Shown here: positions 1 through 64,000 of the stretch, piece after piece
How positions within the stretch are numbered: the stretch's first letter is position 1
Layout: every line of letters starts with the position of its first letter
Source of the DNA: Octopus vulgaris
Taxonomy: Eukaryota
Assembly (NCBI GenBank): GCA_951406725.2
Contig: OX597814.1
Coordinates: forward strand, 206,646,001-206,710,000
DNA: 64,000 nucleotides
Reading direction: 5' to 3'
The notes under the pieces: model-generated
What the model was told of the DNA's origin: nothing
Databases searched by the model: none
Seen by the model: only the letters and a program-made list of their open reading frames with translations
Translations under genes and position numbers: made by a program

Positions 1-147
1 CATTATTTTTGCAGCTAGATGCCCTTCCAAATGCAAGCCATTTCACAATGTGCAGTGGATGCTTTTTACATGGCACCAGTGCTGGCAGGGTCACCAAGAT
101 AATGAATTATGAGAGGGGCAAGGCATTTGATGAGGAGAGCTTGTGTC

Positions 148-1497
148 AGATGATGAAAGGTTAGAGTGTGACAGAGAGACAGAAACAGGGGTCTTGCCAT
201 AACAGAGAGGGCATTGGAGGAGGTGATCCAGTAGTAGATGATGAAATGTTAGAGTGTGACAGAGAGACAGAAACAGGGGTCTTGCCATAACAGAGAGGGC
301 ATTGGAGGTGGTGATCCAGTAGTAGATGATGAAAGGTTAGAGTGTGACAGAGAGACAGAAAGAGGGGTCTTGCCATAACAGAGAGGGCATTGGAGGAGGT
401 GATCCAGTAGTAGATGATGAAATGTTAGAGTGTGACAAAGAGACAGAAAGAGGGGTCTTGCCATAACAGAGAGGGCATTGGAGGAGGTGATCCAGTAGTA
501 GATGATGAAATGTTAGAGTGTGACAGAGAGACAGAAAGAGGGGTCTTGCCATAACAGAGAGGGCATTGGAGGTGGTGATCCAGTAGTAGATGATGAAATG
601 TTAGAGTGTGACAGAGAGACAGAAAGAGGGGTCTTGCCATAACAGAGAGGGCATTGGAGGTGGTGATCCAGTAGTAGATGATGAAATGTTAGAGTGTGAC
701 AGAGAGACAGAAAGAGGGGTCTTGCCATAACAGAGAGGGCATTGGTGGAGGTGATCCAGTAGTAGATGATGAAATGTTAGAGTGTGACAGAGAGACAGAA
801 AGAGGGGTCTTGCCATAGCAGAGAGGGCATTGGAGGAGGTGATCCAGTAGTAGATGATGAAATGTTAGAGTGTGACAGAGAGACAGAAAGAGGGGTCTTG
901 CCATAACAGAGAGGGCATTGGAGGTGGTGATCCAGTAGTAGATGATGAAATGTTAGAGTGTGACAGAGAGACAGAAAGAGGGGTCTTGCCATAACAGAGA
1001 GGGCATTGGAGGTGGTGATCCAGTAGTAGATGATGAAATGTTAGAGTGTGACAGAGAGACAGAAAGAGGGGTCTTGCCATAACAGAGAGGGCATTGGTGG
1101 AGGTGATCCAGTAGTAGATGATGAAATGTTAGAGTGTGACAGAGAGACAGAAAGAGGGGTCTTGCCATAGCAGAGAGGGCATTGGAGGAGGTGATCCAGT
1201 AGTAGATGATGAAATGTTAGAGTGTGACAGAGAGACAGAAAGAGGGGTCTTGCCATAACAGAGAGGGCATTGGTGGAGGTGATCCAGTAGTAGATGATGA
1301 AATGTTAGAGTGTGACAGAGAGACAGAAAGAGGGGTCTTGCCATAACAGAGAGGGCATTGGTGGAGGTGATCCAGTAGTAGATGATGAAATGTTAGAGTG
1401 TGACAGAGAGACAGAAAGAGGGGTCTTGCCATAACAGAGAGGGCATTGGTGGAGGTGATCCAGTAGTAGATGATGAAATGTTAGAGTGTGACAGAGA
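148..1497. repeat. 88-bp intronic satellite array, ~15 copies
   Basis: Monomer agatgatgaaatgttagagtgtgacagagagacagaaagaggggtcttgccataacagagagggcattggaggaggtgatccagtagt repeated with period 88. Confidence 0.97.
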
Positions 1498-3530
1498 AAT
1501 AAAGAAGCAGAGATAGATGTCTTGCTATAGAGGAGAGACATGGTTACCGAGGGACAGAGAAAGAGGTACACAAAAGAGGCCAGAAATTGGTGTGAAGGAA
1601 GTATTTGATTACCTAGGCAGAGGGACAACAAGAAGAGAGAGAGAGAGAGAGAGAGAGAAAATGAGGAAGAATGAGACATGCAAATCTAGTCGTAACGATT
1701 TCAACTTTGCAAGAGGAACCACAGAATTAAGTGAAGACATTTTTTATCGATGGAAATGAATTCAAGAGTGCAAAATGTAGCAGAAAAATGGTGTTAAACA
1801 TTCATAGAACTGGCCCCCCAAAAAATTAATTTGTGGACAGTTCTATATAAAACAACTGAAGTCAAAAGTAGGGAAGTGGAGCAGGCAACACAGCAGCAAA
1901 TAGAGAAATACCTAGAAGCAGTTTAGAAAAGCAAAGCCTACGTAGCCAGGTTAAAGAAAGAAATATGGGACTGTCAAAGTGCGGTCTGTCTCAGAGGAGG
2001 AGACCAAAAATAACTGGACGGCCATCCTAGCAAGGGACAAACACATTGTCATCCCCATCTACTTTGGTCGAAGAATATTCAGAGTTAGAATACTCAACAT
2101 AATGCCAACCATTTTACAGTGTGGACTGGAAGCTGCTTTTCTCATGGCACCAGCACTGGTGAGGTTACCAAGTATCTTGCAAGCCCCCTGATGGAACTGG
2201 GGAGTGGGGAGGTGGCTTGAGGCCAGGGCTAGAAAGTCTAAAAGTTTGCCAGAGGGATAAGCACATAGATATAGAGGAGACTCGTGGCGTCCTTATATTT
2301 ATGCAAGGGTGCATGACAGTATCTGGAAGGGAGAAAGATGGTGGTAATAGGGTTCCAGAGCATAGTCTCAAGTTACAAGAAGGGGAGTATAAGGGAGACA
2401 GTGGATGAGGAAAGAAGGAATGGGAGGGTAATGGCATCAGAGTGTGAGATGAGAATGGCAGAGGTTAGAGATGGGGCTTGAGGTGGATGTACGAAGTGAG
2501 GAACAATGGTTTGAGGTGGAGTTGATAGACTGACGGGGCTCGGTAAGGAGGAGGTGACAAGAAGCAGCATAGGAAGGGTGGAGAGCAGCAGAACCATCAA
2601 TCTGTTGATAGATGAGGAGGAAGGGAGATGATGACCAGGATCTGACAGCAGAGGGAAAGCAAAGATGATGAACTGTGAAAGAGATGGGAGTCAGAGATAC
2701 ATGGGGGTGGCTATAGTGAGCGGGGCCAGAAAACTGGAGGGAGTATTAGCAATGGCTGTGAGAGGGTGTTGAGAATGATTGCAGATAGGAGAAGTGTTCA
2801 ACAGGAAACCTGGCAGAGAAAGGTGTAGCTAAGAGGGGTGGGTGGGAAAGATTAGGGAAGGGACAGAAAGGGATGATCGATGGAAGGTTGTATGGATGGA
2901 GATGATGATGCAAGAGATGCAACTGGTATTAATGAAAGGGTTGGGGTGGTGATGAATGCTCTCAAATGGTTACAGCAGTAAAGTAGGACCATAGTTAGAA
3001 GAGTATAATAGAGGGATGGGTGTTAGGAAGATGAGATGTGGTGAAGGGGATGCTTCACAGGGGCAAATGTGGGCGTAAGGCCCAGCATGGACAGGAATAT
3101 ATATCACAGTTTTTGGACATGACTTTTGCTGTGACAAATGTGTCTTTATATATCATTTTGTTCAACTTGTGCCAGCATGGACATGAAATGTAGATGGGGA
3201 TAATGCTGATGATGGCATGCCTATACGTATGTACATGATGATCATCATCATTTAGCATCCATTGTCCATGCTGGCATGGGTTGGACTGGGGCTGGCAAGG
3301 TGAGGGGCTACACCATCTCCAGTCTGACATGGTATGGTTTCTACAGCTGGATACCTTTCCTAACACCAATGTAATGGCTGCTTTTATTTACCACCAGCAT
3401 GGATGCTAGATACATGATGCCAGCATCAACCACATGGCCTCTGTATGGCCCATCACCCAAATGGTACTTTTTACGTGATACTGGCATGGCTGGCAGGTAG
3501 GTGACACCTACAAAGACCATAGCTATGATT

Positions 3531-3740
3531 TCATTTGGCTTGATATGTCTTCTCAAGTATGACATATCGCCAAAGGTCTCGGTCACTAGTCATTGCTTCC
3601 ATGTGGCCCATCATTTGAAGATTATGCTTAAGCACCTCATTCCATGTCTTCCTGGGCCTCCCTCTTCTACAGCTTCCTCCCACTGGTAGAGATTGGAACT
3701 TCTTCAGATGTCGTGTGCAGTTGTCTCTCTTGTACACCAC
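3531..3740 (-). mobile_element. RTE-clade LINE 3' fragment (homologs ~22410-22620, ~36820-37032, ~55680-55891)
   Basis: GGSCRRGRPRKTWNEVLK...SDRDLWR is the typical RTE ORF C-terminus. Confidence 0.7.
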
Positions 3741-3908
3741 ATCTGATGGTTCTTATGCCCAGCTAAGATATATATATATATATGAATTGTCAATATAACA
3801 TATATCAGAATGAGAAGCACAATCTAAAGAATAGAGCAGACTTTATGATTGAAAATGTGTATGTTTGTGTGTGTGTATGTATGTATGTTTATATTTGTTT
3901 ATTTTCAG

Positions 3909-4021
3909 GAACCAAACCATCAGACCTTCTTAGTCCACAACAGGAATCGTCCTCTATGACACCTGGAACTAAAGTGACATCCAGAAAATATGATGGCATC
4001 AAAATAAAACTAATGATTTAG
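3909..4021 (+). pseudogene. Exon A, copy 1: stop-containing paralog of exon B (pseudo-exon or alternative terminal/poison exon)
   Basis: Acceptor tttgtttattttcAG, phase 1. Reads (G)TKPSDLLSPQQESSSMTPGTKVTSRKYDGIKIKLMI* and aligns with exon B ENDGIKIQLLID. The exon B donor is absent. Confidence 0.7.
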
Positions 4022-4099
4022 TCAATTTGGCCTATGTGCACCCTAGACTGGTAAAGCGTTAATTAGATGTTTGACTGGTTTTTGAAGTTACTGTTGCTC

Positions 4100-4194
<95 letters not shown>

Positions 4195-4340
4195 TAAGAG
4201 AGTGGTCACTATATTGATCACTCTAGCACCAGTTAATCCAAAAGGTTTCAACCACGAAAACACATGTTTCCCATGAAATCCAGTACGACTGTTAGCTCAC
4301 ACGGACAGGGCAAATAAAAATAACAAAAATACAGATTATT

Positions 4341-4416
4341 TTGGGACAATTGTTTCGCTATTAATGAATTAAATGTAATATTACTTACAATAATCCATTT
4401 GTAGCTCGTCAGCCAA
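4341..4416 (-). ncRNA. Minimal type I hammerhead ribozyme, copy 1
   Basis: Minus strand reads UUGG-CUGACGA-GCUA...UAGC-GAAAC-AAUU-GUC^CCAA. Core intact, stem I UUGG/CCAA, stem II GCUA/UAGC, palindromic stem III ACAAUUGU. Confidence 0.85.
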
Positions 4417-4872
4417 GACTATCTGGATGAAATCCACTCAATCACACGCCAGATTTTACCATAACGATAAATACGCGTGTGGTTCAATTGATTACATCCG
4501 ACGTTATAATTCAAATGCCCCAACCAACAGCGCGCCAAACTCTCACGGAAAACAAAAACAGCATTTAGAAATAAATGCAGCATAATTATAATTAATTAAT
4601 AAGGGTGAGAGAATTAGATACTAATTTAATAGTATATTTATTCCACACCAAGTGGCCTAGTGCTACGAGAAACCTGGATTATTATAATATTTTATAACAT
4701 ATTATAATATTTTCACAAAATAAATATAAGAGAGTGGTCACTATATTGATCACTCTAGCACCAGTTAATCCAAAAGGTTTCAACCACGAAAACACATGTT
4801 TCCCATGAAAGCCAGTACGACTGTTAGCTCACACGGACAGGGCAAATAAAAATAACAAAAATACAGATTATT

Positions 4873-4948
4873 TTGGGACAATTGTTTCGCTATTAATGAA
4901 TTAAATGTAATATTACTTACAATAATCCATTTGTAGCTCGTCAGCCAA
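4873..4948 (-). ncRNA. Minimal type I hammerhead ribozyme, copy 2
   Basis: Identical motif at +532. Confidence 0.85.
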
Positions 4949-5404
4949 GACTATCTGGATGAAATCCACTCAATCACACGCCAGATTTTACCATAACGAT
5001 AAATACGCGTGTGGTTCAATTGATTACATCCGACGTTATAATTCAAATGCCCCAACCAACAGCGCGCCAAACTCTCACGGAAAACAAAAACAGCATTTAG
5101 AAATAAATGCAGCATAATTATAATTAATTAATAAGGGTGAGAGAATTAGATACTAATTTAATAGTATATTTATTCCACACCAAGTGGCCTAGTGCTACGA
5201 GAAACCTGGATTATTATAATATTTTATAACATATTATAATATTTTCACAAAATAAATATAAGAGAGTGGTCACTATATTGATCACTCTAGCACCAGTTAA
5301 TCCAAAAGGTTTCAACCACGAAAACACATGTTTCCCATGAAAGCCAGTACGACTGTTAGCTCACACGGACAGGGCAAATAAAAATAACAAAAATACAGAT
5401 TATT

Positions 5405-5480
5405 TTGGGACAATTGTTTCGCTATTAATGAATTAAATGTAATATTACTTACAATAATCCATTTGTAGCTCGTCAGCCAA
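5405..5480 (-). ncRNA. Minimal type I hammerhead ribozyme, copy 3
   Basis: Identical motif at +1064. Confidence 0.85.
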
Positions 5481-6008
5481 GACTATCTGGATGAAATCCA
5501 CTCAATCACACGCCAGATTTTACCATAACGATAAATACGCGTGTGGTTCAATTGATTACATCCGACGTTATAATTCAAATGCCCCAACCAACAGCGCGCC
5601 AAACTCTCACGGAAAACAAAAACAGCATTTAGAAATAAATGCAGCATAATTATAATTAATTAATAAGGGTGAGAGAATTAGATACTAATTTAATAGTATA
5701 TTTATTCCACACCAAGTGGCCTAGTGCTACGAGAAACCTGGATTATTATAATATTTTATAACATATTATAATATTTTCACAAAATAAATATAAGAGAGTG
5801 GTCACTATATTGATCACTCTAGCACCAGTTAATCCAAAAGGTTTCAACCACGAAAACACATTTTGTGAAAATATTATAATATGTTATAAAATATTATAAT
5901 AATCCAGGTTTCTCGTAGCACTAGGCCACTTGGTGTGGAATAAATATACTATTAAATTAGTATCTAATTCTCTCACCCTTATTAATTAATTATATATATA
6001 TATATATA

Positions 6009-7890
6009 CTGTTGTGTCTGGGGAGGGTCATTTTCTTTTGTGCCTTATAATTTTACACACTCACTGGTGAAATGTCCGCTTAATGTAGAAACTGAGAAGA
6101 ACGTAATGGAGAGCCTCCAGCAAATAGCTAACTCCATCCACCAAAGTATCAAGGTAACTATAGATTAACCCCCACTAAGCACCCCAACAATGGACTCCCT
6201 GTACTTGATACTGAACTTGGGTTAGAGACTTTGAACAAAAGAGTGCAGCTCCTCCACTCTTATTACATGGAACCCGTAACTTCAAACTATGTCGTTCATA
6301 AGAACTCACCTTTCTCACACAACATGGAAATTAAACCATACTGATAGCAGATTTAATTAGAATAATGAACAATGTGTCCCCACTATGCGAACCCTATGAA
6401 ACGACAAAACACATACAGAACTTTATGCACCGCATGCAGTTCTCTGGATATGATCAAAAAGATAGGGTTCGAGTATACAGGGGTGCTAGAAATAAATCTG
6501 AGAACATTATACGTAATGATACCAGTGGTACCTGCCCTAGATATAGAAACAAAGAATGGAATAGGATACAAAGCACTTGTGACAAAGCAAACGGGGTGAA
6601 CACATGGTATAAAAGTGAGAAATATCAAGGAGTGATGTTTGTAGAGGCCAAATCCCATGGAGAACTAGCCTGTAGATTTAGGAAAGCTCTGAAGGAGACC
6701 AAACTCGACATTAAGATTGTTGAAAAGCCAGGGAACTCCGTCAGATCATAACTATGTAGGATGTACCCCTTTAAGAATACCATATGCACCAATGATAACT
6801 GCATGGTATGTAGGATTAGCCCTGGCATTAACTGTAGAACTCGAAATGTAGTTTACAGCATAGGATGCTTAGAAGGTGCTTGTAAAGACATGAACATGAC
6901 GTACGTAGGGGAGACATCTAGGAGCATAGCTGAAAGACTAAATGACCATTTGAAACAATATAACAACAGAAAGCAGTCCTCCATACTCTACCAACATCCC
7001 AAAGACCACCATGGAGGTAACTTGGGTCAACTTGACATCCGCATCTCATCCAAGCAATCAAAAGACGCAACACTCAGACAAATACGGGAGTACGTCCTTA
7101 TAAATGAAACTTTCCTAATACTAAATAGGAAATATACATGGTAGATACCATACGCCCATACCCACAGTTTACACAGGTAGAGTAGAATAGTTAGTGGGCT
7201 GTTATGTAAATAGATTTATGTATGTGTGTGTGTGTGTGGGTATATATGTGTATATGCACATGTATGTAAGCATATGGATATGAAAATAAACAGATCAACA
7301 TACAGATGGATAGGTACATAGGTTATATGAACAAACAAGCACACATACACAAATGGATACTGAAACACAAGACCATATGTACACACACGCTTTACTCCAC
7401 ACAAGGACACATATGGAGATACGTGTCCACACATATAAAGATGCACATCCATACATACAAACATGGTACAAAGTGGCAAAACACACACACACACACACAC
7501 ACACAAGGAGACACAGGTGCATATATACACAAACACACATGCACAAACACGGACATGCAAGCACATGAATATGCAGATTACATACATACAGATGCACTCA
7601 CATACATACATATATACATATGCATACACACATGCATACATACACACATGCATACATACACACACACATGCATGCATAGACACACACACACACTGACCCA
7701 CACACATGCGCACAAACAAACAAAAAGGAACGCAGTGTAAATAACGGACAGAGTCAAGACTATTGAAAAGGTTGCAAGATGCAACGAGAATTTTAGGAAA
7801 ATAAAAAGAAGAAATAAGTGGAAATTTTTGGCAGTGAGTGTGTTAAATTATAAGGCACGAAAAGAAAATGACTCTCCCCAGACACAACAG
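6009..7890 (+). mobile_element. Degenerate Penelope-like retroelement (RT C-terminus + GIY-YIG endonuclease), U1
   Basis: NVVYSIGC...C...TYVGETSRSIAERLNDH...LRQIREYVLINE...LNRK is GIY-YIG-like. An LPVLD RT remnant lies upstream. Internal stops. ~58-bp inverted repeat at 6009-6066 / 7832-7890. Confidence 0.85.
7215..7720. repeat. CA/TA-rich low-complexity tract (homologs in U2 and U3, shortened in U4)
   Basis: Direct reading. Source of the spurious HTHT/VCVC ORFs. Confidence 0.9.
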
Positions 7891-8001
7891 AATATGCTTC
7901 AACACAAACTCACATAAAGAATCTTGCAAACCAAATCCAAAAATGAAATACATATACGGACGTTAAATGATGATGATGATGATGATGATGATATATATCT
8001 T

Positions 8002-8041
<40 letters not shown>

Positions 8042-8078
8042 AAGTGTACATATGTTGATATTTGTTTATTTTTTTCAG

Positions 8079-8215
8079 ACACCACATCATCAAACACATC
8101 TCTTCCTGGCTCGCAAAAGGAAACCTCTTCTGTGGCACCCAGACCTAATGAGACACCCAGAGAAAATGATGGCATCAAAATACAACTATTGATTGATTCA
8201 ATTTCTAATGCATCT
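8079..8215 (+). CDS. Macrodomain module exon B, copy 1 (Ser/Thr/Pro linker plus first macrodomain strand)
   Basis: Acceptor tttttcAG, donor GTGAGT, 137 nt, phase 1->0. Reads (D)TTSSNTSLPGSQKETSSVAPRPNETPRENDGIKIQLLIDSISNAS. Confidence 0.85.
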
Positions 8216-8497
8216 GTGAGTAAATAGATTCACTTAACATATTTACGTTTAATTGTTATTTCATTTGCAAATGAGGAATCATTACAGTTAATTAAAACAT
8301 TTTCTCAATCTAACTCAAACATTTTATTTCCTTCACATCTGATATCTTGAGTATATCTTTTGCTAACTTTAACAACCTCAAACTTACTACAGCCATTCTG
8401 AAAGAGCCTTTCTTAACAACAACATCAACTGCAACAATGTATCTCTCTTCTCTCCACGGAATGTTCCTTAGTTGTTTACCATTAATTACTTTTGTAG

Positions 8498-8725
8498 GTT
8501 GATGTCATCGTTAACAGCACCAATGAAGAACTCCAGCTTAACTGTGGTGCTATCTCCAAATCTATTCTCAATGCTGCTGGTCCACAGATACAAGATGAAT
8601 GTAACCAGAAATTTCGTCGAAGTATTTCTACATCTGAAATTGCCATCACTAAAGGATATAAGCTCAACTGTAAGAATGTATTTCATCTGGTATTACCTTA
8701 CTGGAATGAATATCATTCTGATTCA
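8498..8725 (+). CDS. Macrodomain module exon C, copy 1 (N-terminal half of PARP14/BAL-type macrodomain)
   Basis: Acceptor ttttgtAG, donor GTAAGT, 228 nt, phase 0->0. Reads VDVIVNSTNEELQLNCGAISKSILNAAGPQIQDECNQKFRRSISTSEIAITKGYKLNCKNVFHLVLPYWNEYHSDS, matching the DVIVNS..L.L..G.vSk.il..AG..lq.EC..T.G..L.CK.V.H macrodomain pattern. Confidence 0.93.
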
Positions 8726-9335
8726 GTAAGTATCAATCATATTATATTGATTTATTGAAAGAGTTAATGTTTGAAGGGAACCTTATGCATGTTGTGTGAG
8801 AATCATAAAGCAAATGTCAGCATCCTGTTTAATATTTGTTCTTCCAAGTTATCATTGGAAGGAAGCAGAAGATATCGATGAACAGGACACTTTTATATAT
8901 AAATAGAAGGAAAAAAGCCTCATGGCCTAACAACAGTTATGCGACTGATAAATAAGACTATATTAAAACATATTTCTCTGTTTTACTGTCTGTATTGGTG
9001 AGTTTTTCTCTGTCATGGCACGAGCACTAGAGAGGTTGTCATGTCCTCAACAACACTAAAGACTCCTCTTGGGTCTGCATTCTCTCTCTTCATTCACCAA
9101 CCATTTTACACGGTGGATGGGGTCTGTTTAATTGTAGCAGCATCATGAGTGAGGTTGCCTTGTCTCTTGCAGGACTAAAGAGTGATAGGAATGACAGTTG
9201 TGTTTAGAAGTGGTAGGAGTGAGAGGAGTTGTGAGAGGAGGATATATTTATTACAACTTAATGGTTTCTTCCTGTAATTGGAAAATAATTTAATAAAATG
9301 TTCATTATCAATTACTAAACAATTATTTTTTTTAG

Positions 9336-9563
9336 ATTCTGGCAAACATGACTCGAATAATAACCACTTGTCTGGAAAATGCTGAGAGAATGGGAGCAAA
9401 AAGCCTGGCATTTCCTATATTAGGGGCTGAAATGAAATACCCCATTGGAAAACTACCCAGAACAATGTATGAAGCAGTGAAAAACTACTCAGATCAAAAT
9501 TCAAGCCAGATCAAAGATGTTTACTTTGTGGTTTTACCTGAAGAAGACAGAGAAATAGCAAAG
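9336..9563 (+). CDS. Macrodomain module exon D, copy 1 (C-terminal half of macrodomain)
   Basis: Acceptor ttttttAG, donor GTTGGT, 228 nt, phase 0->0. Reads ILANMTRIITTCLENAERMGAKSLAFPILGAEMKYPIGKLPRTMYEAVKNYSDQNSSQIKDVYFVVLPEEDREIAK, with the CL..A....kSiAFP.lG...v.fv macrodomain motifs. Confidence 0.93.
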
Positions 9564-9659
9564 GTTGGTTGATGTTTTTGTTGTTTGTTGTTTGATGTTG
9601 ATATTTTTGGAATTTACCAAAAGCATATTCTGCAAAAAATGAAGAAAATAGAAACAAGA

Positions 9660-10110
9660 ATCTGGAATCATTTTATAAATTTCCCCGCATGACATCCATA
9701 TGCCTTCTGTCCTGGCAAGCTTACTTGGTCTCATCACCACTGTAGCACATTTTGAGAGTCCAAACTCCATCTTGATATCATTCACAAAAATCTGCACAGA
9801 CTGGATTAAGCTGTCCAGTTCTGTCTCACTATTTGTTAACAATTTTGAGTCATTCCTGAATGCCTGCTGGTAAAGTTTTCGCTTACCTCTTCCCACATCA
9901 AACCCCAACTTTGTCTTCTGCTGTATTTCACTTAAGGGGTTTTATTCACAGTGAAAAAAAATCAGTGGAGACACACTGTTCCCCTGGAAGAGTCCTCTGT
10001 TGATATCCACCTCTGCCAGTACTTTTCATACTCTTCCATATAAAGCTTTTCATGTGTTTTGCTACTCCGTATATTTCTTTAGTTCTTGCTGTCCAAGATT
10101 ATGTTATCAA
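9660..10110 (-). mobile_element. Non-LTR RT fragment, R4/Dong-like (homologs ~26625-27075, ~41142-41595, ~59540-59995)
   Basis: DSKLLTNSETELDSLIQSVQIFVNDIKMEFGLSKCATVVMR resembles the post-YxDD region of RLE-clade RTs. Confidence 0.7.
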
Positions 10111-10141
10111 TCATTATTATTATTGTTGTTGTTGTAGTTGA

Positions 10142-11953
10142 TGTTGTGTGAGAGTAGAGTGCCCCCTGGCGAGAATGGACTGGGCCACTATATATAAAAA
10201 AGTAGTAGTGGTCTGATTAAGCGTGGAAGTTCGGATTGGAGGGCAATTCATGCTAGTTCTACAGTTCATAAGTTGATAGTCAAAGCTGGAGTTGAAAGTT
10301 TACAGTTCGAGTTAGCATGTTGGTTTGTTGGTTGTTAAAGGATTGTTGTTATGTTCTGCGTGGATACTGCCAGTTTTTCATTACACTGTTGCAGTGTATT
10401 TGTTTATCCATGAGGATAAACATATCTGGCAACAAGGATTGTTTGAAACTTCACAGGAAATAGCTTCAAGAGAAGCAACAGCAACAACCACAAGAGCTGC
10501 AAAAACAAATACTACAACATCAACAACAGTAATTGAGTTTTACAGTCAGTGAAGTCCGCAAGTCCAGTAAGATTGTTTATGCCAGATGGCACGGCTAACA
10601 CAATTTCTAAATTTACGTATAATCCAGAGGAGAATATTATGTCTCCCGTGTATTATAGAAGATATGAGGAAATTTTTAACAATGAGTGCAAGTCACGGTC
10701 GGAGGAGGAGTAAGGCTTTCACTACACAAGGTAGCTCCTGCCAAACATGAGCAGTACTGTAACTTTATTCTGCCCAGAAAGTTGAGTGAGATTGATTTCC
10801 AAGATGGCGTGGAATTGTTTTCAAAATTTTGTTTGTAAAAGTTCATTGTTGAGCGCTTTAATGGAGTAGTCAGCCATACGTGTGAAAATTTCAAACTTCA
10901 GCATCTCACTCAGGATATGTTCAAATCACTTACCTTCATGTAAGGACTTATAGCACTTGAAGACATTCAGGCAAGGATTCTCTTGAAAATGGAGCAAGCA
11001 AACCAGGATTCATCTCTACAGACCCTCACTGAAGAACGTCAGACTATAGTAAATGATGTGAAAATAATGGCGGATAAAGACTCTGCAAAACTTCAAATGT
11101 GTTGCCCTGGAAAGCAGAATCCAAAAAGTATCAGGCCCCAAACTGTGTTATGGTTATGGAGGCCTACACTACAAAAAGGATTGTCCTTTTAAAAACAAAA
11201 AGTGCTATAGTTGTCATAAGCTGGGACACAGGAGTTCTCATTGCAGAACAAGACTGCAAGGCTCAAATACAAAAAGTTCTAAGGTGTTTTCAGCAGAGAT
11301 CGATTGTGATGGAGAAACAAGAAAATTCGTGCATGTAAAGATAAATGATGTGAATACCAAATTACAGTTAGACTCAGGTAGTGACATCTTCATTATAAAT
11401 GCAGATACTAGGGAAAAATTAGTAAACCGAGATTACGCAAAGCAGCGAAAATAGCATGTGGTGTAACGGGCGACAAATTACATTTGATGGACAAAACATG
11501 TATCGACATCACATTTCGAGGAGAGACACGTGAAGCAAAATTATTCGTCTGTTTGGTACAGATTGGCTAGAACTATTCAATTTATGGTACCTCCCTGTAA
11601 ATCTTTACTGCAATAAAATAAATGGTTGTCATGTTAAAAACAAGTCTACAGAAGAAGTGAAGGAAAAATTGGAAAAAAAATGTTCCTGCAAGTGTTATTT
11701 AAAAGAGTGTTAAGAGAAGCAGTAAATGAATCAAAATGTCATTAACTGCGGTTGACCGGTGTGTTTGTTCTTCCTGTTTTGTCATCCATTTTGTGGGGGA
11801 AGGGCAGCTCAACTGAATATATTTTTCTGTCAAAAGTTGTTTGCATTTTCCCCGTCACCATTGGAGAAAGCCCAACAGAACATGGTGAGGCCTATATGTG
11901 AAAGAGGGGGAGAGATCGAGGCTCAAATACAAAATGCTTTAGGTTCTGTCTAA
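10142..11953 (+). mobile_element. Ty3/Gypsy LTR retrotransposon relic with ~2 kb internal pol deletion, U1
   Basis: Putative 5' LTR from TG at 10142 with TATA-like motif. Degenerate PBS-like tggcaacaaggat at 10427. CCHC knuckle CYSCHKLGHRSSHC and protease LDSGSD. Joins directly to the integrase end. Confidence 0.82.
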
Positions 11954-13454
11954 TGACATACACATAAATACATTCTTATATATTTATGATGATGATGATG
12001 ATGATATTTCAGTAACAGCTTTTGAAAAAATACAATAAAAGTAACGAGAACAGAATGCAACCTCTTCATCACCATCATCTCCATCACCACCACCACCACC
12101 ACCCGTGTGCGATAGAATTTGTGGAGTTAGATATTCTATGGCTTGACGCCTTTCCTGTCACCAACCCTCACCTCGTTCTAAGGGAGGTAACTATTTCTGC
12201 ATTTTAAAGAACTTCACAAAATATTAGAAACAAAGGACACTGCTTGCATAACAGGGACACTCATTTACAGCTAACAAATAATGTAAAGGCAAGGAGACAC
12301 ACTCACATATGTATGAATGGCGTCTCTCATTTACTGCCTACCAGACCCAATCACCGATCTTTGATTGGCCTAAGGCTATAGTTAAAGACACTTGCTCAAG
12401 GTGCCATACATTGAGACTGAACCTAAATCAAGGTAATTAAAAGTAATAGCAACAGAAGCAGTATTAATACCAAAAGCAATCTTTATATCCAACTAAATGT
12501 GGATGTTGTGTTAGAACATCAAGTACTACCTTATTTACCTTGAGAGGACCTCTCATATGGACGTACGGTCCATAAATGCATGCAAATTTATATTGTTGGT
12601 AGACAACAATCATCTTCTAAAGGCAACAGAACTGCCAGATCATGTATTTTCGCTCTGCTCAGGTTCATCAGTGACAGACGCCCTGTAGCAACATAACAGC
12701 GAAATCTCCCTGTCAACGATATATAGACAGTGATGTCACAAATAGCCTGAAGGCTTATTAAAGATAATTAATAGCAACAGAAGCAGTTTTAATACCAAAA
12801 GGCATTCTTTATGTCCATATGCTGTAATGAAGAAATTAGGGAAATTCCTGTCCACTGTAGAACCTGTTTGTGAAGTTCTTTCTTTTTGAATCTTTTCCCT
12901 TTTCCTTTGTCATCTCTCTTATGAATGACCATGATCCTAATTGTTGGACCTCCTCCACCTCCTCCTTCTTGCTTATAATATCAACAAATAATTACCTTGT
13001 ACTCTGCTTTTGTTGCTCAAATATTCTTGGGTACACAAGATGCACCAAAGAACCTCAACTTCAACATTCTTGATAGACATTTCAACAGCAAACACAAGAC
13101 TCAGCAGTTTTAATCAGAATGGTGAGTGGAGAGAAGAAACAATACAACTTCAGCTACATGAAGACACCATTGCCACATGTTTAACTTCACTAACACCACA
13201 TCAGTGGTCACAGTGGAAGGTTTTTCTGCCACATCCACTATAATACCATGTCTCCCAGTAGACTGGAAGGTCGTGGATGGAATATCTTTGATCTGAGTGA
13301 CAAAGTAATTTTCCTCATTTCCTTATTACTGATTAGAAAGAAATCAATAAATATTTCAAATATTTTGTTTGTCTTTTGTTAAATTGAATCTCTTCTCTTT
13401 AAAAAAAGCAAAAAAATTAAACAAAAATGATTCTCATGGTTTTGAATTTTACAG

Positions 13455-13536
13455 AAATTTGAGGAATATCTCCAAAATAAAGATGAAAATGAAGGAATGA
13501 TGGATAAACAGGAAAAGGAAGGATTTCATTCAAAAG
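13455..13536 (+). CDS. Macrodomain module exon E, copy 1 (terminal helix plus charged linker)
   Basis: Acceptor ttttacAG, donor GTAAAC, 82 nt, phase 0->1. Reads KFEEYLQNKDENEGMMDKQEKEGFHSK+G, which completes the macrodomain last helix and matches the phase of the next exon B. Confidence 0.82.
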
Positions 13537-13643
13537 GTAAACAATTTGTTTGTTGATATTGAATATTATGGTGTTTTGTCATACCGTCTCTATTAAACAC
13601 TGTTTATTATAAATATGATTAATGTTATTATCATTATTATCAT

Positions 13644-14020
13644 TCTGTGCCGGTGGCACGTAAAAAGCACCACCCGACTGTGGCCGTTGCCAGCACCGCC
13701 CCAACTGGCCTCCGTGCTGGTGGCACATAAAAAGCACCATCCGATCTTGGCCGTTGCCAGCCTTGCCTGGCCACCGTGCCGGTGAACTTAAAAAGCACCA
13801 TCCGTCCATGGCCGTTTGCCAGCCCCGTCTGGCACCTGTCCCGGTGGCACGTAAAAAGCACCCACTACTCTCCTGGAGTGGTTGGCGTTAGGAAGGGCAT
13901 CCAGCCATAGAAACACTGCCAGATCAGACTGGGCCTGGTGCAGCCTTCTGGATTCCCAGACCCCAGTTGAACGGTCCAACCCATGCTAGCTTGGAAAGCG
14001 GACACTAAATAATGATGATG
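13644..14020 (+). mobile_element. SINE-like element with internal ggtggcacgtaaaaagcacc subrepeats and an RTE-type 3' tail, U1
   Basis: Tail gagtggttggcgttaggaagggcatccagcc...ccaacccatgctagc...aaagcggac-(GAT)n. Minus-strand relics of the same tail at ~3240-3370 and ~15520-15830. Confidence 0.7.
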
Positions 14021-14047
14021 ATTATTATTAATTATTAATGATTAATG

Positions 14048-14094
<47 letters not shown>

Positions 14095-14099
14095 TATTA

Positions 14100-14990
14100 T
14101 TATGATTGCTATTATTGTTATAGATGTGGCACAGTATACAATATCGTGAGATTGTTGATCGAAGATATTGTGTCTACTGGGGGTTTGCAGTGTTTGTCAA
14201 GTCACAAGAAGGACCTCAGGCAGACAATACTTTACACAATTCCAAGTAATGCTGACTTTTGCAATACATCTAGATTGCGGAGTATCTCTAAGGACTTCAG
14301 ATGTTTTTTTCAGTTTGGATCGTATTGAACCCAATACTCCGATGACAATAGGGATAACCTTTATGTTTGACTCTTGTACCTGCCACATCTTAGCAATCTC
14401 AATTCTCAGGTTTCCATATTTATCAACCTTTTTCTCTTTATTTCATGATGATGTGTTGATCTCCTGGCCCTGCCAAATCGATTATTTGGCACTTTTGTTT
14501 GTCCCTTCTAAAGGTTTCTATATCTGGCCTTCAGTTCTCTAACACTTTGTCTGTCTGGAAATCAAAGTCCCAGAGGATTTTTGCCTTCCCCTTTTCGTTC
14601 ATTACTTTTTTGGTGTATGTTGGTACCAAGCACCCATAACCTCATATCCATACTTATGGCATAGTAGCCAGTGGAGGTTTTCGGCTACTTTGTCGTGTCT
14701 ACGCTTGAACTCTTCCTGCGCAAGACTTTCTCAAGCACTACTTTCGGCCCTCTTCCCACACATTCTGCAGAGATCCGTTGCACTTGTGTGGTATATATTC
14801 TTTTCCACTGAGTCCTGGGCCCAAATGATTAGGCTTTCAGTATTTTTGATTAGGTCACCCTTGTTGCGCCACCTCTATGATGCTTCTTTGTCTTTTAATT
14901 TGTTGGTTCCACAGTGGAACTGACCATGTAATTCCATACGGAGTAGGGTTTCTTCTCTCTCGTCGGCTGTTCGTGATCAGAATTCATGTT
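14100..14990 (-). mobile_element. Older R4/Dong-like family 2 fragment, U1 (homologs ~32085-32990 and ~48880-49760)
   Basis: U2 copy reads RRHDKVAQNLHWLLC..KILWDFDFQTDKVLEHKRPDI..IIDLAVP and U1 reads KVIPIVIGVLG. Abuts (TAA)n. Confidence 0.8.
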
Positions 14991-15885
14991 TACCCTCAAG
15001 TTCCTGTGCTATCAGAATAGTAGCAGTTGTAGTATTTGTAGTATTAGCAGCTGCAGTATCTTATCATTATTTTTCTTTTTATCATTGTCACCATCACCAC
15101 CACTACAACTCTGCATGTTTCTAGTAATCCCCTATGTCAGTACAAATCTGATTTATCCTCAACTATTGAGATTTCGGATTTGATCAAATTTAGCATAACA
15201 GTCACAGAAGTGCAAGAATTTAATTAAACAATCTGGCAATCCTTCCCAAGCAAAATTACGTCATTTTAGTTTTCCCACATGTGTAGCCTTTAGGGGCCAT
15301 TCTGGTAATTGTTTGGGCTAAAAAACAAAGTCTTAAAAGCAACAACAACTTCAACAATAGTGCATGTGAGGCCTAGGAAAGCGATTTTGCCTTGCTTCTG
15401 TCATCCCGTTTCACCATCACAGGAACAAAAGAAATTAATGAGAAAAAGTGACAACAACAGCAAGAAAACAGCTGCCATGCTGGTGGCAGCTGCAGCAGGT
15501 TTGCCAGTACCACTGCCAACATCATCATCATCATCGTTTAACATCTGTTTTCTAAGCATGCATGGATTGGACAGTTGACAGGAGCCGGCAAGGTGGAAAA
15601 TAACTACCCTTCGCTACTGTGTCTGTTTTGGCAGGAATTTTACAGCTGGATGCACTTCCTAACACCAACCACTCAGCAGAGTGGACTCAGTACATTTTAC
15701 GTGGAACTAGCACAACAAAGTTAGTTTTGGCATTATTTTTGCAGTTGCCCTTCCAAATGCCCTTCCAAATGCAAGCCATTTCACAATGTGCAGTGGATGC
15801 TTTTTACATGGCACCAGTGCTGGCAGGGTCACCAAGATAATGAATTATGAGAGGGGCAAGGCATTTGATGAGGAGAGCTTGTGTC

Positions 15886-18800
15886 AGATGATGAAAGGTT
15901 AGAGTGTGACAGAGAGACAGAAAGAGGGGTCTTGCCATAACAGAGAGGGCATTGGAGGTGGTGATCCAGTAGTAGATGATGAAATGTTAGAGTGTGACAG
16001 AGAGACAGAAAGAGGGGTCTTGCCATAACAGAGAGGGCATTGGAGGAGGTGATCCAGTAGTAGATGATGAAATGTTAGAGTGTGACAGAGAGACAGAAAG
16101 AGGGGTCTTGCCATAACAGAGAGGGCATTGGAGGAGGTGATCCAGTAGTAGATGATGAAAGGTTGAGTGTGACAGAGAGACAGAAAGAGGGGTCTTGCCA
16201 TAACAGAGAGGGCATTGGAGGAGGTGATCCAGTAGTAGATGATGAAATGTTAGAGTGTGACAGAGAGACAGAAAGAGGGGTCTTGCCATAACAGAGAGGG
16301 CATTGGAGGAGGTGATCCAGTAGTAGATGATGAAATGTTAGAGTGTGACAGAGAGACAGAAAGAGGGGTCTTGCCATAACAGAGAGGGCATTGGAGGAGG
16401 TGATCCAGTAGTAGATGATGAAAGGTTAGAGTGTGACAGAGAGACAGAAAGAGGTGTCTTGCCATAACAGAGAGGGCATTGGAGGAGGTGATCCAGTAGT
16501 AGATGATGAAATGTTAGAGTGTGACAGAGAGACAGAAAGAGGGGTCTTGCCATAACAGAGAAGGCATTGGAGGAGGTGATCCAGTTGTAGATGATGAAAT
16601 GTTAGAGTGTGACAGAGAGACAGAAAGAGGGGTCTTGCCATAACAGAGAGGGCATTGGAGGTGGTGATCCAGTAGTAGATGATGAAATGTTAGAGTGTGA
16701 CAGAGAGACAGAAAGAGGGGTCTTGCCATTACAGAGAGGGCATTGGAGGAGGTGATCCAGTAGTAGATGATGAAATGTTAGAGTGTGACAGAGAGACAGA
16801 AAGAGGGGTCTTGCCATAGCAGAGAGGGCATTGGAGGAGGTGATCCAGTAGTAGATGATGAAATGTTAGAGTGTGACAGAGAGACAGAAAGAGGGGTCTT
16901 GCCATAACAGAGAGGGCATTGGAGGAGGTGATCCAGTAGTAGATGATGAAATGTTAGAGTGTGACAGAGAGACAGAAAGAGGGGTCTTGCCATAACAGAG
17001 AGGGCATTGGAGGTGGTGATCCAGTAGTAGATGATGAAATGTTAGAGTGTGACAGAGAGACAGAAAGAGGGGTCTTGCCATAGCAGAGAGGGCATTGGAG
17101 GAGGTGATCCAGTAGTAGATGATGAAATGTTAGAGTGTGACAGAGAGACAGAAAGAGGGGTCTTGCCATAACAGAGAGGGCATTGGAGGTGGTGATCCAG
17201 TAGTAGATGATGAAATGTTAGAGTGTGACAGAGAGACAGAAAGAGGGTCTTGCCATAACAGAGAGGGCATTGGAGGTGGTGATCCAGTAGTAGATGATGA
17301 AATGTTAGAGTGTGACAGAGAGACAGAAAGAGGGGTCTTGCCATAACAGAGAGGGCATTGGAGGAGGTGATCCAGTAGTAGATGATGAAATGTTAGAGTG
17401 GGACAGAGAGACAGAAAGAGGGGTCTTGCCATAACAGAGAGGGCATTGGAGGAGGTGATCCAGTAGTAGATGATGAAATGTTAGAGTGTGACAGAGAGAC
17501 AGAAAGAGGGGTCTTGCCATAACAGAGAGGGCATTGGAGGAGGTGATCCAGTTGTAGATGATGAAATGTTAGAGTGTGACAGAGAGACGGAAAGAGGGGT
17601 CTTTCCATAACAGAGAGGGCATTGGAGGTGGTGATCCAGTAGTAGATGATGAAATGTTAGAGTGTGACAGAGAGACAGAAAGAGGGGTCTTTCCATAACA
17701 GAGAGGTCATTGGAGGTGGTGATCTAGTAGTAGATGATGAAATGTTAGAGTGTGACAGAGAGACAGAAAGAGGGGTCTTGCCATAGCAGAGAGGGCATTG
17801 GAGGAGGTGATCCAGTAGTAGATGATGAAATGTTAGAGTGTGACAGAGAGACAGAAAGAGGCGTCTTGCCATAACAGAGAGGGCATTGGAGGTGGTGATT
17901 CAGTAGTAGATGATGAAATGTTAGAGTGTGACAGAGAGACAGAAAGAGGGGTCTTGCCATAGCAGAGAGGGCATTGGAGGAGGTGATCCAGTAGTAGATG
18001 ATGAAATGTTAGAGTGTGTCAGAGAGACAGAAAGAGGGGTCTTGCCATAACAGAGAGGGCATTGGAGGTGGTGATCCAGTAGTAGATGATGAAATGTTAG
18101 AGTGTGACAGAGAGACAGAAAGAGGGTCTTGCCATAACAGAGAGGGCATTGGAGGTGGTGATCCAGTAGTAGATGATGAAATGTTAGAGTGTGACAGAGA
18201 GACAGAAAGAGGGGTCTTGCCATAACAGAGAGGGCATTGGAGGTGGTGATCCAGTAGTAGATGATGAAATGTTAGAGTGTGACAGAGAGACAGAAAGAGG
18301 GGTCTTGCCATAACAGAGAGGGCATTGGAGGTGGTGATCCAGTAGTAGATGATGAAATGTTAGAGTGTGACAGAGAGACAGAAAGAGGGGTCTTGCCATA
18401 ACAGAGAGGGCATTGGAGGTGGTGATCCAGTAGTAGATGATGAAATGTTAGAGTGTGACAGAGAGACAGAAAGAGGGGTCTTGCCATAACAGAGAGGGCA
18501 TTGGAGGAGGTGATCCAGTAGTAGATGATGAAATGTTAGAGTGTGACAGAGAGACAGAAAGAGGGGTCTTGCCATAACAGAGAGGGCATTGGAGGAGGTG
18601 ATCCAGTAGTAGATGATGAAATGTTAGAGTGTGACAGAGAGACAGAAAGAGGGGTCTTGCCATAACAGAGAGGGCATTGGAGGAGGTGATCCAGTTGTAG
18701 ATGATGAAATGTTAGAGTGTGACAGAGAGACAGAAAGAGGGGTCTTGCCATAACAGAGAGGGCATTGGAGGTGGTGATCCAGTAGTAGATGATGAAATGT

Positions 18801-20396
18801 TAGAGTGTGACAGAGAGACAGAAAGAGGGGTCTTGCCATAACAGAGAGGTCATTGGAGGTGGTGATCCAGTAGTAGATGATGAAATGTTAGAGTGTGACA
18901 GAGAGACAGAAAGAGGGGTCTTGCCATAGCAGAGAGGGCATTGGAGGAGGTGATCCAGTAGTAGATGATGAAATGTTAGAGTGTGACAGAGAGACAGAAA
19001 GAGGGGTCTTGCCATAACAGAGAGGGCATTGGAGGTGGTGATCCAGTAGTAGATGATGAAATGTTAGAGTGTGACAGAGAGACAGAAAGAGGGGTCTTGC
19101 CATAACAGAGAGGGCATTGGAGGTGGTGATCCAGTAGTAGATGATGAAATGTTAGAGTGTGACAGAGAGACAGAAAGAGGGTCTTGCCATAACAGAGAGG
19201 GCATTGGAGGTGGTGATCCAGTAGTAGATGATGAAATGTTAGAGTGTGACAGAGAGACAGAAAGAGGGGTCTTGCCATAACAGAGAGGGCATTGGAGGAG
19301 GTGATCCAGTAGTAGATGATGAAATGTTAGAGTGTGACAGAGAGACAGAAAGAGGGGTCTTGCCATAACAGAGAGGGCATTGGAGGAGGTGATCCAGTAG
19401 TAGATGATGAAATGTTAGAGTGTGACAGAGAGACAGAAAGAGGGGTCTTGCCATAACAGAGAGGGCATTGGAGGAGGTGATCCAGTTGTAGATGATGAAA
19501 TGTTAGAGTGTGACAGAGAGACAGAAAGAGGGGTCTTGCCATAACAGAGAGGGCATTGGAGGTGGTGATCCAGTAGTAGATGATGAAATGTTAGAGTGTG
19601 ACAGAGAGACAGAAAGAGGGGTCTTGCCATAACAGAGAGGTCATTGGAGGTGGTGATCCAGTAGTAGATGATGAAATGTTAGAGTGTGACAGAGAGACAG
19701 AAAGAGGGTCTTGCCATAGCAGAGAGGGCATTGGAGGAGGTGATCCAGTAGTAGATGATGAAATGTTAGAGTGTGACAGAGAGACAGAAAGAGGCGTCTT
19801 GCCATAACAGAGAGGGCATTGGAGGTGGTGATCCAGTAGTAGATGATGAAATGTTAGAGTGTGACAGAGAGACAGAAAGAGGGTCTTGCCATAACAGAGA
19901 GGGCATTGGAGGTGGTGATCCAGTAGTAGATGATGAAATGTTAGAGTGTGACAGAGAGACAGAAAGAGGGGTCTTGCCATAACAGAGAGGGCATTGGAGG
20001 TGGTGATCCAGTAGTAGATGATGAAATGTTAGAGTGTGACAGAGAGACAGAAAGAGGGGTCTTGCCATAACAGAGAGGGCATTGGAGGTGGTGATCCAGT
20101 AGTAGATGATGAAATGTTAGAGTGTGACAGAGAGACAGAAAGAGGGGTCTTGCCATAACAGAGAGGGCATTGGAGGTGGTGATCCAGTAGTAGATGATGA
20201 AATGTTAGAGTGTGACAGAGAGACAGAAAGAGGGTCTTGCCATAACAGAGAGGGCATTGGAGGTGGTGATCCAGTAGTAGATGATGAAATGTTAGAGTGT
20301 GACAGAGAGACAGAAAGAGGGGTCTTGCCATAGCAGAGAGGGCATTGGAGGAGGTGATCCAGTAGTAGATGATGAAATGTTAGAGTGTGACGGAGA
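15886..20396. repeat. 88-bp intronic satellite array, ~51 copies
   Basis: Same monomer, including some 87-bp variants. Confidence 0.97.
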
Positions 20397-20694
20397 AATA
20401 AAGAAGCAGAGAGAGATGTCTTGATATAGAGGAGAGACATGGTTACCGAGGGACAGAGAAGAGGTACGCTAAAGAGGCCATAAATTGGTGTGCTGGAGTG
20501 AAGGAGGTATTTGGTTACCTAGGCAGAGGAAAAACAAGAGGAGAGAGAGAGAGAAAATGAGGAAGAATGAGACATGCAAATCTAGTCGTAACAATTTCAA
20601 CTTTGCAAGAGTAACCACAGAATTAAGTGAAGACATTTTTTATCGATGGAAATGAATTCAAGAGTGCAAAATGTAACAGAAAAATGGTATTAAA

Positions 20695-20777
20695 CATAAC
20701 AGAGAGGGCATTGGAGGTGGTGATCCAGTAGTAGATGATGAAATGTTAGAGTGTGACAGAGAGACAGAAAGAGGGGT
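20695..20777. repeat. Isolated near-complete 88-bp monomer
   Basis: Replaces the unique sequence found at ~1802-1907 in U1 and ~53943-54047 in U4. Confidence 0.9.
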
Positions 20778-22787
20778 ATACCTAGAAGCAGTTTAGAAAA
20801 GCAAAGCCTACGTAGCCAGGTTAAAGAAAGAAATATGGGACTGTCAAAGTGCGGTCTGTCTCAGAGGAGGAGACCAAAAATAACTGGACAGCCATCCTAG
20901 CAAGGGACAAACACATTGTCATCCCCATCTACTTTGGTCGAAGAATATTCAGAGTTAGAATACTCAACATAATGCCAACCATTTTAGAGTGTGGACTGGA
21001 AGCTGCTTTTCTCATGGCACTAGCACTGGTGAGGTTACCAAGTATCTTGCAAGCCCCCTGATGGAACTGGGGAGTGGGGAGGTGGCTTGAGGCCAGGGCT
21101 AGAAAGTCTAAATTTTGCCAGAGGCTTAAGCACATAGATCTAGAGGAGACTCATGGCGTCCTTATATTTATGCAAAGGTGCATGACAGTATCTGGAAGGA
21201 AGAAAGATGGTGGTAATAGAGTGCCAGAGCATAGTCCCAAGTTACAAGAAGGGGAGTATAAGGGAGACTGTGGATGAGTAAAGAAGGAATGGGAGGGTAA
21301 TGGCATCAGAGTGTGAGATGAAAAGTGCAGAGGTTAGAGATGGGGCTTGAGGTGGTTGTAGAGAGTGAGGAACAATGTTTTGAGGTGGAGTCGAGAGACT
21401 GACGGGGCTCGGAAAGGAGGAGGTGACAAGAAGCCTCAGAGGAAGGGTGGAGAGCAGCAGAATCATCAATCTGTTGATAGATGAGGAGGAAGAGAGATGA
21501 AGACCAGGATCTGACAGCAGAGGGAAAGCAAAGATGATGAACTGTGAAAGAGATGGGAGTCAGAGATACATGGGGGTGGCTATAGTGAGTGGGGCCAGAA
21601 AATTGGAGGGATTATTAGCAATGACTGTGAGAGGGTGTTGAGAATGATTGCAGATAGGAGAAGTGTTAAACAGGAAACCTGGCAGAGTAAGGTGTAGCTA
21701 AGAGGGGTGGGTGGGAAAGATTAGGGAAGGGACAGAAAGGGATGATCGATGGAAGGTTGTATGGATGGAGATGATGATGCAAGAGATGCAACTGGTATTA
21801 ATGAAAGGGTGGGGGTGGTGATGAATGCTCTCAAATGGTTACAGCAGTAAAGTAGGACCATAGTTAGAAGAGTATAATAGAGGGATGGGTGTTAGGAAGA
21901 TGAGATGTGGTGAAGGGGATGCTTCACAGGGACAGATATGGGCGTAGGGTCCAGCATGGGCAGGAATATATATCACAGTTTTTGGACATGACTTTTGCTG
22001 TGACAAATGTGTCTTTATATATCATTTTGTTCAACTTGTGCCAGCATGGACATGAAATGTAGATGGGGATAATGCTGATGATGGCATGCCTATACGTATG
22101 TACATCATGATCATCATCATTTAACATCCATTGTCCATGCTGGCATGGGTTGGACGGTTTGACTGGGGCTGGCAAGGTGAGGGGCTACACCATCTCCAGT
22201 CTGACATGGTATGGTTTCTACAGCTGGATACCTTTCCTAACCACCAATGTAATGGCTGCTTTTATTTACCACCAGCATGGATGCTAGATACATGATGCCA
22301 GCATCAACCACATGGCCTCTATGAGGCACAACCCCCAAATGGTACATTTTACGTGAGACTGGCATGGCTGGCAGGTAGGTGACACCTACAAAGACCACAG
22401 CTATGATTTCATTCGGCTTGATATGTCTTCTCAAGTATGACATATCGCCAAATGTCTCGGTCACTATAGTCATTGCTTCCATGTGGCCCATCATTTGATG
22501 ATTATGCTTAAGCACCTCATTCCATATCTTCCTGGGCCTCCCTCTTCTACAGCTTCCTCCCACTGGTAGAGATTGGAACTTCTTCAGATGTCGTGTGCGG
22601 TTGTCTCTCTTGTACACCACATCTGATGGTTCTTATGCCCAGCTAAGATATATATATATATATGAATTGTCAATATAACATATATCAGAATGAGAAACAC
22701 ACCTAAAGAATAGAGCAGACTTTATGATTGAAAATGTGTATGTTTGTGTGTGTGTATGTATGTATGTTTATATTTGTTTATTTTCAG

Positions 22788-22900
22788 GAACCAAACCATC
22801 AGACCTTCTTAGTCCACAACAGGAATCGTCCTCTATGACACCCGGAACTAAAGTGACATCCAGAAAATATGATGGCATCAAAATAAAACTAATGATTTAG
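22788..22900 (+). pseudogene. Exon A, copy 2
   Basis: Same acceptor, frame and TAG as copy 1. Confidence 0.7.
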
Positions 22901-22976
22901 TCAATTTGGCCTATGTGCACCCCAGACTGGTAAAGCGTTAAGTGTATGGTTGGCTGGTTTTTGGTTACTGTTGCTC

Positions 22977-23041
<65 letters not shown>

Positions 23042-23042
<1 letters not shown>

Positions 23043-24913
23043 TGTTGTGTCTCGGGGGAGGGTCATTTTCTTTTTGTGCCTTATAATTTTACACACTCAC
23101 TGGTGAAATGTCCGCTTAATGTAGAAACTGAGAAGAACGTAATGGAGAGCCTCCAGCAAATAGCTAACTCCATCCACCAAAGTATCAAGGTAACTATAGA
23201 TTAAACCCCACTAAGCACCCCAACAATGGACTCCCTGTACTTGATACTGAACTTGGGTTAGAGACTTTGAACAAAAGAGTGCAGCTCCTCCACTCTTATT
23301 ACATGGAACCCATAACTTCAAACTATGTCGTTCAGAAGAACTCACCTTTCTCACAAAACATGGAAATTAAACCATACTAATAGCAGACTTAATTAGAATA
23401 ATGAACAATGTGTCCCCACTATGCGAACCCTATGAAACGACAAAACATATACAGAACTTTATGCACCGCATGCACTTCTCTGGATATGATCAAAAAGATA
23501 GGGTTCGAGTATACAGGGGTGCTAGAAATAAATTTGATAACATTATACGTAATGATACCAGTGGTACCTGCCCTAGATATAGAAACAAAGAATGGAATAG
23601 GATACAAAGCACTTGTGACAAAGCAAACGGGGTGAACACATGGTATAAAAGTGAGAAATATCAAGGAGTGATGTTTGTAGAGGCCAAATCCCATGGAGAA
23701 CTAGCCTGTAGATTTAGGGAAGCTCTGAAGGAGACCAAACTCGACATTAAGATTGTTGAAAAGCCAGGAAACTCCGTCAGACCACAACTATGTAGTACGT
23801 ACCCCTTTAAGAATACCATATGCACCAATGATAACTGCATGGTATTTAGGATTAGCCCTGGCATTAACTGTAGAACTCGAACTGTAGTTTACAGCATATG
23901 ATGCTTAGAAGGTGCTTGTAAAGACATGAACATGACGTACGTAGGGGAGACATCTAGGAGCATAGCTGAAAGACTAAATGACCATTTGAAACAATATGAC
24001 AACAAAAAGCAGTCCTCCATACTCTACCAACATCCCAATGACCGCCATAGAGGTAACTTGGGTCAACTTGACATCCGCATCTCATCCAAGCAATCAAAAG
24101 ACCCAACACTCAGACAAATACGGGAGTACGTCCTTATAAATGAAACTTTCCTAATACTAAATAGGAAATATACATGGTAGATACTATACCACCATACCCA
24201 CAGTTTACACAGGTAGAGTAGAATAGTTAGTGGGCTGTTATGTAGATAGATGTATGTATGTGTGTGTGTGTGGGTACATATGTGTATATGCACATGTATG
24301 TAAGCATATGGATATGAAAATAAACAGATCAACATACAGATGGATAGGTACATAGGTTATATGAACAAACAGGCACACATACACAAATGGATACTGAAAC
24401 ACAAGACCATATGTACACACACGCTTTACTCCACACAAGGACACATATGGAGATACGTGTCCACACATATAGAAATGCACATCCATACATAAAAACATGG
24501 TACAAAGTGGCAAAACACACACACACACACACACAAGGAGACAGAGGTGCATATATACACAAACACACACACACACACACACATACACAAAACATACGCA
24601 AACACGGACATGCAAGCACATGAATATGCAGATTACATACATACAGATGCACACACATACATACATATATACATATGCATACACACACACATGCATGCAT
24701 AGACACACACACACACTGACCCACACACATGCGCACAAACAAACAAAAAGGAACGCAGTGTAAATAACGGACAGAGTCAAGACTATTGAAAAGTTTGCAA
24801 GATGCAATGAAAATTTGAACAAAATAAAAAGGAGAAATAAGTGGAAATTTTTGGCAGTGAGTGTTTTAAATTATAAGGCACGAAAAGAAAATGACTCTCC
24901 CCAGACACAGCAG
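23042..24913 (+). mobile_element. Degenerate Penelope-like element, U2 copy
   Basis: Homologous ORFs 23401-23901 and 23926-24180. Confidence 0.85.
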
Positions 24914-25068
24914 AATATGCTTCAACACACAAACTCACATAAAGAATCTTGCAAACCAAATCCAAACATGAAATACATATACGGACGTTAGGTGATGATG
25001 ACATATGTGTGTGTGTGTGTGTGTGTGTATAAAGTGTACATATGTTGATATTTGTTTATTTTTTTCAG

Positions 25069-25205
25069 ACACCACATCATCAAACACATCTCTTCCTGGC
25101 TCGCAAAAGGAAATCTCTTCTGTGGCACCCAGAACTAATGAGACATCCAGAGAAAATGATGGCATCAAAATACAACTATTGATTGATTCAATTTCTAATG
25201 CATCT
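25069..25205 (+). CDS. Macrodomain module exon B, copy 2
   Basis: AG/GTGAGT intact. Reads (D)TTSSNTSLPGSQKEISSVAPRTNETSRENDGIKIQLLIDSISNAS. Confidence 0.85.
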
Positions 25206-25486
25206 GTGAGTAAATAGATTCACTTAACATATTTACGTTTAATTGTTATTTCATTTCCAAATGAGGACTCATTACAGTTAATTAAAACATTTTCTCAATC
25301 AAACTCAAACATTTTATTTCCTTCACATCTGATATCTTGAGTATATCTTTTGCTAACTTTAACAACCTCAAACTTACTACAGCCATTCTATAGAGCCTTT
25401 CTTAACAACAATATCAACTGCAACAATGTATCTCTCTTCTCTCCATGGAATGTTCCTTTGCTGTTTACCATTAATTACTTTTCTAG

Positions 25487-25714
25487 GTTGATGTCATCGT
25501 TAACAGCACAAATAAAAGCCTCCAGCTTAACAGTGGTGCTGTCTCCAAATCTATTCTCAATGCTGCTGGTCCACAGATACAAAATGAATGCAACGAGGAA
25601 TATTCTCGAGGTATTTCTACATCTGAAATTGCCGTCACTAAAGGATATAAGCTCAACTGTAAGAATGTATTTCATCTGGCATTACCTTACTGGGATGAAT
25701 ATTCCTCTGATTCA
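25487..25714 (+). CDS. Macrodomain module exon C, copy 2
   Basis: AG/GTAAGT intact. Reads VDVIVNSTNKSLQLNSGAVSKSILNAAGPQIQNECNEEYSRGISTSEIAVTKGYKLNCKNVFHLALPYWDEYSSDS. Confidence 0.93.
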
Positions 25715-26324
25715 GTAAGTATCAATCATATTATATTGATTTATTGAAACAGTTAATGTTTGAAGAGAACCTTATGCATGTTTTGTGAGAATCATAAAGC
25801 AAATGTCAGCATCCTGTTTAATATTTGTTCTTCCAAGTTATCATTGGAAGGAAGCAGAAGATATCGATGAACAGGACACTTTTATATATAAATAGAAGGA
25901 AAAAAGCCTCATGGCCTAACAACAGTTATGTGACTGATAAATAAGACTATATTAAAACATATTTCTGTGTTTTACTCTCTGTATTGGTGAGTTTTTCTCT
26001 GTCATGGCACGAGCACTAGAGAGGTTGTCATGTCCTCAACAACACTAAAGACTCCTCTTGGGTCTGCATTGTCTCTCTTCATTCACCAACCATTTTACAC
26101 GGTGGATTGGGTCTGTTTTATTGTAGCAGCATCATGAGTGAGGTTGCCTTGTCCCTTGCAGGACTAAAGAGTGATAGGAATGACAGATGTGTTTAGAAGT
26201 GGTAGGAGTGAGAGGAGTTGTGAGAGGAGGATATATCTATTACAACTTAAAGGTTTCTTCCTGTAATAAGAAAATAATTTAATAAAATGTTCATTATCAA
26301 TTACTAAACACTTATTTTTATTAG

Positions 26325-26552
26325 ATTCTGGCAAACTTGACTCGAATAATAACCACTTGTCTGGAAACTGCTGAGAGAATGGGAGCAAAAAGCCTGGCAT
26401 TTCCTATATTAGGGGCTGAAATGAAATACCCCATTGGAAAACTACCCAGAACAATGTCTGAAGCAGTGAAAAACTATTCAGATCAAAATTCAAGCCGGAT
26501 CAAAGATGTTTACTTTGCGGTTTTACCTGAAGAAGACAGAGAAATAGCAAAG
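26325..26552 (+). CDS. Macrodomain module exon D, copy 2
   Basis: AG/GTTGGT intact. Reads ILANLTRIITTCLETAERMGAKSLAFPILGAEMKYPIGKLPRTMSEAVKNYSDQNSSRIKDVYFAVLPEEDREIAK. Confidence 0.93.
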
Positions 26553-27110
26553 GTTGGTTGATGTTGATATTTTTGGAATTTACCAAAAGCATATTCTGCA
26601 AGAAATGAAGAAAATAGAAACAAGAATCTGGAATCATTTTATAAATTTCCCCGCATGACATCCATATGCCTTCTGTCCTGGCAAGCTTACTTGGTCTCAT
26701 CACCACTGTAGCACATTTTGAGAGTCCAAACTCCATCTTGATATCATTCACAAAAATCTGCACAGACTGGATTAAGCTGTCCAGTTCTGTCTCACTATTT
26801 GTTAACAATTTTGAGTCATTCCTGAATGCCTGCTGGTAAAGTTTTCGCTTACCTCTTCCCACATCAAACCCCAACTTTGTCTTCTGCTGTATTTCACTTA
26901 AGGGGTTTTATTCACAGTGAAAAAAAATCAGTGGAGACACACTGTTCCCCTGGAAGAGTCCTCTGTTGATATCCACCTCTGCCAGTACTTTTCATACTCT
27001 TCCATATAAAGCTTTTCATGTGTTTTGCTACTCCGTATATTTCTTTAGTTCTTGCTGTCCAAGATTATGTTATCAATCATTATTATTATTATTGTTGTTG
27101 TTGTAGTTGA

Positions 27111-28920
27111 TGTTGTGTGAGAGTAGAGTGCCCCCTGGCGAGAATGGACTGGGCCACTATATATAAAAAAGTATTAGTGGTCTGATTAAGTGTGGAAGTT
27201 CGGATTGGAGGGCAATTCATGCTAGTTCTACAGTTCATAAGTTGATAGTCAAAGCTGGAGTTGAAAGTTTACAGTTCGAGTTAGCATGTTGGTTTGTTGG
27301 TTGTTAAAGGATTGTTGTTATGTTCTGCGTGGATACTGCCAGTTTTTCATTACACTGTTGCAGTGTATTTGTTTATCCATGAGGATAAACATATCTGGCA
27401 ACAAGGATTGTTTGAAACTTCACAGGAAATAGCTTCAAGAGAAGCAACAGCAACAACCACAAGAGCTGCAAAAACAAATACTGCAACATCAACAATAATT
27501 GAGTTTTACAGTCAGTGAAGTCCGCAAGTCCAGTAAGATTGTTTATGCCAGATGGCACGGCTAACACAATTTCTAAATTTACGTATAATCCAGAGGAGAA
27601 TATTATGTCTCCCGTGTATTATAGAAGATATGAGGAAATTTTTAACAATGAGTGCAAGTCACGGTCGGAGGAGGAGTAAGGCTTTCACTACACAAGGTAG
27701 CTCCTGCCAAACATGAGCAGTACTGTAACTTTATTCTGCCCAGAAAGTTGAGTGGGATTGATTTCCAAGAAAGCGTGGAATTGTTTTCAAAATTTTGTTT
27801 GTAAAAGTTCATTGTTGAGCGCTTTAATGGAGTAGTCAGCCATACGTGTGAAAATTTCAAACTTCAGCATCTCACTCAGGATATGTTCAAATCACTTACC
27901 TTCATGTAAGGACTTATAGCACTTGAAGACATTCAGGCAAGGATTCTCTTGAAAATGGAGCAAGCAAACCAGGATTCATCTCTACAAACCCTCACTGAAG
28001 AACGTCAGACTATAGTAAATGATGTGAAAATAATGCCGGATAAAGACTCTGCAAAACTTCAAATGTGTTGCCCTGGAAAGCAGAATCCAAAAAAGTATCC
28101 GGCCCCAAACTGTGTTATGGTTATGGAGGCCTACACTACGAAAAGGATTGTCCATTTAAAAACAAAAAGTGCTATAGTTGTCATAAGCTGGGACACAGGA
28201 GTTCTCATTGCAGAACAAGACTGCAAGGCTCAAATACAAAAAGTTCTAAGGTGTTTTCAGCAGAGATCGATTGTGATGGAGAAACAAGAAAATTCGTGCA
28301 TGTAAAGATAAATGATGTGAATACCAAATTACAGTTAGACTCAGGTAGTGACATCTTCATTATAAATGCAGATACTTGGGAAAAATTGGTAAACCGAGAT
28401 TGCGCAAAACAGCAAAAATAGCATGTGGTGTAACGGGCGACAAATTACATTTGATGGACAAAACATGTATCAACATCACATTTCGAGGAGAGACACGTGA
28501 AGCAAAATTATTCGTCTGTTTGGTACAGATTGGCTAGAACTATTCAATTTATGGTACTTCCCCGTAAATCTTTACTGCAATAAAATAAATGGTTGTCACG
28601 TTAAAAACAAGTCTACAGAAGAACTGAAGGAAAAATTGGAAAAAAAATGTTCCTGCAAGTGTTATTTAAAAGAGTGTTAAGAGAAGCAGTAAATGAATCA
28701 AAATGTCATTAACTGCGGTTGACCGGTGTGTTTGTTCTTCCTGTTTTGTCATCCATTTTGTGGGGGAAGGGCAGCTCAACTGAATTTATTTTTCTGTCAA
28801 AAGTTGTTTGCATTTTCCCCGTCACCATTGGAGAAAGCCCAACAGAACATGGTGAGGCCTATATGTGAAAGAGGGGGAGAGATCGAGGCTCAAATACAAA
28901 ATGCTTTAGGTTCTGTCTAA
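27111..28920 (+). mobile_element. Ty3/Gypsy relic with the same internal deletion, U2
   Basis: ORF 28065-28421 has the knuckle and LDSGSD. Same junction agtgttatttaaaagag as U1. Confidence 0.82.
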
Positions 28921-30407
28921 TGACATACACATACATACATTCTTATATATTTATGATGATGATGATGATGATATTTCAGTAACAGCTTTTGAAAAAATAC
29001 AATAAAAGTAACGAGAACAGAATGCATCCTCTTCATCACCATCATCTCCATCACCACCACCACCACCACCACCACCCGTGTGCGATAGAATTTGTGGAGT
29101 TAGATATTCTATGGCTTGACGCCTTTCCTGTCACCAACCCTCACCTCGTTCCAAGGGAGGTAACTATTTCTGTATTTTACAAAACATCACAAACTATTAG
29201 AAACAAAGGACACTGCTTGCATAACAGGGACACTCGTTTACAGCTAACAAATAATGTAACGGCAAGGAGACACACACACATATGTGTGACAGGCTTATCT
29301 CATTTACTGCCTGTCAGACCCAATCACAGAGCTTTGATTGGCCTAAGGCTATAGTTAAAGACACTTGCTCAAGGTGCCATACATTGAGACCGAACCTAAA
29401 TCAAGGTAATTAAAAGTAATAGCATCAGAAGCAGTATTAATACCAAAAGCAATCTTTATATCCAACTAAATGTGGATGTTGTGTTAGAACACCAAATACT
29501 GCCTTATTTACCTTGAGAGGACCTCTCATATGGATGCACGGTCCATAAAGGCACTCATATTTATATTGTTGGTAGATGTCAGTCATCTGCTACAGGCACC
29601 AGAACTGCCAGATCATGTATTTTTGCTCTGCTCAGGTTCATCAGTGACAGACACCCTGTAGCAACATAACAGCCAAATCTCCCTGTCAACGATATATAGA
29701 CAGTGATGTCACAAATAGCCTGAAGGCTTATTAAAGATAATTAATAGCAACAGAAGCAGTGTTAATACCAAAAGGCATTCTTTATGTCCATATGCTGTAA
29801 TGAAGAAATAGGGGAAATTCCTGTCCACTGTAGAACTGTTTTTGAAGTTCTTTCTTTTCCTTTGTCATCTCTCTTATGAATGACCATGATCCTAATTGTT
29901 GGACCTCCTCCACCTCCTCCTTCTTGCTTATAATATCAAAAAATAATTACCTTGTACTCTGCTTTTGTTGCTCAAATATTCTTGGCTACACAAGATGCAC
30001 CAAAGAACCTCAACTTCAACATTCTTGATAGACATTTCAACAGCAAACACAAGACTCAGCAGTTTTAATCAGAATGGTGAGTGGAGAGAAGAAACAATAC
30101 AACTTCAGCTACATGAAGACACCATTGCCACATGTTTAACTTCACTAACACCACATCAGTGGTCAGTGTGGAAGGTTTTTCTGCCACATCCACTGCAATA
30201 CCTTGTCTCCCAGTAGACTGGAAGGTCGTGGATGGAATATCTTTGATCTGAGTGACAAAGTAATTTTCCTCATTTCCTTATTACTGATTAGAAAGAAATC
30301 ATTAAATATTTCAAATATTTTGTTTGTCTTTTGTTAAATTAAATCTCTTCTCTTTAAAAAAAGCAAAAATTAAACAAAAATGATTCTCATGGTTTTGAAT
30401 TTTGCAG

Positions 30408-30489
30408 AAATTTGAAGAATATCTCCAAAATAAAGACGAAAATGAAGGAATGATGGATAAACAGGAAAAGGAAAGATTTCATTCAAAAG
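30408..30489 (+). CDS. Macrodomain module exon E, copy 2
   Basis: ttttgcAG/GTAAAC. Reads KFEEYLQNKDENEGMMDKQEKERFHSK+G. Confidence 0.82.
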
Positions 30490-30574
30490 GTAAACAATTT
30501 GTTTGTTGATATTGAATATTATGGTGTTTTGCCATATCGTCTCTATTAAACACTGTTTATTATAAATATTATTA

Positions 30575-30583
30575 ATGTTATTA

Positions 30584-30646
<63 letters not shown>

Positions 30647-30706
30647 TCATTATTATTATTATTAATTATTAATTATTATCATTATTATTATTCTGATTAT
30701 TATTAC

Positions 30707-30735
<29 letters not shown>
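30575..30735. repeat. (TTA)n microsatellite (similar tracts ~14020-14105, 32031-32085, 47156-47328, 48807-48880)
   Basis: Direct reading. Confidence 0.95.
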
Positions 30736-30737
<2 letters not shown>

Positions 30738-32010
30738 TTTCTTTTCTTCTTTCAAATTTGCTTCCATTTCTTGCCGAGTGTCTTCCCGACTCTTAGGGCA
30801 AAGAAACTCATAGTATACATTGGTAGGCCATTAAACTAAACTCAATAGTTCGTTCATTTTTTTTTTTTTAAGTTAAATTAAATTACATGGGTCGTAATAA
30901 TTCTCACATCGACAATGCTCCTCTCAATACATGTGATGTACCAGTTAAGACAATCTTTTGCACTTCTTGCAGGGATGGTACGCCAGGGATCATTCTCATA
31001 TAATTTTCGGTTCCCTTCTTGATCATTCCTAGTGCTCCTACGATCACTGGTATTGTAACCGCCTTGAGATCCCACATTTTCTCAATTTCAATGAGTAGGT
31101 CTTTATATTTTCTGAGCTTATCAAACTCATTCGCTGAGATATTATGATCACAGGGGATGCTCATGTCGATCAATAAGCAAACTTTATTGTTTTGGACTTT
31201 CACAACAATATCTGGTTTATTAGCCTTGATGGTTCGGTCTGTATGTAGTGGAAAGTCCCACAGAATGGTTACATTTTCTCCTTCAGTTACAGCCTCAGGG
31301 TGGTGATTATACCATTTGTTGGCAGTTTTGATATTGTAATGCTGACTTATTAGCCAGTGTAGATATTGGCCAACTCTGTCATGTCTTAATTTATACTCCA
31401 CTGGTGCTAAGACTTTACATCCAGAGATTAGGTGGTCCACTGTTTCAATCATGTCGTTGCAGAATCGGCATTTTGGGTCTGCTTCATTTTTATCACATTG
31501 GCCTGGTAGTTCCGGGTTAATAGGCTTTGATCTTGAGCAGCCAGGATGAAACCTTCGCTCTCTGCTTTTAGCCCTGAGCTCCGTAGCCACTGATGGGTTT
31601 GCTTCTGGTCAACATCAGCTTGTTTGCTGCGGGCCACATATTTGCCGTGCAGAGGTTTCTCCTCCCACCTCTCAGCCAATTGCTCGTGTGCTTTTTTCGT
31701 TGCCATTATTTTCACCTTCTTTGCAACAATAGTTGCCGTACTTCCCTCAGGTTGTTCAGTTTGGGTATCCTGCACGAGATCAATAGCAAATTTTTTGCTT
31801 TCCTTTATGATAGAATGAAGCTTCTTTCGTCTCTCGTGATTTTCCACGAGCTTTAGCATCCAGCCATTCGTTATTTCAATATATTTGGCCAGTCCAATTG
31901 TGGTTGTTTTGTAAGCTAGTTCAAATTGGATCAGGCCTCGACCTCCTTGGGCTCTGGGAAGGTAAAGGCGATCTACGTCTGCCTTTGGGAGGTGCATCCT
32001 ATTACAACTC
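30736..32010 (-). mobile_element. RLE-type non-LTR retrotransposon 3' fragment (R4/Dong-like), family 1, U2
   Basis: CRFCNDMIETVDHLISGC knuckle, RHD, ILWDF..TDR....KPDIVV..LIDMSIP..K..KY restriction-like endonuclease. 3' end abuts (TAA)n on the minus strand. One frameshift. Confidence 0.88.
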
Positions 32011-32029
32011 AGCAGTTTGCGTATTTTCC

Positions 32030-32070
<41 letters not shown>

Positions 32071-34749
32071 TTATTATTATTATCATGATTGCTATTATTG
32101 TTATAGATGTCGCACAGTATACAATATCGTGAGATTGTTGATTGAAGATATTGTGTCTACCGGGGGTTTGCAGTGTTTGTCAAGTCACAAAATGGACCTC
32201 AGTCAGACAATACTTTACACAATTCCAAGTAATGCTGACTTTTGCAATACATCTAGATTGCAGGGTATCTCTAAGGACTTCAGATGTTTTTTTTTCAGAT
32301 TGGATGTTATTGAACCCAATTCTCCAATGACAATAGGGATAACCTTTATGTTCGACTCTTCTACCTGCCACATCTTAGCAATCTCAATTCTCAGGTTTCC
32401 ATATTTATCAACCTTTTTCTCTTTATTTCATGATGATGTGTTGATCTCCTGGCACTGCCAAATCGATTATTTGGCACTCTTTTTTGTCCCTCCTAAAGGT
32501 TTCTATATCTGGCCTTTTGTGCTCTAACACTTTGTCTGTCTGGAAATCAAAGTCCCAGAGGATTTTTGCCTTCCCCTTTTCGTTCATCACCTTTTCTGGT
32601 GTATGTTGGTACCAAGCACCCATAACCTCATATCCATACCCATGGCATAGTAGCCAGTGGAGGTTTTGGGCTACTTTGTCGTGTCTACGCATGTACTCTT
32701 CCTGCGCATGACTTTCTCAAGCACTAACAGTGAGTCACACTTTCAACCCTCTTCCCACACATTCTGCAGAGGTCCGTTGCTCTTGTGTGGTATATATTCT
32801 TTTCCACTGAGTACTGGGCCCAAATGATTAGGCTTTCAGTATTTTTCATTAGGTCACCCTTGTTGAGCCATTCTATGATGCTTCTTTGTCTTTTAATTTG
32901 TTGGTTCCACAGTGGAACTGACCATGTAATTCCATACGGAGTAGGGTTTCTTCTCTCTCGTCGGCTGTTCGTGATCAGAATTCATGTTTACCCTCAAGTT
33001 CCTGTGCTATCAGAATAGTAGCTGTTGTAGTATTTGTAGTATTAGCAGCTGCAGTATATTATCATTATTTTTATTTTTATCATTGTCACCATCACCACCA
33101 CTACAACTCTGCATGTTTCTAGTAATCCCCTATGTCAGTACAAATCCATTTTATCCTCAACTATTGGGATTTGGGATTTGACCAAATTATATGCTGTGGA
33201 TGATCGGTGGTGGAAGTAAATGTGGGATGACATGGGCTTGCAAAGTAACTCTGTCACTATTCTGCCTCCAGAAAACTTAACTTTTGTGTCCAAATAATCA
33301 ATGCTAGTTTTTGAAAAACTAGACGTAAATTTACGTTGAACTTAAAGCCAGTTTTTAGCATAACAGTCACAGAAATGCAAGAATTTAATTAAACTATCTG
33401 GCAATCCATCCCAAGCAAAATGACGTAATTTTAGTTTTCCCACATGTGTAGCCTTTAGGGGCCATTCTGGTAATTGTTTGGGCTAAAAAACAAGGGTGGG
33501 GAACGAGAATTGTTCATCCATTGAACAGAAGAGCTGGTCCCCCAGAGGAGAGAACAGCCAAGTCTTAAAAGCAACAACAACTTCAACAATAGTGCATGTG
33601 AGGCCTAGGAAAGCGATTTTGCCTTGCTTCTGTCATCTCATTTCACCATCACAGGAACAAAAGAAATTAATGAGAAAAATTGACAACTACAGCAAGAAAA
33701 CAGCTGCCATGCTGGTGGCAGCAGCAGCAGCAGGTTTGCCAGTACCACTGCCAACATCATCATCATCATCGTTTAACATCTGTTTTCTAAGCATGCATGG
33801 ATTGGACAGTTGACAGGAGCCGGCAAGGTGGAAAATAACTACCCTTCGCTACTGTGTCTGTTTTGGCAGGAATTTTACAGCTGGATGCACTTCCTAACAC
33901 CAACCACTCAGAAGTTTGGAAAAGCAAAGCCTACGTAGCCAGTGTAAAGAAATATGGGACTGTCAAAGTGCGGTTCGTCTCAGAGGAGGAGACCAAAAAT
34001 AACTGGACGGCCATCCTAGCAAGGGACAAACACATTGTCATCCCCATCTACTTTGGTCAAAGAATATTCAGAGTTAGAATACTCAACATTCCACCAGATA
34101 TAATCATCTGTTGGTTAGCGTCTGCAATTCTGCTGGACAAAAAGAGAAAACCATGCTTCTAAGAATATGGAAGAGACACATGCAGAACTAGTTTGAACAG
34201 AGGATACAGATAATGTTGTGTTTCTCTTGTTCATTCACAAAGAACACAGTGATACGCAAGATAGGTATATCATGTCTCTCCAACAGAGCTCTAACCAACA
34301 GTTTTTGGTCAGGCAATCTGTGACAAATTTAGATAGAGGAATGAATAAGTGACGATAATAAAGGAATGTGAAAGAGAGGGAGAAAGAGAGAGAATTGGAT
34401 TGAGTGAAGGGATCTTAAGTTTGCTTTTTTTTTAAACGTACAGCATGGAAGATGAAACTGTGTTTACAGAGATAATGAATTAGAATAATGACATGAACTA
34501 ACAAGGTAATTATGGTGTGCGCTGAAAAAGAGAGGTTTAGATGTTCTCGGTTGAAAAACAAGATTGCTTGTCTGAACATCTTCTGATTTTCTAGTCTGTT
34601 GGCGAGGTGATTATACATTGAAATCTTGTATTTATTTCCGTTTAGTATCATTTGAATGTTACTTCAGCAAACGCAGGAACATGTGGAAATATGTGGACAT
34701 GACTAAAAGGTCCATACAGAACCATTTATAAGAATCTCAAGACCTCCTT

Positions 34750-35200
34750 TAATGTCTATGAGAGAAAAATGCCACATACATGGCTACGCATATTATGATT
34801 GCCGAAGGAAAGTAATCTTTACTTCAATGGTAGCAGAAGGTGAAGTCTGTGCCTTGCCAAAAAGAGAACTTATATTTAAGAACTCTCTCCACCCAGATGC
34901 TTAATTAAACCCAAATTCCACTTTGCTGGGAGTTATTCCTCACTCAGAGATTTTGGACAAGTGGCATGACCAATGATGGAATCCTCCTCTCTAATTGTCT
35001 CTTGCAATTAGAGATGTGGCACTTGCTGTCAGAAACCCATTGCCCTACTTCCATACTGGCCACTCTGAGGAGCACAGTGTTAGATGATATCCTGTGCAAA
35101 ACTGATTTGTAAGAATGGCTGAAATGGATTTATAATACTGTATAGTTTTGCTGGTAAATTACCTACTCTATTAACAAATGTACGAATGCCTGTTTTCCTA
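34750..35200 (+). mobile_element. Old Penelope-like 3' end with decayed hammerhead, U3-specific segment
   Basis: YFNGSRR*SLCLAKK at ~34820 resembles a PLE GIY-YIG C-terminal C.LC..EK motif. It is followed by CTGAGGA-gcacag..ctgtgc-AAAAC..GTA at 35065-35111. Confidence 0.5.
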
Positions 35201-37202
35201 GTTGATGGTGTCTTACACTTATTTCTATATCATCATCATCATTATTTAATGTCCATCAGTTTGACAAGATCTGGTGATCTCTAGATCTGTGTTAGGTTCC
35301 ACACTCAGCTGGCTGGCTGAGTGCTGCTGGCTGGCTGAGTGCAGATGGCTGGCTGAGTGTGGATGGCTGGCTGTCCTTCATAATGCTAACCGTTTTACAG
35401 TGTGGACTGGAAGCTGCTTTTCTCATGGCACCAGCACTGGTGAGGTCACCAAGAAACTTGCAACCCCCCCGATGGAACTGGTGGGTGGGGAGGTTGCTTG
35501 ATGCCAGGGCTAGAAAGTCTAAAGTTTGCCAGAGGGTTAAGCACATAGATATAGAGGAGACTCGTGGCGTCCTTATATTTATGCAAAGGGGCATGACAGT
35601 ATCTGGAAGGAAGAAAGATGGTGGTAATAGGGTGCCAGAGCATAGTCCCAAGTTAGAAGAAGGGGAGTATAAGGGAGACTGTGGATGAGGAAAGAAGGAA
35701 TGGGAGGGTAATGGCATCAGAGTGTGAGATGAGAATGGCAGAGGTTAGAGATGGGGCTTGAGGTGGATGTAGGGAGTGAGGAACAATGGTTTGAGGTGGA
35801 GTTGATAGACTGACGGGGCTCGGTAAGGAGGAGGTGACAAGAAGCAGCATAGGAAGGGTGGAGAGCAGCAGAACCATCAATCTGTTGATAGATGAGGAGG
35901 AAGGGAGATGATGACCAGGATCTGACAGCAGAGGGAAAGCAAAGATGATGAACTGTGAAAGAGATGGGAGTCAGAGATACATGGGGGTGGCTGTAGTGAG
36001 TGGGGCCAGAAAACTGGAGGGAGTATTAGCAATGGCTGTGAGAGGGTGTTGAGAATGATTGCAGATAGGAGAAGTGTTCAACAGGAAACCTGGCAGAGTA
36101 AGGTGTAGCTAAGAGGGGTGGGTGGGAAAGATTAGGGAAGGGACAGAAAGGGATGATCGATGGAAGGTTGTATGGATGGAGATGATGATGAAAGAGATGC
36201 AACTGGTATTAATGAAAGGGTGGGGGTGGTGATGAATGCTCTCAAATGGTTACAGCAGTAAAGTAGGACCATAGTTAGAAGAGTATAATAGAGGGCTGGG
36301 TGTTAGGAAGATGAGATGTGGTGAAGGGGATGCTTCACAGGGACAGATATGGGCGTAGGGTCCAGCATGGACAGGAATATATATCACAGTTTTTGGACAT
36401 GACTTTTGCTGTGACAAATGTGTCTTTATATATCATTTTGTTCAACTTATGCCAGCATGGACATGAAATGTAGATGGGGATAATGCTGATGATGGCATGT
36501 CTATACGTATGTACATCATGATCATCATCATTTAACATCCATTGTCCATGCTGGCATGGGTTGGACGGTTTGACTGGGGCTGGCAAGGTGAGGGGCTACA
36601 CCAGACTCCAGTCTGACATGGTATGATTTCTACAGCTGGATACCTTTCCTAACCACCAATGTAATGGCTGCTTTTATTTACCACCAGCATGGATGCTAGA
36701 TACATGATGCCAGCATCAACCACATGGCCTCTATGAGGCACAACCCCCAAATGGTACTTTTTACGTGAGACTGGCATGGCTGGCAGGTAGGTGACACCTA
36801 CAAAGACCATAGCTATGATTTCATTTGGCTTGATATGTCTTCTCAAGTATGACATATCGCCAAATGTCTCGGTCACTATAGTCATTGCTTCCATGTGGCC
36901 CATCATTTGATGATTATGCTTAAGCACCTCATTCCATGTCTTCCTGGGCCTCCCTCTTCTACAGCTTCCTCCCACTGGTAGAGATTGGAACTTCTTCAGA
37001 TGTCGTGTGCGGTTGTCTCTCTTGTACACCACATCTGATGGTTCTTATGCCCAGCTAAGATATATATATATATATATGAATTATCAATATAACATATATC
37101 AGAATGAGAAGCACAACCTAAAGAATAGAGCAGACTTTATGATTGAAAATGTGTATGTTTGTGTGTGTGTATGTATGTATGTTTATATTTGTTAATTTTC
37201 AG

Positions 37203-37315
37203 GAACCAAACCATCAGACCTTCTTAGTCCTCAACAGGAATCGTCCTCTATGACACCCAGAACTAAAGTGACATCCAGAAAATATGATGGCATCAAAATA
37301 AAACTAATGATTTAG
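37203..37315 (+). pseudogene. Exon A, copy 3
   Basis: Same AG acceptor, frame and TAG as copy 1. Confidence 0.7.
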
Positions 37316-37390
37316 TCAATTTGGCCTATGTGCACCCCAGACTGGTAAAGCGTTAAGTGTATGGTTGGCTGGTTTTTGAAGTTACTGTTG

Positions 37391-37428
<38 letters not shown>

Positions 37429-37429
<1 letters not shown>

Positions 37430-39380
37430 TGTTGTGTCTCGGGGGAGGGTCATATGAAAATAAACAGATCAACATACAGATGGATAGGTACATAGGTTAT
37501 ATGAAGAAATACTGTTGTGTCTCGGGGGAGGGTCATTTTGTGCCTTATAATTTTACACACTCACTGGTGAGATGTCCGCTTAATGTAGAAACTGAGAAGA
37601 ACGTAATGGAGAGCCTCCAGCAAATAGCTAACTCCATCCACCAAAGTATCAAGGTAACTATAGATTAAACCCCACTAAGCACCCCAACAATGGACTCCCT
37701 GTACATGATACTGAACTTGGGTTAGAGACTGTGAACAAAAGAGTGCAGCTCCTCCACTCTTATTACATGGAACCCATAACTTCAAACTATGTCGTTCACA
37801 AGAACTCACCTTTCTCACACAACATGGAAATTAAACCATACTGATAGCAGACTTAATTAGAATAATGAACAATGTGTCCCCACTATGCGAACCCTATGAA
37901 ACGACAAAACACATACAGAACTTTATGCACCGCATGCAGTTCTCTGGATATGATCAAAAAGATAGGGTTCGAGTGTACAGGGGTGCTAGAAATAAATCTG
38001 AGAACATTATACGTAATGATACCAGTGGTACCTGCCCTAGATATAGAAACAAAGAATGGAATAGGATACAAAGCACTTGTGACAAAGCAAACAGGGTGAA
38101 CACATGGTATAAAAGTGAGAAATATCAAGGAGTGATGTTTGTAGAGGCCAAATCCCATGGAGAACTAGCCTGTAGATTTAGGGAAGCTCTGAAGGAGACC
38201 AAACTCGACATTAAGATTGTTGAAAAGCCAGGGAACTCCGTCAGATCATAACTATGTAGGACGTACCCCTTTAAGAATACCATATGCACCAATGATAACT
38301 GCATGGTATGTAGGATTAGCCCTGGCATTAACTGTAGAACTCGAAATGTAGTTTACAGAATATGATGCTTAGAAGGTACTTGTAAAGACATGAACATGAC
38401 GTACGTAGGGGAGACATCTAGGAGCATAGCTGAAAGACTAAATGAACATTTGAGACAATATGACAACAAAAAGCAGTCCTCCATACTCTACCAACATCCC
38501 AAAGACCACCATAGAGGCAACTTGGGTCAACTTGACATCCGCATCTCATCCAAGCAATCAAAAGACCCAACACTCAGACAAATACGGGAGTACGTCCTTA
38601 TAAATGAAACTTTCCTAATACTAAATAGGAAATATACATGGTAGATACCATACGCCCATACCCACAGTTTACACAGGTAGAGTAGAATAGTTAGTGGGCT
38701 GTTATGTAGATAGATGTATGTATGTGTGTGTGTGTGTGTGTGGGTACATATGTGTATATGCACATGTATGTAAGCATATGGATATGAAAATAAACAGATC
38801 AACATACAGATGGATAGGTACATAGGTTATATGAACAAACAGGCACACATACACAAATGGATACTGAAACACAAGAACATATGTACACACACGCTTTACT
38901 CCACACAAGGACACATATGGAGATACGTGTCCACACATATAGAAATGCCCATCCATACATAAAAACATGGTACAAAATGGCAAAACACACACACACACAC
39001 ACACACAAGGAGACAGAGTTGCATATATACACAAACACACTCACACACACATACACAAAACATACGCAAACACGGACATGCAAGCACATGAATATGCAGA
39101 TTACATACATACAGATGCACACACATACATACATACATACATATGCATACACACACACATGCATGCATAGACACACACACACACTGACCCACACACATGC
39201 GCACAAACAAACAAAAAGGAACGCAGTGTAAATAACGGACAGAGTCAAGACTATTGAAAAGGTTGCAAGATGCAATGAAAATTTTAAGAAAAGAAAAATA
39301 AGAACAAGTGGAAATTTCTACCAGTGAGTGTGTTAAATTATAAGGCACGAAAAGAAAATGATTCTCCCCAGACACAACAG
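37429..39380 (+). mobile_element. Degenerate Penelope-like element, U3 copy
   Basis: Homologous ORFs 37865-38251 and 38390-38644. Confidence 0.85.
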
Positions 39381-39490
39381 AATATGCTTCAACACACAAA
39401 CTCACATAAAGAATCTTGCAAACCAAATCCAAAAATGAAATACATATACGGACGTTAAATGATGATGATGATGATGATGATATATATCTT

Positions 39491-39521
<31 letters not shown>

Positions 39522-39561
39522 ATAAAGTGTACATATGTTGATATTTGTTTATTTTTTTCAG

Positions 39562-39698
39562 ACACCACATCATCAAACACATCTCTTCATGTTTCGCAAA
39601 AGGAAATCTCTTCTGTGGCACCCAGAACTAATGAGACACCCAGAGAAAATGATGGCATCAAAATACAACTATTGATTGATTCAATTTCTAATGCAACT
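39562..39698 (+). CDS. Macrodomain module exon B, copy 3
   Basis: AG/GTGAGT intact. Reads (D)TTSSNTSLHVSQKEISSVAPRTNETPRENDGIKIQLLIDSISNAT. Confidence 0.85.
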
Positions 39699-39979
39699 GT
39701 GAGTAAATAGATTCACTTAACATATTTACGTTTAATTGTTATTTCATTTTCAACTGAGGACTCATTACAGTTAATTAAAACATTTTCTCAATCAAACTCA
39801 AACATTTTATTTCCTTCACATCTGATATCTTGAGTATATCTTTTGCTAACTTTAACAACCTCAAACTTACTACAGCCATTCTGTAGAGCCTTTCTTAACA
39901 ACAATATCAACTGCAACAATGTATTTCTCTTCTCTCCATGGACTGTTCCTTAGCTGTTTACCATCAATTACTTTTGTAG

Positions 39980-40207
39980 GTTGATGTCATCATTAACAGA
40001 ACCAATAAAAACCTCTACCTTAACATTGGTGCTATCTCCAAATCTATTCTCAATGCTGCTGGTCCACAGATACAATATGAATGTAACCAGAAATATCCTC
40101 GAGCTATTTCTACATCTACAATAGCCATTACTAAAGGATATAACCTCAACTGTAAGAATGTATTTCATCTGGTATTACCTTACTGGAATGTATATTCTTC
40201 TGATTCA
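39980..40207 (+). CDS. Macrodomain module exon C, copy 3
   Basis: AG/GTAAGT intact. Reads VDVIINRTNKNLYLNIGAISKSILNAAGPQIQYECNQKYPRAISTSTIAITKGYNLNCKNVFHLVLPYWNVYSSDS. Confidence 0.93.
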
Positions 40208-40817
40208 GTAAGTATCAATCATATTATATTGATTTATTGAAAGAGTTAATGTTTGAAGAGAACCTTATGCATGTTGTGTGAGAATCATAAAGCAAATGTC
40301 AGCATCCTGTTTAATATTTGTTCTTCCAAGTTATCATTGGAAGGAAGCAGAAGATATCGATGAACAGGACACTTTTATATATAAATAGAAGGAAAAAAGC
40401 CTCATGGCCCAACAACAGTTATTTGACTGATAAATAAGACTATATTAAAACATATTTCTGTGTTTTACTCTCTGTATTGGTGAGTTTTTCTCTGTCATGG
40501 CACGAGCACTAGAGAGGTTGTCATGTCCTCAACAACACTAAAGACTCCTCTTGGGTCTGCATTGTCTCTCTTCATTCACCAACTATTTTACACGGTGGAT
40601 TGGGTCTGTTTTATTGTAGCAGCATCATGAGTGAGGTTGCCTTATCCCTTGCAGGACTAAAGAGTGATAGGAATGACAGATGTGTTTAGAAGTGGTAGGA
40701 GTGAGAGGAGTTGTGAGAGGAGGATATATTTATTACAACTTAATGGTTTCTTCCTGTAATTGGAAAATAATTTAATAAAATGTTCATTATCAATTACTAA
40801 ACAATTATTTTTTTTAG

Positions 40818-41045
40818 ATTCTGGCAAACTTGACCCGAATAATAACCACTTGTCTGGAAACTGCTGAGAGAATGGGAGCAAAAAGCCTGGCATTTCCTAT
40901 ATTAGGGGCTGAAATGAAATACCCCATTGGAAAACTACCCAGAACAATGTATGAAGCAGTGAAAAACTACTCAGATCAAAATTCAAGCCAGATCAAAGAT
41001 GTTTACTTTGTGGTTTTACCTGAAGAAGACAGAGAAATAGCAAAG
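40818..41045 (+). CDS. Macrodomain module exon D, copy 3
   Basis: AG/GTTGGT intact. Reads ILANLTRIITTCLETAERMGAKSLAFPILGAEMKYPIGKLPRTMYEAVKNYSDQNSSQIKDVYFVVLPEEDREIAK. Confidence 0.93.
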
Positions 41046-41624
41046 GTTGGTTGATGTTTTTGTTGTTTGTTGTTTGATGTTGATATTTTTGGAATTTACC
41101 AAAAGCATATTCTGCAAAAAATGAAGAAAATAGAAACAAGAATCTGGAATCATTTTATAAATTTCCCCGCATGACATCCATATGCCTTCTGTCCTGGCAA
41201 GCTTACTTGGTCTCATCACCACTGAAGCACATTTTGAGAGTCCAAACTCCAACTTGATATCATTCACAAAAATCTGCACAGACTGGATTAAGCTGTCCAG
41301 TTCTGTCTCACTATTTGTTAACAATTTTGAGTCATTCCTGAATGCCTGCTGGTAAAGTTTTCACTTACCTCTTCCCACATCAAACCCCAACTTTGTCTTC
41401 TGCTGTATTTCACTTAAGGGGTTTTATTCACAGTGAAAAAAAAATCAGTGGAGACACACTGTTCCCCTGGAAGAGTCCTCTGTTGATATCCACCTCTGCC
41501 AGTACTTTTCATACTCTTCCATATAAAGCTTTTCATGTGTTTTGCTACTCCGTATATTTCTTTAGTTCTTGCTGTCCAAGATTATGTTATCAATCATTAT
41601 TATTATTGTTGTTGTTGTAGTTGA

Positions 41625-44600
41625 TGTTGTGTGAGAGTAGAGTGCCCCCTGGCGAGAATGGACTGGGCCACTATATATAAAAAAGTAGTAGTGGTCTGAA
41701 TAAGTGTGGAAGTTCAGGTTGGAGGGCAATTCATGCTAGTTCTACAGTTCATATGTTGATAGTCAAAGCTGGAGTTGAAAGTTTACAGTTCGAGTTAGCA
41801 TGTTGGTTTGTTGGTTGTTAAAGGATTGTTGTTATGTTCTGCGTGGATACTGCCAGTTTTTCATTACACTGTTGCAGTGTATTTGTTTATCCATGAGGAT
41901 AAACATATCTGGCAACAAGGATTGTTTGAAACTTCACAGGAAATAGCTTCAAGAGAAGCAACAGCAACAACCACAAGAGCTGCAAAAACAAATACTACAA
42001 CATCAACAACAGTAATTGAGTTTTACAGTCAGTGAAGTCCGCAAGTCCAGTAAGATTGTTTATGCCAGATGGCACGGCTAACACAATTTCTAAATTTACG
42101 TATAATCCAGAGGAGAATATTATGTCTCCCGTGTATTATAGAAGATATGAGGAAATTTTTAACAATGAGTGCAAGTCACGGTCGGAGGAGGAGTAAGGCT
42201 TTCACTACACAAGGTAGCTCCTGCCAAACATGAGCAGTACTGTAACTTTATTCTGCCCAGAAAGTTGAGTGGGATTGATTTCCAAGAAAGCGTGGAATTG
42301 TTTTCAAAATTTTGTTTGTAAAAGTTCATTGTTGAGCGCTTTAATGGAGTAGTCAGCCATACGTGTGAAAATTTCAAACTTCAGCATCTCACTCAGGATA
42401 TGTTCAGATCACTTACCTTCATGTAAGGACTTATAGCACTTGAAGACTTTCGGGCAAGGATTCTCTTGAAAATGGAGCAAGCAAACCAGGATTCATCTCT
42501 ACAGACCATCACTGAAGAACGTCAGACTATAGTAAATGATGTGAAAATAATGGCGGATAAAGACTCTGCAAAACTTCAAATGTGTTGCCCTGGAAAGCAG
42601 AATCCAAAAAAGTATCAGGCCCCAAACTGTGTTATGGTTATGGAGGCCTACACTACGAAAAGGTTTGTCCTTTTAAAAACAAAAAGTGCTATAGTTGTCA
42701 TAAGCTGGGACACAGGAGTTCTCATTGTAGAACAAGACAGCAAAGCTCAAATACAAAAAGTTCTAAGATGTTTTCAGCGGAGATCGATTGTGATGGAGAA
42801 ACAAGAAAATTCGTGCATGTAAAGATAAATGATGTGAATACCAAATTACAGTTAGACTCAGGTAGTGACATCTTCATTATAAATGCAGATACTTGGGAAA
42901 AATTGGTAAACCGAGATTACGCAAAACAGCGAAAATAGCATGTGGTGTAACGGGCGACAAATTACATTTGATGGACAAAACATGTATCGACGTCACATTT
43001 CGAGGAGAGACACGTGAAGCAAAATTATTCATCTGTTTGGTACAGATTGGCTAGAACTGTTCAATTTATGGTACCTCCCTGTAAATCTTTACTGCAATAA
43101 AATAAATGGTTGTCACGTTAAAAACAAGTCTACAGAAGAACTGAAGGAAAAATTGAAAAAACAAATGTTCCTGCAAGTGTTATCAGAGGATTTAGGTCTA
43201 TATAGAAAGATGGAAGCCTATTTTCAAATAAGTGAAAACGTACCTGTATTTAAAGCAAAAGGAAAAGTACCATTTGTGGCAATTGAAACTGCAAATGAAG
43301 AGTTGGACAGACTCGAAAAGAGTGGAGTCATCAAAAAGGTGGATTACTCGAAGTGGGCGGCATCCATGGTATGCATTTAAAAAAAAACAACATAAGATTA
43401 GTTTGTGTGTCGATTTCTCTATGGGATTGATCGATTGCTTAAAAACATACCAGCATCCATTCCCGACTGCAGAGGACATTTTTTCAAAGTTAAATGGTAG
43501 AAAATTTATTTGCAAATTAGATCTGTCTGAAGCCTATTTACAGATGAAAGTAATTAAAAATATACTCAAAGTATTTGACACAGAGGATTGTATAGGTACA
43601 CGCTATTACCTTTTGGATTAAAAGTTGCACCAGCAATATTTCAGCAAATCATGGATGCTATGTTATCTGATTGTGAATTTGCTATCCCGTACTCGGTCAA
43701 CATTTTGATTAAGAGTAATTCTTGTGAACAGCATGTGGAACACATTAAAGCTATGTTTAAGAAAAGTTTTGGGGTTCACTTTGAGTGAAGAAAAATGCGA
43801 ATTCTTTCTACCCCACATTAAATACTATGGGCAAATAGTTGATAAAAGTTGAAGAGATCTTGACCCATCAAGGGCAGACACAATAAGGAATATGCCTTTG
43901 CCAACAAATATTCCATCTTTACAAGCATTTCTCGGGTTGGCAAACAATTATCAAAACTACATTCCTAATATGTACAAGTTAAGAACACCATTGAACGACT
44001 TACCAAAAAAAGGGAGTAAAGTGGAATTGTCTCCCTGAATGCCAGAACACTTTTGAAGAAATTGTTAAACATTCTAACCTGAGACCTGTCGTTAGCACCT
44101 TACGATCCCAAAATGGACATCATTGCAGTGTTTGATGTTTCCGAGTACTGATGAGATGCAGTTCTACTTCATAAATACGAAGACGGAAGTACAAAACCAG
44201 TGGTTCCTCTTTCGAGTTAATAACAGCAGAGGAGAGATATAGTCCAATTGAAAAGGAGACCCTAGCAATTAATTTTGCAGTTAAAAAGGTCCACAGGTTT
44301 CTGCATGGCAGAAGGTTTTTATTGCAATCAGACCATTTGCTGTCAACTTATGGGTCTAAAAGAGGGTTACTGGCTCATACTGTGAACCGCTTGCAATATT
44401 CGGGTGTAATATTACTAAATTATAATTTCAAAATGAAATCCATTCCAATGAAAAAAATCCTTCCGGAATTAATTAAAAAAATATATAGAAGAGACTGTTA
44501 TAGCCACAGTTCTGGCAGAAAGTGAAAGTAAAAGTGTTACGACAAATGTTATCCAAGAACTACCAATGATAGCACAGGATACAAGAATGAAAGCTGTAAG

Positions 44601-45478
44601 TGATGAGTATATTACAGAAATGAAAGAAGCTTTAAAAAATGAACGGAACAAAAATTCAGATGTCAGTAGTTTTTCAATCTGCAACGATATTCTGATGTAT
44701 TCCCAAAGACTGGTGGTTCCACCTTCATTACAAAAAAAAAAGGTGTGTTGCAACAATTTCATAGCGGACATCCCGGAATGGCAAGGATGAAGGGTCTGAT
44801 GTGGAGTTATATCTATTGATCATGTATGGACTGAGATATCGAAAACTTGTTGAAAACATAGGGAGGTTGTGCACTCGAAGCCAAAGCCCCACTGGTAAAA
44901 TATCACTTGTGACCAGAAATGGTGGAGCCATGGTGTAGGCTACACATTGACTATGATGGACTGGTAAATGGCGCTTACTACCTCATCATGGCAGATAGCT
45001 GTACTAAGTGGCCAGAGGTTTGCAGGTGCTATAGACAAACCTCTAAGACAATTATAAGGTTTTTATACAAATTGTTTGTATGATATGGTAACCATGACAT
45101 GCTAGTTTCTGATATTGGGATGCAGTTCTCTGGGTACAAATTCAAGAACTTCTGTAAAAGAGATGAGATAAAGCATATTTTCACTCCACCCTACTACCTG
45201 AGGTCAAGCGGGCAGGTAGAACGCTTTGTGGACACCTTTAAAAGAGTGTTAAGGAAAGCAGGGAATGAATCAAAATGTCATTAACTGTGGTAGACCGGTG
45301 TGTTTATTCTTCCTGTTTTGGGGTGGGGGACAGCTCAAATGAATTTATTTTTCTGTCAAAAGTTGTTTGCATTTTCCCCGTCACCATTGGAGAAAGCCGA
45401 ACAGAACATGGTGAGGCCTATATGTGAAAGAGGGGGAGAGATCGAGGCTCAAATACAAAATGCTTTAGGTTCTGTCTA
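41625..45478 (+). mobile_element. Ty3/Gypsy relic (gag-PR-RT-RH-INT, frameshifted; probably Mag/K02A2.6-like clade), U3
   Basis: Motifs CCHC, LDSGS, CVDFS..HPFPTAEDIFSKLNG..KLDLSEAYLQ, LPFGLKVAPAIFQQIMD, YxDD decayed to YSVN, integrase VSDIGMQF..TPPYY..SSGQVERFVDTFKR. No 3' LTR seen. Confidence 0.9.
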
Positions 45479-46988
45479 ATGACATACACATAAATACATT
45501 CTTATATATTTATGATGATGATGATGATCATAAAATTTCAGTAACAGCTTTTGAAAAAATACAATAAAAGTAACAAGAACAGAATGCATCCTCTTCATCA
45601 CCATCATCTCCATCACCACCACCACCACCACCACAACCAATGTGCAATAGAATTTGTGGAGTTAGATATTCTATGGCTTGACGCCTTTCCTGTCACCAAC
45701 CCTCACCCCATTCCAAGGGAGGTAACTATTTCTGCATTTTAAAGAACATCACAAACTATTAGAAACAAAGGACACTGCTTGCATAACAGGGACACTCGTT
45801 TACAGCTAACAAATAATGTAAAGGCAAGGAGACACACACACATATGTATGAATGGCGTCTCTCATTTACTGCCTACCAGACTCAATCACAGAGCTTTGAT
45901 TGGCCTAAGGCTATAGTTAAAGACACTTGCTCAAGGTGCCATACATTGAGACTGAACCTAAATCAAGGTAATTAAAAGTAATAGCAACAGAAGCAGTATT
46001 AATACCAAAAGCAATCTTTATATCCAACTAAATGTGGATGTTGTGTTAGAACCTCAAATACTGCCTTATTTACCTTGAGAGGACCTCTCATATGGACGTA
46101 CGGTCCATAAATGCATGCAAATTTATATTGTTAGTAGACAACAATCATCTTCTAAAGGCACCAGAACTGCCAGATCATGTATTTTCGCTCTGCTCAGGTT
46201 CATCAGTGACAGACACCCTGTAGCATCATAACAGCCAAATCTCCCTGTCAACGATATATAGACACTGATGTCACAAATAGCCTGAAGTCTTATTAAAGAT
46301 AATTAATAGCAACAGAAGCAGTGTTAATAGCAAAAGGCATTCTTTATGTCCATATGCTGTAATGAAGAAATAGGGGAAATTCCTGTCCACTGTAGAACCT
46401 GTTTGTGAAGTTCTTTCTTTTTGAATCTTTTCCCTTTTCCTTTGTCATCTCTCTTATGAATGACCATGATCCTAATTGTTGGACCTCCTCCACCTCCTCC
46501 TTCTTGCTTATAATATCAACAAATAATTACCTTGTACTCTGCTTTTGTTGCTCAAATATTCTTGGCTACACAAGATGCACCAAAGAACCTCAACTTCAAC
46601 ATTCTTGATAGACATTTCAACAGCAAACACAAGACTCAGCAGTTTTAATCAGAATGGTGAGTGGAGAGAAGAAACAATACAACTTCAGCTACATGAAGAC
46701 ACCTTTGCCACATGTTTAACTTCACTAACACCACATCAGTGGTCACAGTGGAAGGTTTTTCTGCCACATCCACTATAATACCATGTCTCCCAGTAGACTG
46801 GAAGGTCGTGGATGGAATATCTTTGATCTGAGTGACAAAGTAATTTTCCTCATTTCCTTATTACTGATTAGAAAGAAATCATTAAATATTTTCAATATTT
46901 TGTTTGTCTTTTGTTAAATTAAATCTCTTCTCTTTAAAAAAAGCAAAAAATTATACACAAATGATTCTCATGGTTTTGAATTTTACAG

Positions 46989-47070
46989 AAATTTGAAGAA
47001 TATCTCCAAAATAAAGACGAAAATGAAGGAATGATGGATAAACAGGAAAAGGAAAGATTTCATTCAAAAG
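46989..47070 (+). CDS. Macrodomain module exon E, copy 3
   Basis: ttttacAG/GTAAAC. Reads KFEEYLQNKDENEGMMDKQEKERFHSK+G. Confidence 0.82.
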
Positions 47071-47223
47071 GTAAACAATTTGTTAGTTGATATTGAATAT
47101 TATGGTGTTTTGTCATACCGTCTCTATTAAACACTGTTTATTATAAATATGATTAATGTTATTATCATTGTTATTATTATTATTATTAATGTTATTATTA
47201 TTATTATTATTATTATTATCATT

Positions 47224-47254
<31 letters not shown>

Positions 47255-47328
47255 TCATTATTATTATTATTAATTATTAATTATTATCATTATTATTATT
47301 CTGATTATTATTACTATTATTATTATTA

Positions 47329-48257
47329 CCTTTCTTTTCTTCTTTCAAATTTGCTTCCATTTCTTGCCGAGTGTCTTCCCGACTCTTAGGGCAAAGAAAC
47401 TCATAGTATACATTGGTAGGCCATTAAACTAAACTCAATAGTTCGTTCATTTTTTTTTTTTTTTAAGTTAAATTAAATTACATGGGTCGTAATAATTCTC
47501 ACATCGACAATGCTCTTCTCAATACATGTGATGTACCAGTTAAGACAATCTTTTGCACTTCTTGCAGGGATGGTACGCCAGGGATCATTCTCATATAATT
47601 TTCGGTTCCCTTCTTGATCATTCCTAGTGCTCCTACGATCACTGGTATTGTAACCGCCTTGAGATGCCACATTTTCTCAATTTCAATGAGTAGGTCTTTA
47701 TATTTACTGAGCTTGTCAAACTCTTTCGCTGAGATATTATGATCACAGGGGATGCTCATGTCGATCAATAAGCAAACTTTATTGTTTTGGTCTTTCACAA
47801 CAATATCTGGTTTATTGGCCTTGATGGTTCGGTCTGTATGTACTGGAAAGTCCCACAGAATCGTTACATTTTCTCCTTCAGTTACAGCCTCAGGGTGGTG
47901 ATTATACCACTTGTCGGCAGTTTTGATATTGTAATGCCGACTTATTAGCCAGTGTAGATATTGGCCAACTCTGTCATGTCTTAATTTATACTCCACTGGT
48001 GCTAAGACTTTACATCCAGAGATTAGGTGGTCCACTGTTTCAATCATGTCGTTGCAGAATCGGCATTTTGGGTCTGCTCCATTTTTCATCACATTGGCCT
48101 GGTAGTTCCGGGTTAATAGGCTTTGATCTTGAGCAGCCAGGATGAAACCTTCGCTCTCTGCTTTTAGCCCTGAGCTCCGTAGCCACTGATGGATTTGCTT
48201 CTGGTCAACATCAGCTTGTTTGCTGCGGGCCACGTATTTGCCGTGCAGAGGTTTCTC
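47329..48257 (-). mobile_element. R4/Dong-like family 1 fragment, U3 (shorter, open 244-aa frame)
   Basis: ORF 47499-48233 with CCHC, RHD and PD-D/E-K motifs. Confidence 0.88.
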
Positions 48258-48342
48258 TGCATATTATGGTGTTTTGTCATACCGTCTCTATTAAACACTG
48301 TTTATTATAAATATGATTAATGTTAATATCATTATTATCATT

Positions 48343-48806
48343 CTGTGCCGGTGGCACATAAAAAGCACCACCCGACTGTGGCTGTGGCCAGCACCACCCG
48401 ACTGTGGCCGTGGCCAGCACCACCCGACTGGCCTCTGTGCTGGTGGCACGTAAAAAGCACAATCCGATCGTGGCTGTTGCCAGCTTCACCTGGTCCCCGT
48501 GCCGGTGGACGTAAGAAGCACCATCCGTCCATGACCGTTTGCCAGCCCCGTCTGGCATCTGTCCCGGTGCTACATAAAAAGCACCATCCGATCGTGGCCG
48601 TTGCCAGCCACGTCTGGCACCTGTGCCGGTGGCACGTAAAAAGCACCCACTACACTCACGGAGTGGTTGGCGTTAGGAAGGGCATCCAGCCATAGATACA
48701 CTGCCAGATCAGACTGCGCCTGGTGCAGCCTTCTGGCTTCCCAGACCCCAGTTGAACGGTCCAACCCATGCTAGCATGGAAAGCGGACACTAAATAATGA
48801 TGATGA
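48343..48806 (+). mobile_element. Same SINE-like element, U3 (more subrepeats); absent in U2
   Basis: Homologous to 13644-14020. Confidence 0.7.
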
Positions 48807-48832
48807 TTATTATTAATTATTAATGATTAATG

Positions 48833-48870
<38 letters not shown>

Positions 48871-50705
48871 TATTATTATGATTGCTATTATTGTTATAGA
48901 TGTGGCACAGTATACAATATCGTGAGATTGTTGATCGAAGATATTGTGTCTACTCGGGGTTTGCAGTGTTTGTCAAGTCACAAGAAGGACCTCAGGCAGA
49001 CAATACTTTACACAATTCCAAGTAATGCTGACTTTTGCAATACATCTAGATTGCGGAGTATCTCTAAGGACTTCAGATGTTTTTTCAGTTTGGATCGTAT
49101 TGAACCCAAAACTCCGATGACAATAGGGATAACCTTTATGTTTGACTCTTGTACCTGCCACATCTTAGCAATCTCAATTCTCAGGTTTCCATATTTATCA
49201 ACCTTTTTCTCTTTATTTCATGATGATGTGTTGATCTCCTGGCCCTGCCAAATCGATTATTTGGCACTTTTGTTTGTCCCTTCTAAAGGTTTCTATATCT
49301 GGCCTTCAGTTCTCTAACACTTTGTCTGTCTGGAAATCAAAGTCCCAGAGGATTTTTGCCTTCCCCTTTTCGTTCATTACTTTTTTGGTGTATGTTGGTA
49401 CCAAGCACCCATAACCTCATATCCATACTTATGGCATAGTAGCCAGTGGAGGTTTTCGGCTACTTTGTCGTGTCTACGCTTGAACTCTTCCTGCGCAAGA
49501 CTTTCTCAAGCACTACTTTCGGCCCTCTTCCCACACATTCTGCAGAGATCCGTTGCACTTGTGTGGTATATATTCTTTTCCACTGAGTCCTGGGCCCAAA
49601 TGATTAGGCTTTCAGTATTTTTCATTAGGTCACCCTTGTTGAGCCATTCTATGATGCTTCTTTGTCTTTTAATTTGTTGGTTCCAGTGGAACTGTAATTC
49701 CATACGGAGTAGGGTTTCTTCTCTCCGTCGGCTGTTCGTGATCAGAATTCATGTTTACCCTCAAGTTCCTGTGCTATCAGAATAGAAGCAGTTGTAGTAT
49801 TTGTAGTATTAGCAGCTGCAGTATCCTATCATTATTTTTCTTTTTATCATTGTCACCATCACCACCACTACAACTCTGCATGTTTCTAGTAATCCCCTAT
49901 GTCAGTACAAATCTGATTTATCCTCAACTATTGAGATTTCGGATTTGATCAAATTTAGCATAACAGTCACAGAAATGCAAGAATTTAATTAAACAATCTG
50001 GCAATCCCAAGCAAAATTACGTCATTTTAGTTTTCCCACATGTGTAGCCTTTAGGGGCCATTCTGGTAATTGTTTGGGCTAAAATACAAGGGTGGGGAAC
50101 GAGAATTGTTCATCCATTGAAAAGAAGAGCTGGTCCCCCAGAAGAGAGATCAGCCAAGTCTCAAAAGCAACAACAACATCAACAATAGTGCATGTGAGGC
50201 CTAGGAAAACGATTTTGCCTTGCTTCTGTCATCCCATTTCACCATCACAGGAACAAAAGAAATTAATGAGAAAAAGTGACAACAACAGCGAGAAAACAGC
50301 TGCCATGCTGGTGGCAGCTGCAGCAGGTTTGCCAGTACCACTGCCAACATCATCATCATCATCGTTTAACATCTGTTTTCTAAGCATGCATGGATTGGAC
50401 AGTTGACAGGAGCCGGCAAGGTGGAAAATAACTACCCTTCGCTACTGTGTCTGTTTTGGCAGGAATTTTACAGCTGGATGCACTTCCTAACACCAACCAC
50501 TCAGCAGAGTGGACTCAGTACATTTTACGTGGAACTAGCACAACAAAGTTAGTTTTGGCATTATTTTTGCAGCTAGATGCCCTTCCAAATGCAAGCCATT
50601 TCACAATGTGCAGTGGATGCTTTTTACATGGCACCAGTGCTGGCAGGGTCACCAAGATAATGAATTATGAGAGGGGCAAGGCATTTGATGAGGAGAGCTT
50701 GTGTC

Positions 50706-53638
50706 AGATGATGAAAGGTTAGAGTGTGACAGAGAGACAGAAAGAGGGGTCTTGCCATAGCAGAGAGGGCATTGGAGGAGGTGATCCAGTAGTAGATGAT
50801 GAAATGTTAGAGTGTGACAGAGAGACAGAAAGAGGGGTCTTGCCATAACAGAGAGGGCATTGGAGGTGGTGATCCAGTAGTAGATGATGAAAGGTTAGAG
50901 TGTGACAGAGAGACAGAAAGAGGGGTCTTGCCATAACAGAGAGGGCATTGGAGGAGGTGATCCAGTAGTAGATGATGAAAGGTTAGAGTGTGACAGAGAG
51001 ACAGAAAGAGGGGTCTTGCCATAGCAGAGAGGGCATTGGAGGAGGTGATCCAGTAGTAGATGATGAAATGTTAGAGTGTGACAGCGAGACAGAAAGAGGG
51101 GTCTTGCCATAACAGAGAGGGCATTGGAGGAGGTGATCCAGTAGTAAATGATGAAATGTTAGAGTGTGACAGAGAGACAGAAAGAGGGGTCTTGCCATAA
51201 CAGAGAGGGCATTGGAGGTGGTGATCTAGTAGTAGATGATGAAAGGTTAGAGTGTGACAGAGAGACAGAAAGAGGGGTCTTGCCATAACAGAGAGGGCAT
51301 TGGAGGAGGTGATCCAGTAGTAGATGATGAAATGTTAGAGTGTGACAGAGAGGCAGAAAGAGGGGTCTTGCCATAACAGAGAGGGCATTAGAGGTGGTGA
51401 TCCAGTAGTAGATGATGAAATGTTAGAGTGTGACAGAGAGACAGAAAGAGGGGTCTTGCCATAACAGAGAGGGCATTGGAGGAGGTGATCCAGTAGTAGA
51501 TGATGAAATGTTAGAGTGTGACAGAGAGACAGAAAGAGGGGTCTTGCCATAACAGAGAGGGCATTGGAGGTGGTGATCCAGTAGTAGATGATGAAAGGTT
51601 AGAGTGTGACAGAGAGACAGAAAGAGGGGTCTTGCCATAACAGAGAGGGCATTGGAGGAGGTGATCCAGTAGTAGATGATGAAATGTTAGAGTGTGACAG
51701 AGAGACAGAAAGAGGGGTCTTGCCATAACAGAGAGGGCATTGGAGGTGGTGATCCAGTAGTAGATGATGAAATGTTAGAGTGTGACAGAAAGACAGAAAG
51801 AGGGGTCTTGCCATAACAGAGAGGGCATAGGAGGTGGTGATCCAGTAGTAGATGATGAAAGGTTAGAGTGTGACAGAGAAACAGAAAGAGGGGTCTTGCC
51901 ATAGCAGAGAGGGCATTGGAGGAGGTGATCCAGTAGTAGATGATGAAATGTTAGAGTGTGACAGAGAGACAGAAAGAGGGGTCTTGCCATAACAGAGAGG
52001 GCATTGGAGGTGGTGATCCAGTAGTAGATGATGAAAGGTTAGAGTGTGACAGAGAGACAGAAAGAGGGGTCTTGCCATAACAGAGAGGGCATTGGAGGAG
52101 GTGATCCAGTAGTAGATGATGAAATGTTAGAGTGTGACAGAGAGGCAGAAAGAGGGGTCTTGCCATAACAGAGAGGGCATAGGAGGTGGTGATCCAGTAG
52201 TAGATGATGAAATGTTAGAGTGTGACAGAGAGACAGAAAGAGGGGTCTTGCATAACAGAGAGGGCATTGGAGGAGGTGATCCAGTAGTAGATGATGAAAT
52301 GTTAGAGTGTGACAGAGAGACAGAAAGAGGGGTCTTGCCATAACAGAGAGGGCATTGGAGGTGGTGATCCAGTAGTAGATGATGAAAGGTTAGAGTGTGA
52401 CAGAGAGACAGAAAGAGGGGTCTTGCCATAACAGAGAGGGCATTGGAGGAGGTGATCCAGTAGTAGATGATGAAATGTTAGAGTGTGACAGAGAGACAGA
52501 AAGAGGGGTCTTGCCATAACAGAGAGGGCATTGGAGGTGGTGATCCAGTAGTAGATGATGAAATGTTAGAGTGTGACAGAAAGACAGAAAGAGGGGTCTT
52601 GCCATAACAGAGAGGGCATAGGAGGTGGTGATCCAGTAGTAGATGATGAAAGGTTAGAGTGTGACAGAGAAACAGAAAGAGGGGTCTTGCCATAGCAGAG
52701 AGGGCATTGGAGGAGGTGATCCAGTAGTAGATGATGAAATGTTAGAGTGTGACAGAGAGACAGAAAGAGGGGTCTTGCCATAACAGAGAGGGCATTGGAG
52801 GTGGTGATCCAGTAGTAGATGATGAAAGGTTAGAGTGTGACAGAGAGACAGAAAGAGGGGTCTTGCCATAACAGAGAGGGCATTGGAGGTGGTGATCTAG
52901 TAGTAGATGATGAAATGTTAGAGTGTGACAGAGAGACAGAAAGAGGGGTCTTGCCATAACAGAGAGGGCATTGGAGGAGGTGATCTAGTAGTAGATGATG
53001 AAATGTTAGAGTGTGACAGAGAGACAGAAAGAGGGGTCTTGCCATAACAGAGAGGGCATTGGAGGTGGTGATCTAGTAGTAGATGATGAAAGGTTAGAGT
53101 GTGACAGAGAGACAGAAAGAGGGGTCTTTCCATAACAGAGAGGGCATTGGAGGAGGTGATCCAGTAGTAGATGATGAAATGTTAGAGTGTGACAGAGAGG
53201 CAGAAAGAGGGGTCTTGCCATAACAGAGAGGGCATTGGAGGAGGTGATCCAGTAGTAGATGATGAAATGTTAGAGTGTGACAGAGAGACAGAAAGAGGGA
53301 TCTTGCCATAACAGAGAGGGCATTGGAGGAGGTGATCCAGTAGCAGATGATGAAATGTTAGAGTGTGACAGAGAGACAGAAAGAGGGGTCTTGCCATAAC
53401 AGAGAGGGCATTGGAGGTGGTGATCCAGTAGTAGATGATGAAATGTTAGAGTGTGACAGAGAGACATAAAGAGGGGTCTTGCCATAACAGAGAGGGCATT
53501 GGAGGTGGTGATCCAGTAGTAGATGATGAAATGTTAGAGTGTGACAGAGAGACAGAAAGAGGGGTCTTGCCATAGCAGAGAGGGCATTGGAGGAGGTGAT
53601 CCAGTAGTAGATGATGAAATGTTAGAGTGTGACGGAGA
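50706..53638. repeat. 88-bp intronic satellite array, ~33 copies
   Basis: Same monomer. Confidence 0.97.
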
Positions 53639-56055
53639 AATAAAGAAGCAGAGAGAGATGTCTTGCTATAGAGGAGAGACATGGTTACCGAGGGACAGAG
53701 AAAGAGGTACGCAAAAGAGGCCATAAATTGGTGTGCTGGTGTGAAGGAGGTATTTGGTTACCTAGGCAGAGGAAAAACAAGAGGAGAGAGAGAGAGAGAA
53801 AATGAGGAAGAATGAGACATGCAAATCTAGTCGTAACAATTTCAACTTTGCAAGAGTAACCACAGAATTAAGTGAAGACATTTTTTATCGATGGAAATTT
53901 ATTCAAGAATGCAAAATGTAGCAGAAAAATGGTATTAAACATTCATAGAACTGGCCCCGCAAAAAATTAATTTGTGGACAGTTCTATATAAAACAACTGA
54001 AGTCAAAAGTAGGGAAGTGGAGCAGGCAACACAGCAGCAAATAGAGAAATACCTAGAAGCAGTTTAGAAAAGCAAAGCCTACGTAGCCAGGTTAAAGAAA
54101 GAAATATGGGACTGTCAAAGTGCGTTCTGTCTCAGAGGAGGAGACCAAAAATAACTGGATGGCCATCCTAGCAAGGGACAAACACATTGTCATCCCCATC
54201 TACTTTGGTCGAAGAATATTCAGAGTTAGAATACTCAACATAATGCCAACCATTTTAGAGTGTGGACTGGAAGCTGCTTTTCTCATGGCACCAGCACTGG
54301 TGAGGTTACCAAGTATCTTGCAAGCCCCCTGATGGAACTGGGGAGTGGGGAGGTGGCTTGAGGCCAGGGCTAGAAAGTCTAAAGTTTGCCAGAGGCTTAA
54401 GCACATAGATCTAGAGGAGACTCGTGGCGTCCTTATATTTATGCAAAGGTGCATGACAGTATCTGGAAGGAAGAAAGATGGTGGTAATAGAGTGCCAGGG
54501 CATAGTCCCAAATTACAAGAAGGGGAGTATAAGGGAGACTGTGGATGAGTAAAGAAGGAATGGGAGGGTAATGGCATCAGAGTGTGAGATGAAAAGTGCA
54601 GAGGTTAGAGATGGGGCTTGAGGTGGTTGTAGAGAGTGAGAAACAATGGTTTGAGGTGGAGTCGCGAGACTGACGGGGCTCGGAAAGGAGGAGGTGACAA
54701 GAAGCCTCAGAGGAAGGGTAGAGAGCAGCAGAATCATCAATCTGTTGATAGATGAGGAGGAAGAGAGATGAAGACCAGGATCTGACAGCAGAGGGAAAGC
54801 AAAGATGATGAAGTGTGAAAGAGATAGGAGTCAGAGATACATGGGGGTGGCTATAGTGAGTGGGGCCAGAAAATTGGAGGGAGTATTAGCAATGACTGTG
54901 AGAGGGTGTTGAGAATGATTGCAGATAGGAGAAGTGTTCAACAGGAAACCTGGCAGAGTAAGGTGTAGCTAAGAGGGGTGGGTGGGAAAGATTTGGGAAG
55001 GGACAGAAAGGGATGATCGATGGAAGGTTGTATGGATGGAGATGATGATGAAAGAGATGCAACTGGTATTAATGAAAGGGTGGGGGTGGTGATGAATGCT
55101 CTCAAATGGTTACAGCAGTAAAGTAGGACCATAGTTAGAAGAGTATAATAGAGGGATGGGTGTTAGGAAGATGAGATGTGGTGAAGGGGATGCTTCACAG
55201 GGGCAAATGTGGGCGTAAGGCCCCGCATGGACAGGAATATATATCACAGTTTTTGGACATGACTTTTGCTGTGACAAATGTGTCTTTATATATCATTTTG
55301 TTCAACTTGTGCCAGCATGGACATGAAATGTAGATGGGGATAATGCTGATGATGGCATGCCTATACGTATGTACATCATGATCATCATCATTTAGCATCC
55401 ATTGTCCATGCTGGCATGGGTTGGACGGTTTGACTGGGGCTGGCAAGGTGAGGGGCTACACCATCTCCAGTCTGACATGGTATGGTTTCTACAGCTGGAT
55501 ACCTTTCCTAACCACCAATGTAATGGCTGCTTTTATTTACCACCAGCATGGATGCTAGATACATGATGCCAGCATCAACCACATGGCCTCTATGAGGCAC
55601 AACCCCCAAATGGTACATTTTACGTGAGACTGGCATGGCTGGCAGGTAGGTGACACCTACAAAGACCACAGCTATGATTTCATTCGGCTTGATATGTCTT
55701 CTCAAGTATGACATATCGCCAAATGTCTCGGTCACTATAGTCATTGCTTCCATGTGGCCCATCATTTGATGATTATGCTTAAGCACCTCATTCCATATCT
55801 TCCTGGGCCTCCCTCTTCTACAGCTTCCTCCCACTGGTAGAGATTGGAACTTCTTCAGATGTCGTGTGCGGTTGTCTCTCTTGTACACCACATCTGATGG
55901 TTCTTATGCCCAGCTAAGATATATATATATAAATTGTCAATATAACATATATCAGAATGAGAAGCACACCCTAAAGAATAGAGCAGACTTTATGATTGAA
56001 AATGTGTATGTTTGTGTGTGTGTATGTATGTATGTTTATATTTGTTTATTTTCAG

Positions 56056-56168
56056 GAACCAAACCATCAGACCTTCTTAGTCCACAACAGGAATCGTCCT
56101 CTATGACACCCGGAACTAAAGTGACATCCAGAAAATATGATGGCATCAAAATAAAACTAATGATTTAG
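56056..56168 (+). pseudogene. Exon A, copy 4
   Basis: Same acceptor, frame and TAG as copy 1. Confidence 0.7.
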
Positions 56169-56246
56169 TCAATTTGGCCTATGTGCACCCCAGACTGGTA
56201 AAGCGTTAAGTGTATGGTTGGCTGGTTTTTGAAGTTACTGTTGCTC

Positions 56247-56311
<65 letters not shown>

Positions 56312-56312
<1 letters not shown>

Positions 56313-57758
56313 TGTTGTGTCTGGGGAGAGTCATTTTCTTTTTGTGCCTTATAATTTTACACACTCACCGGTGAAATATCCGCTTAATGTAGAAACTGAG
56401 AAGAACATAATGGAGAGCCTCCAGCAAATAGCTAACTCCATCCACCAAAGTATCAAGGTAACTATAGATTAACCCCCACTAAGCACCCCAACAATGGACT
56501 CCTTGTACTTGATACTGAACTTGGGTTAGAGACTGTGAACAAAAGAGTGCAGCTCCTCCACTCTTATTACATGGAACCCATAACTTCAAACTATGTCGTT
56601 CACAAGAACTCACCTTTCTCACACAACATGGAAATTAAACCATACTGATAGCAGACTTAATTAGAATAATGAACAATGTGTCCCCACTATGCGAACCCTA
56701 TGAAACGACAAAACATATACAGAACTTCATGCACCGCATGCAGTTCTCTGGATATGATCAAAAAGATAGGGTTCGAGTATACAGGGGTGCTAGAAATAAA
56801 TCTGATAACATTATACGTAATGATACCAGTGGTACCTGCCCTAGATATAGAAACAAAGAATGGAATAGGATACAAAGAACTTGTGACAAAGCAAACAGGG
56901 TGAACACATGGTATAAAAGTGAGAAATATCAAGGAGTGATGTTTGTAGAGGCCAAATCCCATGGAGAACTAGCCTGTAGATTTAGGGAAGCTCTGAAGGA
57001 GACCAAACTTGACATTAAGATTGTTGAAAAGCCAGGGAACTCCGTCAGATCATAACTATGTAGGACGTACCCCTTTAAGAATACCATATGCACCAATGAT
57101 AACTGCTTGATATGTAGGATTAGCCCTGGCATTAACTGTAGAACTCGAAATGTAGTTTACAGCATATGATGCTTAGAAAGTGCTTGTAAAGACATGAACA
57201 TGACGTACGTAGGGGAGACATCTAGGAGCATAGCTGAAAGACTAAATGAACATTTGAGACTATATGACAACAAAAAGCAGTCCTCCATACTCTACCAACA
57301 TCCCAATGACCGCCATAGAGGTAACTTGGGTCAACTTGACATCCGCATCTCATCCAAGATATCAAAAGACCCAACACTCAGACAAATACGGGAGTACGTC
57401 CTTATAAATGAAACTTTCCTAATACTAAATAGGAAATATACATGGTAGATACCATACCCCCATACCCACAGTTTACACAGGTAGAGTAGAATAGTTAGTG
57501 GGCTGTTATGTAGATAGATGTATGTATGTGTGTGTGGGTACACACACACATGCATGCATAGACACACACACACACTGACCCACACACATGCGCACAAACA
57601 AACAAAAAATAATGGACAGAGTCAACACTTTTGAAAATTTTGCAAGATGCAATGAAAATTTGAACAAAATAAAAAGGAGAAATAAGTGGAAATTTTTGGC
57701 AGTGAGTGTGTTAAATTATAAGGCACGAAAAGAAAATGACTCTCCCCAGACACAACAG
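56312..57758 (+). mobile_element. Degenerate Penelope-like element, U4 copy (CA-rich tail shortened)
   Basis: Homologous ORFs 56669-57055 and 57194-57448. Confidence 0.85.
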
Positions 57759-57880
57759 AATATGCTTCAACACACAAACTCACATAAAGAATCTTGCAAA
57801 CCAAATCCAAAAATGAAATACATATACGGACGTTAAATGATGATGATGATGATGATGATATATATCTTTGTGAGTGTGTG

Positions 57881-57920
<40 letters not shown>

Positions 57921-57957
57921 AAGTGTACATATGTTGATATTTGTTTATTTTTTTCAG

Positions 57958-58094
57958 ACACCACATCATCAAACACATCTCTTCCTGGCTCGCAAAAGGA
58001 AACCTCTTCTGTGGCACCCAGACCTAATGAGACACCCAGAGAAAATGATGGCATCAAAATACAACTATTGATTGATTCAATTTCTAATGCATCT
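57958..58094 (+). CDS. Macrodomain module exon B, copy 4
   Basis: AG/GTGAGT intact. Protein identical to copy 1. Confidence 0.85.
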
Positions 58095-58375
58095 GTGAGT
58101 AAATAGATTCACTTAACATATTTACGTTTAATTGTTATTTCATTTCCAAATGAGGAATCATTAAAGTTAATTAAAACATTTTCTCAATCGAACTCAAACA
58201 TTTTATTTCCTTCACATCTGATATCTTGAGTATATCTTTTGCTAACTTTAACAACCTCAAACTTACTACAGCCATTCTGTAGAGCCTTTCTTAACAACAA
58301 TATCAACTTCAACAATGTATCTCTTTTCTCTCCATGGAATGTTCCTTTGCTGTTTACCATTAATTACTTTTGTAG

Positions 58376-58603
58376 GTTGATGTCATCGTTAACAGCACCA
58401 ATAAAAACCTCCAGCTTAACAATGGTTCTATCTCCAAATCTATTCTCAATGCTGCAGGTCCACATATACAAAATGAATGTAACGAGGAATATCCTCGAGG
58501 TATTTCTACATCTACAATAGCCATTACTAAAGGATATAACCTCAAATGTAAGAATGTATTTCATCTGGTATTACCTTCCTGGTATGAATATTCCTCTGAT
58601 TCA
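58376..58603 (+). CDS. Macrodomain module exon C, copy 4
   Basis: AG/GTAAGT intact. Reads VDVIVNSTNKNLQLNNGSISKSILNAAGPHIQNECNEEYPRGISTSTIAITKGYNLKCKNVFHLVLPSWYEYSSDS. Confidence 0.93.
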
Positions 58604-59214
58604 GTAAGTATCAATCATATTATATTGATTTATTGAAACAGTTAATGTTTGAAGAGAACCTTATGCATGTTGTGTGAGAATCATAAAGCAAATGTCAGCA
58701 TCCTGTTTAATATTTGTTCTTCCAAGTTATCATTGGACGGAAGCAGAAGATATCGATGAACAGGACACTTTTATATATAAATAGAAGGAAAAAAGCCTCA
58801 TGGCCTAACAACAGTTATGTGACTGATAAATAAGACTATATTAAAACATATTTCTGTGTTTTACTGTCTGTATTGGTGAGTTTTTCTCTGTCATGGCACG
58901 AGCACTAGAGAGGTTGTCATGTCCTCAACAACACTAAAGACTCCTCTTGGGTCTGCATTGTCTCTCTTCATTCACCAACCACTTTACACGGTGGATGCGG
59001 TCTGTTTTATTGTAGCAGCATCATGAGTGAGGTTGCCTTGTCCCTTGCAGGACTAAAGAGTGATAGGAATGACAGTTGTGTTTAGAAGTGGTAGGAGTGA
59101 GAGGAATTGTGAGAGGAGGATATATTTATGACAACTTAATGGTTTCTTCCTGTAATAAGAAAATAATTTAATAAAATGTTCATTATCAATTACTAAACAA
59201 TTATTTTTTATTAG

Positions 59215-59442
59215 ATTCTGGCAAACTTGACCCGAATAATAACCACTTGTCTGGAAAAAGCTGAGAGAATGGGAGCAAAAAGCCTGGCATTTCCTATATT
59301 AGGGGCTGAAATGAAATACCCCATTGGAAAACTACCCAGAACAATGTATGAAGCAGTGAAAAACTACTCAAATCAAAATTCAAGCCAGCTCAAAGATGTT
59401 TACTTTGTGGTTTTACCTGAAGAAGACAGAGAAATAGCAAAG
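59215..59442 (+). CDS. Macrodomain module exon D, copy 4
   Basis: AG/GTTGGT intact. Reads ILANLTRIITTCLEKAERMGAKSLAFPILGAEMKYPIGKLPRTMYEAVKNYSNQNSSQLKDVYFVVLPEEDREIAK. Confidence 0.93.
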
Positions 59443-60021
59443 GTTGGTTGATGTTTTTGTTGTTTGTTGTTTGATGTTGATATCTTTGGAATTTACCAAA
59501 AGCATATTCTGCAAGAAATGAAGAAAATAGAAACAAGAATCTGGAATCATTTTATAAATTCCCCCACATGACATCCATATGCCTTCTGTCCTGGCAAGCT
59601 TTCTTGGTCTCATCACCACTGTAGCACATTTTGAGAGTCCAAACTCCATCTTGATATCATTCACAAAAATCTGCACAGACTGGATTAAGCTGTCCAGTTC
59701 TGTCTCACTATTTGTTAACAATTTTGAGTCATTCCTGAATGCCTGCTGGTAAAGTTTTCGCTTACCTCTTCCCACATCAAACCCCAACTTTGTCTTCTGC
59801 TGTATTTCACTTAAGGGGTTTTATTCACAGTGAAAAAAAAATCAGTGGAGACACACTGTCCCCCTGGAAGAGTCCTCTGTTGATATCCACCTCTGCCAGT
59901 ACTTTTCATACTGTTCCATATAAAGCTTTTCATGTGTTTTGCTACTCCGTATATTTCTTTAGTTCTTGCTGTCCAAGATTATGTTATCAATCATTATTAT
60001 TATTATTGTTGTAGTAGTTGT

Positions 60022-63000
60022 TGTGGTGTGAGAGTACAGTGCCCCCTCCCCTGGCGAGAATGGACTGGGCCACTATATATAAAAAAGTAGTAGTGGTCTG
60101 AATAAGTGTGGAAGTTCGGGTTCGAGGGCAATTCATGCTAGTTCTACAGTTCATATGTTGATAGTCAAAGCTGGAGCTGAAAGTTTACAGATCGAGTTAG
60201 CATGTTGGTTTGTTGGTTGTTAAAGGATTGTTGTTATGTTCTGCGTGGATACTGCCAGTTTTTCATTACACTGTTGCAGTGTATTTGTTTATCCATGAGG
60301 ATAAACATATCTGGCAACAAGGATTGTTTGAAACTTCACAGGAAATAGCTTCAAGAGAAGCAACAGCAACAACCACAAGAGCTGCAAAAACAAATACTAC
60401 AACATCAACAACAGTAATTGAGTTTTACAGTCAGTGAAGTCCGCAAGTCCAGTAAGATTGTTTATGCCAGATGGCACGGCTAACACAATTTCTAAATTTA
60501 CGTATAATCCAGAGGAGAATATTATGTCTCCCGTGTATTATAGAAGATATGAGGAAATTTTTAACAATGAGTGCAAGTCACGGTCGGAGGAGGAGTAAGG
60601 CTTTCACTACACAAGGTAGCTCCTGCCAAACATGAGCAGTACTGTAACTTTATTCTGCCCAGAAAGTTGAGTGAGATTGATTTCCAAGATGGCGTGGAAT
60701 TGTTTTCAAAATTTTGTTTGTAAAAGTTCATTGTTGAGCGCTTTAATGGAGTAGTCAGCCATACGTGCGAAAATTTCAAACTTCAGCATCTCACTCAGGA
60801 TATGTTCAAATCACTTACCTTCATGTAAGGACTTATAGCACTTGAAGACATTCTGGCAAGGATTCTTTTGAAAATGGAGCAAGCAAACCAGGATTCATCT
60901 CTACAGACCCTCACTGAAGAACGTCAGACTATAGTAAATGATGTGAAAATAATGGCGGATAAAGACTCTGCAAAACTTCAAATGTGTTGCCCTGGAAAGC
61001 AGAATCCAAAAAAGTATCAGGCCCCAATCTGTGTTATGGTTATGGAGGCCTACACTACGAAAAGGTTTGTCCTTTTAAAAACAAAAAGTGTAATAGTTGT
61101 CATAAGCTGGGACACAGGAGTTCTCATTGTAGAACAAGACTGCAAGGATCACATACAAAAAGTTCTAAGGTGTTTTCAGCAGAGATCGATTGTGATGGAG
61201 AAACAAGAAAATTCGTGCATGTAAAGATAAATGATGTGAATACCAAATTACAGTTAGACTCAGGTAGTGACATCTTCATTATAAATGCAGATACTTGGGG
61301 AAAATTGGTAAACCGAGATTGCGCAAAACAGCGAAAATAGCATGTGGTGTAACGGGCGACAAATTACATTTGATGGACAAAACATGTATCGACGTCACAT
61401 TCCGAGCAGAGACACATGAAGCAAAATTATTCATCTGTTTGGTACAGATTGGCTAGAACTGTTCAATTTATGGTACCTCCCTGTAAATCTTTACTGCAAT
61501 AAAATAAATGGTTGTCACGTTAAAAACAAGTCTACAGAAGAAGTGAAGGAAAAATTGAAAAAACAAATGTTCCTGCAAGTGTTATCAGAGGATTTAGGTC
61601 TATATAGAAAGATGGAAGCCTATTTTCAAATAAGTGAAAACATACCTGTATTTAAAGCAAAAGGAAAATTCCATTTGTGGCAATTGAAACTGCAAATGAA
61701 GAGTTGGACAGACTCGAAAAGAGTGGAGTCATCAAAAAGGTGGATTACTCGAAGTGGGCGGCATCCATGGTATGCATTTAAAAAAAAGCAACATAAGATT
61801 AGTTTGTGTGTCGATTTCTCAATGGGATTGAACGATTGCTTAAAAACTTACCAGCATCCATTCCCGACTGCAGAGGACATTTTTTCAAAGTTAAATGGTA
61901 GAAAATTTATTTCCAAATTAGATCTGTCTGAAGCCTATTTACAGAGGAAAGTAATTAAAAATATACTCAAAGTATTTGACACAGAGGATTGTATAGGTAC
62001 ACGCTATTACCTTTTGGATTAAAAGTTGCACCAGCAATATTTCAGCAAATCATGGATGCTATGTTATCTGATTGTGAATTTGCTATCCCGTACTCGGTCA
62101 ACATTTTGATTAAGAGTAATTCTTGTGAACAGCATGTGGAACACATTAAAGCTATGTTTAAGAAAAGTTTTGGGGTTCACTTTGAGTGAAGAAAAATGCG
62201 AATTCTTTCTACCCCACATTAAATACTTTGGGCAAATAGTTGATAAAAGTTGAAGAGATCTTGACCCATCAAGGGCAGACACAATAAGGAATATGCCTTT
62301 GCCAACAAATATTCCATCTTTACAAGCATTTCTCAGGTTGGCAAACAATTATCAAAACTACATTCCTAATATGTACAAGTTAAGAACACCATTGAACGAC
62401 TTACCAAAAAAAGGGAGTAAAGTGGAATTGTCTCCCTGAATGCCAGAACACTTTTGAAGAAATTGTTAAACATTCTAACCTGAGACCTGTCGTTAGCACC
62501 TTACGATCCCAAAATGGACATCATTGCAGTGTTTGATGCTTCCGAGTACTGATGAGATGCAGTTCTACTTCATAAATACGAAGACGGAAGTACAAAACCA
62601 GTGGTTCCTGTTTCGAGCTAATAACAGCAGAGGAGAGATATAGTCCAATTGAAAAGGAGACCCTAGCAATTAATTTTGCAGTTAAAAAGGTCCACATGTT
62701 TCTGCATGGCAGAAGGTTTTTATTGCAATCAGACCATTTGCTGTCAACTTATGGGTCTAAAAGAGGGTTACTGGCTCATACTGTGATCCGCTTGCAATAT
62801 TTGGGTGTAATATTACTAAATTATAATTTCAAAATGAAATCCATTCCAATGAAAAAAATCCTTCCGGAATTAATTAAAAAAATATATAGAACCACTGGAA
62901 GAGACTGTTATAGCCACAGTTCTGGCAGAAAGCGAAAGTAAAAGTGTTACGACAAACGTTATCCAAGAACTACCAATGATAGCACAGGATCCAAGAATGA

Positions 63001-63889
63001 AAGCTGTAAGTGATGAGTATATTACAGAAATGAAAGAAGCTTTAAAAAATGAACGGAACAAAAATTCAGATGTCAGTAGTTTTTCAATCTGCAATGATAT
63101 TCTGATGTATTCCCAAAGACTGGTGGTTCCAACTTCATTACAGAAATAAAAGGTGTGTTGCAACAATTTCATAGCGGACATCCCGGAATGGCAAGGATGA
63201 AGGGTCTGATGTGGAGTTATATCTATTGATCATGTATGGACTGAGATATCGAAATCTTGTTGAAAACATAGGGAGATTGTGCACTCAAAGCCAAAGCCGA
63301 ACTGGTAAAATATCACTTGTGATCAGAAATGGAGGAGCCATGGTGTAGGCTACACATTGACTATGATGGACTGGTAAATGGTGCTTACTACCTCATCATG
63401 GCAGATAGCTGTACTAAGTGGCCAGAGGTTTGCAGGTGCTATAGACAAACCTCTAAGACAATTATAAGGTTTTTATACAAATTGTTTGTATGATATGGTA
63501 ACCATGACATGCTAGTTTCTGATATTGGGATGCAGTTCTCTGGGTACAAATTCAAGAACTTCTGTAAAAGAGATGAGATAAAGCATATTTTCACTCCACC
63601 CAACTACCTGAGGTCAAGCGGGCAGGTAGAACTCTTTGTGGACACCTTTAAAAGAGTGTTAAGAAAAGCAAGGAATGAATCAAAATGTCATTAACTGCGG
63701 TTGACCGGTGTGTTTATTCTTCCTGTTTTGGGATGGGGGAAAGCTCAAATGAATTTATTTTTCTGTCAAAAGTTGTTTGCATTTTCCCCGTCACCATTGG
63801 AGAAAGCCGAACAGAACATGGTGAGGCCTATATGTGAAAGAGGGGGAGAGATCGAGGCTCAAATACAAAATGCTTTAGGTTCTGTCTAA
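60022..63889 (+). mobile_element. Ty3/Gypsy relic (long form), U4
   Basis: Same motifs as the U3 copy. Confidence 0.9.
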
Positions 63890-64000
63890 TGACATACACA
63901 TAAATACATTCTTATATATTTATGATGATGATGATGATTATAAAATTTCAGTAACAGCTTTTGAAAAAATACAATAAAAGTAACGAGAACAGAATGCATC

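Follow-up and report, generated by a model that had tools for sequence, protein, structure and literature searches.

A probable PARP14-like gene of Octopus vulgaris with a tandemly repeated macrodomain cassette and one diversified exon

Human PARP14 (ARTD8/BAL2) is among the closest known relatives of the locus reported here. The macroPARP survey PMC10221186 gives exactly three macrodomains as the ancestral PARP14 architecture and characterizes hydrolase macrodomains by an Asn/Ser and a Gly in loop 1 together with a hydrophobic-aromatic pair in loop 2. Macrodomains of the PARP14 family reportedly evolve under positive selection (PMC4038475), and mammalian macroPARPs are infection-induced and antiviral (PMC4038475; PMC13224862). 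The survey includes one Octopus sinensis protein, XP_036356136.1, and none of the accessions named below. In the literature that we searched, mostly non-subscription, we found neither a description of the octopus gene or of poly-macrodomain PARPs nor any report on infection-induced expression or antiviral effects in octopus.

The window, i.e., the whole stretch of 64,000 nucleotides of O. vulgaris DNA analyzed here, contains 15 exons, located by coordinates, all on the + strand and all with AG/GT ends (30 of 30 splice dinucleotides intact). They form four units (W1 to W4) of 14.5–18.4 kb, built on a phase-1 symmetric cassette of 675 nt composed of exons B (137 nt), C (228 nt), D (228 nt) and E (82 nt). 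In the first unit, B1 (8079..8215; phase 1 to 0) encodes a Ser/Thr/Pro linker and the first macrodomain strand, the hypervariable C1 (8498..8725) the N-terminal macrodomain half with loop 1, D1 (9336..9563) the C-terminal half with loop 2, where G-A-E-M replaces G-A-G-x-L, and E1 (13455..13536; phase 0 to 1) the last helix and a charged linker. The second unit comprises B2 (25069..25205), C2 (25487..25714), D2 (26325..26552) and E2 (30408..30489), the third B3 (39562..39698), C3 (39980..40207), D3 (40818..41045) and E3 (46989..47070), and the fourth B4 (57958..58094), C4 (58376..58603) and D4 (59215..59442), with E4 expected past the window end. Splicing the 15 exons in silico yields 872 aa with no stop, 225 aa per unit, and an Asp codon (GAC) at the E-to-B join; the exon lengths, splice sites, junction and freedom from stops, frameshifts and broken splice sites claimed in an earlier note on this DNA are thereby confirmed. 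B-to-B spacings of 16,990, 14,493 and 18,396 nt likewise match its unit size of 14–18 kb. Window bases 1–8078 are a further copy of the E-to-B intron and bases 59443–64000 a further copy of the D-to-E intron; thus, as the note had also supposed, the array runs past both window ends. When 34 octopus and argonaut macroPARP proteins were compared with the window by tblastn, every HSP fell within B, C, D, E or an exon-like piece termed B', and no macrodomain-1, RRM or PARP exon was detected between the units. The note's statement that no start or terminal exon separates the units is in line with this search, except that every E-to-B intron carries the stop-bearing B'. Long intronic ORFs were considered as gene parts and rejected, as they represent retroelement relics or simple repeats.

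The units are 95–97% identical over kilobases and contain long minisatellites, among them an 88-bp repeat in the E-to-B intron (15858..20436, no strand assigned; 51 copies), which recurs at 120–1540 and 50678–53678 and is absent from the unit 2–3 intron. Such likeness might reflect mis-joined haplotypes or another assembly artefact, but we consider this origin highly improbable: the four exon C versions differ from each other by 7–11%, individual units carry their own insertions of 0.4–5 kb, and the independent O. sinensis assembly has matching individual cassettes within one gene.

As for the identity of the domain, exon C of all four units scores 42–50 bits against Pfam Macro PF01661 (cut-off 22), and the best sequence relative in PDB is PARP14 macrodomain 2, followed by macrodomain 3, in agreement with the BAL-type assignment made earlier. 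The predicted fold of the orthologous O. sinensis cassette also resembles PARP14 macrodomain 2 most (TM 0.90 to 5O2D/3Q71), so that this domain (3Q71, 3VFQ, 5O2D) is the top match of the cassette in both sequence and fold; both are of the non-catalytic type. With at least two tandem macrodomains of the PARP9/14/15 lineage, the locus is probably part of a macroPARP gene. Yet, it departs from PARP14 proper, as at least four macrodomains lie in the window and six macrodomain stretches in the orthologue. Moreover, whereas the three PARP14 macrodomains are old and diverged according to PMC10221186, in the octopus a single domain is repeated at 87–90% identity.

The closest relative that we identified is O. 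sinensis RefSeq XP_029633854.1, in which five copies of the cassette separate macrodomain 1 from a PARP domain. This protein has six Macro stretches plus PARP (PF00644, E 3e-17), and its isoform models differ by whole cassettes of 225 aa or 216 aa; this gene model, with its isoforms XP_029633862.1, XP_029633869.1, XP_029633883.1, XP_036364536.1 and XP_036364551.1, shares the E-to-B junction of the window and the loop-2 change of the internal domains. An H-Y-hydrophobic triad defines mono-ADP-ribosyltransferases, and the His, Tyr and Ile of the orthologue align with it in the PARP14 catalytic domain. Since no start, macrodomain-1 or PARP exon lies within the 64-kb window, we infer the linkage of the array to a PARP domain in the O. 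vulgaris genome from this orthologue. Unlike PARP14 proper, which has a WWE domain and an N-terminal RRM/KH region, the orthologue model has no Pfam WWE match, nor an RRM match; it starts within macrodomain 1 and is possibly truncated. Paralogues P0009 and P0011 do have an RRM. XP_029633854.1 is a product of automated modelling rather than a described gene, and no window exon is exactly identical to it; W1 and W3 share 92% identity with its cassettes, and the window array as a whole has 21 variable exon C positions in common with it. The order of units differs between the two species: the nearest O. sinensis cassettes of C1, C2 and C3 are those at residues 552 (7 aa differ), 403 (3 aa) and 768 (6 aa), so the types 403-552-768 appear as W2, W1 and W3, while C4 differs by at least 10 aa from any cassette of the model and has no close counterpart. 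The comparison of unit number across species, suggested in the earlier note, thus revealed an array of five in another order. That the gene was hidden does not hold, as the type is already annotated in RefSeq. A quick protein tree of 53 of 63 domains (10 macrodomain-1 and bacterial rows left out), mostly unresolved, confounded by recombination and used for grouping only, places W1 to W4 together with the cassettes of O. sinensis. Altogether, the window is likely the middle of a PARP14-like (macroPARP) gene, the counterpart of XP_029633854.

Other relatives show the cassette before amplification or amplified elsewhere. The paralogues CAI9716700.1 (O. vulgaris, P0009) and P0010 (O. sinensis) are composed of macrodomain 1, a changed-loop middle domain, a final one whose loop 2 is intact, and PARP, with the same B-C-D-E linker sequences; the middle domain occurs once, which corresponds to the unamplified state. 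In turn, Pecten maximus XP_033756244.1, Patiria miniata XP_038071238.1, Babylonia areolata XP_076462556.1 and Argonauta hians GAB1599116.1, representing independent lineages, have recent repeats of up to six tandem macrodomains that are 87–96% identical inside a single protein.

To follow splicing, we used four runs, presumed to be RNA, aligned as contigs at 90% likeness. An exact E-to-B joint with GT..AG ends, leading from the E2 donor to the B3 acceptor, was present in transcript-like contigs of two of the four runs, from two studies, and absent among the joints listed in the other two; the D-to-E joint was found in all four. In the two runs with the E-to-B joint, exon bins are 2,200–4,600 deep versus 4–7 in the C-D intron bin. 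One run contains a joint with a shortened E, and the junction that it codes was found, among 196 proteins, in five isoforms of the poly-macrodomain gene only. The full-length junction also occurs once in the three-macrodomain paralogues P0009 and P0010; for this reason, and given the 90% likeness, the joints are no proof of splicing at the O. vulgaris locus. E-to-B splicing is supported at the level of the gene family, which is as far as the junction check proposed in the earlier note carries. Together with the Pfam Macro matches, the similarity to PARP14 macrodomain 2, and the five cassettes and the PARP domain of the O. sinensis gene, the joints support its main proposal of one gene gaining macrodomains by in-frame duplication.

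This family-level RNA evidence would also fit a silent or decaying segmental duplication in the O. vulgaris genome, a pseudogene that has not yet acquired a stop. Exons B and D, with 14 non-synonymous and 3 synonymous changes, vary at the rate of introns and show no purifying selection, a pattern expected of a neutral or dying array; no window exon exactly matches an annotated protein, and the neutral probability that 61 random substitutions create no stop is 0.08. We nevertheless regard a pseudogene as unlikely. At the rate seen in introns, the exons would be free of indels with a probability of 0.18, which brings the joint probability of no stop and no indel to about 0.014, and every splice dinucleotide is intact whereas the neighboring B' has a stop. 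Furthermore, the orthologue is modelled complete with a PARP domain and its internal junction is present in contigs. By themselves, the intact exons are modest evidence of constraint.

B', the fifth exon-like piece in every E-to-B intron, is a paralogue of exon B (76% alike) with a good acceptor, and its copies 0 to 3 lie at 3909..4021, 22788..22900, 37203..37315 and 56056..56168 (+). The phase is kept, an in-frame TAG ends copy 0 and is present in all four copies, and AATAAA motifs are close by. Retention of acceptor, phase and identical TAG, as well as the existence of several macrodomain-only protein models in octopus, could speak for a functional alternative last exon, by which each unit might end the protein and give rise to PARP-less macrodomain decoys of graded length. 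Yet, none of the 15 joints listed, of 69 in total, connects E to B' (including copy 2), variation in B' (3 of 113 columns) is at the level of the introns, and its exact peptide is absent among the proteins compared (best match 75% over 28 aa), which makes a role as last exon quite improbable. B' is apparently skipped, although its low contig depth (73 in one informative run, 5 in the other) is not usable as proof of this, as contigs cannot give levels.

All four units share a change in loop 2, which reads G-A-E-M-K: one residue is deleted, and Glu replaces the glycine that normally holds the diphosphate, unlike in PARP14. In alignments with Af1521 and PARP14, this Glu falls on their glycine. 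Glycine occupies this site in 350 of 391 motif matches of a representative animal set, a regular-expression count in which some of the 41 non-glycine cases are false and a few octopod proteins are included. The last macrodomain of the orthologue retains this glycine. In loop 1, codon 17 of exon C specifies a glycine in 47 of 47 distinct peptides; this residue aligns with the glycine of R-G-P, and we take it to be the equivalent of PARP14 G1044. A G1044 mutant of PARP14 is named in PMC10499325. The macrodomain-1 (hydrolase) signature is missing, as there is no glycine-rich loop 1 and loop 2 is altered throughout. The absence of hydrolase residues, combined with the Glu and deletion at the loop-2 glycine, suggests that the repeated domains most likely neither erase ADP-ribose nor bind it well, an interpretation of the motif alignment that we favor with some reserve. 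AlphaFold models loop 2 with low confidence, the block mean being 62 for the changed domain and 64 for an intact-glycine control, and is uninformative on binding.

While B, D, E and the introns are 95–99% alike between units, exon C differs at 17–25 of 228 nt and exists in four distinct versions, so that the domains described earlier as near-identical are so in B, D and E but not in C. Exon C has 35 amino-acid-changing substitutions at 178 sites (0.20), in contrast to 46 at 891 in the flanking introns (0.05; p = 3e-9); its synonymous sites are raised too (0.12, p = 0.05), and dN/dS is 1.65–2.0, with an excess over 1 that is not significant (p = 0.30 and 0.07). Variable positions are shared with O. 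sinensis at 21 of 24 sites in exon C versus 4 of 14 in B, D and E (p = 0.0004). A mosaic history is evident from intron insertions that conflict with one another and from support for each of the three four-taxon partitions. The copies are not uniformly young: the recent amplification envisaged in the earlier note agrees with the largely homogenized B, D and E but not with exon C types common to the O. sinensis array.

The cause of this diversity may be selection or neutral conversion. Within the same gene structure, exon C could vary neutrally, through conversion from older paralogues of the large octopus PARP14-like cluster, the domains being ordinary ADP-ribose readers whose number raises avidity only. 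In favor of this are the raised synonymous sites, the 100 nt upstream of exon C that also exceed background, the dN/dS not significantly above 1, and many paralogues that belong to one large-scaffold size class and have exon C motifs in common. However, the excess is limited to exon C and ends within ~60 nt of the donor, and every exon C of the window is most similar to a cassette of the orthologous gene (3–10 aa differ), other paralogues being more distant (at least 13 aa). Across all 47 distinct exon C peptides the structural core never varies, in contrast to loop positions 11, 16, 33 and 68, which take 6–7 states; moreover, the lost loop-2 glycine makes a mere gain of ADP-ribose readers doubtful. 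We view neutral diversity as possible but the weaker account, and find it somewhat more probable that old exon C variants were retained and reshuffled under selection.

Taken together, the locus is likely an octopus macroPARP of the accordion type, with non-catalytic internal domains that diversify on one face and probably bind ADP-ribose poorly. Its ancestor would have had three macrodomains, the middle one on the symmetric phase-1 four-exon cassette. Because this cassette is symmetric and 675 nt long, unequal crossing-over in the E-to-B intron would insert or delete entire domains without disturbing the frame; the exon phases, the unit map and the differing order and number of units are observed, and crossing-over in this long, repeat-rich intron would explain them, with the 88-bp minisatellite as a likely substrate. 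Units are spliced from E to the next B past the relic B' in the gene family and presumably also at the O. vulgaris locus, and gene conversion may keep B, D, E and introns alike while old exon C variants persist and are reshuffled. From what is known of the family, the repeats would most likely function in innate defence, as a variable array for protein contacts or as decoys placed ahead of a mono-ADP-ribosyltransferase. More speculatively, and with little confidence, the tandem macrodomains may no longer bind ADP-ribose and may instead sense pathogens, or serve as decoys, on behalf of the attached PARP effector, in an integrated-decoy- or Dscam-like manner; diversifying selection would maintain a different exon C surface on each domain, and crossing-over together with cassette-skipping splicing would reshuffle them, with the same amplification repeated in molluscs and echinoderms.

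With the architecture already present in RefSeq and comparable repeats in other animals, the finding is less of a surprise. Old variants persist in one exon despite homogenization, and the amplified copies carry a natural diphosphate-loop change. Whereas macroPARPs have been described with two or three ancient macrodomains, here the domain number differs between closely related octopus genomes. In primate macrodomains, positive selection reportedly falls away from the ADP-ribose site, and the near-isogenic octopus set with its changed loop is suited to asking what non-catalytic macrodomains recognize. To our knowledge, cephalopods have no adaptive receptors, and the array is a candidate for diversified innate immunity in these animals.

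We found that the window holds a tandem array of four units (W1–W4), which share 95–97% identity across kilobases. Each is built from the exons B (137 nt), C (228 nt), D (228 nt) and E (82 nt), bounded by AG/GT ends, and this four-exon cassette is symmetric, with phase 1 at both the B start and the E end. The 15 exons inside the window, when spliced by coordinates, yield 872 amino acids without a stop (225 per unit), which confirms the exon structure proposed in the earlier note as well as its claim that the frame is kept from each E to the next B. The window opens with 8 kb that are an extra copy of the E-to-B intron, and its final 4.5 kb belong to a D-to-E intron; thus, the array goes on in both directions, as the note had also suggested. 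The chance of finding no stop given 61 substitutions is 0.08, and at the intron rate of 9 indel blocks per roughly 3,065 columns, 1.7 would be expected across the 593 exon columns, yet none was observed (probability 0.18). The joint probability of no stop and no indel in the cassette exons is 0.014, and the intact reading frame is modest evidence of constraint.

The absence of start or terminal exons between units was upheld insofar as tblastn searches with macroPARP proteins of octopus and argonaut (34 queries) gave no HSP in the window beyond the cassette exons and a B-like pseudo-exon, B', but this stop-bearing element had been overlooked. One copy of B' lies in every E-to-B intron (starts at 3909, 22788, 37203 and 56056). 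It is 76% alike to exon B and retains both the acceptor and the phase, but carries TAG at the position of exon B's GAT in all four copies and offers no splice donor in frame with C. Its inclusion by splicing would terminate the protein. Its variable columns (3/113) are at intron background level, and it is nearer to exon B as found in other octopus paralogues than to the window's own B. We read it as the leftover of an older partial cassette, copied along with the duplications.

Contigs of four runs, presumed to be RNA, were mapped to 30300–41100 at 90% likeness. An E-to-B joint from 30489 to 39562 (GT..AG), skipping 9,072 nt, is among the joints listed for two of the four runs (two studies, two organism labels), and the D-to-E joint for all four; two runs show C-to-D as loose ends. 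In the two runs with the E-to-B joint, depth reached 2,200–4,600 in exon bins versus 4–7 in the C-D intron bin, the pattern expected of spliced RNA. No joint into B' was seen among the 15 listed of 69 joints. The E-to-B junction which the note had proposed to look for is therefore present, but at family level, as it also occurs once each in the three-macrodomain paralogues P0009 (CAI9716700.1, O. vulgaris) and P0010 (O. sinensis) and is not specific to the poly-macrodomain gene. A joint with a shortened E, detected in one run, is more telling: of 196 proteins compared, none but five isoforms of the poly-macrodomain gene contain this junction, and in these it connects two internal cassettes. 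Cassette-to-cassette splicing is thus shown in at least one sample for the orthologous gene, not at the level of the window's own alleles.

Exon C passes Pfam Macro in all four units (42–50 bits, cut-off 22). The closest solved relative by sequence is PARP14 macrodomain 2, also the top match (TM 0.90) of the predicted fold of an orthologous cassette (pLDDT 88.7), which bears out the BAL/PARP14-type identity. Of 72 candidates retrieved with exon C, 36 are homologues, and O. sinensis PARP14/15-like models rank best among them. None of the 36 contains an exact match to a window exon peptide, which places the window in a closely related octopus genome distinct from the annotated one. XP_029633854.1 (1,358 aa), taken as the orthologue, comprises a partial macrodomain 1, five cassettes and a PARP domain; one cassette of this isoform is missing exon D, and Pfam detected no WWE in the protein. 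Isoform models of its gene vary by entire cassettes. The poly-macrodomain architecture, described earlier as hidden, is thus already annotated in the sister genome. P0009 and P0010 possess macrodomain 1, a single window-type middle domain, the last domain and PARP, likely the unamplified state. The PARP14-like family is large and expanded in both O. sinensis and O. vulgaris (P0001–P0038, P0188–P0196), with 1–6 macrodomains, mostly on the largest scaffold. XP_036364520.1, with five macrodomains of mixed loop-2 types, represents a second, independent poly-macrodomain gene.

Three macrodomains are the ancestral macroPARP state according to PMC10221186, whose supplement lists one O. sinensis protein other than those found here. 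Among our best 150 cluster representatives (142 of them beyond the proteins already compared), three macrodomains occur in 91 and four to six in 19, while 14 contain an internal pair at least 60% identical. These 14 include proteins of Pecten (6 domains, 95%), Patiria, Babylonia, Saccostrea and Argonauta, which, like the window, carry recent tandem macrodomain repeats. Internal repeats 87–98% identical were observed in scallop (P0045), sea star (P0046), whelk (P0050), argonaut (P0039) and a further record (P0107). As judged from these sequences, recent macrodomain repetition is uncommon yet recurrent among animals, and octopus is not unique; our literature search found no paper on such repetition. 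Positive selection on surfaces of primate macrodomains remote from ADP-ribose, and frequent turnover of PARP14/15 genes, are described in PMC4038475 and PMC13224862.

The copies had been called near-identical, which is correct for the units over kilobases but not for exon C, which segregates at 38/228 columns, compared with 17/281 and 27/610 in its flanking introns and 10/228 in exon D. Its minimum changes are 35 non-synonymous at 178 sites (0.197) and 6 synonymous at 50 (0.119), versus 46 at 891 intron sites (0.052; p = 3e-9 and p = 0.05, respectively). Selection on exon C would be one explanation; against it, non-synonymous and synonymous rates do not differ significantly (p = 0.30; once the transition bias of the introns is taken into account, their ratio is 2.0 with p = 0.07). 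Exons B and D, with 14 non-synonymous to 3 synonymous changes, give no sign of purifying selection, which also counts against selection. At 21 of the 24 variable amino acid positions of exon C, O. sinensis shows identical variants when its five cassettes are all counted; among such positions of B, D and E, this holds for 4 of 14 (p = 0.0004). Exon B is closer within a genome (0–5 aa in the window) than between genomes (5–11). On these comparisons, exon C presents the pattern of old variants retained against homogenisation. The 47 distinct octopus exon C peptides share an invariant core, while codons 11, 16, 33 and 68 each take 6–7 residues. By alignment and predicted secondary structure, codons 7–19 form loop 1 and the beginning of the next helix, a face that in macrodomains generally adjoins the distal ribose as well as the target that is modified.

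The units are mosaic, as their 24 informative sites include all three four-taxon partitions, and intron insertions conflict: the gypsy extension is shared by units 3 and 4, the LINE piece by introns 2 and 3, and the minisatellite block by introns 0, 1 and 3. Exon C of W1, W2 and W3 lies 7, 3 and 6 aa from the O. sinensis cassettes at residues 552, 403 and 768, respectively, and the three are 13–17 aa apart from one another; W4 has no close O. sinensis partner. Since these counterparts stand in another order in O. sinensis, extra unit gain and loss is required. The accordion proposed earlier is real, yet part of the array predates the split of the two genomes, and its exon C types are not all recent.

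The introns are rich in repeats. A broken Penelope-like retroelement (6335–7144; GIY-YIG, E 3e-5), with copies at 23371, 37835 and 56639, lies directly 5' of each exon B and was copied together with the units. The D-to-E intron holds a Gypsy-like relic (10500–11700) with zinc knuckle, protease and RNase H matches, extended by 2 kb in units 3 and 4 only (43184–45236, 61586–63646). Minus-strand non-LTR retrotransposon fragments (30904–32156, 47499–48263; zf-RVT, endonuclease-like C-terminus) have open stretches of 234–254 aa and heavy contig coverage in all four runs; hence, the family is abundant or transcribed. An 88-bp purine-rich minisatellite with 96–98% matches and strong GC skew occupies 120–1540, 15858–20436 and 50678–53678 (15+, 51 and 33 copies), the intron between units 2 and 3 having none. 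Only one of the four E-to-B introns contains a 532-bp AT-rich unit (4186–5994; about 3.2 copies, 99.7–99.8% identity), which sits in an (AT)n tract, ends in an inverted partial copy, and is either a young non-autonomous element or a local assembly fold-back. GC-rich repeats of 62–67 nt (13647–13862, 48364–48647) belong to what we take to be a dispersed element typical of octopus genomes.

Judging by their residues and the criteria in PMC10221186, the window domains are not hydrolases. They retain the loop-1 glycine, and their loop 2 reads G-A-E-M in all four units, one residue less than in the majority of octopus paralogues, which have G-A-G-x-L; the Glu of the window loop aligns to the glycine of Af1521 S-A-G and PARP14 G-T-G. 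Glycine occupies this position in 350 of 391 motif matches (142 representative proteins), and in XP_029633854.1 only the last macrodomain keeps it. We assume that G314 of macroH2A1.1 is the same loop-2 glycine. G314E abolishes PAR binding (PMC5770377), and the equivalent G-I-F motif of viral Mac1 contacts both phosphates (PMC10802294). The window domains have likely lost ADP-ribose binding; predicted folds of an altered-loop domain and of a control with the intact glycine were uninformative on binding.

That the window carries one gene with in-frame macrodomain cassettes is very probable, and its full reading as a poly-macrodomain PARP14-like gene is somewhat less certain, though well favoured. 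The between-genome accordion, the hypervariable exon C and the altered diphosphate loop of the amplified copies are what we did not find in print, and they characterize a poly-macrodomain PARP14-like gene which is real and probably functional.

Follow-up and report, generated by a model that had tools for sequence, protein, structure and literature searches.

The window analysed here, a stretch of 64,000 nucleotides from Octopus vulgaris (contig OX597814.1, positions 206,646,001 to 206,710,000), holds four copies of a hypervariable exon, which are spliced repeats arranged head-to-tail inside a single octopus PARP14-like macro-PARP gene. The gene runs from a first macrodomain (MD1) through at least seven MD2-type repeats, a lower bound from the present assembly, to an ART domain. 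Units 1–4 of the repeats (numbered 0–6) lie in the window, exon E of unit 4 excepted; MD1, a large N-terminal exon and unit 0 are located upstream of it, and exon E4, units 5–6 and the ART exons downstream. The following features were placed in the window:

8079..8215, + strand: unit 1 exon B, linker and first strands of an MD2-type macrodomain; the splice 8215 to 8498 (GT..AG) is present in 4/4 RNA-like contig runs, and the upstream partner is exon E
8498..8725, + strand: unit 1 exon C, hypervariable half (beta3, loop 1, helices, beta5 loop); Pfam Macro, E=3e-13
9336..9563, + strand: unit 1 exon D, shortened loop 2 (LGA-EMKYP); C-to-D junction in contig loose ends
13455..13536, + strand: unit 1 exon E, C-terminal helix and linker; D-to-E and E-to-B junction letters in contig loose ends
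25069..25205, + strand: unit 2 exon B
25487..25714, + strand: unit 2 exon C
26325..26552, + strand: unit 2 exon D, short loop 2
30408..30489, + strand: unit 2 exon E
39562..39698, + strand: unit 3 exon B
39980..40207, + strand: unit 3 exon C
40818..41045, + strand: unit 3 exon D, short loop 2
46989..47070, + strand: unit 3 exon E
57958..58094, + strand: unit 4 exon B
58376..58603, + strand: unit 4 exon C
59215..59442, + strand: unit 4 exon D, short loop 2
3910..4050, + strand: exon B relic (~80% identity, in-frame stop), skipped by the E-to-B splice; further relics at 22789, 37204 and 56057

All four exon C copies are bounded by AG and GT, in phase 0 and with an open frame. The B-to-C splice and the C-to-D, D-to-E and E-to-B junctions are supported by RNA-like contigs, whose status as RNA is a guess. 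Macrodomains and PARP catalytic domain belong to one open reading frame, pieced together from these junctions, as indicated by exon order, a Pfam PARP match on the last exon, the repeat junctions and the O. sinensis protein model P0001; O. sinensis models combine MD1, 4–5 repeats and PARP within one protein. Genome-wide, about 51 MD2-type exons of the exon C kind were found in about 17 paralogous genes, some members of which are broken. The large upstream exon had 0 Pfam matches, and a paralog, P0010 (91% identity over that exon), carries RRMs further N-terminal.

The architecture resembles that of vertebrate PARP14 (ARTD8), in which the MD2-type domain comes after an MD1 with hydrolase motifs and a PARP domain forms the C-terminus. 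Octopus MD1 combines an NAAN...G motif (NAANGRLEHRGG) with a loop 2 reading STG/IYG (hydrophobic plus aromatic), the features by which section 3.1 of PMC10221186 recognises hydrolases. From these motifs, MD1 is a putative hydrolase (eraser). The ART domain presents WHGT, YFA and NIYVTF, an H-Y-hydrophobic triad without the catalytic Glu, which marks mono-ADP-ribosyltransferases, and would thus be a mono-ADP-ribosyl writer, while the repeats between the two would serve as non-catalytic recognition modules. In contrast to canonical PARP14, with MD1-MD2-MD3 and WWE, no MD3-type exon was detected by tblastn in 264 kb and no WWE domain by Pfam in P0001, the interval from unit 6 to the ART holding only a short linker exon. 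Three macrodomains are taken in the literature consulted as the ancestral architecture; where vertebrate PARP14 has MD2 and MD3, the octopus gene has its series of near-identical MD2 repeats, and the octopus genome its many paralogs. PARP15 and PARP9 likewise combine tandem macrodomains with an ART, lack WWE, and have undergone gene birth and loss, but they are described in section 3.1 of PMC10221186 as mammal- or vertebrate-specific partial duplicates, whereas the octopus gene retains MD1 and multiplies MD2.

The best PDB sequence match of the tested repeat was PARP14 MD2 (E=3e-22), and its AlphaFold 2 model (pLDDT 95.5) scored a TM of 0.93 to 3Q71; from this repeat the other units hardly differ. 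In loop 1, glycine G17 is kept in 49/49 copies and aligns with the SRGP glycine of PARP14 MD2, presumably G1044. Loop 2, the pyrophosphate loop (G-x-G), reads GA-EMKYP in units 0–5, one residue short and without the glycine that is conserved at ≥90% among 48 aligned sequences. This loss had gone unnoticed in the initial annotation and is new here. The loop is intact in unit 6 and in 28/44 family units, whereas 16/44 have lost the glycine, a further difference from vertebrate PARP14. With the glycine gone, ADP-ribose binding may be absent from units 0–5; the affinity of MacroD2 is mostly lost in a laboratory Gly>Glu mutant.

Exon C had been described as hypervariable at the amino-acid level within otherwise similar repeats, and a recount bore out every figure. 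The first two copies differ at 21 nt, giving 14 amino-acid changes and 2 purely synonymous codons (8 and 35), while the adjoining 230 nt of intron carry 4 differences (2–4 across the six pairs). Across the four copies, 24/76 exon C residues vary, with all of the multi-state sites reported earlier, versus 7 residues in exon D and one (G/R) in exon E, counted in the three in-window copies. The suggested comparison of exon with intron divergence gave 38/228 variable columns in exon C versus 255/5731 in aligned intron (Fisher p=1e-11); within introns, a window of 228 columns had at most 24. Among the array units, exons B, D and E are homogeneous, and so are the introns. The divergence peak runs ~60–100 nt into the upstream intron and stops sharply at the 3' splice donor, and exon C piS (0.06–0.07) is about 2.5–3 times the intron level (0.024), which corrects the picture of a purely amino-acid divergence.

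Repeats this similar (period 15–18 kb), in an assembly that has a gap of 100 N and 1 nt inserted into exon B of unit 6, invite the concern that the differences arose by misassembly or by a mutational process in which RNA-editing changes were returned to the genome via cDNA, and the 3' edge of the peak does fall at a splice site. However, identical motifs recur in independent O. sinensis proteins and in the RNA-like contigs, the peak enters the upstream intron, and the spectrum is not dominated by A>G (31/161 changes, with C>T higher per base), which rules out write-back from edited RNA. As the source of the substitutions, artefact is refuted, and as an overall account it is extremely improbable.

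Diversifying selection was assessed with codon models implemented in our own code on a fixed tree shape, with nulls simulated without mutation hot spots. Chi-square p-values (down to 1e-28) were set aside because recombination inflates them, and simulation counts were used in their place. Overall, about 1/4 of codons fell in a class with omega 4–5 (M2a/M8 on 49 family copies: 27% of codons, omega about 4–4.4). The diversifying selection proposed in the initial annotation was upheld in the larger sets: recombination nulls matched the observed likelihood-ratio statistic (LRT) in 0/112 simulations for the seven units, 4/196 for six units and 0/44 for the 49 family copies, and 0/104 nulls matched in a tree-free allele test of the family. 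For the four window copies alone it was borderline, since nulls reached the observed LRT in 1/78 and 6/93 simulations (7/171 in total) and the piN/piS confidence interval spans 1. The class with omega >1 is therefore robust to recombination in the seven units and the family. The tree-free N/S ratio over the whole of exon C in the family is only 0.9–1.1. Codon 68 is CCC in 26 copies, with zero synonymous variants and 9 other amino acids. The signal is present in every third of the exon and in two of three genomic clusters, with the highest omega in the array's own cluster (1.83); the 215–216 Mb cluster (7 copies) gave no exon C signal (LRT 3.4). Among the controls, exon D had an omega of 0.55 and the last 25 codons of exon B an LRT of only 2.8; for the MD1 exon the LRT lay within the nulls (14/50 reached it, 2/25 and 12/25), with an M0 omega of 1.06 above all 50. 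The last ART exon (omega 1.29, matched by 0/66 nulls) is also under selection, a new finding that the initial annotation had missed. Exon C is thus very probably under diversifying selection.

Relaxed constraint could in principle produce the same pattern, if neutral drift acts on repeats that no longer bind ADP-ribose and recombination mimics omega >1. Short-loop units do have the greater omega (2.09, n=16, as against 1.10, n=28, in units with the full loop), and family nulls with recombination alone reach an LRT of 94. Yet full-loop units carry the signal too (LRT 65), exon D stays conserved in the very repeats supposed to drift, 25 codons are without any nonsynonymous allele, no stop codons occur in the 49 exon C copies where about 6 are expected under neutrality, and the allele excess was reached by 0/59 of the all-neutral nulls that were kept. 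Neutral drift is largely refuted by these observations and we regard it as very unlikely.

The selected codons had been assigned to the loop lining the macrodomain pocket, which holds in part. According to the secondary structure of the predicted model, the most variable codons (11, 16 and 68) lie in loop 1 and in the loop after beta5, and loop 1 contains codons 10, 11, 13, 15 and 16; about half of the selected sites (25, 29, 30, 33, 45, 47, 57, 59 and 76) are elsewhere on the surface. Selected positions are polar and variable across 139 distant homologs, i.e., of surface type, and single codons show 8–10 amino-acid states. Primate macro-PARPs are already known as fast-evolving, and the primate precedent invoked earlier is sound insofar as positive selection acts on both macrodomains and the PARP domain of PARP14 (PMC4038475). 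It differs in that the primate sites described in the accessible part of that paper lie on surfaces away from the ADP-ribose site, whereas selection in the octopus is among paralogous repeats and its top sites are at the pocket rim.

Selection under gene conversion predicts a divergence peak (PMC2588116). As in the signature presented in the accessible text of that paper by Teshima and Innan, exon C shows a local peak of paralog divergence with a nonsynonymous excess, homogenised flanks and sharing with a sister species; different here are the many copies, the many states per site and the single open reading frame. Since 30/49 alleles of units 1–6 recur in 42 other copies, gene conversion from paralogs contributes to the array, where it would supply most exon C alleles, a source that the initial annotation had overlooked. 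Differences in segment age contribute as well, because piS exceeds intron divergence, most strongly in exon D (0.16–0.19 across the family versus intron medians of 0.03–0.06, the C–D intron being given as pairwise medians because multiple-alignment means are inflated by insertions). At the protein level, at which O. sinensis was compared, 7/34 of its exon C segments are identical to an O. vulgaris copy, so that much of the diversity is old and not racing now; 16/29 loop-1 motifs are common to both.

These data bear on whether the peak stems from conversion from an older paralog with proportionate synonymous change, a possibility that is borne out as to raised piS and shared alleles, yet the nonsynonymous excess exceeds the nulls in the family. 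In its fuller form, this account holds that past selection diversified the wider family and that the array mostly takes over patches of exon C from paralogs of greater age, without current selection of its own. The allele and motif sharing and raised piS fit it, as does the finding that thirds of exon C often have their nearest neighbours outside the array. On the other hand, patches are kept in exon C only, the rest of each unit (exons B, D, E and the introns) being homogeneous, so that their retention itself needs selection. Omega peaks in the array cluster, and units 1–6 carry 19 private alleles, 15 nonsynonymous and 4 synonymous, a proportion not clearly above neutral. We consider borrowing without current selection unlikely.

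The explanation that we consider probable as a whole is that the repeats were diversified in exon C by selection while conversion homogenised their introns, likely in response to parasite or virus targets. Selection would keep exon C different between repeats, and gene conversion would likely homogenise the introns around it; one enzyme would thereby carry a panel of different binding surfaces, whose targets are likely parasite- or virus-related. Repeats without the glycine are probably weak ADP-ribose binders that read mainly protein or another ligand at the pocket rim, and the repeats may steer the co-diversifying ART to its targets. As for the driver, we lean slightly towards host-parasite conflict, with pathogens as the presumed agents. 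Selection may be real and its driver other than infection, if the repeats are specialised on endogenous partners, whether ADP-ribosylated or unmodified, or on the products of transposons. The many orthologous exons identical in two species fit such a settled specialisation, and no link to infection was found in the literature searched, the only record being of a PARP14-like protein in the skin mucus of aquarium animals (accessible text of PMC11431876). However, 8–10 states per codon, ~17 gene copies with broken members and parallel selection on the ART look like the turnover of immune genes, for which primate macro-PARPs are an example (PMC4038475), and specialisation on endogenous partners appears unlikely too, a shade more so than borrowing. 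A bolder proposal, which we put forward tentatively and regard as doubtful, is that a PARP14 reader domain was turned into a germline-encoded, conversion-shuffled receptor repertoire, in which about 50 hypervariable macrodomains, 1/3 of which have their ADP-ribose pocket disabled, would either recognise proteins of pathogens directly or serve as decoys for the ADP-ribosylation factors of pathogens, and would direct an ADP-ribosyltransferase that diversifies with them. If true, the macrodomain scaffold would here carry a variable immune sensor that works inside the cell, with further combinations added by repeat-skipping isoforms.

No description of the octopus PARP14-like family was found in the main texts of the open literature searched. 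The physiological targets of PARP14 reader domains are still to be established, as stated in the accessible part of PMC13224862. The array is a natural mutagenesis panel, in which 6/7 repeats have lost a glycine at the position matching the MacroD2 mutant, and it opens a test of what beyond ADP-ribose gives these domains their specificity. Overall, the number of genes and of diversified MD2 repeats in this mollusc lineage suggests that ADP-ribosylation is a major axis of defence that has been expanded in cephalopods, animals with a poorly known antiviral system.

The window, which sits within a 2.8 Gb genome, contains four copies of a 15–18 kb unit (~95–97% identity), and the nearest named proteins to its sequence are Octopus PARP14/15-like. 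Gene order was read from the window with flanks of 50 kb (upstream) and 150 kb (downstream), and comprises a large N-terminal exon terminating with NAANGRLEHRGG, two more exons of the first, hydrolase-type macrodomain (MD1), units U0–U6, a linker exon and three exons of the ADP-ribosyltransferase (ART) domain. Seven B-C-D(-E) units of MD2-type macrodomain lie in this extended region, U1–U4 of them within the window; additional units may lie in a 100-N gap that separates two exon E copies after U0, ~6.5 kb 5′ of the window (sequence piece L005). Exon C copies translated without stops and matched Pfam Macro. The B-C junction was present in contigs of 4/4 runs guessed to be RNA, and letters of the C-D, D-E and E-B junctions were visible in contigs of such runs; splicing therefore joins the 225-codon units in frame as a single ORF, skipping a stop-carrying exon B relic. 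In unit 6, exon B (piece L008, 5662–5800) carries one additional A, shifting the frame ahead of the last repeat and ART, which is either an assembly error or a genuine break. Models of the matching O. sinensis gene contain 4–5 repeats, one of which has PARP14 MD2 as its best sequence match and an AlphaFold model with pLDDT 95.5 and TM 0.93 to 3Q71. O. sinensis isoforms (protein models P0001 and P0003–P0006) omit whole repeats or exon D, either as genuine splice variants or because near-identical repeats were mis-mapped.

Repeated features of the array introns (forward-strand window positions)
3910–4050, 22789–22929, 37204–37344, 56057–56197: exon B relic with in-frame stop, duplicated together with the units and skipped in splicing
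148–1497, 15886–20396, 50706–53638: 88-bp intronic satellite with 15, 51 and 33 copies (96–98% matches)

The satellite is missing between units 2 and 3, and only before unit 1 (window 4186–5994) is there a 532-bp AT-rich element in triplicate (99.7–99.8% identity), followed by a 135-bp inverted piece. Decayed retroelement-like ORF fragments in the introns (window 6100–7140, 10550–11700, 14150–15000 and copies), which we take from their motifs to be Penelope-, Ty3/gypsy- and LINE-like, were duplicated with the units.

Genome-wide, with all counts as lower bounds, at least 51 of 71 exon C candidates were strong matches, at least 19 of 72 candidates were MD1 exons, and of 21 candidates for the ART last exon at least 16 were intact and one was broken; nearly all lie in three clusters on a single chromosome. 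Stops interrupt the ART last exon of an adjacent inverted macro-PARP (G000:C1:206805236–206850042, minus strand). Exon D of this neighbor is 97% identical to the one in the final repeat of O. sinensis P0001, versus 87% for unit 6, which suggests exchange between the neighbor and the array gene. Databases already annotate these octopus proteins as PARP14/15-like; in the literature searched, the sole octopus mention found was a PARP14-like protein in skin mucus (available text of PMC11431876), and no account of the expansion or its selection was found.

The divergence counts of the initial annotation were reproduced: C1 and C2 are separated by 21 nucleotide and 14 amino-acid differences, the adjoining 230 intron nt differ at 2–4 positions, and across the four copies 24/76 residues vary in exon C and 7 in exon D, with 1 in exon E across the three E copies inside the window. 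Variable columns numbered 38/228 in exon C versus 255/5731 in introns (p=1e-11), and the most variable intron window of equal size had 24. The proposal that this reflects diversifying selection was assessed with site models fitted by our own GY94/MG94 code rather than PAML (FastTree branch lengths, one scale, kappa from M0). Likelihood ratios (LRT) for M2a vs M1a were 8.6 for U1–4, 15.7 for U1–6, 20.7 for U0–6 and about 128–129 for the family (49 of 51 exon C copies), where 27% of codons had omega ~4.3, with M8 and a second frequency model in agreement. Because exon C copies recombine (27–54% of pairs four-gamete-incompatible), M1a nulls with recombination but without mutation hot spots were simulated and passed through the identical pipeline. 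The observed value was reached by 0/54 and 0/58 nulls for U0–6, 3/130 and 1/66 for U1–6, and 0/44 for the family (null maximum 94 vs 128). Selection holds beyond recombination nulls for U0–6 and the family, but is borderline for U1–4 alone, where 1/78 and 6/93 nulls reached the observed value and the confidence interval of whole-exon piN/piS (1.5–1.8) spans 1. Family piN/piS was 1.24–1.53; the family allele-count ratio of 0.9–1.1 counts against selection, and one cluster of 7 exon C copies gave no signal. In a tree-free test, the five top codons carried 32 different nonsynonymous alleles, a count reached by 0/104 simulations (kept of 537, matched for synonymous alleles). As controls, exon D had omega 0.55 (44/49 units; 5 without usable exon D) and the MD1 exon LRT fell inside its null range.

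When synonymous rates were allowed to vary by site, posteriors of at least 0.95 were obtained for codons 11, 13, 16 and 68 in both array and family; at codon 68, 26 copies carry CCC, synonymous variants are absent and nine other amino acids occur. The 15 family sites (10, 11, 13, 15, 16, 25, 29, 30, 33, 45, 47, 57, 59, 68 and 76) are polar and variable in 139 distant homologs (hydrophobic fraction 0.13, against 0.57 for invariant positions), marking them as probably exposed. In the AlphaFold model, site 68 lies in the loop following the last strand of exon C, presumably adjoining the NAAN-following loop, and sites 10–16 fall within the loop joining the NSTN strand to the next helix. The suggested focus on the pocket loop stands for sites 10–16, but other family sites (e.g., 25–59 and 76) fall outside it. 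In exon D, the strongest site (33) belongs to loop 2. Placement of the distal ribose and linked protein depends on the NAAN motif together with the loop after it (excerpt of PMC7729036). In primate macro-PARPs, by contrast, selection falls on surfaces other than the ADP-ribose site (excerpt of PMC4038475).

Exon C piS was 0.05–0.07 in the array and 0.08–0.09 in the family, above intron divergence in both (0.022–0.024; family medians 0.03–0.06). Among U1–6 alleles, 30/49 were also present in the 42 other copies; of the 19 private ones, 15 are nonsynonymous and 4 synonymous. Across the middle third of exon C, U5 matches U1 exactly, but the ends of the exon differ between them. Selection opposing homogenizing conversion can maintain a local divergence peak (excerpt of PMC2588116), and the allele sharing and raised piS fit such a peak. 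Since 16/29 loop-1 motifs recur, newly combined, in O. sinensis, and 7/34 of its exon C segments are identical at the protein level to an O. vulgaris copy, much of the repertoire is older than the split of the two species. Family-wide (pieces L021–L060), exon D synonymous divergence was 0.16–0.19, far above flanking intron medians of 0.04–0.06; the age of the two loop-2 lineages may account for part of this excess.

Shortened loop 2 in exon D
Window 9336–9563 and other exon D copies: short loop 2, in U0–U5 and 10 other family units

In these units (16/44 altogether), loop 2 is 3 nt shorter and reads GA-EM/KM, which removes a glycine at least 90% conserved in a 48-sequence alignment; the O. bimaculoides (label taken from cluster members of P0042, a protein handle) and Argonauta homologs examined have a full loop. 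MacroD2 G188E, matched to the lost glycine by manual alignment, retains <20% of wild-type ADP-ribose affinity (excerpt of bioRxiv 10.1101/2021.05.08.443251), and weak ADP-ribose binding is predicted for short-loop units. Exon C omega was 2.09 in short-loop vs 1.10 in full-loop units, both showing an omega>1 class (uncalibrated LRT). Absence of the loop-2 aromatic residue from all repeats predicts, on the criteria in the available text of PMC10221186, that every MD2-type repeat is non-catalytic. The ART last exon of 16 paralogs (L012:1513–1764, L061–L075) is also under positive selection (omega 1.29; LRT 51, reached by 0/66 nulls), at sites located between the YFA motif and the third residue of the triad; the writer domain thus diversifies alongside the reader-type domains.

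Overall, the gene most likely encodes a writer-eraser enzyme carrying a panel of divergent recognition repeats. Its units would have multiplied by unequal crossover, with conversion homogenizing and shuffling them and selection maintaining differences among their rim surfaces. By analogy with vertebrate macro-PARPs (excerpts of PMC4038475, PMC13224862 and PMC10499325), we infer that an immune driver may underlie exon C diversification.

Follow-up and report, generated by a model that had tools for sequence, protein, structure and literature searches.

Sequence exchange among the tandem macrodomain modules of an Octopus PARP14-like gene, and divergence of one exon

The stretch of Octopus vulgaris DNA analyzed here (64,000 nucleotides of contig OX597814.1, hereafter the window) carries four tandem modules, of 14.5-18.4 kb each, of an Octopus PARP14-like gene, and each module encodes one macrodomain in exons B, C, D and E. 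We consider it likely that these modules are intragenic tandem duplicates in which exchange between modules homogenizes the sequence, while selection keeps and remixes the variants of exon C.

Results

Organization of the modules and identity of the gene

The 15 exons of the window (Table 1) are all open and have canonical splice ends, and the four copies of exon C are 228 nt long (76 codons) with ag/gt ends. Modules differ from each other by ~2.4% and by kb-scale insertions that are discordantly distributed among them, and their introns are transposon-laden. Exon 'A' was ruled out as a coding exon by an in-frame TAG in all four copies. In two runs, whose RNA nature was guessed and is probable, the depth reaches thousands in exons vs ~10 in introns, and contig ends join E-B, B-C, C-D and D-E; transcripts of the family are spliced as predicted, and the contigs do not resolve which module is expressed.

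Table 1. Features of the four modules; positions are those of the window, and exon B starts are given in codon frame, the true acceptor being 1 base later.
Feature	Position	Strand	Remarks
Exon B, module 1	8078..8215	+	Linker and first macrodomain strand; identical to module 4 exon B
Exon C1	8498..8725	+	Macrodomain core; PF01661 E=2.7e-13
Exon D1	9336..9563	+	Macrodomain C-terminal half, with loop 2
Exon E1	13455..13536	+	Last helix and linker
Exon B, module 2	25068..25205	+	
Exon C2	25487..25714	+	3 aa from O. sinensis repeat 2; derived E37-E38 and K55
Exon D2	26325..26552	+	
Exon E2	30408..30489	+	
Exon B, module 3	39561..39698	+	
Exon C3	39980..40207	+	
C3/C4 common tract, C3 side	40118..40144	+	ACA ATA GCC ATT .. 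AAC
Exon D3	40818..41045	+	
Exon E3	46989..47070	+	
Exon B, module 4	57957..58094	+	
Exon C4	58376..58603	+	Mosaic copy of the initial annotation
C4 block in common with C2	58472..58500	+	Imperfect: N33, E37, E38
C4 tract in common with C3	58514..58540	+	5 informative sites, 2 silent; maximum extent 58501-58545
Exon D4	59215..59442	+	
Module 2 = module 4	22214..22953		With 55485-56221; longest identity tract; 25 consecutive polymorphic sites; intronic; pairwise p=0.0002
Module 1 = module 4	7802..8213		With 57670-58092; 15 consecutive polymorphic sites; spans exon B; p=0.0004
Module 1 = module 3	2501..2686		With 35781-35966; 15 consecutive polymorphic sites; intronic; p=0.0016
Module 1 = module 2	9682..10157		With 26648-27126; 13 consecutive polymorphic sites; intronic; p=0.005

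Pfam Macro (PF01661) was matched on the four copies of exon C; 40 of the 41 protein matches are macro-PARP or macrodomain proteins (37 of these named Octopus), and the top PDB sequence matches are PARP14. The model of repeat 4 from O. sinensis (pLDDT 82.7) has human PARP14 macro 2 as its top Foldseek match, with a TM of 0.85-0.87. The macrodomain of each module is of the PARP14 macro-2 type and probably an ADP-ribose reader, a role that is predicted because its loop 2 does not carry the hydrophobic-aromatic pair named in PMC10221186. No PARP catalytic domain is present within the window, and none of the 198 tblastn HSPs falls outside the exons listed. The PARP domain (PF00644) was found in the closest protein, P0001, which begins MD1-like and carries five near-identical repeats; five repeats are also present in P0002. 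In vertebrate macro-PARPs the ancestral layout consists of three different macrodomains, according to PMC4038475, PMC10221186 and PMC13224862. Judged on P0001, this layout (MD1, MD2, MD3) is absent from the octopus protein, and its MD1-like start followed by near-identical repeats points to a derived PARP14-like architecture rather than to a one-to-one PARP14. The retrieved proteins contain 53 distinct exon C segments.

The modules exchange sequence along their whole length

The 80 informative sites of the whole module fall into 25 runs in 6.9 kb (p≈1e-5), and the 68 non-coding informative sites alone likewise give p≈1e-5. The counts of non-coding sites in favor of the three possible splits were 39/15/14; none of 500 one-tree simulations attained these counts, the maxima being 8 for the second split and 5 for the third. 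Identical runs at p<0.01 were observed in four of the six module pairs, and the clearest tracts, of 180-740 bp, are located in introns and in exons B and D. Around many patches the former background resumes on either side within 30-300 bp, in a B-A-B pattern in exon C and B-C-B in introns. Sequence exchange between modules is strongly supported. The initial annotation had inferred short-tract conversion inside exon C; exchange between modules stands, but it is not specific to this exon and conversion is not separable from repeated unequal crossing-over, so that this reading is only partly supported.

The patchwork of exon C

The patchwork described for exon C is real, although it is partly confirmed in its details and is not confined to this exon. 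All the exon C letters quoted in the initial annotation were found in the sequence. In the block ascribed to C2 and C4, AAT (codon 33), GAG GAA (codons 37-38) and GGT (codon 42) are common to both copies, but codons 35 and 40 are different in C2, and G42, though shared, is the ancestral state, present in all 48 segments from other genes. The adjacent block of C3 and C4, ACA ATA GCC ATT ... AAC (codons 47-55), is common to both copies with its silent changes; this tract of 27-45 bp includes T47 along with silent changes at codons 48 and 50. NKNL is uninformative as further evidence for this pair, given that C1 and C2 each differ privately there. The QK of C1 and C3 is present and is merely the reverse side of the EE of C2 and C4, and the same holds for GAA ATT..AAG of C1 and C2 with regard to ACA ATA..AAC of C3 and C4; since these are opposite sides of the same sites, the patterns amount to two conflicting splits and not four. 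With A denoting the split 12|34 and B the split 13|24, the string of informative sites is BBAAAAAB. The derived states are in conflict: in the 48 segments from other genes, E37 occurs in none and E38 in one (C2 and C4), T47 in five (C3 and C4), and K55 in one (C1 and C2).

When exon C of the four window copies is tested alone, the outcome of the GENECONV- and PHI-type tests that had been proposed is not significant, an outcome which the initial annotation had itself named as refuting its reading. The runs test gave p=0.14 (0.40 once adjacent sites were collapsed), the PHI-like test p=0.09 (50 nt) and 1.0 (100 nt), and the C3/C4 run of 6 polymorphic sites a GENECONV-like p=0.63. In the one-tree simulation with rate variation, P(>=3 sites in the second split) was 0.04 for exon C, and 0.001 when clustering was added, a criterion that is post hoc. 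The proposal that no single tree fits over <100 bp is hence marginal on four copies, but it gains support from the five repeats of O. sinensis, with which the protein PHI test of exon C reached p=0.0002-0.014 at four window sizes. Family-wide, PHI was significant only at short range (p=0.003-0.01 for 3-5 residues, 0.04-0.21 for 8-12); all cross-gene tests are at protein level. With these independent repeats added, reassortment within exon C is supported.

Exon C compared with the O. sinensis counterpart

The sequences compared from O. sinensis come from predicted gene models, and the comparison was made at protein level. For the four copies of exon C the nearest match is found in O. sinensis (3-10 aa) and not in another copy of the window (13-14 aa); exon B shows the reverse in the four cases, exon E in three of three, and exon D is mixed. 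The same exon C blocks are found in the O. sinensis gene model in other combinations; for instance, DECNQKFRRS and ELQLNCGAIS recur intact with other flanks. The flanks of C3 match O. sinensis repeat 4 (one difference outside codons 26-45), while the middle differs at 5 residues, and this repeat carries the same EE+T junction as C4 with C3-type flanks; C3 may consequently be the recipient, and C4 need not be recombinant. The order of the modules apparently differs, given that a C1-like middle block follows a C2-like repeat in O. sinensis and precedes it here.

Exon C is an island of divergence

The introns and exons B, D and E differ by ~2-4% between modules. In contrast, exon C forms a peak of divergence of about fourfold, chiefly at sites that alter an amino acid; the initial annotation had not remarked on this peak. 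It has 38 variable sites in 228, vs 277/6328 in the non-coding sequence (p=7e-12) and 10/227 in exon D (p=2e-5), and the highest other segment of 228 columns has 24. Divergence is slightly higher in the 100 bp that precede exon C (10/91, a value reached by three of 70 non-coding windows); in the flanking introns a divergence shoulder is weak upstream and absent downstream. The 35 non-synonymous changes of exon C in 177 sites exceed the non-coding rate (p=7e-14). Within the exon, dN is higher than dS (35/177 vs 6/51) with p=0.13, pairwise dN/dS is 0.86-3.2, and dS is itself raised relative to the non-coding sequence (p=0.023); since the excess of dN over dS is not significant and dS is raised, selection is inferred from the intron baseline and not from dN/dS. 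Enrichment of the variable residues of exon C in loops was not significant (14/36 vs 10/40, p=0.15).

The sites that are variable in the window tend to vary also in the family's other genes (Spearman 0.43, p=1e-4), and 42 of the 55 residues at variable sites are present in these genes. The remaining 13 are absent from them, and 9 of these are common to the O. sinensis counterpart, so that a large part of the variation originated in the array itself.

Discussion

The modules trade patches along their whole length, which keeps the introns and exons B, D and E at ~2-4% without a single tree. In the preferred reading, this exchange would consist of non-allelic gene conversion with some unequal crossing-over; selection would purge those exchanges that erase the differences of exon C, and tolerate or favor short exchanges within it that yield new combinations, and the outcome would be a series of reader domains whose surfaces differ. 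Speculatively, the selective agent could be a pathogen, by analogy with the macro-PARPs of vertebrates.

Other processes could leave comparable patterns. Repeated unequal crossing-over without conversion, with gain and loss of modules and breakpoints anywhere, including exon C, could generate all the mosaics, and it would account for the seemingly different order of modules in O. sinensis and for the discordant kb-scale insertions; nevertheless, the 25 runs in 6.9 kb and the reversion of patches on both sides would demand two nearby crossovers for each patch, so that we regard it as improbable. Somewhat less probable still is that exchange acted only elsewhere and that the patchwork of exon C reflects parallel mutation, after recent duplication, at a few hypervariable and positively selected codons. 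The weak tests on exon C alone agree with it, as do the family-wide variability of the same sites and the occurrence of most of their residues in other genes, and T47 could recur because position 47 is hypervariable, the change from E to K to T being two steps via a common state. Against it, the silent changes at codons 48 and 50 accompany T47 in C3 and C4, multi-residue blocks recur in O. sinensis with other flanks, and the nine-repeat PHI is significant. One of these silent changes, the T at 58525 common to C3 and C4, is rare in four of four runs, where C makes up 87-99% of the depth. Neutral recurrence, to which the simulation was limited, has p≈0.04 or lower. Parallel mutation, named in the initial annotation as a route by which the conversion reading could fail, looks weak because silent sites travel with the block.

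It is very unlikely that the divergence of exon C stems from patches imported from distant macro-PARP genes of the cluster rather than from preserved old differences. The mean distance of exon C among the window copies (0.195) is close to the family-wide value (0.22), whereas that of exon D is 0.05 vs 0.24 (the latter inflated by mis-modelled ends); S18, K57 and S68 of C4 and E10 of C1 match other genes, and silent sites and the upstream 100 bp are slightly more divergent. The array-limited residues shared with O. sinensis speak against this origin, which is compatible with the preferred reading and may add to it. An assembly artefact, in which consensus polishing mixed reads among collapsed repeats, is the least credible of these alternatives. 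In its favor, the letters private to C4 at 58456 and 58465 are missing from four runs or rare there, and no exact contig across exon C4 was found among the contigs listed (whose sequences lack phase across the EE-T junction). Yet the independent O. sinensis model contains the EE+T junction as well as the middle block of C1, the sequence of C2 and the flanks of C3, which argues against polishing error, and the modules are ~2.4% apart, with kb insertions, and all 15 exons are open with canonical splice ends.

The exchange process as such is already known in opsins, MHC and R genes, and the mutational process is textbook. The closest family is that of the vertebrate macro-PARPs PARP9/PARP14/PARP15 (Daugherty et al. 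2014, PMC4038475; PMC10221186; PMC13224862). The octopus gene resembles them in combining macrodomains with a PARP domain (as seen in the counterpart from O. sinensis), in its best fold match, PARP14 macro 2, in fast amino-acid change in the macrodomains, and in gene duplication and turnover; unlike them, it contains at least four repeats of one macro-2-like domain, in recent modules of exons and introns between which sequence is exchanged. The term 'gene conversion' does not occur in the main text of PMC4038475, and we found no report of macro-PARP repeat arrays in octopus or molluscs, or of conversion among macrodomains, in a search of main texts, mostly of papers outside subscription journals.

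The human red/green opsins undergo gene conversion, and their exon 5 is a peak of divergence (Fawcett and Innan 2011, PMC3924837). As in these opsins, the octopus introns have low divergence with a peak in one exon, in which orthologous copies are closer than neighbouring paralogues, a pattern known in octopus at protein level; in contrast with the two opsin genes, at least four domains lie inside one gene, the peak exon is remixed rather than fixed, and the octopus domains are not known to differ in function. MHC, self-incompatibility, immunoglobulin and plant R genes (tomato Cf-4/9) show haplotype diversity generated by conversion, as reviewed in PMC3924837. The likeness to these genes, within that review, is that paralogues of a putative immune family reassort variable residues in short patches; the octopus product differs in being a predicted intracellular ADP-ribose reader, not a surface or LRR receptor, in an intragenic array, and for exon C there is no evidence of a somatic mechanism or pseudogene donors.

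In PRDM9, a zinc-finger array of intragenic tandem domains is homogenised except for a few specificity positions, its unit being a short minisatellite within one exon. The octopus domains are likewise homogenised outside a few positions, but their unit is 14.5-18.4 kb with four exons.

Fast evolution of macro-PARPs is known in mammals, where it is interpreted as an arms race with viruses, and the octopus locus suggests that in a mollusc lineage amplification of domains and exchange of patches come on top of it. For this family, trees and dN/dS cannot be relied on without taking recombination into account. The array also offers natural, nearly identical domains whose only differences lie in one segment of 76 residues, so that the target specificity of non-catalytic macro-2 readers becomes directly testable. 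A more tentative and rather doubtful proposal is that the macro-2 readers form a combinatorial recognition repertoire, with dozens of copies and at most five per protein, remixed by short conversion tracts at a few putative specificity positions (11, 16, 33, 47 and 68). If so, the ADP-ribosylated or viral targets that are read would differ from one individual to the next, and the family would act as a diversified intracellular sensor of the MHC/NLR kind, based on ADP-ribose signalling.

Gene identity and module structure

Self-comparison of the window resolved four tandem modules, ~95-97% identical, with exon C to exon C spacings of 17.0, 14.5 and 18.4 kb. Translated exon C matched Pfam Macro in all four copies (C1-C4), and with C4 as query against longer proteins 41 of 60 candidates matched: 37 named PARP14/15-like or macrodomain proteins of Octopus sinensis or O. 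vulgaris; of the other four, two carried no name, one was from a gastropod and one from a bacterium. The top match, P0001 (O. sinensis XP_029633854.1, the counterpart gene), was used in tblastn on the window to define exons B, C, D and E of each module; all 15 exon copies have open frames, canonical splice ends and compatible phases. Since 0 of 198 HSPs lay beyond these exons and exon 'A', and no PARP-domain or macro-1 exon was found in the window, the simplest reading is that the modules are internal repeats of one gene. The AlphaFold model of P0001 repeat 4 (pLDDT 82.7) has human PARP14 macro 2 as best match; the remaining four models have pLDDT 44-58. Contigs of the family from two runs that are probably RNA reach depths in the thousands in exons vs ~10 in introns, and contig ends join E-B, B-C, C-D and D-E, which shows that this splicing holds for the family as a whole.

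Macro-PARPs are numerous in Octopus: one search yielded 39 protein clusters with 53 distinct exon C segments (P0001-P0040), many of which, within a species, share its longest contig. Entire modules, or in some cases one exon D, are skipped in the O. sinensis isoform models P0001 and P0003-P0006, which points to alternative splicing at module level or to reads mis-mapped between repeats. The shortened loop 2 of exon D may alter ADP-ribose binding, and exon 'A' (acceptor intact, TAG in frame, donor missing at exon B's position) is a pseudo-exon or a possible poison/terminal exon. The 88-bp minisatellite arrays differ in copy number between modules, with none before module 3. As the 2-kb pol-like segment occurs in modules 3 and 4 alone, large indels too disagree on the module tree. 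Profile support for the retrotransposon fragments and the Penelope/GIY-YIG-like stretch was one weak zf-RVT match (Pfam).

Features of the modules and tracts of identity between them
Feature	Position	Strand	Remarks
Exons D1-D4	9336, 26325, 40818, 59215		loop 2 GA-EMKY, one residue shorter than GAGxLKY of most family members
Exon 'A'	3909, 22788, 37203, 56056 (~120 bp each)	+	degenerate exon B copy, ~75% identical; all four modules
88-bp minisatellite arrays	122-1500, 15860-20400, 50680-53640		G-skewed; E-B intron, modules 1, 2, 4
2-kb segment, broken retrotransposon pol-like frames	43183-45237, 61585-63647		modules 3 and 4, not 1 and 2; presumably Gypsy-like
532-bp tandem triplication	4186-5864		near-perfect (99.8%); module 1 only
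Non-LTR retrotransposon fragments, open frames	30904-31608, 47499-48263	-	after exon E of modules 2 and 3; we take these to be non-LTR, with a restriction-like endonuclease motif
Penelope/GIY-YIG-like stretch	6335-7144 and its copies	+	every module; presumed assignment
Tract, modules 2=4			740 bp
Tract, modules 1=4			410 bp, all of exon B included
Tract, modules 1=3			185 bp
Tract, modules 1=2			475 bp

Conflicting splits in exon C and along the module

The letters quoted in the initial annotation are all present in the exon C copies, and the four conflicting patterns it had claimed come down to two splits, the biallelic informative sites reading BBAAAAAB in order (B, copies 1,3 vs 2,4; A, 1,2 vs 3,4). 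NKNL, taken as a C3/C4 block, is uninformative; the C2/C4 block is present but has two mismatches, and its G42 is ancestral, occurring in 48/48 segments from other genes, the outgroup that set polarity (n=48). Derived states, numbered by codon, are E37-E38 in C2 and C4 (E37 in 0/48, E38 in 1/48 other-gene segments), T47 in C3 and C4 (5/48) and K55 in C1 and C2 (1/48); the silent T at 58525, present in both C3 and C4, is the rarer letter in 4/4 runs. The conflict is therefore between derived characters, silent sites included.

Statistical testing (SIGNIFICANCE) of the proposed incompatibility with a single tree was weak for the four copies of exon C alone and unambiguous for the whole module. 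Exon C gave p=0.14 for runs, PHI-like p values of 0.09 (50 nt) and 1.0 (100 nt), and GENECONV-like p=0.63 for the C3/C4 run; of 3,000 simulations with rate variation on the best single tree, ~4% had a second split of 3 or more sites and 0.1% the joint clustered pattern, a statistic picked after viewing the data. In the module alignment (6,920 columns left after removal of gapped columns, those within 5 of a gap and one microsatellite edge), 80 informative sites fell in 25 runs (p≈1e-5), with the same result for the 68 non-coding sites on their own (p≈1e-5); the latter support the three splits 39, 15 and 14 times, against maxima of 8 and 5 for the second and third in 500 one-tree simulations. 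Exchange along the modules is thus patchy, and the strongest identity tracts lie outside exon C (pairwise p=0.0002-0.005, uncorrected across 6 pairs).

Exon C blocks in the O. sinensis repeats

The five repeats of P0001, S1-S5, carry the same blocks as the window's exon C, otherwise combined. C2 is 3 residues from S2; the C1 middle, DECNQKFRRS, is identical to that of S3, but over its opening 25 residues C1 differs from S5 at 1; the C3 flanks differ from S4 by 1 residue in total and its middle at 5. A PHI-type test on nine proteins (C1-C4, S1-S5) was significant at 4/4 window sizes (p=0.014, 0.0014, 0.0002, 0.0006), and the family-wide signal (75 segments of 39 proteins, 57 distinct; macro-1-type, truncated, gastropod and bacterial segments excluded) holds at 3-5 residues and fades further out, these being predicted proteins and correlated neighbouring residues being able to mimic such a signal. 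Together with the recombined blocks, the nine-protein test supports reassortment inside exon C, for which the four window copies alone were weak. C4 codons 33-55 may be one block common with S4, with C3 the recipient; because the EE+T junction of C4 also occurs in S4, the direction of transfer is not readable from the window.

Exon C as a divergence island

Exon C is a divergence island, absent from the initial annotation, with 38/228 variable columns (non-coding 277/6,328; exon B 7/137; exon D 10/227). Its minimum changes are 35 non-synonymous and 6 synonymous; the non-synonymous rate is far above the non-coding rate (p=7e-14) and did not differ significantly from exon C's own synonymous rate (p=0.13). 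The latter is also elevated (p=0.023), as would follow if the variants predate their flanks. At the protein level every C copy is 3-10 residues from an O. sinensis repeat vs 13-14 from any neighbour; in exons B and E neighbours are nearer, and exon D is mixed. Sites variable in the window are those variable in the family (rho=0.43), with entropy highest at 11, 16 and 33. By alignment to PARP14, positions 10-19 would cover loop 1 as the available text of PMC10221186 defines it; overall, enrichment of variable exon C residues in loops was not significant.

Discussion

The patchwork is real, and blocks have been reassorted between the two versions of the gene, in the window and in O. sinensis. 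We think it probable that exchange homogenises the modules while selection preserves and remixes exon C: non-allelic conversion, with some unequal crossing-over, would homogenise the modules, and selection would keep exon C differences and retain new combinations. The short-tract conversion proposed initially agrees in part with the patchy exchange and reassortment, conversion itself being our inference.

That crossing-over only makes the mosaics is unlikely; some unequal crossing-over forms part of the favoured account, and the modules alternate among splits in 25 runs. Parallel mutation, to which the weak tests on exon C alone would leave room, is less probable still, silent sites being part of the conflict. 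Import from distant paralogues is improbable. Least credible is an artefact: the polishing errors among repeats raised as an alternative are unlikely because the same blocks occur in the independent repeats of P0001.

In the available text of PMC10221186 the ancestral PARP14 layout has three distinct macrodomains, whereas the Octopus gene is an array of one macro-2-like domain. Intragenic exchange of patches within such an array had no earlier report in the literature searched, which covered few subscription papers and no supplements. Patchworks driven by conversion, with islands under selection, are familiar from opsins, MHC and R genes, and the Octopus array would be of this kind; red/green opsin exon 5 shows the same peak pattern as Octopus exon C (PMC3924837, available text). 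The parts available of PMC13224862 state that reader targets of PARP14 MD2/MD3 are not established, and those of PMC4038475 describe recurrent positive selection on the macrodomains of primate PARP9/14/15; by analogy with the latter, and speculatively, pathogen pressure might be the agent behind selection on exon C.
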